In this document: piece after piece, positions 1-64,000 of the stretch
Layout: the number at the start of each line of letters is the position of its first letter
Numbering within the stretch: position 1 is the stretch's first letter
Assembly: GCA_964035545.1 (NCBI GenBank)
Contig: OZ037765.1
Coordinates: forward strand, 34,223,504-34,287,503
From: Bugula neritina
Taxonomy: Eukaryota > Animalia > Bryozoa
Length of the DNA: 64,000 bases
Direction: 5' to 3'
Notes under the pieces: generated by a model
What the model was told of the DNA's origin: nothing
Databases searched by the model: none
What the model saw: only the letters and a program-made list of their open reading frames with translations
Position numbers and translations under genes: made by a program

Positions 1-884
1 GCACGCTGTACGACATTTTGCTCTGAAATATACAGACACCATGAGTCACCTTTAATACCAGCAAGTGTCCACTGTAGATATACGATGTTGCTGTTAGTAT
101 TTAAGTGTTACTGTGCAATATCTACTCTACAAAAAGTAAAATATTTAGGCTATGTATTTTGTGATCTGGCACTATTACTATTAGTATTAGACTACTGGTG
201 TTACTGTAACTATAAGTGTGTAACTATTACTATATTACTATTTCTAATAGTAATAGTAATACTCAAACTAAATATAATACTAATAGTAACTTATTATACT
301 TCAATGTAATTAACCCAAGAGTTATAATTCACTGCGAGTATAATTTACTGCGAGTATAATTCACTGCGAGTATAATTCACTGCGAGTATATAAGGTCAAG
401 ATGCCATCTTGCAGTTGCAAATTTTTCATCATATTATATCTATTCATTGATAGGAGCAATTTTCAGTCAGTTATGACTGGATAATGAGTCAGTATTCTGT
501 AATAACTACACAATACTGTAATACAGTACTCTCTCCATAGTACTCTCTCCATAGGTCATGATCCATTCTCACAAGATTCCATATAGATCATGAAAAGGGC
601 TTGGACCTTGTGTTATGTCTTTTTTCGTATGTTTACTTGTTTATGCATGTGTGTTTAGGGACAAAAATGGTAAATTCAAATATTAGGAATTATATTACAA
701 ACAAGTTGAGCATAACTTGTGTATCACAGCTACAAAACTCTCACCATACGCTTATTCATCTATCCCTTATATAGCCATCGTCATATCAGCTAACAAAGCT
801 TTGCATTATACCAGCATTTTCACATATCTTCACATTTCTCACTGGTTATAGGCAGTATAGCTAATTTGTCAACTGCAAAGGTAC

Positions 885-1183
885 TATATAAACTAGAACT
901 AATACCAAAGAGTATACATAGCTTGGGTGAATATCATTATTATAAAGGTGATGATAGCCAATACCAAAGAGCATACATTTCAACAACCTATCATATTATC
1001 ATATAAACACTATTACTTGCAGTGCAGCACTAACTAGCACACACTAAAAGGGAAGTCACTTATCCCTTCCTAGTCATAGTGAGAAGATAATCAAGTTAGT
1101 TTATGGAAGATATTATGTAACATATGCAGATAGTGAAGAGTATCTCAACTCACCTGCTGACTTCATTTTAATTCACTGTAAGT
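885..1183 (+). promoter_or_regulatory. 5' module copy 1 (putative promoter and non-coding first exon ending TTCACT|gtaagt at 1177)
   Basis: A ~300 bp block conserved in four copies (also ~3345-3645, ~24730-25026, ~26340-26652), each upstream of a ROCO-caspase start and ending in a GTAAG donor. Confidence 0.5.
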
Positions 1184-1530
1184 ATAATTTATTTATTATA
1201 TACATGTAAGTGACTGAAAAGTTCCCTTTGGTATGTGTTAACATGGCAATGGGTGTTTAGGTTGACAATGAACACACCTAAAAGTGTCATTTTTACCTAA
1301 AATCCTATAAGTACATCACCTACCATAACAGGTGTTACTTGATTTTACATCCTTTCCAGAGTATATTATATGATATAACTATATGGCTGGCACATGGTAC
1401 CAGTAGAGATATGTTACAGAAATGTCAAAAGCTAGATTTAGTTTCTAGTACTCTACCATGTATATAGTTGTTACAGATGAGAATGAAGACTATTGAATAC
1501 AACGTTAGAGCTGTAACCAGTGACTACAGG

Positions 1531-1549
1531 ATGGGTCAAAGTGAATCAA
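1531..1549 (+). CDS. Duplicate/alternative first coding exon of gene A (MGQSES, phase-1 donor)
   Basis: ATGGGTCAAAGTGAATCAA|GTTAGT is identical to gene B 28058-28076. It has the same upstream acceptor (gttacag|atgag) and a phase compatible with the acceptor at 4928. Confidence 0.6.
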
Positions 1550-2050
1550 GTTAGTAAATCATATAAATACTACGTAACCATGGTAACTACAGGAATTTCA
1601 TACTTTATTTTTATGTGTTATGACATTCAGGTGCAGTAGTGATGAAGTTGAGATAGCCTAAGTCTTTATTGTTCATAACAAACTATACGTTGGTGTGCAG
1701 GTTTACATTCTCACGAGAACATAACTTCTTTTGCTACATTTCTGATCTAGAAACACATGTGATTTTCTTTTGTCATTGCATTGCACTATTTGGACCACAA
1801 CTGAGTAATATATTTCTCGTGTTTATTATATAATGTTATATATTATATAATATTACATACTGATTGTTAGTTATATAATGATTTAGTCTCACCCATTTAT
1901 TTCTATATACAGTGTTGAGTGAGATCTCTTCATTGAAATTCTCATGAGAACATAACTTCTTCTCTTACATTTCTAAACTACAGTCTCATTACTTTGCACC
2001 TAGCTCTGTGCTGATCATAGCTGAGTATTATATTGTTATAGTGTTTATAT

Positions 2051-2495
2051 ACTATAACTATTATACTATAACTATTATACTATAACTATTATACTATAAC
2101 TATTATACTATAACTCTTATACTATAACTATTATACTATAACTATTATACTATAACTGTTATACTATAACTATTATACTATAACTATTATACTATAACTA
2201 TTATACTATAACTATTATACTATAACTATTATACTATAACTATTATACTATAACTATTATACTACAACTATTATACTATAACTATCATACTATAACTATT
2301 ATACTATAACTATTATACTATAACTATTATACTATAACTATCATACTATAACTATCATACTATAACTATTATACTATAACTATTATACTGTAACTATTAT
2401 ACTGACTTATATCATGTTATATTATATTATATTATATTATATTATATTATATTATATTATATTATATTGTATTATATTATATTATATTATATTAT
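2051..2495. repeat. 14-bp minisatellite (ACTATAACTATTAT)n followed by (ATATT)n
   Basis: Direct reading. Confidence 0.95.
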
Positions 2496-3344
2496 AGTGG
2501 TGGTCACCTTTCACTGCCGTGTGGCCGGATCATATTATATTAAATTATGGTATAGTATGTTGTTTTATTATACTGACATATATATTATATTATATCACAA
2601 ATATGATGCTGACCTATACTATAACATGTTATTATTGTAACTATTATACTAACCTACATCATATTACAATGTACTATAATATATTATATTATATTAATAT
2701 ACCATAACACATACTGTACAGAGCTATAAACAACATGACCATGTTAATCCTTTACATACAGTTTCACTTAGTGTACAGAATATACAGAGTAAAATATAAA
2801 TATATTATGTTATATTTTACTTTCCTTACATATCTGTGTTCTGTCAACAACTGAGTAACTATAGTAACCAGAGGGAGTAGTAATGTTGTCTGTATTATGT
2901 TGTTAGTGTTTATTATATATTATATTATTATATTATATTATACTGTATTATATTATATTATATTATATTATAACAGGATTTGGGATTTCTGATCACCTTG
3001 ACCTTTGACCGCTTTTGACATTTACAATAACTGTTGAGTGATTTTTCCTAAACCCCCCCAATCCAAACCTATACCCCCATCCCAACTCCCCAAACTCAAT
3101 ATTGTAAATGCGCCACCTATTAAATGCCATCAACTTTTTCACCGATAGTCTAAACACAATATTCTCCTAAATTCTGAGAATAGCATGTTTATTGTTATAC
3201 TCTAATGACTATACTGTAGTTATATTACATGTAAACTGTATACACTATCATAGCTACATCTATTACCAGTCACTATACAGCTATTCACATCTGTCACTAT
3301 AGTATGTCAACTGCAAGTTTTCCTGTTGGCTGGCTGCCAAAAGT

Positions 3345-3645
3345 CTTCTATAAACTAGAACTGATACCAAAGAGTATACATAACTTGAGTGGGTATCATT
3401 ATTATAAATGTGTCTAAAGCCAATACCAAAGAGCATACATTTCAACAACCTATCACGTGATCATATAAACACTATTACTTGCAGTGCAGCACTAACTAGC
3501 ACACACTAAGAGGGAAGTCACTTATCCCTTCCTAGTCAGAATAAGAAGATAATCAAGTTAGTTTATGGAAGATATTATGTAACATGTGCAGATGGTGAAG
3601 AGTATCTCAACTCACCTGCTGACTTCATTTTAATTCACTGTAAGA
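3345..3645 (+). promoter_or_regulatory. 5' module copy 2 (upstream of the MGQSESVPKDES exon)
   Basis: Near-identical to copy 1; contains GGGAAGTCACTTATCCCTTCC; donor at 3640. Confidence 0.5.
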
Positions 3646-4017
3646 ATAATTTATTTATTATAAAAAATGTAAGTGACTGAAAGGTTAATTTACTTTAGTA
3701 CCTGTAATGGGAGAAATTACGTTGACAATGGTGACCTCTTACAGAGTTGATTAACCTTAAAATGAAGAGAATTTAACATTTATTTGGTGTTATAAAATCT
3801 CTCAGTACATAATCTTACAGGTGTTACTTGATTTTACATCCTTTCTAGAGTATATTATATGATATAACTATAAGGCTGGTACATGGTATCAGTAGAGATA
3901 TGTTACAGAAATGTCAAAAGCTAGCTTTAGTTTCTAGTATTCTACCATGTATATAGTTGTTACAGATGAGAATGGAGACTATTGAATACAACTAGAGCTG
4001 TAACCAGTGACTACAGA

Positions 4018-7000
4018 ATGGGTCAAAGTGAATCTGTTCCTAAAGACGAATCAAGTTAGTAAATTATATAGATATAAATACTACCAGTTATAGCTGCAGA
4101 ATTTTTACATTATACGCTTTTATGAGTTACATGACATTCAGTTGCAGCACTAGAGAAATTGAGGTAGCCTAAGTTCTTTAATTCTCTTAAAAAGATTTGC
4201 ATTGGGGCGTGGTTAAAAATCTCACGAGAACATAACTCCATTTGTTACATTTCTGATGAATAAATACAAGCTTTTTTCAACTTTGTATTATATACTTTGC
4301 ACCTAACTTTGTGTTGACCACAACTGGGTGCATTATTGTATAATGTTATATACTGACTTATATTATATACTATAACTATTATACTGAAGCTTATATTATA
4401 ATACATCAAAGTATAATATATTGTTATACTGACATATATATTATATTATATCACAAATAAAGTGTTATTATTATTTTATATTATATTGTAGCTATTATAC
4501 TAACCTACATCATGTTACGTTACAATAATTGTAGTAACCTTAGTTAACTATTATAACATGCACATTTTACTGACCTATATTGCATTATATTACATTATAT
4601 TACACTAGAATACTATAACACATTATACTGTACAGAAGTATAAACAACATGGCTACCCTTTACCTGTCATCTGCTATAGTTGATGTCTGCGTCAGTTACA
4701 GGGATGAGTCATACTCTTATAGGTATAAACTGACAAAGTGGGCACAACTTGAATATACATTCAGATTTTATCACAGGATTTCAATTTAATTATCTGTAAT
4801 TTTAAGTAGTTAAAATGTAAAATGTTTATTGTGTAACTATTGCCAGTTATGGTTCTATGCATTGATGGTGTTTACAAACATTCTATTATTATAAACTTTT
4901 ATTTATAAAGTAGTGAATATCTTGTAGGGAAGTACAGTGTGTGGTTCAACACATCCAGTATAGATGGAGCTGATGATGAGTGGATGGAGAATGATATCAC
5001 ATCCTACACTATAGAAGAGATCAATGATATAAGTAGACATCATACAGTTATAACTCATGTTATACTGAAGCATGACATTCTTCCAAATATCAACAAACTG
5101 TTTCCCCATCTCACACATCTGAAGGTATCTGGAGTAGAGAGTGATGCTAACTGGACCAGGTATTATTTTATTATAATATGAAACTATATTAATAAGTGAG
5201 ATATTATCTTGTAGTAGAATGTGGAGTAATCTCCCTTCACAATAACACTAGCTTTAGTAACAATTTTTGTATTATTTACCTTATTTATTGTATTTCTATT
5301 TATGCTTCAATTTAAAGTGAGTTGGTGTCATTCAAACATAGTCTAAACATATAATAGTATAATAGTATGTGATAATTATGTAGAATTAAATATACTGTTA
5401 CACCTGTATATAATTATTATGTTACAGCATATCTTCACTGAAGAATCTTGAGGTATTGAATATGTCATTCAGTGACTTATCTAAAGGTCTACCAAACAAT
5501 ATATGCAGATCCTTACCATCATTGAGAGAATTGTACATGGAGGTCTGTCAACTTCCAACTCTACCAAACAGGTGTGTATTATATTATACATTATGAATTT
5601 ATCTGCACTATCTTTGTTGACTCAACTAGATTCTGTGTATATTATACGTCACAAGTCAATTATTGCATTCTATTCTATTAGATATGTACTCAGATAGAAA
5701 TGGTATGACAAATTCTCACTTATTACTCTAATAAATGTGGACAAGTAAATTATTTTGCAGTATAACTATATAACTATGTTGCATTAAATAGGTTATATTG
5801 AGAACAGGTGATAATACAGACCCTTTTCCAATGCCCCCCCCCCCCCCCCCCCCGGTACTCAATTTCAAGTTAGGAGTTGAGTCCTCTTCAACAGGGATTG
5901 AGTTAAACCATGTTTTAGAGAGAAAACTAATTACAACTTTAAAGTTTGACTGTTATTTAAAATCTCAACTATGCTATGGAATTGTTCTTACAGGAGATAG
6001 ATATTCTGGTATAGCACACATATTAGCAGTTCAAGAAATATTTTACAAACATTTCTTCATAATAAGTTTTGAAAAAAAGTAAATTTGAAAGCCTTTTCGT
6101 GATTTTGGTTATTGAGCAATGCTGAAGAGCAGTTGAGGTATGAATTCCTTTATTTATTTGTTGTGCTGGCTGTCACCACTTTGTTTAGATCTGTTAACCT
6201 TTCAATTCCTTGGAAAAGGGTCTACTGATATAAAATAAGCTATACTACTATTACATTGTTGAGTGAAATGTAGAGTGCTAATGATAATACCCAGGAGTTC
6301 AATAGACTTTGATGATTTTCTATACCCGTGTGTTATATGTTACAGCATATCTTCACTGAAGAATCTTGAGGTATTGGATATATCACATAACTACCTATTT
6401 GAAGCTCTACCTGACAATACATTCACATCCTTACTGTCACTGAGAAAGTTGTACATGATGGACTGTAACCTGCCAACTCTACCAAACAGGTGTGTATTGT
6501 TTAATTGTACATATATAATAATATAGAGTAGGAGAAACTCTACTAACTATACAATATTAATTCATGACTTGGCTGTTAAAATATTATTACTGGAGTGGTT
6601 TGTGCAGTACATGTGTACTTGATATTCAGGTAGATGACAACTCTCAATACTCTGTTAGTAAAAGTATATTTGATGTCATGTTTTTATGGGTTACATGCTG
6701 TGGTTATATTCTTACTAAAATATTATACAACATTTCATACCTGTATGTTATGTTACAGCATATCTTCACTGAAGAATCTTGAGGTATTAAATATATCATA
6801 TAATAACCTATCTGAAGGTTTACCTGACAATGTATTCACATCCTTACTATCATTGAGAGAGTTGAACATGGTGAGGTGTGAACTGCCAACTCTACCAAAC
6901 AGGTGTGTATTATATTAGCCAATCCAAAGATCAGCACCATGAAAGTCAGTCATATGTTGCTGCCTTTTTCTATCAAAACTAAATGCATAAACATTTTACT

Positions 7001-10000
7001 CACTAACATAGAGCCAAATTTTAACTGTATGTTTTTTGACATAATACACCCCAATATAGGGGGCAGGTTGAACTGCCCTGTGGGAAAGTTGAATCAGTGC
7101 GTTTATCCTATAATATAATTTGTTTTATCTATTTTGTAAGTTAAAAAATGACTTATTAAAAAGTAACAATAATAATCATTAAAAGAAATTAGAACAAATA
7201 ACAGAATTTCTGAATGTGATCTGTCATTGTAACCATTCAACATCTCAAAGTAGATACTTTAAAACCCAAGCAGCAGCAGCAGCAAGCTGGCAGGAAGCTC
7301 TTTTTGCAATTCATCCTTGAACAATGTATGCAGATATGAGATGGGGTCCTCTCATATGACATCAGAAAATACACAGTAGCATGGTTGAGCCTAACCAACG
7401 TCTTTCGTTGGCTGTTTGAAGGCTCTCAACTTGATGAATTACACTATCCTGCCTTGCTTTACCGTTATAGGTCATTGTCCAGCTTTGAAACTATGTTGAA
7501 AATATATTCTTGAACTTGACTGGTCTATTAAAACTTGAGAAGCTATGCAAGTTTTTATGAAAATGGCAAATTTTTAATTTGATCATTTTTATGCAAACAG
7601 TGTGAAAAAATCCTCTCTCACCTGAAAACTTCATTTCATACATTTCCATATGTTTGATAATGTTGTGAATTTATGCCGTTAAATCTCAATGTGTTATTGA
7701 GATTAGAGCATAAGCTGGTATATTGCGAGTGTAATATTCTATTTATCTGAAGCAAGATTTCATACCTGTATTTAATATGTTACAGCATATCTTCACTGAA
7801 GAATCTTGAGGTATTGAATATATTAGATAACTACCTATCTGAAGGTCTGCCTGACAATATATTCACATCCTTACTGTCATTGAGAATGTTGAGCATGGAG
7901 AACTGTACACTACCAACTCTACCAAACAGGTGTGTATTATATCATACATTATGAAGTTATCTGCACTATCTTTATTGAGTCAACTAGACTCTGTGTATAT
8001 TATACGTCACAAGTCAATTATTGTATTCTATTCTATTAGATATGTACTCAGATAGAAATGGTATGACAACTTCTCACTTATTACTCTAATAAATGTGGAC
8101 AACTCAATAGATCCCTTTCAGAGGTTCTCAAGATCTCCCTTACATTTAAGAGTTGTGTCCTCCCAAAAAGAAAATAGATTGAACAAAATAATCTTGAATT
8201 CCTTTTTGTGACTTTGGTTGCTGAGCAATGCTGAAGTGCCACTTCAGCATTGCTCAGTAATGAAAATCACAAAAAGGAATTCAAGTTTATTTTTTTCAAA
8301 ATTCTCTTGAAGAAATATCTTCAAAAAAAAATTTTCAACTGCTAATATGTGTGCATATACCAAAATATCCATCTCCTAAAAAAACAATTCTATAACATAA
8401 TTATAATTTTAAGTAGCAGCCAAATGTTAAATTTTGAATGAGTTTGCTCTTTATACAAAGGTTCAACCTACTGACTTTGGGAGGACACAACTCTTAAGTG
8501 TAAAAGAGATATCCGGGCACCTGAAAAGGGTCTATTATTTCAAATGAAATAAGTTATATTAAATTGAGTTACAAATATGTTACAATATTATGCAATGCTC
8601 ATATTGTTGAGCATAGAATGTACAGTAATATTAATAATAAATAGTATAGTTAAATTAACTTTGATTATTTTCTACCTGTATATTTTTATGTTACAGCATA
8701 TCTTCACTGAAGAATCTTGAGGTATTGAATATATCAGGTAATAACCTATCTGAAGGTCTACCTGACAATATATTCACATCCTTACTATCATTGAGAAAGT
8801 TGGGCATAAATAGTTGTAAACTGTCAACTCTACCAAACAGGTGTGTATCATTTAATTACATATATAATAATATAGAGTAGGAGAGACTCTACTAACCATA
8901 CAATATTTATTCATGACTTGGCTGTTAAAATATTATTATTGAAATGGTTTGTGCAGTACATGTGTACTTGATATTCAGGTAGAAGACAACTCTCAATACT
9001 CTGTTAGTAAAAGTAGATTTGATGTCATGTTTTTATGAGTTACATGCTGTGGTTATATTCTTACTGAAATATTGTACAACATTTCATACCTGTATGTTAT
9101 GTTACAGCATATCTCCACTGAAGAATCTTGAGGTATTGTATATGTCAGAGAATAACCTATCTGAAGGTCTACCTGACAATATACTCACATCCTTACTATC
9201 ATTGAGAGAGTTGAACATGAGGAACTGTAAACTGTCAACTCTACCAAACAGGTGTGTATTATATTACATTATGAAGTTATCTGCACTATCTACATCAGGC
9301 GCACTAAACGCTGTGTGTACGAGATTTCTTAAGGCAATTACTATATTGTATCAGATGTACACATATAGAAATGGTATGACAATTTCTCATTCATTACTCT
9401 GCTATATGTTGACAACTAAATTATTCCGCAGTGAAATATGTTATATTGAGACTAGGTATGAATATGTTGCAATGTAAAACTATACTAGAACATAAATGAG
9501 CTATTGAGTAAAATGTGGAGTATTAATACGTATTATAGCTAAATTGACTTTGATGATTTTCTACCTGTATTTTATAGCAGCATATCTTCACTGGAGAATC
9601 TTGAGGTATTGGATATATCAGATAATAACCTATCTGAAGGTCTACCTGACAATATATTCACATCCTTACTATCATTGAGAGAGTTGAACATGAAGAACTG
9701 TGAACTGTCAACTCTACCAAACAGGTGTGTATTATATTACATTATGAAGTTATCTGCACTATCTACATCAGGCGCACCAAACGCTGTGTGTACGAGATTT
9801 CTTAAGACAATTACTATATTGTATCAGATGTACACATATAGAAATGGTATGACAATTTCTCATTCATTACTCTGCTATATGTTGACAGCTAAATTATTCT
9901 GCAGTGAAATATGTTATATTGAGACTAGGTATGAATATGTTGCAATGTAAAACTATACTAGAACATAGATGAGCTATTGAGTAAAATGTGGAGTATTAAT

Positions 10001-13000
10001 ACGTATTATAGCTAAATTGACTTTGATGATTTTCTACCTGTATATATGTTATGTTACAGCATATCTTCACTGAAGAATCTTGAGGTATTGGATATATCAG
10101 AGAATAAGCTATGTGAAGGTCTACCTGACAATATATTCACATCCTTACTATCATTGAGAGAGTTGAAAATGGGTAGCTGTAAACTGTCAACTCTACCAAA
10201 CAGGTGTGTATTACATAATAGTGTAGAAAGATAATTATTGTAATAAATATAAATTATAAATATATTTTTACATGTGTTCATAAAACTCTAACAGATTTGC
10301 TACACTGAGATATATTATAATATTATACTGAGATACATTATAATGTTATACTGAGATATATTATAATACTATATATACTGAGATCTATTATCATGCTATA
10401 CTGAAATATATTATAATATTATACTGAGATATATTGTAATATTATAGGGGTAACAGGGGCACAACGGTCATAGGGGTAGAAAAAGCCGGCGTAAATTTTT
10501 TAGGATGTCGTTGAAGCCTTATAAATTTTTACACTCAAAGGCAAGAAGCCTAAATTTTACTAATATTGTTGCCATTGCTTGTCTCTACAATGCTTAACTA
10601 GTATAACAGCAAACACTGAAATAAATTTTCCTTGAGGCACATTTATTTTCAATTTGGCCACATGGGGCACAATGGGCCACCTGATTATTGCACCCTGATC
10701 ACTGTTATTAGTTTGTTTGCCCAAAAAGTTGGTTGAACTGTTACTAAAATCTATAAATATAGCCATTTCTGACCTTTTTGTAAAATATCAAAGACATCAT
10801 GGTAAGACTACAAACCTACAAGTTGAAGCTCCCCTAATACATACATCTGGTGAGGTTGAAGCTTTGCCATTTTATACATAATACAAAACACTCTGCTGTT
10901 GCTACTTGCTACTAGTAGATAGTCATGATAATCATTATATATTACACCATTGAGGGAATATACATGCATTTGACTGAAATAAATTGTGATTTGCTCATTC
11001 GCTCTCCCCTTTCCGTTCCGTACTCCAGTCACAAACCTCAGCCATGCATGCACCTTAGCTACAGTTCATTGAAAAAAGTTCACTCAGAATTTTTGTAGTA
11101 CATTTTAGTAAAGTTTCTTTTTAATAAACGTTGCTCTGAAGTGAAAATAACAAAACATTTTTAGTTCGAAACAGTAATGATAATGGCACTGCAGAATTGA
11201 GTGACGTGCGTTTGATTTTGCCTTCCTCTGCTATCCGTAGTGGCACAAACCGTACAGCTAAAACATGAATTTTGCTGTAGATCTGAAAGAGTATCTTTAT
11301 TTATTTGTATTATTAAATAAATAAAGATCAGATACAACAAAATACGCAAAACTTCAATATATTTGTTGTGTCCCACCCAGTGGCCCATTGTACCCCGGTA
11401 CCGGGGCACAATGAGCCAATTTTTTCAACATGAAAATTTCATTATTCTGAAAGTTGTGAAAGAGATAGAAACAAGAAACTGGTACCTGTAATAGATAACA
11501 GATGTAGCATTAAGACTAGAGATTATTGAACTAGTAACTTGAAAAACAGACCAATGAGAGCAACAAATGCAAAATTCGGCCGGTTGTGCCCCCCCCCTTT
11601 ACCCCTACTGAGATATAGTATAATGTTATACTGAGGTATATTATAACGTTATACTGAGATATAATATAATATTATACTGAGATATAATATAATGTTATAC
11701 TGAGATATATTATAATGTTATACTGAGATATATTATAATATTATACTGAGGTATATTATAATGTTATATACTGAGATATATTATAATGTTATATACTGAG
11801 ATATATTATAATGTTATACTGAGATATATTATAATGTTATACTGAGATATATTATAATAGTATACTGAGATATAATATAATGTTATACTGAGATATAATA
11901 TAATGTTATACTGAGATATAATATAATATTATACTGAGATATATTATAATAGTATAGTGAGATATATTGTAATGTTATACTGAGATATAATATAATATTA
12001 TACTGCGATATATTGTAATAGTATAGTGAGATATATTACAATGTTATACTGAGATATAATATAATATTATACTGAGATATAATATAATGTTATACTGAGA
12101 TATATTATAATGTTATACTGAGATATAATATAATGTTATACTGAGATATATTATAATATTATACTGAGATATAATATAATATTATACTGAGATGTATTGT
12201 AATAGTATAGTGAGACATATTATAAGGGTAATCAATAAACAGTTACTGTGTGATGCATTGTATAATTAACCTGCCTTATTCCATCAAATACCAGGGAGTG
12301 TAACTCCAAGCATCTATGAAATATAATTACTAAACAATAGAAATTGCAGAGAATCTTATATATTTACTACAGTGGTATTATATTACAAAGTATATTATGG
12401 AATTTTATTATTTATATGTTTATACAAAAGCCTTTTCAAAACAACAATTGTATTTTTGTCTGCGTACAGATTCTACAGAAGTTAGAGGAACTGGACATAT
12501 CGTCAAGTAACTTCACCAATTTACCATCTCCTGTGTACACACTGAGTAGTCTGCAAGAACTGAATATATCTTCCAATTACTCTTTGACATCCTTAGATTC
12601 TGAGATATTACAGCTAACTCAACTTCGTACACTGTATGTTAGAAATTGTGATGCTCTCACCTCTCCTCCACTGGAAGTATGTCAGAGAGGAGTAGATGCT
12701 GTGAAACAATACTACACAGACTTGGCTAAAGGAGTTGGTAGAAGTCTGCCATTTGCTACTATAGCTGTGCTGGGTAATACGATGGCTGGGAAGACCAGTC
12801 TAATCAGAACATTACAGAATGCTGACAGAAAGAGAGTTCTGACCGACAGAGGACCAGATGCTGTGAGAGATGAGGCAACAAAGGTGTTTAATGTTGAAGA
12901 GGTGGAGGTGGATAGTACAGTACTCCGTCTCATTGATATGGGAGGCCAGGAAGTCTATCATATCACTTATCAACTAACACTGAGACAAAATTGCATTCCA

Positions 13001-16000
13001 GTCATAGTAGTCAACATGGAACAGTACGAAGAGGTTTCAAATGAATCAACACACAGAGAAGCTGTTAAAAGATTAGCCTTTAATTACATGTCTCACCTCT
13101 ACCTGGCTAACCCAACCCTGGGTGCTCCAAAACTTATCTTCACACATAAAGATAAGTTTCAAAATGTGGAATTCCAAGAGCTTCGAACGAACTTTCTAGA
13201 CACTTCCAATCAGCTGTGTGAGGAGATGATTAAAGAAGAGAAAGCATTGGGTGGAGAATTTGCTCAAATCAAACATTTTAGTGAATCAACTAAAGGAGTC
13301 TTTCTTGGTGAAGACATTTATGAGGTGGGGAAAGATGATAAGTATGAAGTGTTTGACCTGATCAGGGAGTCTTTTCTTCAAAGCAGTCACCATTTTGTGA
13401 AACCATTACCTTTGGTCTGGGAGGAAGTAAATGAAAAAGTGCTGTCTATTCCCTCTGTGTACAGCACCTTTGATGAGATACTGAAATACGTGCAAACCGA
13501 ACTTCAACAAATCGAATCGAGTCAGCTGGACATAATCCTCACATACATGCATGACTGCGGCAAAGTCTTGTGGTATAAAGATATCAGCTCTCTCCGGCCA
13601 TACATATTCCACAAGATTTCACAAGTCACCAAACTTCTCTGCGTCTTGTATCATCATGATCCTGACATTTGGCAGAGTAGAGTTGACAAGTTCCAGCCAT
13701 ATTTTTCAGAGGATGGGATGCTTGTTGAAAAAGAAGACTTTGAAAGATTTGTTAATCATTTCACTAAGACGGGTTTAATGATGCAATGCCTTCTCACTCA
13801 TCTGGTTAAACAAGAAACACCATTTACTGGTCTGGAAGATGTAAAAGTTGCTGTTTGCTTGCTCCTCACATTCCGTTTGTTATATGGTCCTTTACCTGCT
13901 GATTTCAAAGAGCCCTGTTTTATTGTTCCTCAGTTTGCTAATGACCTCTTTGATACCTCTTACTCTTCGCCAAAGAATATGCTTCTTCGAGTTGAAACCC
14001 AATTCAAGGGCTTAGCGCTACCACAATATGTCTACCAGCAGATGAATGTTGGTTTGCTAGAGTTGTTTTCCGATGAATTTGCTGTGATTAAAGTGAAGAA
14101 AAATGGCGCCAATGTCTATCAAGATGGAATCTACACACAGCTGGTACACGACTACAAATCTAGAAAAGTGTCACTCCACGTGTCATCTAATGCTGCCAAC
14201 ATCAGCAGAATGTGGGAGAGACTCATCACCACCAACAACAACATCCTTAGACATGTTCTAGAAACTTGGAAAGCGAGTAGACCAGTCACTACATGCTACT
14301 GTGCTCACTGTCTTCTGCTAGGACTTCCTTGTCCTAATAAAGTGCTGAATCCTCTGTGGTGCAGTCTTCGCTCCTTGAAACATTCCACACCAACAAGTCC
14401 CAGACTGTGCAGCGGATCTTCAACAACCCTGTGTGGTGATGAGGAGATACCCAGTGCTCTTCTGTATCCATGTACGTGTAATTTTATTTCAAAAAATAGT
14501 TGATTTCTCTGTGGTTTATTTATCAACTTCTATTATTGGAATAATTTTTGTGGTAACTGACAGTTTTTCATTCTCCAGGCAGTCCTCTTTCTCCAGAAGA
14601 AGCTGATAACATAAAAAAATGTGTCAACAAACTGAGATCTGCAAGAGAAGAAACTGCTTCAACTGTCCCTGGTAGGATCAGTTGTCTATCATAAACTGTT
14701 ACTGTTAGAAGTAACATCCTTTGCCTGAGCTCAGTCATATGTAAACAGCAAAGGACAAAAACTCATGACCCTCAGTTATATAGGCTCTCTGCAAAAGCTC
14801 ACACACCTTCAATTGTTTTAATTTATTTGTATATTTATTGACTGAAAAACACTCAAGTACTGATTCGATTCATTGTTTATAGTCCTTTTGATACTTAGTA
14901 TCTGTTACTTAGCACTGAATATATCTCTTTTTCGTTTTATTTTAGAGATGGGTAGAGAAAAGAATTGGTTAACTCAAACTACCTCAGTCCTTGTTGAAAA
15001 CGACAACATCAGTGAATGCTCTGATGTTGAAGAGGAAGGATATGCTGACTTCACTAAAGATGACCTTGAACCTTTCATATCTCTAGTTGAGGGTATGCAG
15101 CTGAAACCTACCAACAATGAACCAGTGAAACAGCTGTTTGACAACGACCGACAGGTAAAACAAGTTTTTTGATTTCTTATTAGATCATTGATTAATATTT
15201 TTTTGATATTATGGCTCTTCATCTAATTTCTATTACATTTCATACTTGATTTGATTAATCCATTTTCTGTTGTCTACTTTTAGTAATATAAAATTGATTG
15301 GTTTGCAGGTTTATGCGATGAGTGACCCTGTTAGAGGTCGTGTCATGATCATAAACAATGAGAGATTCTTTAGAGATGATGGCAGTGAACTGACTGAGGC
15401 AACCCGAGATGGTTCATACATCGACTATGTTAACATCAAAACTCTGTTGAAAGACATGGGATTTGTTGTAGCCAATGAAGATGATCCTCTGTTTGACCTG
15501 AGTAAACAGGTTACTGTATCAATTTCTTATCTTTTCCTGTAGTTTATTCTCCCCAGGCTGTAGCTAGCTGTGATATAGCCTATAGCAAGTATTTTTACTG
15601 CAGAACCGAGGCATTGTATTCCAACAAATCTACAATAATATATTGTTAAATTGTATTCAAATTATTAGTTTTTCTCAGTTCTGAGTTTTAGTTTAGAAAC
15701 AGCAGCACTACTTAATAGTTCATCTTTGTTATAAATGTTTTAGTGTAACTTTGAAGCAGCTTTTGCTCGTGCGTAGAAACATTTACTTATCCAAACTTGA
15801 TTTTACACACCATTATATACTTTTATTTTGCCAGGAGATATTATCAGAAGTGAGGAAGGAGACCACCGACAAAGACCACAAAGATCTTGGCATGTTCATT
15901 CTAGTCATCATGTCACACGGAACTTCTGGAAACATCTTCTATGACAAATACTGTAAACCTGTCAACTTGTCAGAAGTCAAAGATTTACTCTCAGCTAGTA

Positions 16001-17043
16001 ACTTTCTTGCCATGAGAGGAAAACCCAAACTCATCATCTTCCATGCTTGTTCTGGCAGTGAGTAATGCAGAGTTGTTCGTCATGTTACTAGAACTAGCAG
16101 TTAGATTGCATAGTTTCCTATAACTATAACATTAATTAATTTAAGGAATCATTATTTTCAAGATGCCTTATGTTATTGGAGTATGCCTATGAGGAAGTGA
16201 GCTACACCTCATAACTGGAATCCAATAAACAGTGCTGTGTAATAGAGTTCTGCTTGTGAATCCAGTCCTAACTTATTACTTACCAACAAATCACAGAGTC
16301 TACATTATATGTATTTCATATACAGGCAGAGCTGACTTTGGTAATGCTGCACAGTCGCAAAGCCCAGACACCGTCTCACCACCAACGCCAACCCCTCTAC
16401 CCTCATCTTCTGCAACAGCTGGGAGTGAGTCTTCTGCAGGTCAAAATGTGTCTCCAAATATTCACTTTGATAAATTCACTCACCTAGATGCTGATGACTT
16501 CTACATTGTGAAGCCAAGTACAGAAAGTTAGTGAGAAGAAAATTATATTTGAGTTGACTAAAACTTTTATTGGTGCAAATTAAAATATTTGTTGCATGTA
16601 AATAAAACTATAGTAAGAATTAAATAGAAAGTATTTCACATATCAATTTGGCCTTCATATTTAACTGCTCATTTTCATGTGTTGCAGCTTACAAGGCTGG
16701 TAGGAATGAGAATTATGGTACCTGGTTTATCAGAATACTGGTGGCTACATTCTACTGACACAGCTGTCACAGAGATGTTAGTGAGCTGTTTAGGATAGTA
16801 AGTACTTCAGTATTACTCTTTGCATGATACTGTGGAGCGTGTTGAGTCATCAGCTTTATATTTCTCTTATATTTATACTTACAGATACAAGACAGAGTTA
16901 GACGAGTCAGTATTGCATATTGTAAGAAGACAGGAGATGAAGCAGCTGGTGGTAATGTACCTAATTGTCAGGAATGTACTTTCACTCACCTCAGAAAACT
17001 TTTCTTTTTTCCAAAGTTTCATGGCAGACAACTCCCACAGTGA
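4018..17043 (+). CDS. Gene A: myristoylated LRR-ROC-COR-caspase (ROCO family, MFHAS1-like core with fused C-terminal caspase); ~1540 codons, one in-frame TGA at 16756-16758
   Basis: Manually spliced GT-AG exons with consistent phases: 4018-4054, 4928-5159, LRR cassettes 5428-5571, 6346-6489, 6759-6902, 7786-7929, 8697-8840, 9108-9251, 9581-9724, 10060-10203, [putative micro-exon 12243-12249], 12470-14471, 14579-14671, 14946-15154, 15309-15509, 15835-16057, 16326-16526, 16688-16797, 16885-17043. Motifs: MGQSES, LxxLxLxxN/C repeats, [54 protein letters not shown]. The exon structure is mirrored in gene B. Confidence 0.85.
5818..6223. mobile_element. MITE related to 8106-8536
   Basis: AGACCCTTTTCCAA..TTGGAAAAGGGTCT termini; internal GAGCAATGCTGAAG shared. 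Confidence 0.65.
8106..8536. mobile_element. Palindromic MITE in LRR intron
   Basis: TIR AATAGATCCCTTTCAG.. / ..CTGAAAAGGGTCTATT with ~65-bp imperfect arms and an internal hairpin (~8195-8290). A related element lies at ~5818-6223. Confidence 0.7.
10303..12225. repeat. ~23-bp satellite (ACTGAGATATATTATAATGTTAT)n, split by the 10447-11605 insertion
   Basis: Direct reading; the same satellite sits at the equivalent position in gene B. Confidence 0.93.
10447..11605. mobile_element. Non-autonomous TIR element (GGGGTAA..TTACCCC, TA TSD; Tc1/mariner-pogo-like)
   Basis: Inserted at a TA inside the 23-bp satellite; internal GGGGCACAATGGGCCA-type motifs. Confidence 0.8.
12470..14471 (+). CDS. Gene A large exon: last LRRs + LRR C-cap (SPPLEVCQRG) + ROC GTPase + COR
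   Basis: ORF 12344-14503. P-loop [10 protein letters not shown]3 DMGGQEVY, G4 THKD, COR-type [13 protein letters not shown], terminal CYCAHC. Acceptor tacag|ATT, donor CCAT|gtacgt. Confidence 0.92.
15309..17043 (+). CDS. Gene A caspase (peptidase C14) domain exons
   Basis: YAMSDPVRGRVMIINN..TRDGSYID; LVIMSHG; RGKPKLIIFHACSG; DADDFYI; GRNENYGTWFI; RKLFFFP. TGA at 16756. Confidence 0.9.
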
Positions 17044-20000
17044 GTGACGTCTGCAGCACATCACGTGTTCACATGCAGCAGACACAGACCTGCCATATTA
17101 GCTAGTTACTTGCAGCTGCTAGACAGACTTGTCATATGTCTTTTGATTTTATGCAATTATTTCTAATTCTATTAGTTTATATATTTTCTATGTACCTGTG
17201 ACATTATTTTTATTCTGCTAAGTTTCTTATACGTGCTTTTTAGTTTTACCAATTTTTTTGTAAACAATTGATAGACGTTATCACATATTGGTGATTAGTA
17301 GCCCTTTCATACTGTAAGACCTGATCAATATCTGCTGGGAGTGGAAAGTCATGCTTAGACTCCACATTTAGGTTATTAGTGAAATCAATAGCAACTTTTC
17401 CCATTACTGCTTTTTCAGTTTATTAGCTGCTATAAATAGAGACATGATGTGTTACACAAAGGATTTCATGAATATTTATATTACATAATATGTAAAAGTA
17501 TGATAGTAATAATAGGTAGCTTTTTCTTTGCTATGTACAAGCTATCAAATTATAGCTGTTGTAGTTAAACACTGACAGAAGGTAGCAGTATTTTAACTTC
17601 TGTTGTAACTGAAACCTCAGTGATCAGCCAATCAATATATAGTTGTGGTTTTACTGATTTCTTTTAGTTGCCACTTATGCAGTTTTTATATCAAAAGTGA
17701 TTGTATGTTTTTATAAATATATATTATATCTACCCGTACACTATACTATATCTACTCTATACTATACTATATCTACTCCTTACACTATACTATATCTACT
17801 CTATACACTATACTATATATACTCTACACACTATACTATATCTACTCTATATACTATACTATATCTATTCTATACACTATACTAGTACTGCAGGCTGCAT
17901 GTTTTTAGCATATATAAAAATGGAGCATTTAAAAGGCGGTTGTCCACTCGAATTCATATACGTGTGCAAAATAATTCTATTTGTTGACCCTTTGAGGGTC
18001 ACATGAATGTCAGCGGGGGGGGGGGGGGGATGGGGGCACATTCGGGGCTACCTGTTGGACAGCCCTGTTTTAAGCAACAAGCAATAAGTGTTTTAGGAGT
18101 TGTATTCCTTTCGAGTAAAAATTTACTTTGCTTCAGCTATGGTTTCAAACCAAAATTACAGTATTTAAAATATATAAAAAATTAAGTGTTTTCAAAAAAA
18201 AATTCACGAGTGAAATTTACTTTTAAAACTTAGTTTTTGAATATTTCTAATACGCGAACGGTAGGATAAAAACACTACCAAAGCAGTTCCGGCATAAAAA
18301 GTCATGGCTACTACCAGTAAAACAACCGCAACTACAATAAATGATACTTGGGCCATTGCTTCCTTTGCAAAGGCGAATGAATTTTTGGGATGCTCTTCAT
18401 TTGACACTAGCAATGTTATTTTGACAAATAGGCAGTCTATGTCAATATATAAGGTAGTATCTTTCATTTTCTGTAATGCTAATTTGAAGAATTTTTATAA
18501 ATATAATAATTATAATAATAATAATAAAATTAATATTGTTGTACTAGTAGTAGTACAGTACTACTAGACACTAGTATAAGTATAACTACAACCAGTAGTA
18601 GTTATAGTAGTATTAGTACTACTACAACTACTAGTAGTACTACTACTAGTACTAGTACTAAACGCTAAAACAGTAACCAGTGCCCAGTCCAGAGGCAGCA
18701 GACGTTGTAGTAGTACAGGTCCTACCAGTCTACCACTACTACTAGTACTAGTGGTAGACTGGTAGGACTTGTACTTTGACTTGCAGTAAAAGTACTACTT
18801 ATACGTAGTTACACTTTGACTTTCAGTATTTTTGCCATTAGTTTTAGTGTTCGTAGTACTAGTACAACTAGTACTACTACTAAATCTAGTTTATTTCTAA
18901 CAGTAGCTGACAAACTCTAGTAACTTAAACTGGTGTGGGTATATCTAAACTAAGATTGGTAAGTACACAATTTTAGTTAGGCACTGTAACACTAATTATT
19001 AGTTAGAGTCTACTTAATGACTTGTATTTGTACGAATAGTGATAATCACAGTATGAGTATGAATAACTCAATAACTAATAACTATAAGTATAAGCAAAGC
19101 TAAGTTAAAGTGTTTTACTTTTAGTAAAATTAAGTAACAAACCACTATAACTGACTAAGCACTCAGTCAAAGTCATTTACGGTCGCTAGAAAGTGAAATG
19201 TGCTATAATAGTACAGTCAATTCAGCATAGTGACGCCGAGTCAAGCAGTTATTAATTATTATGATAATCGATCTAAATACGCAGGAATTTTTTTTCAACT
19301 TGATTTTGAATTGACTAATTCGTAATAACTATAAGTATTGGATTAAATCAGTTAATACTCGCGTTTTAATTAAGCCTTTCGGTGAATGGCACTGATTCCT
19401 AATACATATTTAAAGTAAATTTCAGTGATAACTATTGAGTATTGAAATGTGATGACACACATTTACTAACTTAGCCTTTAATTATTTTAAAATTTATTTT
19501 ATTCATACTCGGTCGTTGAGTAATTAGCATAAATCAATCACTGTAGTTCAATTCTAAATCATACTCAATCACGATAACCTTTATGTTTTTGCTAAACTAA
19601 ATCTAAATGGCCTTAAAATTTATGCCATGATGAGTTGTTTGTATCGCTTTTAAAATGATTTTAGAATTTTGCTATCAAGTTGAGAAAATAAATTTAGTTA
19701 TTTCAGAGTTTCTTCGGCCTGGATGAGTATTCTCTGCAGTAGAGCCTCTTTCTCATATAATTCACTGCGGAATAAATTATTACTGAAAGTTAAGGCAATA
19801 ATAACTCAACATGTGTTTTTATGCTTCATTCATGAGAGTAGTTCTCTGTTTAGAATATTATTAAATACTAGAGTTTGAGTTGTGATAAACTTAGGTGAGT
19901 GATCAGCAGACAGTATCAAGTTGTACTCTCAAATCAGAGAGCAGTTTCTGTCTGCCTGTGGTTTATGATCACGAAGAAGAACATTATGTTGGTTTGGTTG

Positions 20001-20494
20001 AGAATCTTGGAAAGAAGAGACTTTGTGTCTGGACAAATGAACTTTCTAACTACAAGGACTGGAAGAAGAAACTGGTAAATCTCTCACTTTGAATATTTCA
20101 CTTGTTTTGTGATTTATAAGATAATATGTTTACAATAACACAATTTGTTGGTCATTTGGTGGAGTATATTTATAGCATTGGAAATGTTGAAGTAGTGAGA
20201 ATAGAATATAGAGAATGATAACCTAATAATGGTTGGTTCATAATACAAGTGTAACTGTTGTAGTTATCAACTGAGGTGACTGAACTGGTAGAAGTAGAGA
20301 AGACAGAACCACTGGTGGTCACATCTAATAACTGTGTGTGCTGGTTGTCTCATGTGGAGGACACTTCACTGTCTGTCCATCTGCTGCCTCCAGATCTGAG
20401 AGATGCTGACGTGGAGATTAGTCAGTTTAAAAGTTACAGTTGGAGTAATAGAACTGAGATTGTCTACATTGTGACTGTTGATGTGAGTATCTCA

Positions 20495-20824
20495 ATGTGT
20501 CAGTGTGGTGTCACAATGTGTCAGTATGGTGTCACAATGTGTCAGTATGATGTCACAATGTGTCAGTATGATGTCACAGTAATCAGTATGGTGTCACAAT
20601 GTGTCAGTATGGTGTCTCACCTAATAAGTAGAGTGTCACAGTAGAGTGTCACAGTAGAGTGTCACAGTAGAGTGTCACAGTAGAGTGTCACAGTAGAGTG
20701 TCACAGTAGAGTGTCACAGTAGAGTGTCACAGTGGAGTGTCGCAGTAGAGTGTCGCAATAGGGTGTCGCGGTAGAGTGTCGCGATAGAGTGTCACAGTAG
20801 AGTGTCACAGTAGAGTGTCACAGT
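20495..20824. repeat. 21-bp (ATGTGTCAGTATGGTGTCACA) then 13-bp (CAGTAGAGTGTCA) tandem repeats in NOL11 intron
   Basis: Direct reading. Confidence 0.9.
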
Positions 20825-21650
20825 TGTTGACATGCATCATAATCATTGCTGTTGAAATATCTACAGTTTCTGTTGTGTTATTTCAGGGACAACACCTTGT
20901 ATATAAGTTACAGTTCAACGACAAGCAGGTGTTTGGCAAGTCTACGCAGGTGTTTCTCAACTACACAGATGTGACATCAGTGTGTAGAGTTGTCCCTCAT
21001 GCTGAGCCTAATTACATTGCTACTAGTGAGTCTGATACTATTGAATATATACTGTGTCTCTGTATGACGTCACCTTTACAATAACCAGTTTATCTGAAAT
21101 ACTCTATACAGGTGGTAAGGGTGAGATACTATACTCTACCGGTACATCTGAAGAAGTTATTTCCTCTCTCAACTCACAGTTTTCTACTCAGTGTGTCTCT
21201 CTTCACCTACTAGACTCTGACCAGCTTCTCATTGCAACATCTCACAGCTCTACGAATACAGGCTAGTATATAGTTTACCTTTTCTGAAGATGATTGTTCT
21301 AGTAAAGTAGTTCTACTGTAACTGTATGCCTCCTTTACTTGAATATGAGTAGATGTAATCCCATCAGTGTAGCTGTACTCATAGCACCTGTTTAGACGTG
21401 TCACAGCTCAAGTATGGTGACATGTGCTGGTCTTGTAGGTGTCTTACTTATATTCAGTATCAAGTTCAGAACTACGAGGGTTCTAAAGAGTCTGGACAGT
21501 GAGCTCTACGGTGATAAACCTGTGACTCTTCTACCTCCATACATACTGACTCACACGGAGAGCTCATTGCAGGCTCACTCATATAAGTACAGCAAGTTGA
21601 CACTAAGGAGCATGATTGGCAGTTTGAGACTGTCTGCTGATTCTGAGTTG

Positions 21651-22059
21651 GTGAGTCACCAGGTTATTCAGTGAGTTATCAGGTTATTCAGTGAGTCACC
21701 AGGTTATTCAGTGAGTTACCAGGTTATTCAGTGAGTCACCAGGTTATTCACTGAGTCACCAGGTTATTCAGTGAGTTGCCAGGTTATTCAGTGAGTCACC
21801 AGGTTATTCAGTAAGTCACCAGGTTATTCAGTGAGTTACCAGGTTATTCAGTGAGTCACCAGGTTATTCAGTGAGTTACCAGGTTATTCAGTGAGTTACC
21901 AGGTTATTCAGTGAGTCACCAGGTTATTCAGTGAGTTACCAGGTTATTCAGTGAGTTACCAGGTTATTCAGTGAGTTACCAGGTTATTCAGTGAGTTACC
22001 AGGTTATTCAGTGAGTTACCAGGTTATTCAGTGAGTTACCAGGTTATTCAGTGAGTCAC
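21651..22059. repeat. 20-bp tandem repeat GTGAGT(C/T)ACCAGGTTATTCA, ~20 copies
   Basis: Begins exactly at the splice donor after 21650. Confidence 0.95.
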
Positions 22060-23051
22060 TCAAGAGAAGCTGTACTAAATCATGGTAGCGTTAACCTTCT
22101 GCATTTGTTTCTAATAATATTCAACTCTCTCTTTTAGACTAAAGCTGAAGAACTCAACTCCTGTATGAAGTATTTAGAAACTCAAGCTACGGTGTGTAGG
22201 TGCGATGTTGAGTAGATATCAGTACATTCCAGTCACAGACATCTTCTATCTTCAAATCTGTATCTTGAGAGTAGCCCAGTATACTCTGAACTTTAACCTC
22301 TTAGTGCACATAACTCCCTGACTACTGTTCTACTTGAGATTTTATGTTTAGAATGGACAAGAGTTGGTGGAAGAGTTGGCCAAGTATGATAGGAGTTTGT
22401 TATTAGAAGTTGTGCTCCCCTATACATCCCTAACCTCCATGAGATGGAGCTCCGCTGTGGTTCTAAGACTACTCAGTTATCTTACCTTACCTTCACAGTG
22501 AGTTACTATATACTACTCTACTCAGTTACTCTCACACTGAGTTACTATATACTACTCTACTCAGTTACTCTCACACTGAGCTACTATATACTACTCTACT
22601 CAGTTACTCTCACACTGAGTCACTATATTACTCTACCCAGTTACTCTCACACTAAGTTACTATATACTACTCTAGTATCTACTCAGTCAAGTAGTGTGTT
22701 TATATGTTTTCAGTAAAATATAGTTTGGCTAAACGTAATTTCACAAAGTTCTCTGCACCATAAAACCAATTTGTTCTGTGATGAGTTTCTAGGCTCTTCT
22801 CAGAATCTATTCATTTATATTCTACTTCAAGAGCATTGAATAACTGGCAGCAAGTAGTGATGAAGTGAGTTGAACTCAGAACTCTTTCAGAGAAGGTATG
22901 AATCCACTCTAAAAGGTGGAGTTACTTCCCCCATTCCTCAATATGTATTACATGTGTCTACCTTTTCCTTCTTTGATATATTCTGCACAGAGTATCTCCT
23001 CTGTCTCTTGATACCAGCTGCTGAAATTCTCTTTTACTGGCTGTTTGAGAG

Positions 23052-23280
23052 TTGGCAGTGTGGTGTTGCTAGGTGACACTGTGTTGCTAGGTGATAGTGT
23101 GTTGCTAGGTGGCAGTGTGTTGCTAGGCGACACTGTGTTGCTAGGTGGCAGTGTGTTGCTAAGTGACACTGTGTTGCTAGGTGACACTGTGTTGCTAGGT
23201 GGTAGTGTGTTGCTAGGTGATAAGTGTGTTGCTAGGTGACGGTGTGTTGCTAGGTGATATTGTGTTGCTAGGTGATGCCG
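23052..23280. repeat. 18-bp tandem repeat (GTGTTGCTAGGTGACACT-like); a 39-bp repeat also lies at ~22480-22670
   Basis: Direct reading. Confidence 0.9.
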
Positions 23281-24729
23281 TGTAGTAACTAACTGTACTA
23301 TTGAAGGAGAGATACCTTGGAGTATTTATATGTTTGACTCACTGTTACAAGTTCATAGGACTTGCTTGATATCATGTGCAAGTCCTTTGAAGTTGACTTC
23401 TGAGTTGACAGAACAGTAAACCACCAATTCAGTCACATGACTACAATCTACTCAGTAGTAATCTGTACTAGAATATATTCTATCATTACATCTCAATACT
23501 TACATCAACTGTTTAGTACGTCGCTAACAACAGGCATTACATGTATTTAGTTATTTGTATTATGTAATTAGTGAGTGACATTGCAACTATCCAACAGTTT
23601 AGTCTAACTGAGCTTTGAAATATCTTAGAATACTTAATTTTACATGAAACTTGTGTATGATTCAAGTTGTCACATGTTTAATGTTAGGTCACATGCCTGT
23701 CACCTTGACTTCATACTTTGTATACTAGCTAACTCTGATATCTATGAGCTAATGTAAACATAGCTATACCTATGATAAGGTGGCCATGGTAGACACGTGA
23801 CGTGCTGCAGACGTCGTTAGCTTGGGTGCTATCAAAAGGTGAAGAACGGATTTATGAGCTGAGTGAAGTTATGTTAGTACTGTAGTACTCTGTTGGAGTT
23901 GTGTTTTCTCAGTCAGTAATGAACTTCGTTCAAACTGACTGCGGGAATGCTGCATCTCACCGCTTGACAACTGAATTCAACTTAAGGTATTAACTAACAT
24001 TTACGTAATCTTGAGTGACACTGTGTCTATTTGAATATATAACTACTAAACTATGTTATCTATGAGCTAAACTATATGCTATAAACTATATGAGCTAATG
24101 TAAACATAGCTATATACCGTAAACTATGATAAGGTAGCCATGGTATGCTATACATTATACATTCTGTAGGTAACAACACAGCAGGGTAGTTCAACTGTAG
24201 CTAATGTAAGGTACAGAGTAGACAGTGTGACAGACTCTGTATACTAACAGGTATAACTATATGTACTTAAAGTTTAAACTTCTCATTCCATCACCTGATT
24301 ACATAATAGTTGATTACATGTATATTAATTTAGTATCTGTTATATAATAAATTCATGTACAATAACTGTTGAGTGTTTTGGTGAGAATGTAACTTGAAAT
24401 TTATTTGACTAACTTTTCCTAAACCCCTCAATCCAAACCTAAACCCCCTCCCAACTCCCCAAACTCAATATTGTAAATGTTCCACCTATTAAATGCCATC
24501 AACTTTTTCACTGATAGTCTAAACACAATATTCTCCTAAATTCTGAGAATAGCAAGTTTATTGTTATACTCTAATGACTATACTGTAGTTATATTACATG
24601 TAAACTGTATACACTATCATATCTACAACTAACCCTGCTATATATATTACCAGTCACTATACAGCTATTCACATCTGTCACTAGTATGTCAACTGCAAGT
24701 TTTCCTGTTGGCTGGTTGCCAAAAGTCTT

Positions 24730-25026
24730 CTATAAACGAGAACTGATATCAAAGAGTATACATAGCTTGAGTGGGTATCATTATTCTGAGGGTAACAAAA
24801 GCCAATACCAAAGAGCATAATTTCAACAACCTATCACGTGATCATATAAACACTATTACTTGCAGTGCAGCACTAACTAGCACACACTAAGAGGGAAGTC
24901 ACTTATCCCTTCCTAGACATAGTGAGAAGATAATCAAGTTAGTTTATGGAGGATATTATGTAACATATGCAGATGGTGAAGAGTATCTCAACTCACCTGC
25001 TGACTTCATTTTAATTCACTGTAAGT
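24730..25026 (+). promoter_or_regulatory. 5' module copy 3 (gene B distal; no MGQSES exon of its own)
   Basis: Near-identical block; its upstream flank ~24360-24730 matches ~3025-3345; donor at 25021. Confidence 0.45.
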
Positions 25027-25435
25027 ACAATTTATTCAGTTAGTTATTAACTACTAAGAAATGTAGCTGAATACTAATATATATAAGTTGGTTCCCTTTA
25101 GTTTAGGTAAACCATGTGACACATAATGAGACAGTCCCATAGTTCATTACACAAGTCTAAATCTTGAGGATGTATTCTTGAAATAACATCAGTTTCAGTG
25201 TATTACTAGATTAGCCAGCTATGAGTGGATACAGTTTGCTTGTTGAAACTCAGTGACCTTGTTAATTGGTAAAAAAATTATTGCAGATTTATTAACTATC
25301 TGAATAAAATCCTCCTGTACCTCATTTGGAATCTTCAACAGAATATTGGCAAGGGTTATGTTAGAGTGGAATTTTTTGTTGTGTGAATGTAGCTCAGGCA
25401 TAGACTGGTCACACTCTGCTAAGAGTTTACCCAGT

Positions 25436-25507
25436 ACTCCCTGTGGTGTAATGGTTAGTAGGCCTGTTGCCAAGTAGGAGGTCTCAGGTTCTAATCCTAG
25501 TGGAGCA
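25436..25507 (+). other. tRNA-derived sequence (SINE head or tRNA pseudogene)
   Basis: A-box TGGTGTAATGG and B-box GGTTCTAATCC at tRNA-like spacing; stems imperfect. A similar tRNA-like head lies in both CAC..GTG copies (~30982-31042, ~45467-45530). Confidence 0.45.
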
Positions 25508-26339
25508 AAAGTTTTATAATGTGTAAAAAAGTTTAAAAAAGAAACTCCGGAGCATGCTATTTTCCTAATAATTAATTGAGTGTGTGGAAAGACACAGCAT
25601 TTTCATATGTATGTGTGTCTGTCAGAACTTCAGTTTAGCTCTGAATGTGTTGATGCTATGAAAAGCAATGATGTGAGATTGTACTAGTGCATGTTAGGTT
25701 CAGATTATTTAGTGCAGCAAATATATGGTATGAAATGTTATATAGTTCATATAGATTGGCTTACATGGCTTCTAGATGTTCCTATTAGGTTTTACTTTCA
25801 AGAAACTGTTTAACCTTTATTTACAGTAACCCAGGTAACAGTTGAGGTAGAGTGATTTAATAGACATATGCATGTAGAAGTAAACTTAGATGAACTAAGA
25901 TGAAGACTATATAAATATTTTCATAGATATAGATGTACAAGTAACTTGGAAAATAAGCCACAAACTCAAAAGTCGTTAATGAACTGCTTGAATTTTTTTA
26001 AAAATAAAATTCCCCCCAGCATGGTATATAGTCTGTATCTCTGCTATTCAAGTTTATTGTTATACTGAAAAGACTATACACTCTTTGTTATTAACTAAAT
26101 ACACTGAATATATTTAGATATCAAGGATTATATTACAAACAAGTTGAGCACAACCTGTGTAATGTTACCATTCATCACAACTACAAAACTCTCTACATAG
26201 TATATTCATCTATTCTTTATAACCACCACCTTCTCAGCTAACAAAGCTTTTCATTACAAGCTATTATACATCTATTTACATTTCTCCTAGTGGCTACTGT
26301 CTAAATTTTCATGTTGGCTGATTACTAACTAGAATTATT

Positions 26340-26652
26340 GACTGATACCAAAGAGTATACATAGCTTGAGTGGACATCATTATTCTACATGTGTCTAAAG
26401 CCAATATCAAAGAGCATAAATTTCAACAACCTATTACTTGCAGAGCAGCACTAACTAGCACACACTGTGATCAAGTAAAAAATTTATTTCTTGCAGCACT
26501 AACTAGCACACACTAAGAGGGAAGTCACTTATCCCTTCCTAGTCATAGTGAGAAGATAATCAAGTTAGTTTATGGAGGGTATTATGTAACATATGCAGAT
26601 GGTGAAGAGTATCTCAACTCACCTGCTGACTTCATTTTAATTCACTGTAAGT
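26340..26652 (+). promoter_or_regulatory. 5' module copy 4 (gene B proximal)
   Basis: Near-identical block; its upstream flank ~26125-26290 resembles ~690-845; donor at 26647. Confidence 0.5.
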
Positions 26653-27084
26653 GCAATTTATTTATTATATGAATGTAAGTGACTGAAAAGTTAGTTCACT
26701 TTTGTTGTAGTTGTGAGCAAACTACTAGAATTGTTGGTTATGAATGTATGTGTTGTAGTTGCTAGAAAATAGTGATATTTTGCTTCAAGTTTAAGAGAGA
26801 GAACTGAGCTTGTAATGGTAGCAGAATGAATATATTTAGATTCCTAATATAATACAACAAGCTATACACTAGTTTGCTAGTACTGAGTCTACTAGCCAGG
26901 TGTAGTGTGGGCGCTTGTGAGGGGGTGGGGGAGAACGGAGGGAGGCACAACAGTCCAAATTTTGAACTTTTTGCTCTCATTCGTCTGTTTTTCAAGTTAC
27001 TAGTTCAATAATCTCTAGTCTAAATGCTACACCAGTTGTTTATTATAGGTATCAGTTTGTTGTTTCTATCTCTTTCACAACCTT

Positions 27085-27628
27085 CAGAATAAAAAAAATT
27101 ATCATGACAAAAAAATGGCCCATTGTGCCCCAGTACGGTATACAATGGGCCACTGGGTGGAACACAAAAAATATATTGAAACTTTGCAGGTTTGAGCAAA
27201 CAAACTAATAACAGTGATCAGGGTGCAATGGTCAGGTGGCCCGTTGTGCCCCGGTGGCCAAGTTGAAAATAAATGTGGCTCAAAGAAAGTTTATTTTAGA
27301 ATTTGCTACGTTAGACCGGTTAAACAATATGGAGACAAGCAATGGCAACAATATCAGTAAAAGCTAGACTTATTACCTCTGAGTGTACAAAGTTATAACA
27401 ATGCTTTAATGACGTCTTAAAAATGTACAAAAAGTAGGTAAAAGCAGTTTTTGACTTGCCTCTTCAACATGTATGCTCTGCAAGTGTTGAAACTACAATG
27501 GCTGAATAATTATGTCATTACCTTTTTATTAAAAAAAAATCACAACTCTAAGTCAATAAGTTCTCTCACAATTTGACCTGCTTTTTGTACCCCTATGACC
27601 GTTGTGCCCCCCCCCACTCCGTTACCCC
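27085..27628. mobile_element. Partial inverted copy of the GGGGTAA element
   Basis: Ends ..GTTGTGCCCC..GTTACCCC|TA; reverse-complement similarity to 10447-10720 and shared internal motifs. Confidence 0.65.
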
Positions 27629-28057
27629 TAAGATAGTTGCTTGACTGGTGTATAGACATGGCTCCTGGGGTAGAGGGTCTAGATGGGGGGGGGTAGCATC
27701 TACGTGTCACGGTCATTACACTTTGACTTGTGTTAATTAACAGTAATGGGTGAAGTTATGCTGACAATGGACACACCTACAAAGTTTGCTAACTTCAAAA
27801 TGAAAAGAATTTAACCATTATTTAGTGTTATAAAATCTCTCAGTACATAATCTTACATGTGTTACTTGGTTTTACATCCTTTCTAGAGTATATTATATGA
27901 TATAACTATATGGCTGGTATACATGGTATCAGTGTAGATATGTTACAGAAATGTCAATAGCTAGCTTCAGTTTCTAGTATTCTACCATGTATATAGTTGT
28001 TACAGATGAGAATGAAGACTATTGAATACAACTAGAGCTGTAACCAGTGACTACAGA

Positions 28058-31000
28058 ATGGGTCAAAGTGAATCAAGTTAGTAAATCATATAAATACTAA
28101 GTAACCATGGTAACTACAGAACTTCTATATTTTACTTTTATGTGTTATGACATTTAAGAGAAGTAGCGGAGAAGTTGAGATAGCATAAGTTCTTTATTGT
28201 TCATAACAAATTATACGATGGATGTGCAGGTTTACATTCTCACGAGAACATAACTTCTCTCTTACATTTCATCACTACAGTTTCATAACTTTGCACCTAG
28301 ATCTGTAACTGAGTATTATATTGTTATAGTGTTTATATACTATAACTATCATACTATAACTATTATACTGACTTCTACCATATTATATTATATTATATTA
28401 TATTATATTATATTATTATTTATCAAGTGGTGAATATCTTGTAGCGAAGTACAGTGTGTGGTTCAACACATCCAGTATAGATGGAGCTGATGATGAGTGG
28501 ATGAGGAATAGTACTACATCCTACACTATAGGAGAGATCAAGAAGAAAAGTAGACATCATACAGTGACTCATGTTATACTGGAGCATGACATTCCTCCAA
28601 ATATCAACACACTGTTTCCTCATCTCACACATCTGAGGGTATATGTAGTAGAGAGTAATGCTAACTGGACCAGGTACTATATTGTTATGGTATAAAACTA
28701 TATTCATAGGAGAGATATTATCTTGTAGTAGAATGTGGAGTAATCTCCCCTCACACTAACACTAGCTTTAGTAACAACTGATGCATTATTTACCTTACTT
28801 ATTGTAGCTCTATTTATGTTTCAATTTAAAGCAAACCAATATGTGATGATTATATATAAGTGAATACTGTTATACCTTTTCGTTATGTTACAGCATATCT
28901 TCACTGAAGAATCTTCAGGTACTGCAGATATCAGATAGTAAGCTACCTGAAGGTCTACCTGACAATATATTCACATCCTTACTATCATTGAGAGAGTTGT
29001 ACATGAGTGGTTGTGGACTGTCAACTCTACCAAACAGGTGTGTATTATATTATAGTGTAGAATAATACTGTAATAAAAACAATATATAAATATATTATTG
29101 AATAATTGTGTAGAAGCTTCTAATCTTTTGTGATGTACATAAACTGACTTGTATCAACTAATTACATTATATAAATCATTATACATAATATATGTGATGT
29201 CATGTCTTTACTATTCTATTCTACCAGATGTACTCAGCAAGACATGGTGTGACAACTTGGAACTTTTTACTCTGATAAATATTGGTATATAAAGTTGCTA
29301 TAACATTATGAAAAGCTCATATAAGTGACCTCTTATGATACTGTTGAGTAGAATGTACAGTATATAGTTCAATTAACTTTCATAATTTTCTACCTGTACA
29401 CAGTTAGTTTAAGGTCACACTTTTCATTTTCTGGCTCTGTGCCAGGTGCTTTATGTTCTATATGAACAATGTTCCACTGATAGCTCGAACAGGTTGAATG
29501 TCACAGGAACAAAAAAAATATGAAAAGATAAAGAAATTTATGTTCTCCAATATACTTTTTTATTTTTTTCAAAAACCAATTCATGTTTAAGTTATAGCTT
29601 GTTGAAAAACATAGTCCCCCTTCCACATTCTTTTCAATTTATACGCTCCTGACTTGTTATTGCGTCTCAATATGCCTTGTATTTGAGTGCTAGTTAGTCT
29701 CGCTTCACTAACTTTGCCTATACTTCACAAGTGCCAGTGCTGCTGGCTCAAAAGCTAAATGTTATAAACTGTCAGCTAAAACCCAATCTTGTATTCCTAG
29801 GTTGGTTGGCCTAAATAAAACAATAGTCAAATCATGATTTCATGTTTTAAAAATTTACTCTATTCTAACCTGCTGCCTAGCTATAGTTCTATTTTTGATG
29901 TATAATTACAAAATTTGTGATACATTTTTTTGGCAACCATGTGATTTATAAAATGCAGTAATGGTACTTATAATATTATATTATTATCATTATAATATAT
30001 TATATAGTATTATGTGTGTTTTTATTATACTGCATAATATCTATTTTATTATTGTTGTTGTGCAAACAAGTGCAATTAACCTAGTTTTCAAAATGTACCT
30101 CTAAATTATCAGAATATCAGTTTAGATATGTTCATGCTTTGTAAGGTAAACCTAAAAAAAGAGGCTGTATTTCCAAAGTAAAGGGTGTTGAACTATGAAC
30201 TATATTAGATTAGCCACTCTGCTACCAAGTGCATCAGTATAATATTATATGAATAGCTCTGATACTTTGTCTCAGGTGGCTGGCTGGGAAATGATAACTT
30301 GGCCAACTTCCAAGAGTTTAAAATTGGCGCAATTATTCAAGAGGTTACATACTGCACAGAGCTAGCAGTGATAGTAACCTTGCTATTGACAGTACTTATT
30401 ACAACTGCCAGCATATAAGCTGCATTGTAGAATGCCGTTGGGGTAGGCTAGTAAAACCAAATTCTGCTCTCTAATATACCTTAGACACAATGCAGCAACA
30501 CAATTTTTAGTTTCAAATTACATTTGCCACCCTTACATGAGCTGTGGGCTTCATAAAGATTCATATGATTAGAGATTTATGCTATAGGCCCTATCTGTGC
30601 TAGTGTATGATGAAAATAACACACCATTGTCAAAGTTAACTTCAAGTATGTTGTTTTCCAGAAACTCAGTAATGTCCATTTATCTCTCGCATACAAATAC
30701 TTATGTAATACCATACAGTTTAAGTTTTATTTTAGAGCACATCTGCAAACTCTACAATAAGAGCTTGCTTTACCAGTCTATTTCAGACCTGTTTTTGTAG
30801 CTAGTAATACGCAAGCTACTTATTTTTAAACTTTTGGGTTATTTGTTCAAAACCATTAGCTTTGCTAGTAACCCGAGACTATTGCAACAGTTGACTGCTA
30901 TCAACATGAATTGACAGCCTAATAATTATAACCCTTTTATGTAATGATAGTTACTCATATAGTGCGCGTCTTATTAAGGATGACTGCGTGGTCTAGAGGT

Positions 31001-34000
31001 TAGAGGCGTCAGCGAGGAGTCAGTTGGTTATGGTTCAACCCTGTTTTGTCCCAATTTTTTTTGTCAACTTATGCAAATCCTACGCATGTATAATAAATAT
31101 GGCTATAATTGTAAAGTTTTTTTTAACTTTTGTTCAACAGTAAGACAACATACATGCATAATAATTAGATACTGAACACTGGACTAAACCTTAAATTGAT
31201 CTTATAGAATACAATGTACTTAAAATAATCATATGTGAATTAGAGAAACTGAAAGTACACCTGCTGCTCTATAGACAGACCTTTACTGACAAGACTGCAA
31301 AGTGAAGTGATTTAGCTGAAATTAACTCTGCCAAACAAACAAAGAATTATGTTGTGCTGAGGCATTTTCAATATATTATTGTAACATAGTGAGATGATTC
31401 AGCTAAGTGCTAATGTAAAACAGGGAACATTATATTGGCAGAAATCCAATAGACTGCCAATTTGTGCGAGAGGGTACTATATGTTATTGTGATAGCGCAG
31501 AGCGGCAAATGTACTAGGAATGTTATAATTAGTCACAGGAGCGTAGCTAGAACCACCATATGAAGAATTTAGAAAATTGCAGTGAAACTTGCAAAATGGT
31601 GTATGTTTTTACCAAATTGTGAAGAGCATAAACAGAATTTTAAAAAACAAAGAAAGTATATTAGAGAAAACATATCAAGGAATGTCAAGTTTAACTTTTA
31701 TACTTTATAAAATGAATCCCCTGTGCTACAGCAGTGGAACATGGAGGGTGTAAAATTTTACTTATTATGCAACAACTTTCTCAAAAAAAATTTTATTGAA
31801 AAATTAAAAAAGTATATGAAAGAGGAATGCAAGAGCTATCTTTTCATGTAAAATTTGTTAATGTGAGACAAAAACTGTTCGAGCTATCCCCTGGAAACCG
31901 TTTATATATAACATAAAGCAGTGCCTGAATCTGGAAAGTAATGACCTTAAACCAACTGTGTATGTTATGTTACAGCATATCTTCACTGGAGAATCTTGAG
32001 GTATTGGATATATCAGTGAATGACCTATCTGGAGTTCTACCTGACAATATATTCACATCCTTACTATCATTGAGAGAGTTGAACATGTGGAACTGTAAAC
32101 TACCAACTCTACCAAACAGGTGTGTATTATATTATACATTATGAAGTTATCTGCACTATCTTTATTGAGTCAACTAGACTCTGCGTGTATATTATACGTC
32201 ACAAGTCTATTATTGTATTCTATTCTATTAGATATACTCAGATAGAAATGGTATCACAACTTCTCACTTATTCCTCTAATACATTATTTTGCTGTGTAAC
32301 AGTTTATATTGGCACCAGGTATAAAATTTGTTATAGTATTAAATTATATCCATATAAGTTAGATACTCTCTTGTAGCTGAGTGTAATGTGAAGCTATTAT
32401 ACATTTCTCTTTCTCTTTGAAATAACCTGAGTCTTAGTAGCAACTGCTGTATTATTTATCTGACTCTTAGTGGTCAGATCAAGAGTTAAATAAAACTAAA
32501 TTATTCTTATTCAATAATAATACTTTTATATAGTAGGTCTACTTATTAGCTTTTCGTTATGTTACAGCATATCTTCACTGAAGAATCTTGAGGTATTGGA
32601 TATAGAAAGGAATAACCTATCTGAAGGTCTACCTGACAATATATTCACATCCTTACTATCATTGAGAAAGTTGAACATGAAGGACTGTAAACTCCCAACT
32701 CTACCAAACAGGTGTGTATTATATTATACATTATGAAGTTATCTGCACTATCTTTATTGAGTCAACTAGACTCTGTGTATATTATACGTCACAAGTCAAT
32801 AATTGTATTCTATTCTATTAGATGTACTCAGATAGAAATGGTATGACAACTTCTCACTTACTCCTCTAATAAATTATTTTGCTGTGCAACAGTTTATATT
32901 GGCACCAGGTATAAAATTTGTTATAGTATAAAATTGTATCCATATAAGTTAGATACTCTCTTTTAGCTGAGTGTAATGTGAAGCTATTATATATTTCTCT
33001 TTCTCTTTGAAATAACCCGAGTCTTAGTAGCAACTGCTGTATTATTTATCTGACTCTTAGTGGTCAGATCACGGTTTTTGTAAAATGCGTAAACGTAAAG
33101 GCGGAAAAAAGTGGCGGAAACGTGAACAGGAGAAAACAACTCAGAAAAACCTCTAACGACTACTTTTAAACATAAAATCCGGTTGCGTGAGCGTGGCCAT
33201 AAAATCAGGAAACATCCAAGCCGTCGGCGCACAAAGAGTTTAGTTACACAACTAGTTTTTATTATGGTGTTGACAATTACATTTTTACCTGCTAATAATT
33301 AACTTTTAAACTACAAAACCGAGCCCAATAATTGTGATTCTCGTAGTTGCATAGATACCAAAACCTTCGATGTTTTACTATTAACTAAATTTTAGTTGTT
33401 CAACTAACATTCGTACGACTTAAGTTATCTAGCCAGCATAATATTATTTTTTTTATCGAAATTCCTATTAAAATATCTCATTAAAAACTACAGCGAAAAT
33501 AAGTTAATATTTATCGTTGCATGTAATTGTTATAATAAAAAATGCTTATTATTGTTATCATGCTCATGAGTATTTTCAAACTTTAACTATAAAACGTAGA
33601 ACTATCGTTAGTATTTATAGTACAATGCTATTTCAAATAGTGTGACTCAATTAGTATAATTTCATCAAATAAATAATTTGATAAATAAACCAAGTTAAGA
33701 CTTATGGGTTAAATTGCAGAACTTTTTAGCTTTGTGCTTAAAGTGTCTTACTTCTACTACCTCAAACTTAGGCCTTGTGCTCAAAACTTTGATCGATAAC
33801 TCACTAGAAGTAAATGAATAGCCATGGCAGCAAAGTTGTTTTAAATTTTTTGTTCTTTAAAATAATATTGTAAAGATGTGAGTGAAATTGTACATACTAG
33901 TAACTTGTATGTATTACTGTACAGCATGATGTAATCAAAGAACACAATAACTTGAAGAACTATTTGATATTTATACAATAAAACATAAAATATGATGCAA

Positions 34001-37000
34001 TAATATAAGTAAAAGTGGGAGAAAAAAAAAAAATCAATTTTTTAGTTTTGTATAAAGATGTGTTCAAGGCACAGCAAATAAAAATTACAAAAACATATTT
34101 GCTGACGAAATGTCACCAAAATGCTGAACAACTGAAACTTCGTCATGGCTTATAACGCCTTGCATATAATTGCAAATATGCAACGGCTTATCAAATCTTT
34201 AATGCCCTAAACACCTAATATGAATGTATACATTTTGCAAAGTCTTGCTAACAGTTAAAATACCGCTAAATTAATCAATACGTTCTCAGTAGGTCTTCTT
34301 TGATGCTACAATACGATCAAGAGGAAATATGTAAATAATAATGGAACAATCAGCTGTCATTCTTTACTTTGAAAGTGACAATCGCAATCACAGTGGTGTG
34401 ACAGCTACATTGAAACCAAACCAATTTGTAAAAAGCAACTTGATTACATTGGAGTCTTGTGACGGAGCTGTCAACTCAGCAGTCAACTTCAAAGGACTTG
34501 CACATGCTAGCAAGCAAGTCCTATGAATTTGTAACAGTGAGCAGCGCAGGGAAATATTCCAAGGATTCTCTTCTTGAACACAAACAAAGCTGCCAAAACA
34601 AACAATCAACAAATTACAATTTTCTTCACAAGTGCAAAGCTAATGACAAAACACACAGCAAAAAATAAACAATATAGCTGATTATACAGCTGTACCTTTA
34701 TCACAGTTATTAGAACCAGAATGTCCGTAATACCTATTGCATTTATTCTTGAGCTAATTAAATCTTTGTTCCTGCAACAGCAATAAACTGCTCTTGTATT
34801 GTGCCTCTTTGTATACAAGTATTTGTTAAATACTTCTCACCCCACTCTTATCTGTTATATAAAGCAAATCCAGTACTTCCAAGTTTTTAGTTAACTTGAC
34901 TCCTGGTTCATCAAATCTTTTCAAAGTGATAGCTAAGACTTTTGGAAGCTTTGTAAACTGAGACAGTTGTACAGTTATATCTAGACTACTAGAGCTGGAA
35001 AATAGTAACATGAGTATTTATTCAGTAGTCAGAAATTCTCAAGAATATGGTCCAAAATATTATGTAAACATAAAATGCACAAAGTACCCTTCGAAAAAAT
35101 ATCTACCTAGTTTCTTGGAACTGAATTGATGCCCTGCAGTGTGACCTCACTCTGTAACAAATAAAATAGCCAATACAAAAACGTGATGCTATAGTGCCAA
35201 TAAAATAAATGTTCTATTTGTTGCCAAATCACCTCTAATAGAGGAACTGGTAATAAATTCATTGACTGAGCAAATGCTGTTTCAGCATTGCAGAAATGAC
35301 ATTTAGTCAACTATTCAACTTCTGACCAGAACAATTTTGTCCCATTGAAGAAAAGAGCATAAGTGTTTAGTGTACCTACTAACTGTCACTTTAGGAATTA
35401 TAAACTATACATAAGCAACAAATGTGTTCAAGCAATGTTAATGTTACCCAACCTATTGCATCGCATGTTATAAACTTCCATTAATACCTCTGCAACATCA
35501 TGCTGCTCATTATTCATGAAATCAGGTAAAACCTCTAAAAACAAAGTATGTATGTAAAAGAAGCCTTAATTGGTGGCTATTCTTGATTAAAATGTCAATT
35601 ATACATTTGGTTTTTGATAAGGGATTTGAAATTTATCGTTAGCCATGAAATTCAACCCTTGATCTGTGGAATTGCTACTGGCACAGTAACAAATGAAGCA
35701 TATATAACCAAAAAAAAACACTAAAGTGAGACCAAAAGACCAAAACAGTGATCTACTTCTCGATTACAGTATGAAAAAACATGACCATTTATTTCCTATA
35801 TAAATAGAACAAGTTACTTTAAATCTAGGTTTAAAGTCATATTAATCCCCTAAGAAAAAGATAAATTAAAATTTATGTACTCACAATTTACTTGTAGCGG
35901 TGGTGTGCGGCTTATAGTTTGAATACATGCATTTAAAAAGCATGTATTTCCAAAATTAGTTATACCTCTATAATCTGTAAAAATTATCAAAACAACAGGA
36001 CCATTACAATGAATGCTAAACAATGAATATTCTTGACTTCAAATTATATAATCAGAACAACAATCTGGCTTAAAAAAAACCTAGACTTTTTGGCTTATTT
36101 AATATGAAAAAGACTGTTACCCTCACAAGACAAATGTCAAATACACTATATCTGCACCACAAGACCAAAATGAATCTTAACAGGGTATACAATGGGTTTT
36201 AAGATAACATGTGACTGAGTGTTATAGCCAATTCATTAAACACATATATGTTTAAGTTCAACTGCATCAATGTGAAAGTTTGATGCACTTTTTCTCAACG
36301 ATTTGAATAAAACACTCAAGTAGTATAAGTATTACTATCCATCTTGTCTTAGACTTACTAATTATTAATCAATATACCATAAGTATAGTTATAAACTTAT
36401 TGTAATATTATGGTTGCGGATGAAGTGGATTATATTTTGTTAATGAACACGAGCAAGTATTGTATTTAACATGGCGATAACTTTATTCAAACTGCAGGTA
36501 ACCTTGACCTAATAAAAACGTAACATTATAGCGAGTACATTATAATACAACACCTCCCTTTCTCAAGACAATAATAAAAGATGGGGAGACTACACAAAAT
36601 TGTAATACAGCAGAAAACACACATTGGAAACATATTGATGATACACAGAGACATTTTAGTACACTAGTAAAAACAAACACAATGGTAATACAATATATAA
36701 TAAAATGAAAACAAACACAGCACATAGTCTATTTACAAATCCAAAATCTGTCTAGGTTTAATAGTTCTACCAAAACTAGATTTTCTAGCGACATTATTGT
36801 CATCAGACAACTCAGTAGTTTGTAATGGCACTAGGTTGGTAACATTGCGTCTGAGTGGGACACCATTAGTACTTTTAACAACAATCGATCGGGGCCTTCC
36901 AGGGGAAGTACTAACAACTTCAGCATCACGATTCAGATCACGAACATGAACTCTATCACCAGGACTTAACGATGGAGGGACCACAACTCGATGTCTCAAG

Positions 37001-40000
37001 TCAAATGTATCTTTGCTTTGGGCTCTAGCGTGAGCCTCTTTTTGCTTAACCCGTTCTACATTGGGCTGCTTTGGGGCCAACACTGATGGCAAAGAAGGCA
37101 CCGTAGTGCGCAGTTTCCGACCCATCAACAACTCAGCTGGAGAGACACCATTTTCCAACGGTGAAGACCTATAAGCCATCAACCCTAAATACGGATCTTG
37201 TCCTTTCTTCAAAATGTTTTTAACAGTCTGAACGGCTCGTTCAGCTGCACCATTTCCCTGAGGGTGTTTAGGAGAACTGGTAACATGGGTAAAACCAAAC
37301 TTTCGGGCAAAGGATTTAAATTCCTCTGAAGCATATTGCACACCATTATCAGAAATCAGGACCTCTGGGACACCATGTCGAGCAAATATGCTCTTCAAAT
37401 GGAGTATAACCTTAGAACTGGTGAGATCCTCTAACAACGCAACTTCGATAAAACGAGAATAGTAATCGACTACTAGCAAGAACCACTTACTGTCAAAATA
37501 AAACAAGTCACTGCCTAGTTTTTCCCAAGGACGACTAGGAAACTCAGAACGAAGGAGTGAATATTGCTGAACGTTTGACTCCTTTCTACAGGACTCACAT
37601 TTTTTAACCATCTCCGCAATTTGCTGGGACATATTGGGCCACCAGACTGACTGTGCAGCTCGAGACCTACATTTGGTGATGCCAAGGTGACCACTGTGAA
37701 TCTTGTCAAGCACGGCTAGACGTTCGGCATGGGGAATAACAATGCGACTGTCAAGAACTAAAACATCTTCAATGGTAGAGAGCCTAGACCTACATTCAAA
37801 ATAGGGGCGCAACAAAATTTCATGAGAAGGCAAATATGTGGGCCAACCAGACCTAACATATTGGAGAACACGAGATAAGACCTCATCATTCTCTTGTTGA
37901 ACTTTCAACTCTTTCAAACGAGGAGAAGTGGCAGTATTATGCAATGCTGACACAGCAAAAAGCTCTACTTCTTCCATAAACATAACATCAGCCTCACTGA
38001 TGGGACCTACAGAACGAGAAAGGGCATCTGCAATCACATTCTTCTTTCCAGAAATGTGTTCCATGTGATATTGGAACCTCATGAGACGCATTCTAAACCT
38101 CTGAATACGTGCAGGGTTCTTGTCAAGCTCAATATCATTCAAGAGGGGAACTAAAGGTTTGTGATCAGTTTTGATAACCACTCTAAGACCAACAATATAG
38201 TCCCTAAACTTTTCACAAGCCCAAACAACTGCTAAAGCTTCTTGCTCTATGGTAGCATACCTCTTCTCTGTCTCACTGAGCGCACGAGAAGCAGCACAGA
38301 CTAGGCGTAGCTCGCCATTGTCTTGATATTGAAACAGAGCAGCACCTATACTACATTGAGAAGCATCAGTGTGAATAACTGTTTCACGATGAGGACTATA
38401 GGGAGCGAGTTCAACACTACGTTGTAACTCTTTCTTGATGTCACAGAAGGCTTGTTTTTGAGCAACATCCCAAATCCAAGGAGTGTTTTTATGAAGAAGC
38501 TCACGTAAGGGAGCACTGAGTTCACCTAACCTGGTGGAGAACTTGCTAAGCTGATTAGCCATTCCAAGGAAACTACGCACATCCTTGACACAAGTTGGAG
38601 TGGCAAAACTTTCTATGCCCTGAATTGCTTCGGGATTAGCACGAATGCCAGAAGAGGATATGACATGACCAAGAAACCTGATACTGCTACGAGAGAACTT
38701 ACATTTTTCAACATTTAGAGTCATACCAGCGTCAACCATCCTACGCAAAACAGCACGAACACGACTATCATGTTCTTCTTGAGATTTACCCCAAATGCAA
38801 ACATCGTCCATGTGACAGACGACACCATCCAAACCTTCCAGAACCTGTGAAACAATTTTGCAGTACAATTCTGGACTAGAGGACAACCCAAAGGGTAGAC
38901 GATTAAAGGCAAACCTACCAAAAGGAGACAAGAATGTAGTCAACATTTTAGCTTTGGGGGAGAGAGGAATCTGATAGAAACCTGAGTTAGCATCGAGTAC
39001 TGTAAAAAAGTTACCATTGCCAAGCTTGGCGAGACTTGACTCAACATGAGCCATGGGGTGCACTTCTCTACGAACAACTTTGTTCAACTCAGTGTAATCA
39101 ACACAGATCCTCACCTTGCGATTAGCCTTGGGGACTACAACCATGGGAGCACACCAATCTGTGGGCTCACTGACTGGAGAAATTACTCCTTTAGCAACCA
39201 TATCACTCAACTCCTGCTTAACACTAGACAACAAGGGGTAGGGGACCGAACGAGGGGTGTTAATAGCAAATGGTTTACACTCAGAACGCAACTCTATACC
39301 TACGGTGTGATTCATTTTACCTAGACCACTGAAAAGTTTTGGGAATTCTCTACAAAATACAGAGTTGTCAGTAACATTAGTAACAGAGTCTATATCACAC
39401 TTACAAGAAATTAACCCTAGCTTAACACATGCATTTCGACTTAGCAAAGCTTTTGTTTGGTTTACAACATAAATAGTTTCGGTGTGAGTAATACTGCCTA
39501 CTGAAAGTTTAGCATTAAAACAGCCTACAACTGGTATCTTAGTGTTACCTGGGCCTAAAAACTGCTTCTTAGTCTTTACTAATGGCACATTGGAACATAG
39601 CCTTTGGGGAAGTATGGAGACATCTGCACCAGTATCGAGTTTGAACTGAACTGGAAAGTCAAGCTTGTCTACCACAATAGTCTTGGTCCACACTCCTACG
39701 TTACTCTCAGCTATCTCACCAAGAAATACGCTGTCCACTTCTTCTTCAACTTGCTGAACTTGACTGGCAGGCTTAGATTTACACATTTTTGCGTAGTGTC
39801 CGAGTTTACCACAGCGCTTACACTTACAATCTTTCGCAGGGCATGTACCTCTGGTGTGGTTTACATAACCACATCGGCCACATGGAGTAGAGTTATTAGT
39901 TTGCCTAGTGCTGTTACTCTTAGAGCTGTGCTTATGAGACTTGTTTGTGTGACTACCACTACTACTGAATTTGGAGACAGCATCTACCGAAGTACTACTA

Positions 40001-42771
40001 GTACTACCCTGAGTATGACTTTCTGTCAAGTCTTTGATGTTTTTGTCTACTTGCTCAAATTGTCTAGCCATATTTATGGCAACCTCTTCAGTTAGGTCTT
40101 CAACATTCATTTTCTGCATTTCACGACTGCAGTTAGTGTCTGTGATTCCTACTACAATTCTGTCTCGCATTTGCTCTGATCTATTGGAAAAATCACACCT
40201 ATCTGCTATGTCATTTAGAGACCTAACATACTGTTCAACAGTTTCTCCTTGTTGTTGGCAGCGCCTGAAGAAACGAGCTCGTTCATAAATCACGTACTTA
40301 CGTGGAGAAAAATACTTCTGAAAAGCTTCAGATACTTTTTGATAGTTTTTAACATCTTCATCCGACAGTGCTAAACCATTGAAAATACTCTCGCTTTTAT
40401 TTCCCATACAATAGAGAAAGCTGTCAACTTGCAACTGTTCTTCTTCTTGATTGAGCTTTGACAGTGTCCTATAACGACTCCAGCGAGCAAACCATTCAGC
40501 CCAGCCAGACGGATCAAAGTCGAACTCTTTAGGGGGGTTAAACTTAGCCATAGCGATAAAACACACTTTAACTTTGTAAATTTAAAATAGCTAATAACTT
40601 TAACTTGGTTTCAGCAACACGTACTGGCCACCATGTAATATTATGGTTGCGGATGAAGTGGATTATATTTTGTTAATGAACACGAGCAAGTATTGTATTT
40701 AACATGGCGATAACTTTATTCAAACTGCAGGTAACCTTGACCTAATAAAAACGTAACATTATAGCGAGTACATTATAATACAACACTTATATTAATATCA
40801 CAATACCATTTAACAATTACTGGTTAGTGAATTACATATATAATTAAATGAATTAAAATAAACATATGATAAGCAGATGTGAATTACTACTACAGTATTA
40901 GAATAAGAATACCAATACAATTATGAATTATTATTATTAATAATACAAAATTATATTAAAATAATAGGCTAATAATAATACTACACTTTATATAATGACA
41001 ATGATTATCATTATGATTATATTATTATTATTGATATTAATAATTAATTTAATACTAAAATATTAATTAACATAATACTAATACTTATACTTATACTAAG
41101 TTTAATAGTAATAGTAATACTAATAGACAATAGACATAGTAATAGAACTAGTAGCACTAAGTTTAATAGTTATACTAATAGTATTACATTTACTATTAGT
41201 ATTAATATTAGTATTAGTAATATAATTATAATTATAATAAATGTAATTCAATACCTAAAGTTAAAATGATATCGTAATCTATAAGTTAATATATAATTAT
41301 CACTATAAGTATAAGTATATTAATTATTATTTATATTATTAATATTAATTAAACGCTATTAGTATTAGTATTACTATTAGTATTAGTAAAAGTGATACTA
41401 TTACTATTAGTATTACAGCATTACTATTACTATTGAGTATTACTATTACTATTAGTATTACTATTAGTATTAGTATTACTATTATTAATATTTCTATTAA
41501 TATTATTATTTATTAAATTTAATCGTTAATATGATTTAGATTATTATTTTAATCGACAATTATTTAGTTTAAAAATGCTAATAATAATTTATAAGCAGAT
41601 TGAGCTTACCCATCTCTAGCTTTATTTGTTATATTGGAAAGTCGAAGTGAGAATTTTAGGTTCAAGCAAAAAGATATAAGCGGTTCAGTTGAAGGGGTGT
41701 ACTTGTAGAGTTGAAGATATCACGTTGGTTGTAAGGGGTGAAATAGACTAAGTACTTAACACGTTGCCGAGGTTTTCTTAATGCAAGATTATTTTAATTT
41801 TAGAGTTGTGTCATTTTTTAACTAAAACCTATGCTTCGTGCATACACAAAAGTATTACGCAGCGATTACTAAAAAAATTGCTCGGTTAAGTACTTTTCCG
41901 CCGTTTTTGGAGAAATTTCCGCTTTTCCGTTTACGCAGTTTACAAAAACCGGTCAGATCAAGAGTTAAATAAAACTAAATTATTCTTATTCAATAATAAT
42001 ACTTTTATATAGTAGGTCAACTTACTACCTTTTCGTTATGTTACAGCATATCTTCACTGAAGAATCTTGAGGTATTGTATATACCAGGGAAAAACCTATC
42101 TGAAGGTCTACCTGACAATATATTCACATCCTTACTATCATTGAGCGAGTTGAACATGAGTAGCTGTAAACTGTCAACTCTACCAAACAGGTGTGTATTC
42201 TATTATACGTTATGAAGTTATCTGCACTATCTTTATTGAGTCAACTAGACTCTGTGTATATTATACGTCACAAGTCAATTATTGTATTCTATTCTATTAG
42301 ATATATGTACTCAGATAGAAATGGTATAACAACTTCTCACTTACTCCTCTAGTAAATTATTTTGCTGTGTAACAGTTTATATTGGCACCAGGTGTTATAA
42401 TTTTGCAATTATAGTGCGTGTGGGTCTCTTATTGTGCAACGAGATTACAAACTTTATCCTCGATGAATACCACGATTAATAGAATTGAATATAAGCTTTA
42501 TTTACAATATAATAATACATCCAGTATCCCAACTATCACAAACATCTATCTCTTACTACTCTGTTACTCTGACTGCAAAAACATGAGTCAGCTGCGCCGC
42601 TGGGGGTCTCACGTGATCCCCAGCTGATTGGCTGGGTTACACGTGGACAAAATGTACTACGCTGGCCACTACACTGCCCCCTCCAGCAGGAAGCCTACCT
42701 TCCTGTTAACATAAAAAAACAATTAGTATATTTCACAAATGAAAAAGGATGTACACTCTCAGGCCGACCGG

Positions 42772-42860
<89 letters not shown>

Positions 42861-42938
42861 CTTCCTGTTAACATAAAAAAACAAGTAGTATATTTTACAA
42901 AAGAAAAAGAATGTACACTCTCAGGCCGACCGGCCTAC

Positions 42939-43031
<93 letters not shown>

Positions 43032-46000
43032 AACAATGTAGATATAAAAGAAAGAGCATCTAATCGACTAAACAAATACTATGGAACGTACTTATATAAA
43101 AATGTCTATGCACATAATCTTGGGAACGGAATGTGATTGTCAAAGATGAGAGGAAGAGACACCACCTGCGGGGTAAAGTATAAAAACAGCTGGATGGATT
43201 CTAAAAGGGGGGAAAAGGTAGAAGAAAACGTCATCCACGACACCGAGGCTTGTCACGCAGATGGATGTCGGGGCAATGTGAGAGTCGGACACTCAGTCCT
43301 TGGTACTCCTCTTGAGCTGGGCCACAGAGTCCCAGAGAGATCTAAGCTCGCCTGCAGCGGCCAAGATCCTGGGCGCTAGTCGCTGGATCTCCCACTGAAG
43401 CTCGTGGGTCCTTTGTTTCACTTCTTTGAGGTTTTTGGCTATAGAGGAGTGCCGGGTGGGTGAGGAAGATTGCCAACATCGTTTTCTTGACGGCGGGGAG
43501 AGACGGGAGAAGGCGAGCTCTTCCTGTTGGGAACTTCTATCCGCCGAAGGACCACTCTGGTCTGGGTTCGGGGTCGAGGAACGGTTTGGGTGGGGGGTGA
43601 TGAAGGCTTCTTATATCCGGGGGGCTTGGTGACGGGTCCTTGAGTAACGGCCCTTGGGGTAGGGAACCCTTGAGATAAGCGTTCATAACGAACGCGGTCG
43701 GAGATGAAAGGTTCGATTAAACCTAGGAAGGTGGGGAAGGAGAGCTCATCAACGTCGTAGAGATGTCCGGGGTGACATTCCAACGTCCGTTGATGGCGGG
43801 GGATGTAGTCCCTGTGATAACATTTCCAGCATATAGCCTCCGCCGTCCCGCCTCACCAGAGAATGGCCATGCTTGCTGACCTGGAAGATTTCACACTGTC
43901 TTAATCTGAGCCGTACGTCACGCCCCATCTTAGGCCAATACCACCGGAGTTGTAATTTGGCGAGCACCCTCTGGACTCCTGCGTGAGCCTGTTTGTGTGC
44001 ATCCCATATCAACTCCCGACGGATGGCAGCTGGGCAGACTACCCTCTTTCTCTATGGGTGTCTGCTGTTCGCCGCCAGAGTCATGGTCAGCAGACCATCT
44101 GGCCCGATCCGCAGTGACTCCCAACGTTGGCTGTACAGCCGTAACTCGGCGCATCCCTGCCTGAGTTGTTTTTCACTGGGTCACCTCCCTTCCTTCTTGG
44201 CCCGATATACGTCGGCTACCACTCCTGGAAGGTTTTCCTGGAGTCTTCGTAGCTTCCTAACGTTACCGGCCAAGACAGGGTTGGCGCGGAGATTTTGCAC
44301 TACCTCCGGAGGCGTGCCAGCCTTCTGTCGGAGTTGACCCTGGTCCTAGTCATACTCAATCCTAGGATGGTCCAGTGCTTCTAACTCAGATCGCGGGGGA
44401 CCTCTGTCCCTCCTTTCGATTTGAGGCACTGCTTACATCCCTTGTCTGGTCGCCGGCTCAATCCATCTGCATTGCCCTGCTTCTTACAGGTCGGTGTTCG
44501 ATCCGGTAGGAGAACTCAGCCAGAATCTCGAGCCACCTGGCGACCTGCACAGTTAGTTTAAGGTCATTACTTTCCAGATTCAAGCACTGCTTTATGTTAT
44601 ATATAAACGGTTTCCGGGGGATAGCTCGAACAGTTTTTGTCTCACATTAACAAATTTTACATGAAAAGATAGCTCTTGCATTCCTCTTTCATATACTTTT
44701 CTAATTTTTCAATAAAAAATTTTCTGAGAAAGTTGTTGCATAATAAGTAAAATTTTACACCCTCCATGTTCCACTGCTGTAGCACAGGGGATTCATTTTA
44801 TAAAGTCTAAAAGTTAAACTTGACATTCCTTGATATGTTTTCTCTAATATACTTTCTTTGTTTTTTGAAATTCTGTTTATGCTCTTCACAATTTGGTAAA
44901 AACATACACCATTTTGCAAGTTTCACTGCAATTTTCTAAATTCTTCATATGGTGGTTCTAGCTACGCTCCTGTGACTAATTATAACATTCCTAGTACGTT
45001 TGCCGCTCTGCGCTATCACAATAACATATAGCACCCTCTCGCACAAATTGGCAATCTATTGGATTTCTGCCAATATAATGTTCCCTGTTTTACATTAGCG
45101 CTTAGCTGAACCATCTCACTATGTTACAATAATATATTGAAAATGCCTCAGCACAACATAATTCTTTGTTTGTTTGGCAGAGTTAATTTCAGCTAAATCA
45201 CTTCACTTTGCAGTCTTGTCAGTAAAGGTCTGTCTATAGAGCAGCAGGTGTACTTTCAGTTTCTCTAATTCACATATGATTATTTTAAGTACATTGTATT
45301 CTATAAGATCAATTTAAGGTTTAGTCCAGTGTTCAGTATCTAATTATTATGCATTTATGTTGTCTTACTGTTGAACAAAAGTTGAAAAAAAACTTTACAA
45401 TTATAGCCATATTTATTATACATGCGTAGGATTTGCATAAGTTGATAAAAAAAAATTGCAACAAAACAGGGTTGAACCATGACCAACCAACTCCTCGCTG
45501 ACGCCTCTAACCACTGGACCACACAGTCATCGATATTACAAACGCGCACTATATGAGTAACTATGATTACATGAATATTTCGCGCGCAAATGGGTTATAA
45601 TTATTAGGCTGTCAATTGATGCTGATAGCAGTCAACTGTTGCAATAGTCTCAGGTTACTAGCAAAGCTAATGGTTTTGAACAAATAACCCAAAAGTTTAA
45701 AAAATAAGTAGCTTGCGTAATGCTAGCTACAAAAACAGGTCTGAAATAGACTGGTAAAGCAAGCTCTTATTGTAGAGTTTGCAGATGTGCTCTAAAATAA
45801 AACTTAAACTGTATGCTATTACATAAGTATTTGTATGCAAGAGATAAATGGACATTACTGAGTTTCTGGAAAACAACATACTTGAAGTTAACTTTGACAA
45901 TGGTGTGTTATTTTCATCATACACTAGCACAGATAGGGCCTATAGCATAAATCTCTAATCATATGAATCTTTATGAAGCCCACAGCTCATGTAAGGGTGG

Positions 46001-49000
46001 CAAATGTAATTTGAAACGAACAATTATGTTGCTGCATTGTGTCTAAGGTATATTAGAGAGCAGAATTTGGTTTTACTAGCCTACCCCAACGGCATTCTAC
46101 AATGCAGCTTATATGCTGGCAGTTGTAATAAGTACTGTCAATAGCAAGGTTACTATCACTGCTAGCTCTGTGCAGTATGTAACCTCTTGAATAATTGCGC
46201 CAATTTTAAACTCTTGGAAGTTGGCCAAGTTATCATATCGCAGCCAGCCACCGGAGACAAAGCATCAGAGCTATTCATATAATATTATACTGATGCACTT
46301 GGTAGCAGAGTGGCTAATCTAATATAGTTCATAGTTCAACACCCTTTACTTTGGGAATACAGCCTCTTTTTTTAGGTTTACCTTACAAAGCATGAACATA
46401 TCTAAACTGATATTCTGATAATTTAGAGGTACATTTTGAAAACTAGGTTAATTGCACTTGTTTGCACAACAACAATAATAAAATAGATATTATGCAGTAT
46501 AATAAAAACACACATAATACTATATAATATATTATAATGATAATAATATAATGTTATAAGTACCATTACTGCATTTTATAAATCACATGGTTGCCAAAAA
46601 AATGTATCACAAATTTTGTAATTATACATCAAAAATAAAACTATAGCTAGGCAGCAGGTTAGAATAGAGTAAATTTTTAAAACATGAAATCATGATTTGA
46701 CTATTGTTTTATTTAGGCTAACCAACCTAGGAATACAAGATTGGGTTTTAGCTGACAGTTTATAACATTTAGCTTTTGAGCCAGCAGCACTGGCACTTGT
46801 GAAGTATAGGCAAAGTTAGTGAAGCGAGACTAACTAGCACTCAAATACAAGGCATATTGAGACGCAATAACAAATCAGGAGCGTATAAATTGAAAAGAAT
46901 GTGGAAGGGGGACTATGTTTTTCAACAAGCTATAACTTAAACATGAATTGGTTTTTGAAAAAAATAAAAAAGTATATTGGAGAACATAAGTTTCTTTATC
47001 TTTTCATATTTTTTTTGTTCCTGTGACATTCAACCTGTTCGAGCTATCAGTGGAACATTGTTCATATAGAACATAAAGCACCTGGCAAAGAGCCAGAAAA
47101 TGAAAAGTGTGACCTTAAACTAACTGTGTGGCTAGACGGTTCTGCTCACTTGCAAAACCAAATAAAAGAGGAGTGGTCCGTACGCAGCCGGAACCTTCTA
47201 CTGTATAGATAAGGTCTAAAGTGCTTCACTGACTTGATTACTGCCAACAGTTCCTGGCAGGTAGTGCAGTAATTTCGTTCAGTGGGTGAGAGAGACTTGC
47301 TGTAGTAGGCTACTGCTACTTCTCGGCCCTCCTGCACTTGTGACAGCACAGCGCCAACATTCTGGTCACTGGCGTCGGTATCAAGTATGTACTCCAGAGC
47401 GGGGTCTGGGTAGGCCAGGATAGGTGCCTCCAGCAGGCGACCCTTGAGGCAGTCGAACGCCCTCTGTTCGACTGAAGTCCACTGCCATGTTACTCCCTTT
47501 GCGGTGAGCCGATTTAACGGCTGTGCCACCCCCGCAAAGTCTGGTATATATTGCCTGTAATACCCCACCAGTCCCAGGAAAGCCCGGAGCCCAATCAAAT
47601 CCTGGGGGGTAACACACTTTTCTACAGCCCGTACTTTTTTATGATCGGTCGCCACGCCATGGCGGCTGACGACGTGCCCCAGGTAGTTCACCTTCGGCTG
47701 CAATAGAGCGCACTTGGAGGGTTTGAGTTTCAGACCGGCATCTCTGAGTCGTTCGAAAACCTCCCGCAGACGACTGATGTGTGTCTGAAAGTCTGGGGAG
47801 ATCACTATGATGTCATCGAGGTATATTAGCAGCGTCTTCCAGTGGAGCCCACTGAGGACCTGTTCAATGAGTATCTGGAAGGTGGCGGGTGCGGAGGTCA
47901 ACCCAAAGGGCAGCACCTTCCACTTCCACAGCCCGTCCCGTGTGATGAACGCTGCCTTTTCCTGGGCGTCGGGACTCAGAGGGACCTGCCAGTAGCTGCT
48001 CAGCAAGTCTAATGTAATAAAGTACTTGCTGCCGGCCAAGGCGTCCAGAGATTCATCAATCCGGGGTAAAGGATAGGCGTTCTGTATGGTTACGCTATTT
48101 AGTTTGCGGTAATCCACACAGAACCACCAACTGCCGTCTATGTGCTGGTTCTATGAGGCTGCGGTCCAAAAGATCCCGGACTTGTCGGCTGACCTCCTTT
48201 TCCGGTCCCAACCTCCTCGTGGGTTGCCGGATAGGGACAGTACCCGCAGTCAGCGGTATCTCATGACGGACCGCCTTAGTCAGGCCCACGTCATGGTCTC
48301 CACTGCTGAACACGTCAATGTACTCATGCAGCAACTTAGCCATAGCCGGCGCTCCCCCTTGCTCGTGCAACCATCACAGGCCATCTCGTACAACTCCTGG
48401 ACGTGTGGTGGGACGGTCCCCGCCCTTTGGACGGGCGCTGTCGGGGACCTTCCGTCGCGTCTCCGAGCAACAGTCCTATATCTTCCTCCTGGACAGAATG
48501 AAAGCGGCATAGTACAGACCCTGACGGTAGCTTTACCGCCTCCGAGAAGGGATTGACACACTGCACCAAGATCTCTCCTCGTTCAGGCAGCCGATTGAGG
48601 CTGCTGGCGAGCTGGATTTTCTCGTGCGCGCCTTCTAACACCCCTAGCCCACAGATTCGGCCGTTGTTCACTCTGCATTGAATTGTAGCCTGGTATTTCA
48701 CAGTTCCGTACTACCTGCACACCTCCCACTAGGTGACGACCAGACTTGTCGACACAGGTGAACTCCTTGCCGGCCATCAGTATGGCAGACTTGCTGAAGT
48801 CGATGCGGCACCCGTTTCGTTTCAAGAATGGCATCCCTAGTATAGCATCCTCTTCTAGTTGGCTGATGGCAAAGGTTTCCTGGATCACCTGGTCGCGGAC
48901 GCGTCCAGTCAGTTTTATGATACTGTAGAAGGGAATGCACGAGCCATCGGTCAGTGTGCCATATTCCCCGGTATATGGTGCTAGCTCCCTTTTCTCCTTG

Positions 49001-52000
49001 GGACAAAAGCATCAAAGACACGACGGCTGAGGAGGTTCATGGCACACCCGGAGTCTAGCAGGAAAGTGACGGGCTTTCCGGTCGCTTTTCCTACTAAGAA
49101 ATAGCTGTCTCCGCGCGGTTGTACCCTTACTCCCCCTGCGTGCTCAATCCCAGCCGGGTAGGGCCGTGCTCGTCCGGCCCCCGGTTTGCGTGGCCTGCGG
49201 TGACAAGGAGTTCGTCTCGGAGGCGTGACCTGTTCCCCTCCGATGTCCGGATGGACCTCGCCAGCCGTTTTTACCTCTGGTAGCCGGTCGAAGCGGTTAG
49301 TGAGTGGCAGGGTAAACGGGTCCGGTCGCCACACTGGTCGACTGATCCAATGAGGTGCCTGCCACTCGTGAGGGGCATGACGCAATGTCCGTACGGATGA
49401 CCTGCATTTTCCGCCTCTGGAATCCTTCATTTTCGGCCCGCGGGGTTTGAAGGTATCTGCGGGCTGTGAGAGTTTAACCCCTTTCCAGACTGTAGGAGAT
49501 GTCCGTGTTCGCCCATTTCCAACACAAGGCAGTTGGCCTTGGAGTCGCTACCCTCGGCCTCAAAGGTCCTTGAGTGGGCTCTGTTGGGTTGGCATGGGCT
49601 GAGACTGCCACCAACTTTTCCAGCAACTTTTCCGGTCAACCTCCGCCCTTAGGGGAGAGATGGTAGTGGCAGCAACTACTTAAATAGGAGTGTCTGGTCC
49701 AGGTTCCACGGTGATTTGTGGGCCCAGTGTAGTTGTTTGGCCAAGAGATAGGCCTCACCTTCGTGCAGGGCATCCTCTATTGTGGTCACCCTTCTTGCTT
49801 GAAGCTGGTGGTGGAGACTCAAGTCATTGAGGGACTGCACGAAGGCGTCATAAGTGTAACGCTTCCGGTGTACTTCCGGCAAGTCGCTATTCGCGATCTG
49901 TGCCAGTCTCTTCACCGTGGTAGCATGGTCTTGGAGGGGGATGCGCACTTGCTCACCTTCCATGTGTTGAGCTGTTCTTTCTGCCATGGTGTATTCTATT
50001 GTTGTCTAGATCTTTGCATTGCCACAAGTCAGAAGATCCCACCGCTGCCACCACTGTTATAATTTTGCAATTATAGTGCAAATGGGTATCTAATTGTGCA
50101 ACGAGATTACAGTCATCCTCGATGAATACCACGATTAATAGAATTGAATATAAGCTTTATTTACAATATAACAATACATCCAGTATCCCAACTATCACAA
50201 ACATCTATCACAAACATCTATCTCTTACTACTCTATTACTCTGACTGGTACTAACTACAAAAACATGAGTCAGGCGGCTCTCTGCGCCGCTGGGGGTCTC
50301 ACGTGACTCTCAGCTAATTGGCTGAGTTACACGTGGACGAAATACACTACGCTGGCCACTACAAAGGTATAAAATTTGTTATAATATAAAATTATATCCA
50401 TATAAGTTAGATACTCTCTTTTAGCTGAGTGTAATGTGAAGCTATTATACATTTCTCTTTCTCTTTGAAATAACCCAAGTTTTAGTAGCAACTGCTGTAT
50501 TGTTTATCTGACTCTTAGTGGTCAGATCAAGAATTAAATAAAACTAAATTATTCTTATTCAATAATAATACTTTTATATAGTAGGTCAACTTACTACCTT
50601 TTCGTTATGTTACAGCATATCTTCACTGGAGAATCTTGAGGTATTGAATATATCATGTAATAACCTATCTGAAGGTTTACCTGACAATATATTCACATCC
50701 TTGCTATCATTGAGAGAGTTGTACATGAGGTACTGTGGACTGTCAACTCTACCAAACAGGTGTGTATTATATTATAGTGTAGAATAATACTGTAATAAAT
50801 ACAATATATAAACATATTATTAAATAATTGTGTAGAAGCTTCTAATCTTTTGTGATGTACATAAATTGACTTGTATGAACTAATTACATTATATAAATCA
50901 TTATAGACAATATATGTGATGTCATGTCTTTACTATTCTATTCTATCAGATGTACTCAGCAAGACATGGTGTGACAACTTGGAACTTTTTACTCTGATAA
51001 ATATTGGTATATAAAGTTGCTATAATATTATGAAATGTTCATAGGTGACCTCTTATGATACTGTTGAGTAGAATGTACAGTATATAGTTCAATTACCTTT
51101 GATGATTTTATATCTGTTTATTTTATGTTACAGCATATCTTCACTGAAGAATCTTGAGGTATTGAATATATCAGGGAATAACCTATCTGAAGGTTTACCT
51201 GACAATATATTCACATCCTTGCTATCATTGAGAGAGTTGTACATGAGTCACTGTGGACTGTCAACTCTACCAAACAGGTGTGTATTATATTATAGTGTAG
51301 AATAATACTGTAATAAATACAATATATGAACATATGATTAAATAATTGTGTAGAAGCTTCTAATCTTTTGTGATGTACATAAATTGACTTGTATCAACTA
51401 ATTACACTATATAAATCATTATACATAATATATGTGATGTCATGTCTTTACTGTTCTATTCTATCAGATGTACTCAGCAAGACATGGTGTGATAACTTGG
51501 AACTTTTTACTCTGATAAATATTGGTATATAAAGTTGCTATAACATTATGAAATGCTCATAGGTGACCTCTTATGATACTGTTGAGTAGAATGTACAGTA
51601 TATAGTTCAATTACCTTTCATGATTTTCTACCTGCATGTTATGTTACAGCATATCTTCACTGAAGACTCTTGAGGGATTGAATATATCAAATAATAACCT
51701 ATCTGAAGGTTTACCTGACAATATATTCACATCCTTACTATCATTGAGAGAGTTGTACATGACGAACTGTAAACTGTCAACTCTACCAAACAGGTGTGTA
51801 TTATATTATAGTGTAGAATGATACTGTAATATATAAAATATATAAACATAAGATCAATATAATTGTGTAGAAACCTATGGTAGAAACTTAAGACACACAG
51901 GATAGTTAAGGGCAACCTTTTAGCTGCAACTGTCTTGCTGAGGTTTGCATTGTAATCATATAAAAATTCAGTGCCAGTAAAATAAAATCTCACCTAATTG

Positions 52001-55000
52001 TGCTAGAGTCAAAATTTAAAAACTATGTTGTAAATCTTCTTTTTCTCCAGTGCAACTTTTTTGGAAATTTCAATTTTCATTTTTTTTGCAAAGTTATAGA
52101 CAAAAACTGTCCAATTTTGGCCAATTTTGCCAAAAAAGCTGACTTTTCAGTGCCAGTAAAATATCTCAGCAGCAAAAGATGATATCTGAATAGAAATTGC
52201 ACTGCTGGAATCCTGCGATATTTCTCCAGTGCAGCTTTTTTTCTTTTTCCAATAACTCTGCTAGATTGCTCATAAATTGGTGATTTATACACTGAAAATG
52301 CCATATTTTTTCATGAGAAACTAGCAGCGCGCAGCACTTCACGCTTCAATGAGCACGTAGGGATGAGAAGATATTGGCGCGTACATATTAATTATAGGCT
52401 TGCTAGCTGGCAGGCTATAATGAAAAGCTCGCTTTGTGTTATGTTTATGTAGCACCCATAATGGAATGTTGATAGATAACGCAGCCCTAATGAAGGTTGC
52501 TGCTTATTGGTTGTAGTTTAATCTTAGGCTAAACAAATGCAAGTAGGCAAGACGCATGCCACCCGCAGAGCAAAATTATTCAAGAACCTGAACTACATTT
52601 TGAGAGAAATTTATGTTATTCTTAGTGAGGATGCCCTAACTATCCTGTGCATATTATTTTACCATAATCAGAGTGACTTATAATATTATTATAATTATGT
52701 CTATTATGAGATATATTATAATGTTATACTGAGATATATCATAATGTTATACTGAGATATATTATAATGTTATACGGAGATATATTATAATATTATTATA
52801 CTGAGATATAATATTATAATATTATACTGAGATATATTATAATATTATACTGAGATATAATATAATGTTATACTGAGGTATATTATAATGTTACACTGAG
52901 ATATATTGTAATGTTATACTGAGATATAATCTACTGTTATACTGAGATATAATATAATGTTATACTGAGATATAATATAATATTATACTGAGATATATTA
53001 TAATGTTATACTGAGGTATATTATAATGTTATACTGAGATATACTATAATGTTATGCTGAGTTATATTATAATATTATACTGAGATATATTATATAATAC
53101 TATACTGAGATACAATATAATGTTATACTCAGATATATTATAATGTTATACTGAGATATATTGTAATGTTGTACTGAGATATATTATAATGTCATACTGA
53201 GATATATTATAATGTTATACTGAGATATATTATAATGTTGTAATGATATATATTATAAAATTATACTGAGATATATTATAATGTTATACTGAGATATATT
53301 ATTATAATAGTAGTCAATCCACAGTTACTGTGTGATGCAATGCATCGTTTGCCTGCTCCAATTTGTATCAAACACCAGGGAGTGTAACTCCTAACAGCTA
53401 TAAAATACAATTACTAAACTACAAAAATTGTCGAGAATTTTATATATTTACTACAGTGGTATTATCTTACAACGTATATTATGGAATTTTAATATTGATA
53501 TGTTTATACAAAAGCTTTTTTAAAACAACAATTGTATTTTTGTCAGCATACAGATTCTACAGAAGTTAAAGCTACTGGACATATCGTCAAGTAACTTCAC
53601 CAATTTACCATCTCCTGTGTACACATTGAGTAGTCTGCAAGAACTGAATATATCCTTCAATTCCTCCCTGACATCCTTAGATCCTGAGATACTACAGCTA
53701 ACTCAACTTCGTTCACTGGATGTTAGACATTGTGATGCTCTCACCTCTCCTCCACCAGAAGTATGTGAGAGAGGAGAAGATGTTGTGAGACAATACTACA
53801 CAGACTTGGCTAAAGGTGCTGGTAGAAGTCTTCCATTTGCTACTATAGCTGTGCTGGGTAACACTATGGCTGGGAAGACCAGTCTGATCAGAACATTACA
53901 GAATGCTGACAGAAAGAGAGTTCTGACCAACAGAGGGCCAGATGCTGTGAGAGATGAGACAACAAAGGTGTTTAATGTTGAAGAGGTGGAGGTGGATGGT
54001 ACAGTACTCCGTGTCATTGATATGGGAGGCCAGGAGGTCTACCATATCACCTATCAACTGACACTGAAACAGAACTGTATTCCAGTCATAGTAGTCAACA
54101 TGGAACAGTATGATGAGATTTCAAATAAATCAACACACAGAGAAGCTGTTAGAAGATTAGCCTTTGATTACATGTCTCACCTCTACCTGGCTAACCCAAC
54201 TCTGGGTGCTCCAAAACTTATCTTCACACATAAAGATAAGTTTCAAACTGCAGAGTTTCAGAAGCTTCGAAAGAACTTTCTAGATACTTCAAATCAACTG
54301 TGTGAGAAGATGATTAGCGAAGAGAAAGTATTGGGTGGAGAATTTGCTCAAATCAAACATTTTAGTGAATCAACTGAAGGAGTCTTTTCTGGTGAGGACA
54401 TTTATGAGGTGGGGGAAGATGATCAGTATGAAGTGTTTGACCTGATCAAGGAGTCTCTTCTTCAAAGCAGTCAACATTTCGTGAAACCATTACCTTTGGT
54501 CTGGGAGGAAGTAAATGAAAAAGTGCTGTCTTTTTCCTCTGTGTACAGCACTTTTGATGAAATACTGAAGTACGTGCAAACCGAACTTCAACAAATTGAG
54601 TCAAGTCAGCTGGACATAATCCTCACATACATGCATGACTGCGGCAAAGTCTTGTGGTATAAAGATATCAAGTCTCTCGGGCTATACATATTCCACAAGA
54701 TTTCAGAAGTTACCAAACTTCTCTGTGTCCTGTATCATCATGATCCTAACATCTGGCAGAGTAGAGTTAACAAGTTCCAGCTGTGCTATTCACAGGATGG
54801 GATGCCTGTTGAGAAGCAGGACTTTGAGGAATCTGTTAATCATTTCACAAACACTGGTTTGATGATGCAATCTCTTCTTGTCTATTTGATTCAAAATGAA
54901 ACAGTATTCCACAGTTCTGAGAATGTTGAAGTTGCTATCTGCTTGCTCAAGACATTCCGTTTGCTGCATGGTCCAATACATAGCAAGTCTGAAGACCCAT

Positions 55001-58000
55001 GGTTCATTGTACCTCAGTTTGCTAAGAACTACTACAGCACTTCTTACTTACCACCCAAAGACATGCTGCTTCATGTTGAGACACAATTCAATGGTCTAGC
55101 CCTGCCACACTATGTCTACCACCAAATGACAGTTGGCTTGTTGGAGTTGTTTCCCGGTGACTGTCCCAGGATAAAAGTGAGAAGAAATGGCGCCAATGTC
55201 TATCAAGATGGTATCTACACACAGCTGGTACACGACTACAAATCTAGAAAAATGTCACTCTACGTATCATCTAATGCTGCCAACATCAGCAGAATGTGGG
55301 AGAGACTCATCACCAACAACAACAACATCCTTAAACATGTTCTAAAAACTTGGCCAGCAAGTAGAGCTGTCACTACATGCTACTGTGCTCACTGTCTTCT
55401 GCTAGGACTTTCTTGTCCTAAGAAGGTGCAAAGACCTCCATGGTGTCTTCGTTCTTTACAACATTCTACACCAAGTTCCAGACTGTGTAGTGGAACTTCA
55501 ACAACTCTGTGTGGTGATGAGGAGATCCCAAGTGCTCTGCTCTACCCATGTATGTTTATTTGCATTATGGTGCGGTGCCTGTAAAATTATATTTTACTGC
55601 AATTCACCACATGTGTGCATTTATTTGGAAAGGAATTATTCATTGATATAACTAGGATAATAGTGTGATTTCACGACACCCGACTGTATTTACAAGCAAT
55701 TCATTGTTTCAGGTGAACCACTGTCTGAACGAGAAGCTGATAAGTTGGAGAAGTTTGTGAAGGAACTGGATGTTCGAAGAGCTCAAGAAAGATCAGCTCA
55801 TTCTGGTGAATACAAAGTGACCAGTTTTTACAAACTTGTGTTCTTTAAAAGTTTTACTTTATTGAAAGATCTTCTCACAAGAAATTCCTGCATTGCATCT
55901 GAATACCAAACTGCTAGCTATCATTTATTATGTTTTTTACTTATTCCTTTTGTAGCTAAGTATTGTAGTCGGTTTATACTTTATAGCCGCCGACAGTAGC
56001 CAATCAGATCTCCTGACCACCGCAATAACAGCCAATGACGATCTCAGTGATCTCTCTGATGATGATGAGAATCTGTACCCTGATGGAAAGGAAGTTGAAG
56101 ATATGAAGTTTATAAGACTCAGACTGAATCCCACCAGTAACCCAAAGATAGGACAGCTGTTCTCAAACACTGACAAGGTGATCACTTCTAATGTCTATGT
56201 GCTTTATTCTTGCCAGTTGTTTATTTCAGCAGTAACAAATATTTCTCTGTTACATCCAGGTGTTTACTATGACTAGAAAAAGAGGAAGAGCTCTGATAAT
56301 AAACAACATGAACTTTGATAAGAGACCAAATTTGTGTAGGAAAGGTTCAGATGTAGATGTTGAGAATATGTCTGCCATGTTGAAATCTCTCAAGTTTGAT
56401 GTCGTGACACACACAGACCTGAAGGCTGAGGTATGTTTTGCTGCTGCTTTACTTATAAAAATGGAACTTTTTGTTAGTTTAAAAAAGCATCCATATACAG
56501 TATTTTACCATCCGATACTTTCTAGGAAATGCTGTCTGCTGTTCAATATGAGGTGGAAAAAGAGGAACACGAAGATCTGGGATGTCATGTGTTGGTTATC
56601 ATGACTCATGGAGGGCTGAACAATCACATCTATGGTACAGATCTGAAACGAGTCAAACTAACAGATGTGTATGACCTTCTGACCCCTTTGAACTTCCCAA
56701 GAATGGCTGGCAAACCAAAGGTTGTTATACTGGAAGTCTGTAGTGGAGGTAATCAGTCTATACAACATTTGTGGTTACTTCAGAGTTGTGTTCTCTTGAC
56801 TGTTAGTAAATGATTAAGTGTGTCTATATTGCTGTGTATTTATGCTATTCACTAATTTATATGTGGGTATTTAAGACTAAAGCTGATAACTGCTGAAGTA
56901 GCGTAGGGTCAAGTGTGACGTGACGTGCTAGAAAACCCGTTTAGGCCAAAAAAAAGTTTTTATGCGTCTAACATGCTGAGAGAGAATTCCGGCAAGCTTG
57001 TGCGTGTTTGATCTAATTGGCTTGTTATAATTTAGTGAGCACACTGTTTTTTATCTTAATTCAAAGTTTAGCTTTTAGCGAACTGAATTAAAACAGTTTC
57101 ATATATATCAAAAGTCGATGACGTAGAACAAATGTCTGAAGGTGAGCAGTAAAGTTCAAAGCTAATATCATTAGCTAATAAATTTCTGCACTGGCAACGC
57201 ACACATTGTGGCCCTACGCTAGAGTCTTCATAGCTTTATGAAATAGAGTACATAAGTACATAAGTACATAACGTGACAAATACTAAGCATGCAACCTAAC
57301 TTTCCAAGTGCTACTACCTAACTGTGCTCTGCTGATGCACTCTGCTAATGATCTTGCATCATTAGCTCTATCCCAAGCATTAGCTCTATCTCAAGCATTA
57401 GCTCCATCCCAAAGCATTAGCTCTATTCCAAGCATTAGCTCCATCCCAAAGCATTAGCTCTATTCCAAGCATTAGCTCCAGCTAGTGATGCACTCTGCTA
57501 ATGACCTCTTCGATTTTCCACAGATCGAGATAGCGCAACAATGTATTAGGTATTAGCTGAGTAGCAGAGTTAGCGTAGGAGTTGTCCTTTCACCACAATA
57601 TACCTAATTTCAGAGTTATCTATATGTTTTTCTATTTGACATTATGTATTTATACTCATCATTCCAAATAAATATAAAACTATGTGATCTGTATTACAGA
57701 GAGAAGTGATTATGGCCAAAGAGGTATAGACAGATTTGATATCGGAGAATCACCGAAGGAGGGGGAGAGTATCTCACCTCCACTTGCTAAAGTTCCTGGA
57801 GACAAAGATGCTGAGGCTATGAATAGACTGAACTATGATGACCTGCTAGTAGTGAAATCTAGCATGGAGTGTAAGTAAAGCACATGTAATAGAGTATTAG
57901 GTTACACCGATGCCATACATACACTGGTGTTATTAATAATTGTAGGATAGTTCACATTATTGACTCTACTTGTAGCATTCATAGCAAAGGTTCACCCTGT

Positions 58001-58348
58001 GTATGGATCTCTAATGATTAGAGCTCTTGTATCTTCCATGTATAAACATGCCTGTCACCATGACCTCTACACTATATTCAAACAGGTGAGTATATTGTTA
58101 CTATGTTAGAGGCTTTTGGAGGCGTGTCATAAATAGGTTATTTAGAATAATCTGGTACAGAATAGTCAGATTTCACTGTTGAGTTGCTAAACATTCTTCA
58201 GGTACAGACTAAAGTGAGAAAAGTCTGCTTAGATAAAAATCTAGAGAGTGGAGGACAGCTGGTTGTAGTCTGGGATACTCTCACTCATATGAGAAAACTT
58301 TACCTGTTTCCTGGGTTTAATGGCTGCAAAAGAGAAGATGACTCTTAG
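28058..58348 (+). CDS. Gene B: myristoylated LRR-ROC-COR-caspase paralogue, apparently intact (~1454 aa)
   Basis: Exons 28058-28076, 28445-28673, LRR cassettes 28894-29037, 31976-32119, 32568-32711, 42047-42190, 50616-50759, 51134-51277, 51650-51793, [putative micro-exon 53325-53331], 53554-55549, 55713-55805, 55987-56177, 56260-56430, 56526-56748, 57700-57870, 57976-58085, 58202-58348 (TAG). Same intron phases as gene A. Motifs [59 protein letters not shown]. Confidence 0.87.
29399..31960. mobile_element. Non-autonomous DNA transposon, CAC..GTG termini, 2-bp TSD (TA); CACTA/EnSpm(CMC)-like, copy 1
   Basis: TIR CACAGTTAGTTTAAGGTCA / TGACCTTAAACCAACTGTG. It interrupts the conserved intron end ctacctgTA|tgttatgttacag, 15 nt before LRR exon 31976. 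Confidence 0.85.
34826..35974 (-). pseudogene. Ubiquitin-specific protease (peptidase C19)-like spliced gene fragments inside the MULE-like element
   Basis: Minus-strand exon 35974-35885 encodes [20 protein letters not shown] (Cys box). ~35520-35480 encodes [13 protein letters not shown] (QxD box). ORF 35107-35310 has KCHFC..LLPVPL and ORF 34826-35011 has [12 protein letters not shown]. No clear GHY His box. Confidence 0.75.
36401..40785 (-). mobile_element. Intact Ty3/Gypsy LTR retrotransposon (Mag-like)
   Basis: Identical 152-bp TG..CA LTRs (36401-36552, 40634-40785), 5-bp TSD CTTAT, PBS TGGTGGCCAGTACG (tRNA-Ile-like 3' end), PPT AGAAAGGGAGG. Confidence 0.97.
36733..40551 (-). CDS. Gag-pol polyprotein (2x CCHC knuckle, protease LDTGA, RT HMDD, RNase H, integrase HHCC/DDE)
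   Basis: Uninterrupted ORF 36733-40566; first ATG (MAKF) at 40551; domain order PR-RT-RH-IN. Confidence 0.96.
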   Translation of the reverse strand: MAKFNPPKEFDFDPSGWAEWFARWSRYRTLSKLNQEEEQLQVDSFLYCMGNKSESIFNGLALSDEDVKNYQKVSEAFQKYFSPRKYVIYERARFFRRCQQQGETVEQYVRSLNDIADRCDFSNRSEQMRDRIVVGITDTNCSREMQKMNVEDLTEEVAINMARQFEQVDKNIKDLTESHTQGSTSSTSVDAVSKFSSSGSHTNKSHKHSSKSNSTRQTNNSTPCGRCGYVNHTRGTCPAKDCKCKRCGKLGHYAKMCKSKPASQVQQVEEEVDSVFLGEIAESNVGVWTKTIVVDKLDFPVQFKLDTGADVSILPQRLCSNVPLVKTKKQFLGPGNTKIPVVGCFNAKLSVGSITHTETIYVVNQTKALLSRNACVKLGLISCKCDIDSVTNVTDNSVFCREFPKLFSGLGKMNHTVGIELRSECKPFAINTPRSVPYPLLSSVKQELSDMVAKGVISPVSEPTDWCAPMVVVPKANRKVRICVDYTELNKVVRREVHPMAHVESSLAKLGNGNFFTVLDANSGFYQIPLSPKAKMLTTFLSPFGRFAFNRLPFGLSSSPELYCKIVSQVLEGLDGVVCHMDDVCIWGKSQEEHDSRVRAVLRRMVDAGMTLNVEKCKFSRSSIRFLGHVISSSGIRANPEAIQGIESFATPTCVKDVRSFLGMANQLSKFSTRLGELSAPLRELLHKNTPWIWDVAQKQAFCDIKKELQRSVELAPYSPHRETVIHTDASQCSIGAALFQYQDNGELRLVCAASRALSETEKRYATIEQEALAVVWACEKFRDYIVGLRVVIKTDHKPLVPLLNDIELDKNPARIQRFRMRLMRFQYHMEHISGKKNVIADALSRSVGPISEADVMFMEEVELFAVSALHNTATSPRLKELKVQQENDEVLSRVLQYVRSGWPTYLPSHEILLRPYFECRSRLSTIEDVLVLDSRIVIPHAERLAVLDKIHSGHLGITKCRSRAAQSVWWPNMSQQIAEMVKKCESCRKESNVQQYSLLRSEFPSRPWEKLGSDLFYFDSKWFLLVVDYYSRFIEVALLEDLTSSKVILHLKSIFARHGVPEVLISDNGVQYASEEFKSFARKFGFTHVTSSPKHPQGNGAAERAVQTVKNILKKGQDPYLGLMAYRSSPLENGVSPAELLMGRKLRTTVPSLPSVLAPKQPNVERVKQKEAHARAQSKDTFDLRHRVVVPPSLSPGDRVHVRDLNRDAEVVSTSPGRPRSIVVKSTNGVPLRRNVTNLVPLQTTELSDDNNVARKSSFGRTIKPRQILDL
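42393..50363 (-). mobile_element. Degenerate Ty3/Gypsy LTR retrotransposon (Gypsy-2) with nested CAC..GTG element
   Basis: Diverged LTRs 42393-42673 and 50055-50363; TSD CAGG/AAGG; PBS TGGTGGCAGCGGTGGGATC (tRNA-Leu-like); PPT GGAGGGGGCAG. Frameshifted gag, protease (LLDSG), RT/RNase H (47146-48117, YLDD) and truncated integrase (HKQAH..C, 43749-44012). Confidence 0.93.
44548..47128. mobile_element. Same CAC..GTG element, copy 2, inverted relative to copy 1, TSD TG, inserted in the Gypsy-2 RNase H region
   Basis: Near-identical reverse complement of 29399-31960 (ORF 30597-30800+ recurs as 45727-45930-). Flanked TG..TG. Confidence 0.88.
51896..52649. mobile_element. MITE, CACAGGATAG..CTATCCTGTG, 2-bp TSD CA (CACTA/EnSpm-like)
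   Basis: TIRs and TSD visible; a diverged inverted relative lies at 59213-59828. Confidence 0.75.
52707..53307. repeat. ~23-bp satellite (ACTGAGATATATTATAATGTTAT)n in the gene B intron before the ROC exon
   Basis: Direct reading. Confidence 0.93.
53554..55549 (+). CDS. Gene B large exon: last LRRs + ROC GTPase + COR
   Basis: ORF 53617-55584, collinear with the gene A exon (two codons shorter), same motifs. Confidence 0.92.
56260..58348 (+). CDS. Gene B caspase (peptidase C14) domain exons
   Basis: [22 protein letters not shown]; LVIMTHG; [14 protein letters not shown]; DDLLVV; YGSLMIRAL; RKLYLFPG. Confidence 0.9.
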
Positions 58349-59099
58349 AGTAGACTATGGAGAGAATGACAATTTAGACATATATTCATATGTCCTGGTT
58401 ATCTTAGCTCCATAGTTATGTCTGTATACAAATATATTGTATGCATTTCTTGTAGTATGGATGTGTCATTGTAAGACTACAGAGTAGTTTATTCATTACA
58501 TTGTCATATGATACACAGTTATACAGTTTTATACTATTATTCTGTTTTACTTCTGTTTGCTAGTTTATATATTATAACCTGAGTGGTGTACGCTAGTAGT
58601 TCTCATGTTACTCTTACAATAGACTAAGTTTTATCATAACTAGCTAAACCAAGGACACCAGGCAATAGACTATTACACTGTTATTTGGTTTATTACAGCT
58701 TTTCTTAGTATCTGTCACTTTATAACCAGTTGACAACACATTGATTTAGAACAGTGTAATAGTCATGACGATAGTTCACCAGATTAAAATACACGAACCA
58801 TATTTTCTTGGCCGAACTATAGTTACACCAATTTTAGTATTATTTAGTTGACTAATGTTACATGAAAGACCATCGCTTAGCAGTTTAATTCTCTTATTTC
58901 TATTCAAGTTGCTTGTTTTTAGAGATCAGTCAAAACTGGACTTGTATTTTATTCCATTTATGCAGTTTTTATATCAGAAGTGATTGTGTGATTTTATAAA
59001 TATATTATATTATACTATATTATATCTACTCTATATACTATACTATATCTACTCTATATACTATACTATATCTACTCTATACTATATAGTATATCTACT

Positions 59100-60936
59100 C
59101 AGGGATGTAGTGGTACCCATACGGTCCCATACGCCGTATGACCTAGAAGAAAATAGACGGTTCTAGGCCATACGCCCGTATGGGCATAATTAGTTTTGAA
59201 AGATGATTAGTGCACAGGATAGTTTGGGCATCCTCACTGAGAATATCATAAATTTTGCTCACAATCTAATTTAAGTTCTTGTTAAGTTAATGCTATGTGG
59301 GTGGCATGCGTGTTGCCTACTTGTGATTGTTTAGCCTGAGATTACACTATGAATAATAAGCAGCTATCAACATTCCATTTTCTTATCTCTACGTGTTCAC
59401 TGAAGCGCGAAGTGCTGCGCATTAGTGATTACTAAGGAAAAAATATGTCTATGAAGTCTATGAAGGCTATTGAAAAGATAAAAAAGTTTGCTATGCATAA
59501 ATTTCTCAGGTTTTCGACAGTGTTTGTTTTATTCGAATACTATGCTTTCCTGCTGAGATATTTGGCAGGGATTGAAAAATAAACTTTTCAGGTAAAATTG
59601 CCCAAAATAGTAGATTTTTGTCTATAACCTTGCGAAAAAAATATTGAAAATTCGAAAAATCAGGTGCTCTGAGGAACAGGAAGATCTAAAACATAGTTTT
59701 TAAATTTTAATTCTAGCACAATTAAGTACGGTTTTATTTGGCGGGACTGAATTCTTATAATATACCAATAATGTGGCCTCAGCAAGGCTGTGACAGCTAG
59801 AAGGTTAATTGCCCTTATCTATCTTGTGTAGACTTGCATTTTGTCAATAAGCAATGGAATTTGGAAAAAGCCAACATGAAATCCAGAAATAAAATCAAAA
59901 TGTCTTCAAGAAACAGTACCAGCGGCACCTGTAGACCTCAGTGATAAATTTTCATTAGCCTATCCTACACATGTGTAGGAGAGGCTAATGAAAATTTATC
60001 ACTGAGGCCTACAGGTACTATATCCACATTTTGGTCAAAAGCCTAGCGTTATTGCATGTTAATTATTAATGCAATGAGGTTTTGCAAACTGTACACCACC
60101 ATAAGTAACCTTTTATGTTTGATTGTACTAACGTCTGGCTTTACATTTAATCATCTTCTAGGTTAACACATATTAAACCTGTCAAATTTGTTCTTTTGGG
60201 GATATTTCCTTGATGTATCTAGTGGAAGCTCAGGGGTTTTATTTTAAAACCAAGTTAACATACTCTTCTTTGGTGTGCTTTATTGTGTGTAAGGAGGTGT
60301 GGCGGTATCACCTTATGGATTAGACTAGTACTCTAATAAACTCCAAGTAGGTTTTCAACCAATTTCTGCTTGCCAATGAGTTATCAATTCAAATTGCTCT
60401 TTATAAATAACCAACGCACATTTTCTGATTAGCAATCTTCCTCTGTTTTGATCTATTATTCTTTTTCTGTGCACGGCAGTGTATTAGTTATTTAAAGTAA
60501 TCAGGTTGCATTTGGAGAGCACTTGTTACCTGCCTCTATATTCTTCCATCTTTTTGAGATATTCAGCAATTTTTCTGTACAGGTTGGACTTAGTGTCAGA
60601 ATAAACCTAACTGCAGTTGAGTAAGACTACAATACATTACGTCATTACAGTCAACAAGTATGGGACAAGACTGAATATTTATATAGTTTGCAGCAATGCC
60701 CTGTCGTCATGTAGCTGGTATGGTATGAAAATAATAGTGAGGTGCACATTTCAACACAGATTTTTTTCAGAAGAATTATAATTCACAATGGCTTTAAATT
60801 GCATAAATTTGCATCAGAAGCGCTCTGAGGGCTTCGGCAGCCGGGGCGCTGCCCCGGACCCCGCCGGGGGCCTGGGCAGCTCCCTGGACCCCGGCCTGAG
60901 AGTATGGCCTAGAATATTTTTGCCACTACATCCCTG
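59100..60936. mobile_element. Non-autonomous hAT-like element with nested MITE (59213-59828)
   Basis: TIR CAGGGATGTAGTGG / CCACTACATCCCTG; 8-bp TSD TATCTACT; GC-rich subterminal block 60826-60900. Confidence 0.85.
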
Positions 60937-62325
60937 TATCTACTCTATATGTATACTATACTATATCTACTCTATACACTATACTACATCTACTCTATAC
61001 ACTATACTATATCTACTCTATACACTATACTATATCTACTCTATACACTATACTATATCTACTCTATACACTATACTATATCTACTCTATACACTATACT
61101 ATATCTATACTCTATACACTATACTATATCTACTCTATACACTATACTATATCTACTCTATACACTATACTATATCTACTCTATACACTATACTATATCT
61201 ACTCTATACACTATACTATATCTACTCTATACACTATACTATATCTACTCTATACACTATACTATATCTATACTCTATACACTATACTATATCTACTCTA
61301 TACACTATACTATATCTACTCTATACACTATACTATATCAACTCTATACACTATACTATATCTACTCTATACACTATACTATATCTACTCTATACACTAT
61401 ACTATATCTATACTCTATACACTATACTATATCTACTCTATACACTATACTATATCTACTCTATACACTATACTATATCTACTCTATACACTATACTATA
61501 TCTACTCTATACACTATACTATATCTACTCTATACTATACTATAAATACTCTATACACTATACTATATCTACTCTATACACTATACTATATCTACTCTAT
61601 ATACTATACTATATCTACTCTATATACTATACTATATCTACTCTGTACACTATACTATATCTACTCTATACACTATACTATATCTATACTCTATACACTA
61701 TACTATATCTACTCTATACACTATACTATATCTACTCTATACACTATACTATATCTATACTCTATACACCATACTATATCTACTCTATACACTATACTAT
61801 ATCTACTCTATACACTACATTATATCTACTCTATACTATACTATATCTACTCTGTACACTATACTATATCTACTCTATACACTATACTATATCTATACTC
61901 TATACACTATACTATATCTATACTCTATACACCATACTATATCTACTCTATACACTATACTATATCTACTCTATACACTACATTATATCTACTCTATACT
62001 ATACTATATCTACTCTGTACACTATACTATATCTACTCTATACACTATACTATATCTACTCTATACATTATACTATATCTACTCTATACACTATACTATA
62101 TCTACTCTATACACTATACTATATCTACTCTATACACTATACTATATCTACTCTATACACTGTACTATATCTACTCTATACATTATACTATATCTACTCT
62201 ATACATTATACTATATCTATACTCTATACACGATACTATATCTACTCTATATACTATACTACATCTACTCTATACACTATACTATATCTATACTCTATAC
62301 ACGATACTGTATTAACTCTATACTA
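60937..62325. repeat. ~23-bp satellite (TATCTACTCTATACACTATACTA)n; short counterparts at ~17720-17882 and ~59010-59099
   Basis: Direct reading; explains the 529-aa Y/T/I/L ORF. Confidence 0.95.
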
Positions 62326-62474
62326 TATATCGAGGGCTACTGAAAGGGAATATTTCATGGCGAGGGCCACATTGTAAAATTTAACTTGGGCTGGAGGCCA
62401 CAGCATCTGTAATTTAAAATAACTCTATTCCAAATGCCTGTGAATCATTACACAATGAAGTCCCAATAATTAGG

Positions 62475-64000
62475 TACTGCAAGCTGTATGTTTTTAGCAT
62501 ATATGAAAATGGGGCATTTAAAAGGCGGTTGTCCACTCGAATTCATATACCTGTGCAAATAGTTTTATCTGTTATGCCTTTGAAGGCCACATAAATGTAG
62601 GGGAGGGGGAGGGGAGGCACATCCATGCCACCTGTTGGACAGCTCTGCTTGAGGCAACGAGCAATAAATATTTTAAGAGTTGTATTCCTTTAAAGTGAAA
62701 ATTTACTTTGCTTCGGATATGGTTTTCAACAAAAATTATAACATTTGTAATATATACAAAAATGTGTTTCCATAAAAAAAATTTATGAGTAAATTTGACT
62801 ATAAAAACTGAATTTGTGAATAATTGTAGTACGCGAACGACAGAATAAAACCATTACATGTGCAGTTCCGGCGTACAAAGTCATGGCTACTACCAGTGAA
62901 TCAACCGCAACTGCAATAAATGATACTTGGGCCATTGCTTCCTTTTCAAAGGCGAATGAATTTTTGGGATTCTCTTCATTTGACACTAGCAATGTTATTT
63001 TGACAAATAGGCAGTCTATGTCAATATATAAGGTAACATATTTCATTTTCTGTAATGCTAATTTGAGGAATTTTTATAAACATAATCATAATAAAATTAA
63101 TATTGTTGTACTAGTCAAGTAGTAGTACAGTACTACTAGACACTAGTATAAGTATAATTACAACCAGTAGTACTTATAGTAGTATTAGTACTACTACTAG
63201 TACTAGTAGTACTAATAGTACTACTACTAGTACTAGTACTAAACGCTTAAACAGTAACCAGTACCCGGTCCAGATGCAGCAGACGTTGTACTCAAGTTCA
63301 AGTTGTAGTAGTACTACTACTAGTACTATGGTAGACTGGTAGGACCTGTACTTTGACTTGCAGTAAAATTCATACTTATTACGTAGTTACACTTTGACTT
63401 TCAGTTTTTTGCTTTCAGTTTTAGTGTTCGTAGTACAACTTCTATTAAATTTTGTTTATTTCTAACAGTAGCTGACTAACTCTAGTAACTTAAACTGGTG
63501 TGAGTATATCTAAACTAAGATTGGTAAAAACACAACTTTAGTTAGTTACTGTAACACTAACTATTAGTTGGAGTCTACTTCATGACTTGTATTTGTACGA
63601 ATAGTGATAATCACAGTATGAATAACTCAATAACTATAAGCGAAGATAAGTTAAAGTGTTTTAGTAAAATTAAATAACAACTTACTCTTACTGACTAAAC
63701 ACTCGGTCAAAGTCATTCACGGTCGCTAAAAAGTGAATAGTGGTATAATAGTAAAGTCAATTCAACGTAGGGCTAATGCAGCTCTGAGTGACGCCGAGTC
63801 AAACAGTTATTAATTATTATGATAATCGATGTAAACAGCAGAAATTTTTTCAACTTGATTTTAAATTGACTAATTCGTAATAACTATAAGTCTTGGATTA
63901 AATCAGTTGATACTCGCGTTTTAATTAAGCCTCTCGGTGAATGGCACTGAGTCCTAACAAATATTTAAAGTGAATTTCAGTGATTACTATTGAGTATTGA
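62475..64000. repeat. Segmental duplicate of ~17885-19445 (region between the ROCO-caspase 3' end and NOL11)
   Basis: Collinear high similarity, including paired ORFs 18204-18467 and 62783-63046; runs to the window edge. Confidence 0.92.

Follow-up and report, generated by a model that had tools for sequence, protein, structure and literature searches.

The window, that is, the whole 64,000-nt stretch of DNA that was analysed, contains two genes in tandem on the forward strand, each combining leucine-rich repeats (LRRs), a Roc-COR module, and a caspase. With reasonable confidence in the explanation as a whole, we regard them as two members of a large bryozoan ROCO family that carries a caspase as its C-terminal effector. 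Position 4018 begins the ATG of gene A and position 58348 is the final base of the gene B stop codon; the features between them are as follows.

4018..17043, + strand: gene A, LRR-Roc-COR-caspase with an A-type caspase (18 exons, 1541 codons, two lesions)
4018-4054 and 4928-5159, +: gene A exons 1-2, N-terminus MGQSES, N-cap region lacking any Pfam match
5428..10203, +: gene A LRR region, eight cassette exons of 144 nt each in phase 2-2 (starts 5428, 6346, 6759, 7786, 8697, 9108, 9581, 10060)
12461..12462, +: gene A lesion 1, TG at the Roc-COR acceptor (gene B and almost every other paralogue have AG)
12463..14471, +: gene A Roc-COR exon (three LRRs, Roc, COR-A, COR-B), phase 2-1
14579-14671, +: gene A 93-nt helix exon, phase 1-1
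14946-15154, +: gene A acidic linker exon (spliced model)
15309-15509, 15835-16057 (SHG and HACSG), 16326-16526, 16688-16797, and 16885-17043, +: gene A caspase exons (Pfam)
16756..16758, +: gene A lesion 2, codon 1476 (caspase small subunit) changed to a premature TGA, last 66 codons lost
28058..58348, +: gene B, LRR-Roc-COR-caspase with a B-type caspase, intact (17 exons, 1454 aa)
28058-28076 and 28445-28673, +: gene B exons 1-2, N-terminus MGQSES (spliced model)
28894..51793, +: gene B LRR region, seven cassette exons of 144 nt each in phase 2-2 (starts 28894, 31976, 32568, 42047, 50616, 51134, 51650; predicted splicing)
53547..55549, +: gene B Roc-COR exon (G1 GNTMAGKT, G2 DETTKVF, G3 DMGG, G4 THKD)
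55713-55805, +: gene B 93-nt helix exon, phase 1-1
55987-56177, +: gene B acidic linker exon with a conserved SDxSD motif
56260-56430, 56526-56748 (THG and EVCSG), 57700-57870, 57976-58085, and 58202-58348, +: gene B caspase exons (Pfam)

Each LRR cassette exon of gene A corresponds to two 24-residue repeats, and those of gene B are spread apart by transposon insertions. Both Roc-COR exons leave in phase 1 at a GT donor (14471 and 55549), that of gene B after a C-terminal CxHC...C...C cluster. The sequence-only reading had reported identical intron phases in the two genes, which we find from the COR exon through the caspase exons, and the His (SHG/THG) and Cys (HACSG/EVCSG) motifs of genes A and B, which are as it gave them. 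All gene B introns are GT-AG and its spliced model translates into an open frame of 1454 codons; of the two window genes, only gene B has an open full-length frame.

The LRR-Roc-COR-caspase architecture is a real property of the family. A genome-wide count, proposed as a check in the sequence-only reading, gave about 70-77 genes, and each of the 69 Roc-COR exons located across the genome is followed on the same strand by a caspase exon (within 5 kb in 64 of them), a linkage expected by chance with a probability of about 0.002 per locus. Databases were queried exon by exon, joined gene models being translated solely as a frame check, and complete caspase motifs are available for loci L001-L030 within the reach of their 1.5-kb flanks. 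Single-chain models occur in Watersipora RefSeq (XP_067947674.1, XP_067948342.1, and others), the amphioxus protein XP_002614028.1 (B. floridae) contains LRR, Roc, COR, and caspase in one chain, the Bugula GenBank model EB796_016200 includes COR plus the caspase start, and ENA contigs encode Roc-COR-caspases as a single ORF for which splicing is unnecessary. Roc-COR and caspase thus very probably belong to one polypeptide. Bacterial contamination or recent transfer was ruled out by the spliced genes, the surrounding animal transposons, and the metazoan-type caspase; the 87-88% DNA identity between a Bugula neritina locus and this genome also counts against contamination.

As in ROCO proteins, COR directly follows a Roc domain bearing the G1-G4 motifs, which are intact in both genes and in nearly all 30 loci. 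Roc scores above the Pfam cut-off in both window genes (PF08477, 30-32 bits versus 27) and evolves under purifying selection (dN 0.041 versus dS 0.169). The Pfam match of COR-A is weak (E 0.01); the Roc-COR fold of gene B was confirmed by structure prediction (pLDDT 91), the best Foldseek matches of the model being LRRK1, the C. tepidum Roco protein, and LRRK2, together with the isolated COR structure 3dpt. The best-studied LRR-Roc-COR protein, C. tepidum Roco, is a dimer when nucleotide-free or GDP-bound and a monomer upon GTP binding (PMC5714945, PMC11052575). The earlier proposal was that ligand binding drives Roc-COR dimerisation and thereby activates the caspase; in view of this precedent the switch is not simply one in which activation gives a dimer, and its direction here can only be guessed.

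Peptidase_C14 (PF00656) matches the caspase exons of both genes, PDB sequence matches are CED-3 and caspase-8, and the model of a Watersipora homologue matches caspase-3/9/8. The domain has the large and small subunits and His-Cys dyad of the caspase fold, with a truncated small subunit in gene A. Instead of the QACxG pentapeptide, which includes Gln283 of the S1 pocket, gene A has HACSG and gene B EVCSG; Watersipora relatives have QACSG or QACGG. Both genes possess the Arg179 equivalent and the Arg341 equivalent is Arg in A and Val in B, so that gene B appears devoid of two of the three Asp-pocket residues (equivalents of Gln283 and Arg341). In mouse caspase-12, Arg341 loss predicts loss of activity (PMC11121540). 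Because the Cys motifs are non-canonical and gene B is without the Arg341 equivalent, Asp-specific activity should not be assumed, and B-type caspases probably have a changed P1 preference. Pfam detected no death-fold, CARD, or DED prodomain of the initiator-caspase kind on the linker exons, and the linker is disordered in the homologue structure model. B-type members could alternatively be pseudo-proteases or scaffolds that recruit or regulate an active caspase, as cFLIP does, or act as decoys for pathogen caspase inhibitors, with no Roc-COR dimerisation switch. The EVCSG/ETCSG motifs and the Val of gene B are in line with this idea, as are the variability of the Arg341 position (Arg, Ile) among expressed B-type paralogues translated from RNA contigs and the fact that truncated copies such as gene A do arise. 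However, His, Cys, and the Arg179 equivalent are kept in every locus where they can be read, B-type caspase exons share 82-100% identity between copies, and clan CD enzymes alter their P1 preference via these very loops (PMC11121540). We therefore consider the pseudo-protease alternative unlikely and retain a protease of probably modified specificity.

On the concave face of the LRRs, pN (0.17) exceeds pS (0.076) in five duplicate pairs (Fisher p 0.023), with an all-pairs bootstrap interval of 0.6-6.5 for pN/pS; the faces favour amino-acid change, although the signal is modest. This result comes from the nonsynonymous-versus-synonymous test only; the exon-versus-intron divergence of the cassettes is biased because pairs were chosen for near-identical introns. 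Caspase types A and B are starred clades, both of which are rejected by the Roc-side tree (AU p 0.0016 and 0.0004): sensor and switch exons have been reassorted across two deeply split caspase types. Recombination or gene conversion would keep mixing LRR-Roc modules over at least two old caspase types. The MGQSES N-terminus fits the MGxxxS myristoylation consensus, such starts are also present in the Watersipora and amphioxus models, and the proteins have neither signal peptide nor membrane span. Intact members would most likely act inside the cell, probably myristoylated, as immune or cell-death receptors made in one piece, and we hold this sensor role to be likely. Bryozoans are colonial, fuse with or reject their neighbours, and recycle their polypides. 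Polymorphic LRRs attached to a death protease would suit colony self/non-self recognition or programmed zooid turnover (polypide regression) instead of antimicrobial defence, and expression in all four RNA runs can be read in the same way. Nevertheless, a pathogen-driven family is a better match than one allorecognition locus for the dozens of dispersed copies and their birth-and-death turnover, the proteins lack signal peptide and membrane span, and the same design exists in solitary amphioxus and in bacteria; we find colonial recognition or turnover quite improbable and continue to favour immune or cell-death sensing.

The sequence-only reading had both paralogues splicing in frame from COR through the 93-nt exon and acidic linker into the caspase. 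The exon layout stands for both, with five caspase exons each, but the acceptor TG and the private TGA of gene A led us to reject an intact pair. Gene A is 98.7% identical over 3.95 kb to the next paralogue, L016, whose acceptor is AG, and its sequence indicates a recent, disabled duplicate of this next gene in the cluster. Around lesion 1, the nearest downstream AGs cause frameshifts and cryptic in-frame AGs lie 72-111 nt upstream; at lesion 2, the codon is AGA in 11 other A-type caspase copies and TGA is found only in gene A. Since both lesions are single-base A-to-T differences, they might be assembly errors in two intact genes, but we give this little credence: two independent lesions fall within one copy of a recent duplicate pair, the assembly is contiguous, and the 11 other copies have the normal codon.

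Contigs from four runs, taken as RNA by guess and mostly derived from paralogues, indicate expression of the family in all four and contain the splice joints that run from the 93-nt exon to the last caspase exon. In the gene B region 53300-58500, the five introns from 56177 onward are spliced in them. Across 55549-56260, where splicing had been predicted, the contigs bear out the linker-to-caspase joints; the COR-to-93-nt junction (55549 to 55713) is not among the RNA joints listed, nor is a contig reaching from Roc to caspase. This absence, together with the Watersipora models P0023, P0025, and P0034, which end after COR, speaks for separate, tightly linked ROCO and caspase genes or for caspase exons that are mostly spliced out, a highly improbable reading that we rejected given the 69/69 linkage, the COR exon ending at a conserved phase-1 GT without stop codon in 30/30 loci examined, the phase-1 exon matching the 93-nt exon 100-190 nt further on in 25/30, the single-chain RefSeq models, and the lack of a separate start for the caspase.

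No description of a bryozoan or animal LRR-Roc-COR-caspase family was found in the literature searched, and in the ESM Atlas, where all leads were below 0.9, a Roc-plus-C14 cluster was not found. The sequence-only reading knew of no characterised protein with this architecture; the design is nonetheless not categorically new, bacterial counterparts and amphioxus models having preceded it. Bacterial LRR-AP-GTPase(Roc)-COR-effector conflict proteins include caspase among at least 24 listed effectors (Kaur et al. 2021, PMC8195603). They have the same order (N-terminal fast-evolving LRRs, Roc, COR, C-terminal effector), several paralogues per genome, and a predicted counter-invader role. They are prokaryotic, predicted only, and varied in effector, whereas the bryozoan exons carry a caspase in 69/69 cases, always of the metazoan p20/p10 type and varying in caspase type, in spliced genes with LRR cassette exons and about 70-77 copies. 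The Runella Roc-COR-CHAT protease, which cleaves a partner gasdermin and kills cells (Johnson et al., 10.1101/2021.06.07.447441), likewise joins Roc-COR and a His-Cys caspase-like protease in a single chain, but it is bacterial, CHAT rather than C14A, cuts after Leu, and has a known operon partner; the paper makes no mention of GTP. Amphioxus 'LRRs-caspase' hybrid models, with LRR and caspase in one chain as in the bryozoan, were put forward as connecting pathogen recognition directly to apoptosis (Zhang et al. 2008, PMC2575513); the passages and supplements of that paper that were searched do not name Roc-COR, and XP_002614028.1 was not matched to its models. Amphioxus has QACRG, which the window genes do not, and its fusion may be independent because the amphioxus Roc-COR clusters with ROCOs of the same animal that have no caspase. 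Brown algal ROCO candidate immune receptors form an expanded LRR-Roc-COR set with tandem phase-2 LRR cassette exons that shuffle and diversify (Teng et al. 2024, PMC11378527), but these are 72-nt one-repeat exons versus 144-nt two-repeat exons, and the proteins mostly have no effector (three have a non-caspase peptidase). MFHAS1/MASL1, LRRK1/2, DAPK1, and C. tepidum Roco share the Roc-COR fold and G motifs, but they are single-copy genes whose effector, where there is one, is a kinase or death domain rather than a caspase; in RefSeq the Watersipora proteins are called MFHAS1 homologues, as a similarity label only. NLR inflammasomes, the Apaf-1 apoptosome, and initiator caspases follow a parallel logic of repeat sensor, nucleotide switch, and proximity-activated caspase. 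In the bryozoan proteins, by contrast, a GTPase replaces the STAND ATPase, the LRRs are N-terminal, CARD, DED, and PYD are absent, and the protease is fused instead of recruited. Membership in the NLR/STAND class was rejected on account of the Roc switch and the N-terminal LRRs. Our genome scan yielded three gasdermin-like exons, one weak NACHT match, and no match to NB-ARC.

The single-chain sensor, GTPase, and protease put forward by the sequence-only reading is therefore well supported as anatomy and plausible as function. The LRR solenoid, whose 144-nt cassettes are interchangeable and whose concave face varies, would bind a foreign or danger ligand. If C. tepidum Roco is a guide, resting Roc would be a GTP-loaded monomer and the ligand would shift Roc-COR to a GDP-bound or empty dimer, or to clusters. 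By analogy with initiator caspases, the paired caspases, tethered by the helix and about 90 residues of disordered acidic linker, would then be switched on without CARD/DED adaptor. Self-processing might be followed by cutting of a downstream substrate, for which gasdermin or an effector caspase are candidates. For such activation through Roc-COR-controlled proximity, we see slightly better than even chances.

If true, this family would represent a class of animal innate receptors that have a Roc-COR GTPase in place of a STAND ATPase and come with their own caspase. Which Roc-COR nucleotide or oligomer state is 'on' is a long-standing question of the LRRK2 field, for which these proteins would offer a clean readout because the fused dimerisation-dependent protease reports that state directly, and their non-canonical S1 pockets bear on the evolution of caspase specificity. 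More speculatively, and with considerable doubt on our part, cheilostome bryozoans may have largely swapped NLR and Apaf-1 receptors for a recombining family of sensor-caspases that are GTP-gated and need no adaptor. Shuffled LRR cassettes would then be put onto caspase modules that differ in cleavage specificity, non-Asp included, and trigger gasdermin-type death, which would make the family an animal equivalent of the bacterial Roc-COR-protease/gasdermin system.

The window DNA is AT-rich, spliced and animal in character, and its two neighbouring LRR-Roc-COR-caspase genes were modelled from splice sites read in the sequence. Gene B (28058-58348) has 17 exons with GT-AG boundaries throughout and 1454 codons without an internal stop, beginning with MGQSES. 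Its parts are:

N-cap exon, 229 nt
LRR cassette exons, seven of 144 nt each, phase 2-2
Exon with three further LRRs and Roc-COR, 2003 nt
3' part after the Roc-COR exon: a 93-nt exon, an acidic linker exon, then five caspase exons

Gene A (4018-17043) follows the same phase pattern, with eight LRR exons. The exon path from COR to caspase claimed by the sequence-only reading, including its His and Cys motifs, agrees exactly with the models of both genes. A 9-codon upstream ORF, which could damp translation, directly precedes the main ATG in each (3967-3996 in A, 28007-28036 in B). Additional copies of the upstream/first-exon region (876-1863, 24405-25036 and 26109-26705), with a third MGQ start at 1531, are leftovers of tandem duplication.

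Gene A carries two lesions. Its Roc-COR acceptor is TG (12461-12462). AG stands there in gene B and, with few exceptions, at the other loci; L016, the neighbour on the downstream side and 98.7% identical to gene A, likewise has AG. The closest AGs 3' of the lost acceptor shift the frame; in-frame AGs lie 72-111 nt 5' of it and might provide a bypass. Codon 1476 (16756-16758) is TGA, in place of AGA in 11 other copies of the same caspase type, with loss of the final 66 codons of the small subunit, a stretch that in caspases generally carries the dimer-interface strand. Gene A is most plausibly a duplicate disabled recently.

Several repeats and other features accompany the two genes:

36401-40786 (-), Ty3/gypsy-type LTR retrotransposon within an LRR intron of gene B; identical 153-bp LTRs, 5-bp target duplication, single open gag-pol frame of 1282 codons
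33072-41950, larger insert enclosing this element; terminal inverted repeats, apparent 8-bp target duplication
29398-31960 and 44548-47129, non-coding 2.6-kb elements inside gene B, 97% identical, in opposite orientation, with terminal inverted repeats; the second splits an older gypsy element
42383-50363, degenerate gypsy element in the LRR region of gene B; LTRs 83% alike; RT, RNase H and integrase pieces across several frames
19000-24400 (+), exon-like pieces between genes A and B
About 21650-22060, 60-bp tandem array
11600-12220, 17720-17880 and 60800-62400, AT-rich minisatellites

The Ty3/gypsy-type element inserted very recently, and the insert enclosing it is hAT-like, with no transposase frame seen. 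The exon-like pieces possibly belong to an unrelated gene; the three tested lacked a Pfam match. Long open frames at 60782-62374 arise as artefacts from one of the AT-rich minisatellites.

Database searches were run exon by exon, the joined gene model serving for frame only. In Pfam, LRRs and Roc score above or close to cut-off, COR-A gives a weak match and the caspase exons match Peptidase_C14. Since the AlphaFold model of the gene B large exon has a mean pLDDT of 91 and its top Foldseek matches are LRRK1 (E 1.6e-23), C. tepidum Roco and LRRK2, the COR domain is genuine. G motifs are intact at nearly all of 30 loci. The His-Cys exon has PDB matches to CED-3 and caspase-8; the caspase fold is present, and the QACxG test failed. 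A Watersipora homologue, modelled from COR-B to its end, comprises a helix, a linker without ordered structure and a caspase fold; no death-fold domain is present in that model. The encoded proteins are members of the ROCO family; NLR membership was rejected, though their working would resemble that of NLRs.

Genome-wide searches of one 216-Mb assembly found at least 69 Roc-COR exons of the gene A/B kind and about eight more of a divergent subfamily. A caspase His-Cys exon lies downstream on the same strand for 69 of the 69, at a median distance of 1.6 kb. The COR exon ends in a phase-1 GT, without a stop, at 30 of 30 loci, and a matching 87-96-nt exon follows at 25 of the 30. Over window 53300-58500, contigs from four probable RNA runs lie on exons, mostly not introns, with joints at 56177-56260, 56430-56526, 56748-57700, 57870-57976 and 58085-58202; a single contig links 55805 to the acidic linker exon, and the joints listed for these runs and this interval do not include the one from COR to the 93-nt exon. 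Because most RNA contigs on the gene B region derive from paralogues, gene B is itself likely, though not proven, to be expressed.

All named close protein relatives belong to two bryozoans, Watersipora subatra and Bugula neritina, and one locus of the latter is 87-88% identical in DNA to this genome, which places the source among cheilostome bryozoans, probably in Bugula. Roc-COR and caspase share one chain in at least nine RefSeq models from Watersipora, a Bugula GenBank model covers COR plus the start of the caspase, amphioxus XP_002614028.1 is an LRR-Roc-COR-caspase, and ENA assemblies hold four Roc-COR-caspases without LRR matches, two of which proved to be single open frames on animal-like contigs. 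These predicted proteins independently support a single chain. Among the ENA sequences, L032:6001-11874 and L033:6001-10590 are single-ORF Roc-COR-caspase genes with QACRG, without LRR matches, on large animal-like contigs. Another relative, P0131 (1675 aa), has the architecture HEPN-LRR-Roc-COR-CARD-CARD and illustrates the recruit-a-caspase form of the same design.

A catalogue of bacterial proteins includes the same design, caspase being one of the effectors (PMC8195603), and biochemical proof exists for one bacterial Roc-COR-CHAT (10.1101/2021.06.07.447441). LRR-caspase hybrids of amphioxus were put forward in 2008, in a report whose searched passages do not mention Roc-COR (PMC2575513), and brown algal ROCOs share with the bryozoan genes the shuffling of phase-2 LRR exons (PMC11378527). 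As the amphioxus fusion clusters with caspase-less amphioxus ROCOs in a quick tree with long branches and without an outgroup, the LRR-Roc-COR-caspase fusion possibly arose repeatedly. A literature search of incomplete coverage found no description of the bryozoan family.

Both caspase types retain His, Cys and the Arg179 equivalent. In type A, His stands in place of Gln283 and Arg341 is retained; the two positions are Glu and Val in gene B, the second reading Arg or Ile in RNA variants of B-type paralogues and Lys in two Watersipora models. Because S1-pocket residues differ in this way, Asp specificity seems plausible for type A and doubtful for type B. The acidic residue two before Cys in gene B is reminiscent of Arg-specific paracaspases and metacaspases. 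An SDxSD-acidic motif, kept in the linkers of both types and of Watersipora, is a candidate site of cleavage or regulation.

Between genes A and B, identity is 83% in the Roc-COR exon and only 23-47% in the linker and caspase exons. At the first caspase exon, 27 loci fall into two starred clades, A and B, separated by about two changes per site, whereas the initial 1260 nt of the Roc-COR exon give a DNA tree in which both groups are rejected (AU p 0.0016, 0.0004), the comparison leaving out L019, L020 and L030, whose caspase exon is out of range. Over the first 360 codons in the C1 cluster, between-type identity equals within-type identity, and in the 5' third the nearest relatives of the B-type L017 and L002 are the A-type L015 and L014, respectively. 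This conflict argues that sensor/switch parts have been swapped across old effector types via recombination or gene conversion. Roc evolves under purifying selection (dN/dS about 0.24). Variation among LRR cassettes is concentrated at concave-face positions, where pN is 0.17 and pS 0.076 (five duplicate pairs, Fisher p 0.023), with an all-pairs bootstrap interval that includes 1; this is suggestive, not conclusive, of a face favouring amino-acid change. The cassette pair 9108/9581 has eight nonsynonymous and no synonymous differences.

An exon-wise genome search with a prefilter gave one weak NACHT match and no NB-ARC match, which, given that search design, hints at a scarcity of NLRs and Apaf-1 rather than showing it. 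The genome also has three gasdermin-like exons, first exons above the Pfam cut-off on contig C2:

4312189-4312395, gasdermin-like first exon
2048552-2048743, gasdermin-like first exon
4286293-4286505, gasdermin-like first exon

Their proteins are candidate substrates. MGxxxS starts occur also in Watersipora and amphioxus models. The C. tepidum Roco is a dimer when empty or GDP-bound and a monomer upon GTP, with the LRR-Roc linker as hinge (PMC5714945, PMC11052575), and initiator caspases are turned on through dimerisation (PMC11121540). The simplest fit would be an off state formed by a GTP-loaded monomer and an on state formed by a dimer or cluster stabilised by ligand. The Runella Roc-COR-CHAT cleaves its gasdermin in buffer without added nucleotide (10.1101/2021.06.07.447441), which fits this scheme but counts as weak evidence for it. 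The bryozoan protein is probably a one-piece sensor-protease located near the membrane.

Follow-up and report, generated by a model that had tools for sequence, protein, structure and literature searches.

Shuffling of leucine-rich repeat (LRR) exons is known from the ROCO genes of the brown algae Ectocarpus and Saccharina (PMC3341825, PMC11378527), so far the organisms in which this exon-cassette route of ROCO diversification has been described. The sequence-only reading of the 64,000-nt stretch of the Bugula neritina genome analyzed here (the window) had likened its LRR cassette exons to the Ectocarpus genes, and this analogy is strengthened by the finding that the cassette genes are themselves ROCO genes, with a Roc Pfam match and a Roc-COR fold. 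Features in common with the brown-algal genes are the LRR-Roc-COR architecture, symmetric phase-2 LRR exons whose number differs from one recent duplicate to the next, recombination within and between genes, a signature of diversifying selection at concave sites, and birth and death of copies. The bryozoan genes differ in belonging to an animal, in the unit of exchange (a 144-nt exon encoding two LRRs here, a 72-nt exon encoding one LRR there), and in the fusion to a caspase, a word absent from the main text of the 2024 paper (PMC11378527). Intronic LRR exons that are inverted or non-coding occur in the algae, and no inverted one occurs in this window; likewise, splice variants are present there, whereas the short RNA contigs examined here contain no attributable skip.

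Bacterial AP-GTPase (Roc)-COR conflict proteins carry N-terminal LRRs and variable C-terminal effectors, caspases included (PMC8195603). With these, the bryozoan family shares the sensor-switch-effector order, multiple paralogues, and fast-evolving LRRs, but its genes contain introns, diversify through exon cassettes, and end in a metazoan-type caspase. The animal ROCO proteins MFHAS1, LRRK1/2, and DAPK1 have the Roc-COR fold in common with the bryozoan proteins; the latter differ in having no kinase or death domain, in their C-terminal caspase, and in existing in at least 75 copies, against a handful in vertebrates. One homologue in the bryozoan Watersipora is automatically annotated as an MFHAS1 homolog. 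A search of the literature, incomplete in its coverage, found no published description of this bryozoan ROCO-caspase family, and almost no molecular accounts of bryozoan immunity and self/non-self recognition.

Gene models and domains

Within the window, 15 plus-strand exons are 144 nt long, stop-free, bounded by intact AG and GT, and of phase 2-2, the outermost lying at 5428-5571 and 51650-51793. Each adds two distinct LRRs in frame, and the minus strand contains none. The coordinates, length, and phase are as the sequence-only reading had given them, and the variable motifs it listed for the first and second LRRs agree exactly with ours. Its assignment of all 15 exons to one locus does not hold: a single 15-cassette locus is ruled out by two full gene models, each with its own start, LRR-Roc-COR, and caspase exons (Table 1). 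The cassettes are split eight and seven between gene A (4018-17043) and gene B (28058-58348), with a complete Roc-COR-caspase unit between them, and both models are complete in their parts and phase-consistent.

Table 1. Positions of gene and transposon features in the window
Gene	Feature	Position	Strand	Remarks
A	First coding exon, MGQSES...	4018..4054	+	N-myristoylation-like MGxxxS motif
A	N-cap exon	4928..5159	+	Phase 1-2
A	Cassettes 1-8	5428..10203	+	Starts 5428, 6346, 6759, 7786, 8697, 9108, 9581, 10060; 144 nt each, phase 2-2
A	Large exon, three LRRs + Roc + COR	12463..14471	+	
A	Linker exons	14579-14671, 14946-15154	+	
A	Caspase exons (five)	15309-17043	+	
B	First coding exon, MGQSES	28058-28076	+	
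B	N-cap exon	28445-28673	+	
B	Cassettes 1-7	28894..51793	+	Starts 28894, 31976, 32568, 42047, 50616, 51134, 51650; 144 nt each, phase 2-2
B	DNA transposon-like insert	29398..31960	.	~130-bp terminal inverted repeats, TA duplication
B	Ty3/Gypsy LTR retrotransposon, in intron	36401..40786	-	Identical 153-bp LTRs, 5-bp target duplication
B	DNA transposon-like insert, second copy	44548-47129		Inverted
B	Large exon, three LRRs + Roc + COR	53547..55549	+	P-loop
B	Linker exons	55713-55805, 55987-56177	+	
B	Caspase exons (five)	56260-58348	+	Catalytic His and Cys retained (THG, EVCSG)

Gene B yields an intact model of 1454 amino acids, the start of which is not signal peptide-like. Gene A has lost the acceptor of its large exon (TG in place of AG at 12461-12462) and carries a premature TGA in the caspase (16756-16758); since each lesion is found nowhere else in the genome, both are probably recent. 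Judged by these sequences, gene A is the broken paralogue and gene B the intact one. Neither the damage to gene A nor the C-terminal caspase figures in the sequence-only reading. Splicing of the gene A N-cap to cassette 1 over a 268-nt GT-AG intron is seen in RNA run X10. A second copy of the gene A first exon starts at 1531, and RNA loose ends before 4929-4931 bear a related upstream exon that belongs to a paralogue. The coding part of the Ty3/Gypsy element in gene B is one long gag-pol ORF.

Database searches took the exons of each spliced model one at a time. The Roc GTPase is matched above the cut-off by Pfam PF08477 in both genes, and its P-loop, G3, and G4 motifs are present. In the predicted structure of the gene B large exon (model pLDDT 90), COR follows Roc in tandem, and the best Foldseek matches of the Roc-COR model are LRRK1, the C. 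tepidum LRR-Roc-COR protein, and LRRK2, over ~600-730 columns with E down to 2e-24; the Pfam COR-A match is weak and confined to homologues. The caspase (C14A; PF00656) lies on separate exons with a His-Cys dyad (SHG/HACSG in A, THG/EVCSG in B), and its best structural-database matches are CED-3 and caspase-8. In an alignment made by eye, the first Arg of the S1 pocket is present in both genes, while the second, at the position of caspase-1 R341, is Arg in A and in three close paralogues and Val in B; the Gln of QACxG is His in A and Glu in B. Because of this Val and of EVCSG in place of QACxG, the specificity or activity of the gene B caspase may be atypical.

Variation and exchange among the cassettes

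Twelve concave-face codons of the 47 in each cassette were picked a priori from the LxxLxLxxNxL pattern, the mapping being based on a structure model of a Watersipora homologue and on standard LRR geometry. These 12 hold 72% of the nonsynonymous differences, where 25.5% would be expected (permutation p about 1e-5), and the clustering persists when only non-core positions are considered (p about 3e-5). Amino-acid change thus concentrates on the concave face and the adjoining loop. The sequence-only reading had described a hypervariable ligand-binding face; the location on or beside the concave face stands, but the x positions are not equally variable. LRR position 2 hardly varies in either repeat, and variation at position 3 is modest. 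Variability peaks at positions 5, 7, 8, and 10, which correspond to the strand end, the turn, and the rising loop.

The excess of amino-acid change at concave codons is likewise borne out, with a dN/dS of about 4.5 for the 15 exons and 5.8 for a set of 41 (bootstrap lower bounds of pN/pS, 2.0 and 2.6), although these raw ratios overstate selection because synonymous divergence among cassettes is low, probably deflated by conversion, and mean flanking-intron divergence (0.22-0.31) is near concave pN (0.29-0.33). Outside the concave codons, counting puts dN/dS at 0.5-0.7, and the codon model does not distinguish it from 1. For the concave partition, the codon model gives a 2 x lnL difference of about 52 against omega = 1, of which only the direction is usable; the omega estimates of 27-36 are distrusted, as synonymous changes are few and recombination breaks the tree.

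Roc-COR exons number at least 75 genome-wide, and exact cassette-donor motifs 122; neighboring genes contain 3, 4, 5, 5, and 9 cassettes, though one of these counts may be incomplete. In the germline, cassettes are gained, lost, and swapped between genes. Gene A has a recent duplicate with nine cassettes in place of eight, owing to one additional 478-bp unit; exons are as distant within genes (13.9 nt) as between genes (13.8 nt); and cassette flanks are mosaic, the nearest neighbor of the upstream flank differing from that of the downstream flank. The recombination among cassettes proposed earlier is thereby supported in its germline form. A PHI-like test was uninformative (no spatial signal, p = 0.92). 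The pattern is consistent with unequal crossing-over and conversion in the germline under diversifying selection. Homologues in Watersipora subatra show the same phase-2 two-LRR exon layout.

Putative function and the source of diversity

We consider it probable that the cassettes are germline-shuffled, serially spliced sensor-arm exons of two tandem LRR-Roc-COR-caspase paralogues that are putative non-self receptors. Spliced in series, the cassettes would normally form one solenoid of ~14-16 cassette LRRs with a cap and terminal repeats. The near-identical exon framework could prime unequal crossing-over and gene conversion, an exchange that would homogenize the framework while selection retained new binding residues. 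By analogy with Roco and caspase biology, the protein would be cytosolic, possibly with an N-myristoylated membrane anchor; ligand on the LRR arm would alter the nucleotide and dimer state of Roc-COR, and the caspase domains, brought together, would cause proteolysis or cell death in response to pathogens or other non-self. The protein probably acts as a single chain that senses non-self in the cytosol and activates its own caspase. A larger proposal, which is unlikely, places these genes in an anticipatory system of bryozoan immunity or allorecognition that has yet to be described. It would comprise dozens of single-chain receptors, a shared and recombining pool of >100 cassettes enlarged within each colony by skipping or somatic exchange, and a death protease coupled directly to the variable binding surface.

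The family is a concrete candidate for bryozoan non-self recognition, in which an NLR/apoptosome-like sensor, switch, and protease would lie in one chain and a Roc-COR GTPase would take the place of the STAND ATPase. With it one can test whether ROCO LRR exon shuffling evolved convergently as an immune strategy, and also whether a caspase can be turned on by the dimer cycle of Roc-COR, the latter being relevant to the working of ligand-driven Roco switches such as LRRK2.

The earlier suggestion that a repertoire arises by combinatorial skipping or somatic recombination finds no support. Regulated alternative splicing, by skipping or by mutually exclusive choice as in arthropod Dscam, is unlikely to account for most of the diversity in any one animal, even though the symmetric phase keeps every skip in frame, LRR splice variants occur in Ectocarpus ROCO genes (PMC11378527), and the transposon-like insert that ends 15 nt upstream of cassette 2 of gene B could weaken its inclusion. 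One RNA contig joins an N-cap end to sequence placed on cassette 8, but, since all cassettes begin with near-identical sequence, this may instead be the first cassette of a paralogue. Dscam likewise has duplicated symmetric exons in tandem arrays; here, however, cassette is joined to cassette in RNA contigs from three RNA-type runs, and docking/selector complementarity is not above shuffled controls (exact matches near exons only), so that strict mutual exclusion is rejected. No skipping attributable to this locus is seen in the RNA contigs, which are short and not assignable to a single paralogue, the splice sites of all cassettes are strong and uniform, and the annotated Watersipora models place all two-LRR exons in one protein.

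Somatic rearrangement or conversion that drew on defective copies like gene A as donors would recall the lamprey and hagfish VLRs, with which the genes share LRR cassettes, variable concave residues, and resemblance in repeat sequence. The framework is near-identical in DNA, synonymous sites included, and gene A holds eight intact cassettes despite two downstream lesions. We nevertheless regard this explanation as extremely improbable. Gene B, with its Roc-COR-caspase, is a complete germline gene of spliced exons rather than an incomplete acceptor locus and shows no sign of somatic assembly; no signal peptide or transmembrane exon is seen; the window contains no orphan or inverted cassettes; exchange takes in intron flanks, like ordinary meiotic events; and the gene A lesions are probably recent. 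RSS-like motifs are not enriched, with one of 12 heptamers in the window near a cassette and no nonamers nearby. Nothing at the locus indicates that cells pick and mix cassettes, and the diversity is one of germline duplication, swapping, and selection. The selective part of this favored reading could be dispensed with if recent tandem duplication and relaxed constraint at exposed sites accounted for the pattern, with neither diversifying selection nor a receptor role. Substitutions are indeed tolerated at exposed LRR sites, estimates of dS are low and noisy, pseudogenes exist among the copies, and mean intron divergence resembles concave pN. This neutral account is very unlikely, however, as the convex LRR positions, equally exposed, are almost fixed. 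Moreover, across 10 exon pairs whose flanks diverge by 2.7%, the difference at concave codons is 18%, ~6x the intron divergence and ~5x that of the other exon sites (3.9%), and in five neighbor pairs the codon differences are 35 nonsynonymous to 2 synonymous.

Anatomy and integrity of two tandem genes

The sequence-only reading described one array of fifteen cassettes, each a 144-nt exon encoding two LRRs. All 15 were recovered where it had placed them, 144 nt long, bounded by AG and GT, in phase 2-2, open and with the residues listed for them; within the window they lie on the plus strand only, and each carries two different LRRs (LxxLxIxxNxL and LxxLxMxxCxL). The single array, however, resolves into two genes, A (cassettes A1-A8) and B (B1-B7), each with its own Roc exon and caspase exons: a six-frame scan of the window reveals two long Roc-domain exons with caspase exons behind each. 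Models built by exon-by-exon phase arithmetic are phase-consistent for both genes. The gene B model comprises 1454 aa, with GT-AG at every splice site and no internal stops, and its wide exon spacing is due to transposon insertions. The GC content of the window is 35%. The Ty3/Gypsy element is, as judged from its sequence, very young; the second retroelement is broken by a copy of a 2.56-kb inverted-repeat element, and the minisatellites occupy homologous places in genes A and B at very different copy numbers.

Features of the window
Feature	Position	Strand	Description
Gene A	4018-17043	+	Start exon, N-cap exon, 8 cassettes, 2009-nt LRR-Roc-COR exon, two linker exons, five caspase exons
Gene B	28058-58348	+	Plan as gene A but 7 cassettes
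Ty3/Gypsy retrotransposon	36401-40786	-	Identical LTRs, 5-bp target duplication, one uninterrupted gag-pol frame
Second, fragmented retroelement	about 42700-50000		RT/RNase H ORF 47146-48117, minus strand
23-bp AT-rich minisatellites	11606-12225, 52707-53302		Ahead of Roc exon, genes A/B
23-bp AT-rich minisatellites	17720-17884, 60955-62323		Past last exon, genes A/B

Domain and fold searches covered the exons of A and B one at a time. The predicted structure of the large exon of gene B (pLDDT 90) matches the folds of LRRK1, C. tepidum LRR-Roc-COR and LRRK2. The caspase exons match PF00656 and retain the catalytic His and Cys, and their best solved relatives are CED-3 and caspase-8; pocket residues are atypical in gene B. 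Membership tests place the locus in the ROCO and caspase families but not among VLR or Dscam systems. Among the named homologues in a length-limited search, a B. neritina Roc-COR-caspase ranks first (38%). All three first coding exons (window 1531, 4018 and 28058) open with MGQSES, which fits the N-myristoylation consensus MGxxxS, and the first-exon region of gene A is tandemly duplicated (876-1863 / 3338-4387). Other paralogues start with MSQK, MSDSE or MGQRK, and with starts this varied, anchoring to the membrane may not be uniform across the family.

The Roc-exon acceptor of gene A is TG (window 12461-12462), its single occurrence genome-wide, versus AG in eight other copies. In its fourth caspase exon, a TGA at 16756-16758, where 13 paralogous sites have AGA or AAA, deletes the end of the caspase small subunit and is likewise unique in the genome. 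Since both lesions are unique and the eight cassettes and Roc-COR frame are undamaged, gene A is most likely a recent, probably very recent, pseudogene or null allele. Alternative in-phase AGs lie near the acceptor and could rescue the splice. Of the pair, gene B is the candidate for a functional gene.

Selection on the cassettes and rival explanations

Amino-acid change is in excess at exposed concave sites. Twelve non-core codons of both LxxLxLxxNxL motifs, picked a priori, carry 72-73% of nonsynonymous differences (p about 1e-5), which bears out the proposed hypervariability of the predicted ligand-binding face. In the 15 window exons the dN/dS at these codons is 4.5, and in a set of 41 exons it is 5.8 (bootstrap pN/pS intervals 2.0-7.4 and 2.6-8.8), versus 0.5-0.7 at the remaining cassette codons; five neighbouring cassette pairs in the window differ by 35 nonsynonymous and 2 synonymous codon changes. 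The elevated ratio anticipated earlier is seen but probably inflated by conversion, which would have homogenised the exons, as the cassettes diverge far less at synonymous sites (0.06-0.09) than the introns do on average (0.22-0.31). In a predicted structure of the Watersipora LRR arm, the strands are cassette positions 9-11 and 34-36. Positions 14, 38 and 39 vary most, followed by 36, 41, 11 and 16, so the model puts the top variable sites where the strand ends, in the turn and in the rising loop, on the concave face and at its edge; positions 8 and 33 are almost invariant.

These data are probably best explained by a germline-diversified sensor. That the variation is neutral is very improbable: in pairs chosen for similar flanks on both sides, a better control than raw dN/dS albeit of 10 non-independent pairs, flanks diverge by 2.7%, other exon sites by 3.9% and concave codons by 18%. 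A repertoire driven by splicing is unlikely. In three runs presumed to be RNA, the assembled contigs fall nearly exclusively on exons; one contig splices the N-cap exon to cassette 1 over the predicted 268-nt intron, and a cassette 3' end precedes a cassette 5' end as loose ends in two runs and within one contig in the third. The joints indicate that the family is transcribed and its cassettes chained, which counts against strict mutual exclusion, and a search of the locus found no docking/selector motifs. As the contigs are short and paralogues have all but identical cassette ends, any skipping may go unseen, and paralogues or other alleles may be the source of the reads. Somatic assembly of cassettes is the least probable, as no RSS-like motifs were found at the locus. 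In the germline-diversified sensor, the cassettes would be included serially in a cytosolic, perhaps MGQSES-myristoylated, protein; ligand binding would shift the Roc-COR state and activate the caspase by proximity, with a putative role in immunity, allorecognition or programmed polypide death.

Shuffling and copy-number change

The genes are modular in frame, vary in copy number and are mosaics of one another. Cassettes differ by 13.9 nt within genes versus 13.8 nt between genes, and the nearest neighbour of most lies in a different gene. The nearest neighbour of a cassette's upstream flank is usually not that of its downstream flank (Mantel r 0.29), and there is only a weak correlation between the two LRR halves (r 0.33). 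On the downstream side, for instance, the flank of A4 shares 97-99% identity with those of B2, B3 and B4, but on the upstream side the flanks are different. Such mosaicism is the pattern expected from crossovers or conversion within a conserved exon; a PHI-like test was uninformative. Mosaicism extends to the Roc-COR exon, whose similarity is independent of the two caspase types, which suggests effector-module swapping. These types (gene A, 15309-17043; gene B, 56260-58348) share about 46% identity in the catalytic exon and are interspersed in the gene cluster at 33.8-35.0 Mb; the Roc-COR exons ahead of them are 82-91% identical. Within the large exon, a 400-nt COR block (about nt 1200-1600; window about 54760-55160 in gene B) occurs in deeply diverged types (71-78% identity) inside exons otherwise 85-98% identical, and assorts independently of the rest.

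Genome-wide there are at least 75 Roc-COR exons, 57 N-cap exons, 122 exact cassette-donor motifs and 137 caspase-exon matches, some from outside the family; about 20 of its genes lie at 33.8-35.0 Mb. Five neighbours have 3, 4, 5, 5 and 9 cassettes, the count of 4 being perhaps incomplete, as no N-cap exon was found in that gene. A duplicate of gene A lies 67 kb downstream (95% identity across 3.7 kb, identical N-cap peptide); it has nine cassettes, spaced 923, 413, 1026, 912, 414, 476, 478 and 478, versus 918, 413, 1027, 911, 411, 473 and 479 in gene A; one extra unit is the outcome expected of unequal crossing-over.

Relation to known systems

Brown-algal ROCO genes have 72-nt phase-2 LRR exons, shuffling, concave-site selection and splice variants, with somatic recombination unreported (PMC3341825, PMC11378527). 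The analogy drawn earlier with Ectocarpus holds, as the bryozoan locus is ROCO by test and works alike at the gene level. Catalogued bacterial proteins combine LRR-AP-GTPase-COR with a caspase effector (PMC8195603). A literature search of incomplete coverage turned up no publication that describes the bryozoan family or cassette shuffling in animal ROCO genes. Annotated full-length LRR-Roc-COR-caspase proteins of Watersipora subatra (1413-1419 aa) likewise have phase-2 two-LRR exons, so the design is an old one among cheilostome bryozoans. These exons share the plan but diverge in sequence and length (about 123-153 nt), so the homogenised B. neritina cassettes are lineage- or subfamily-specific.
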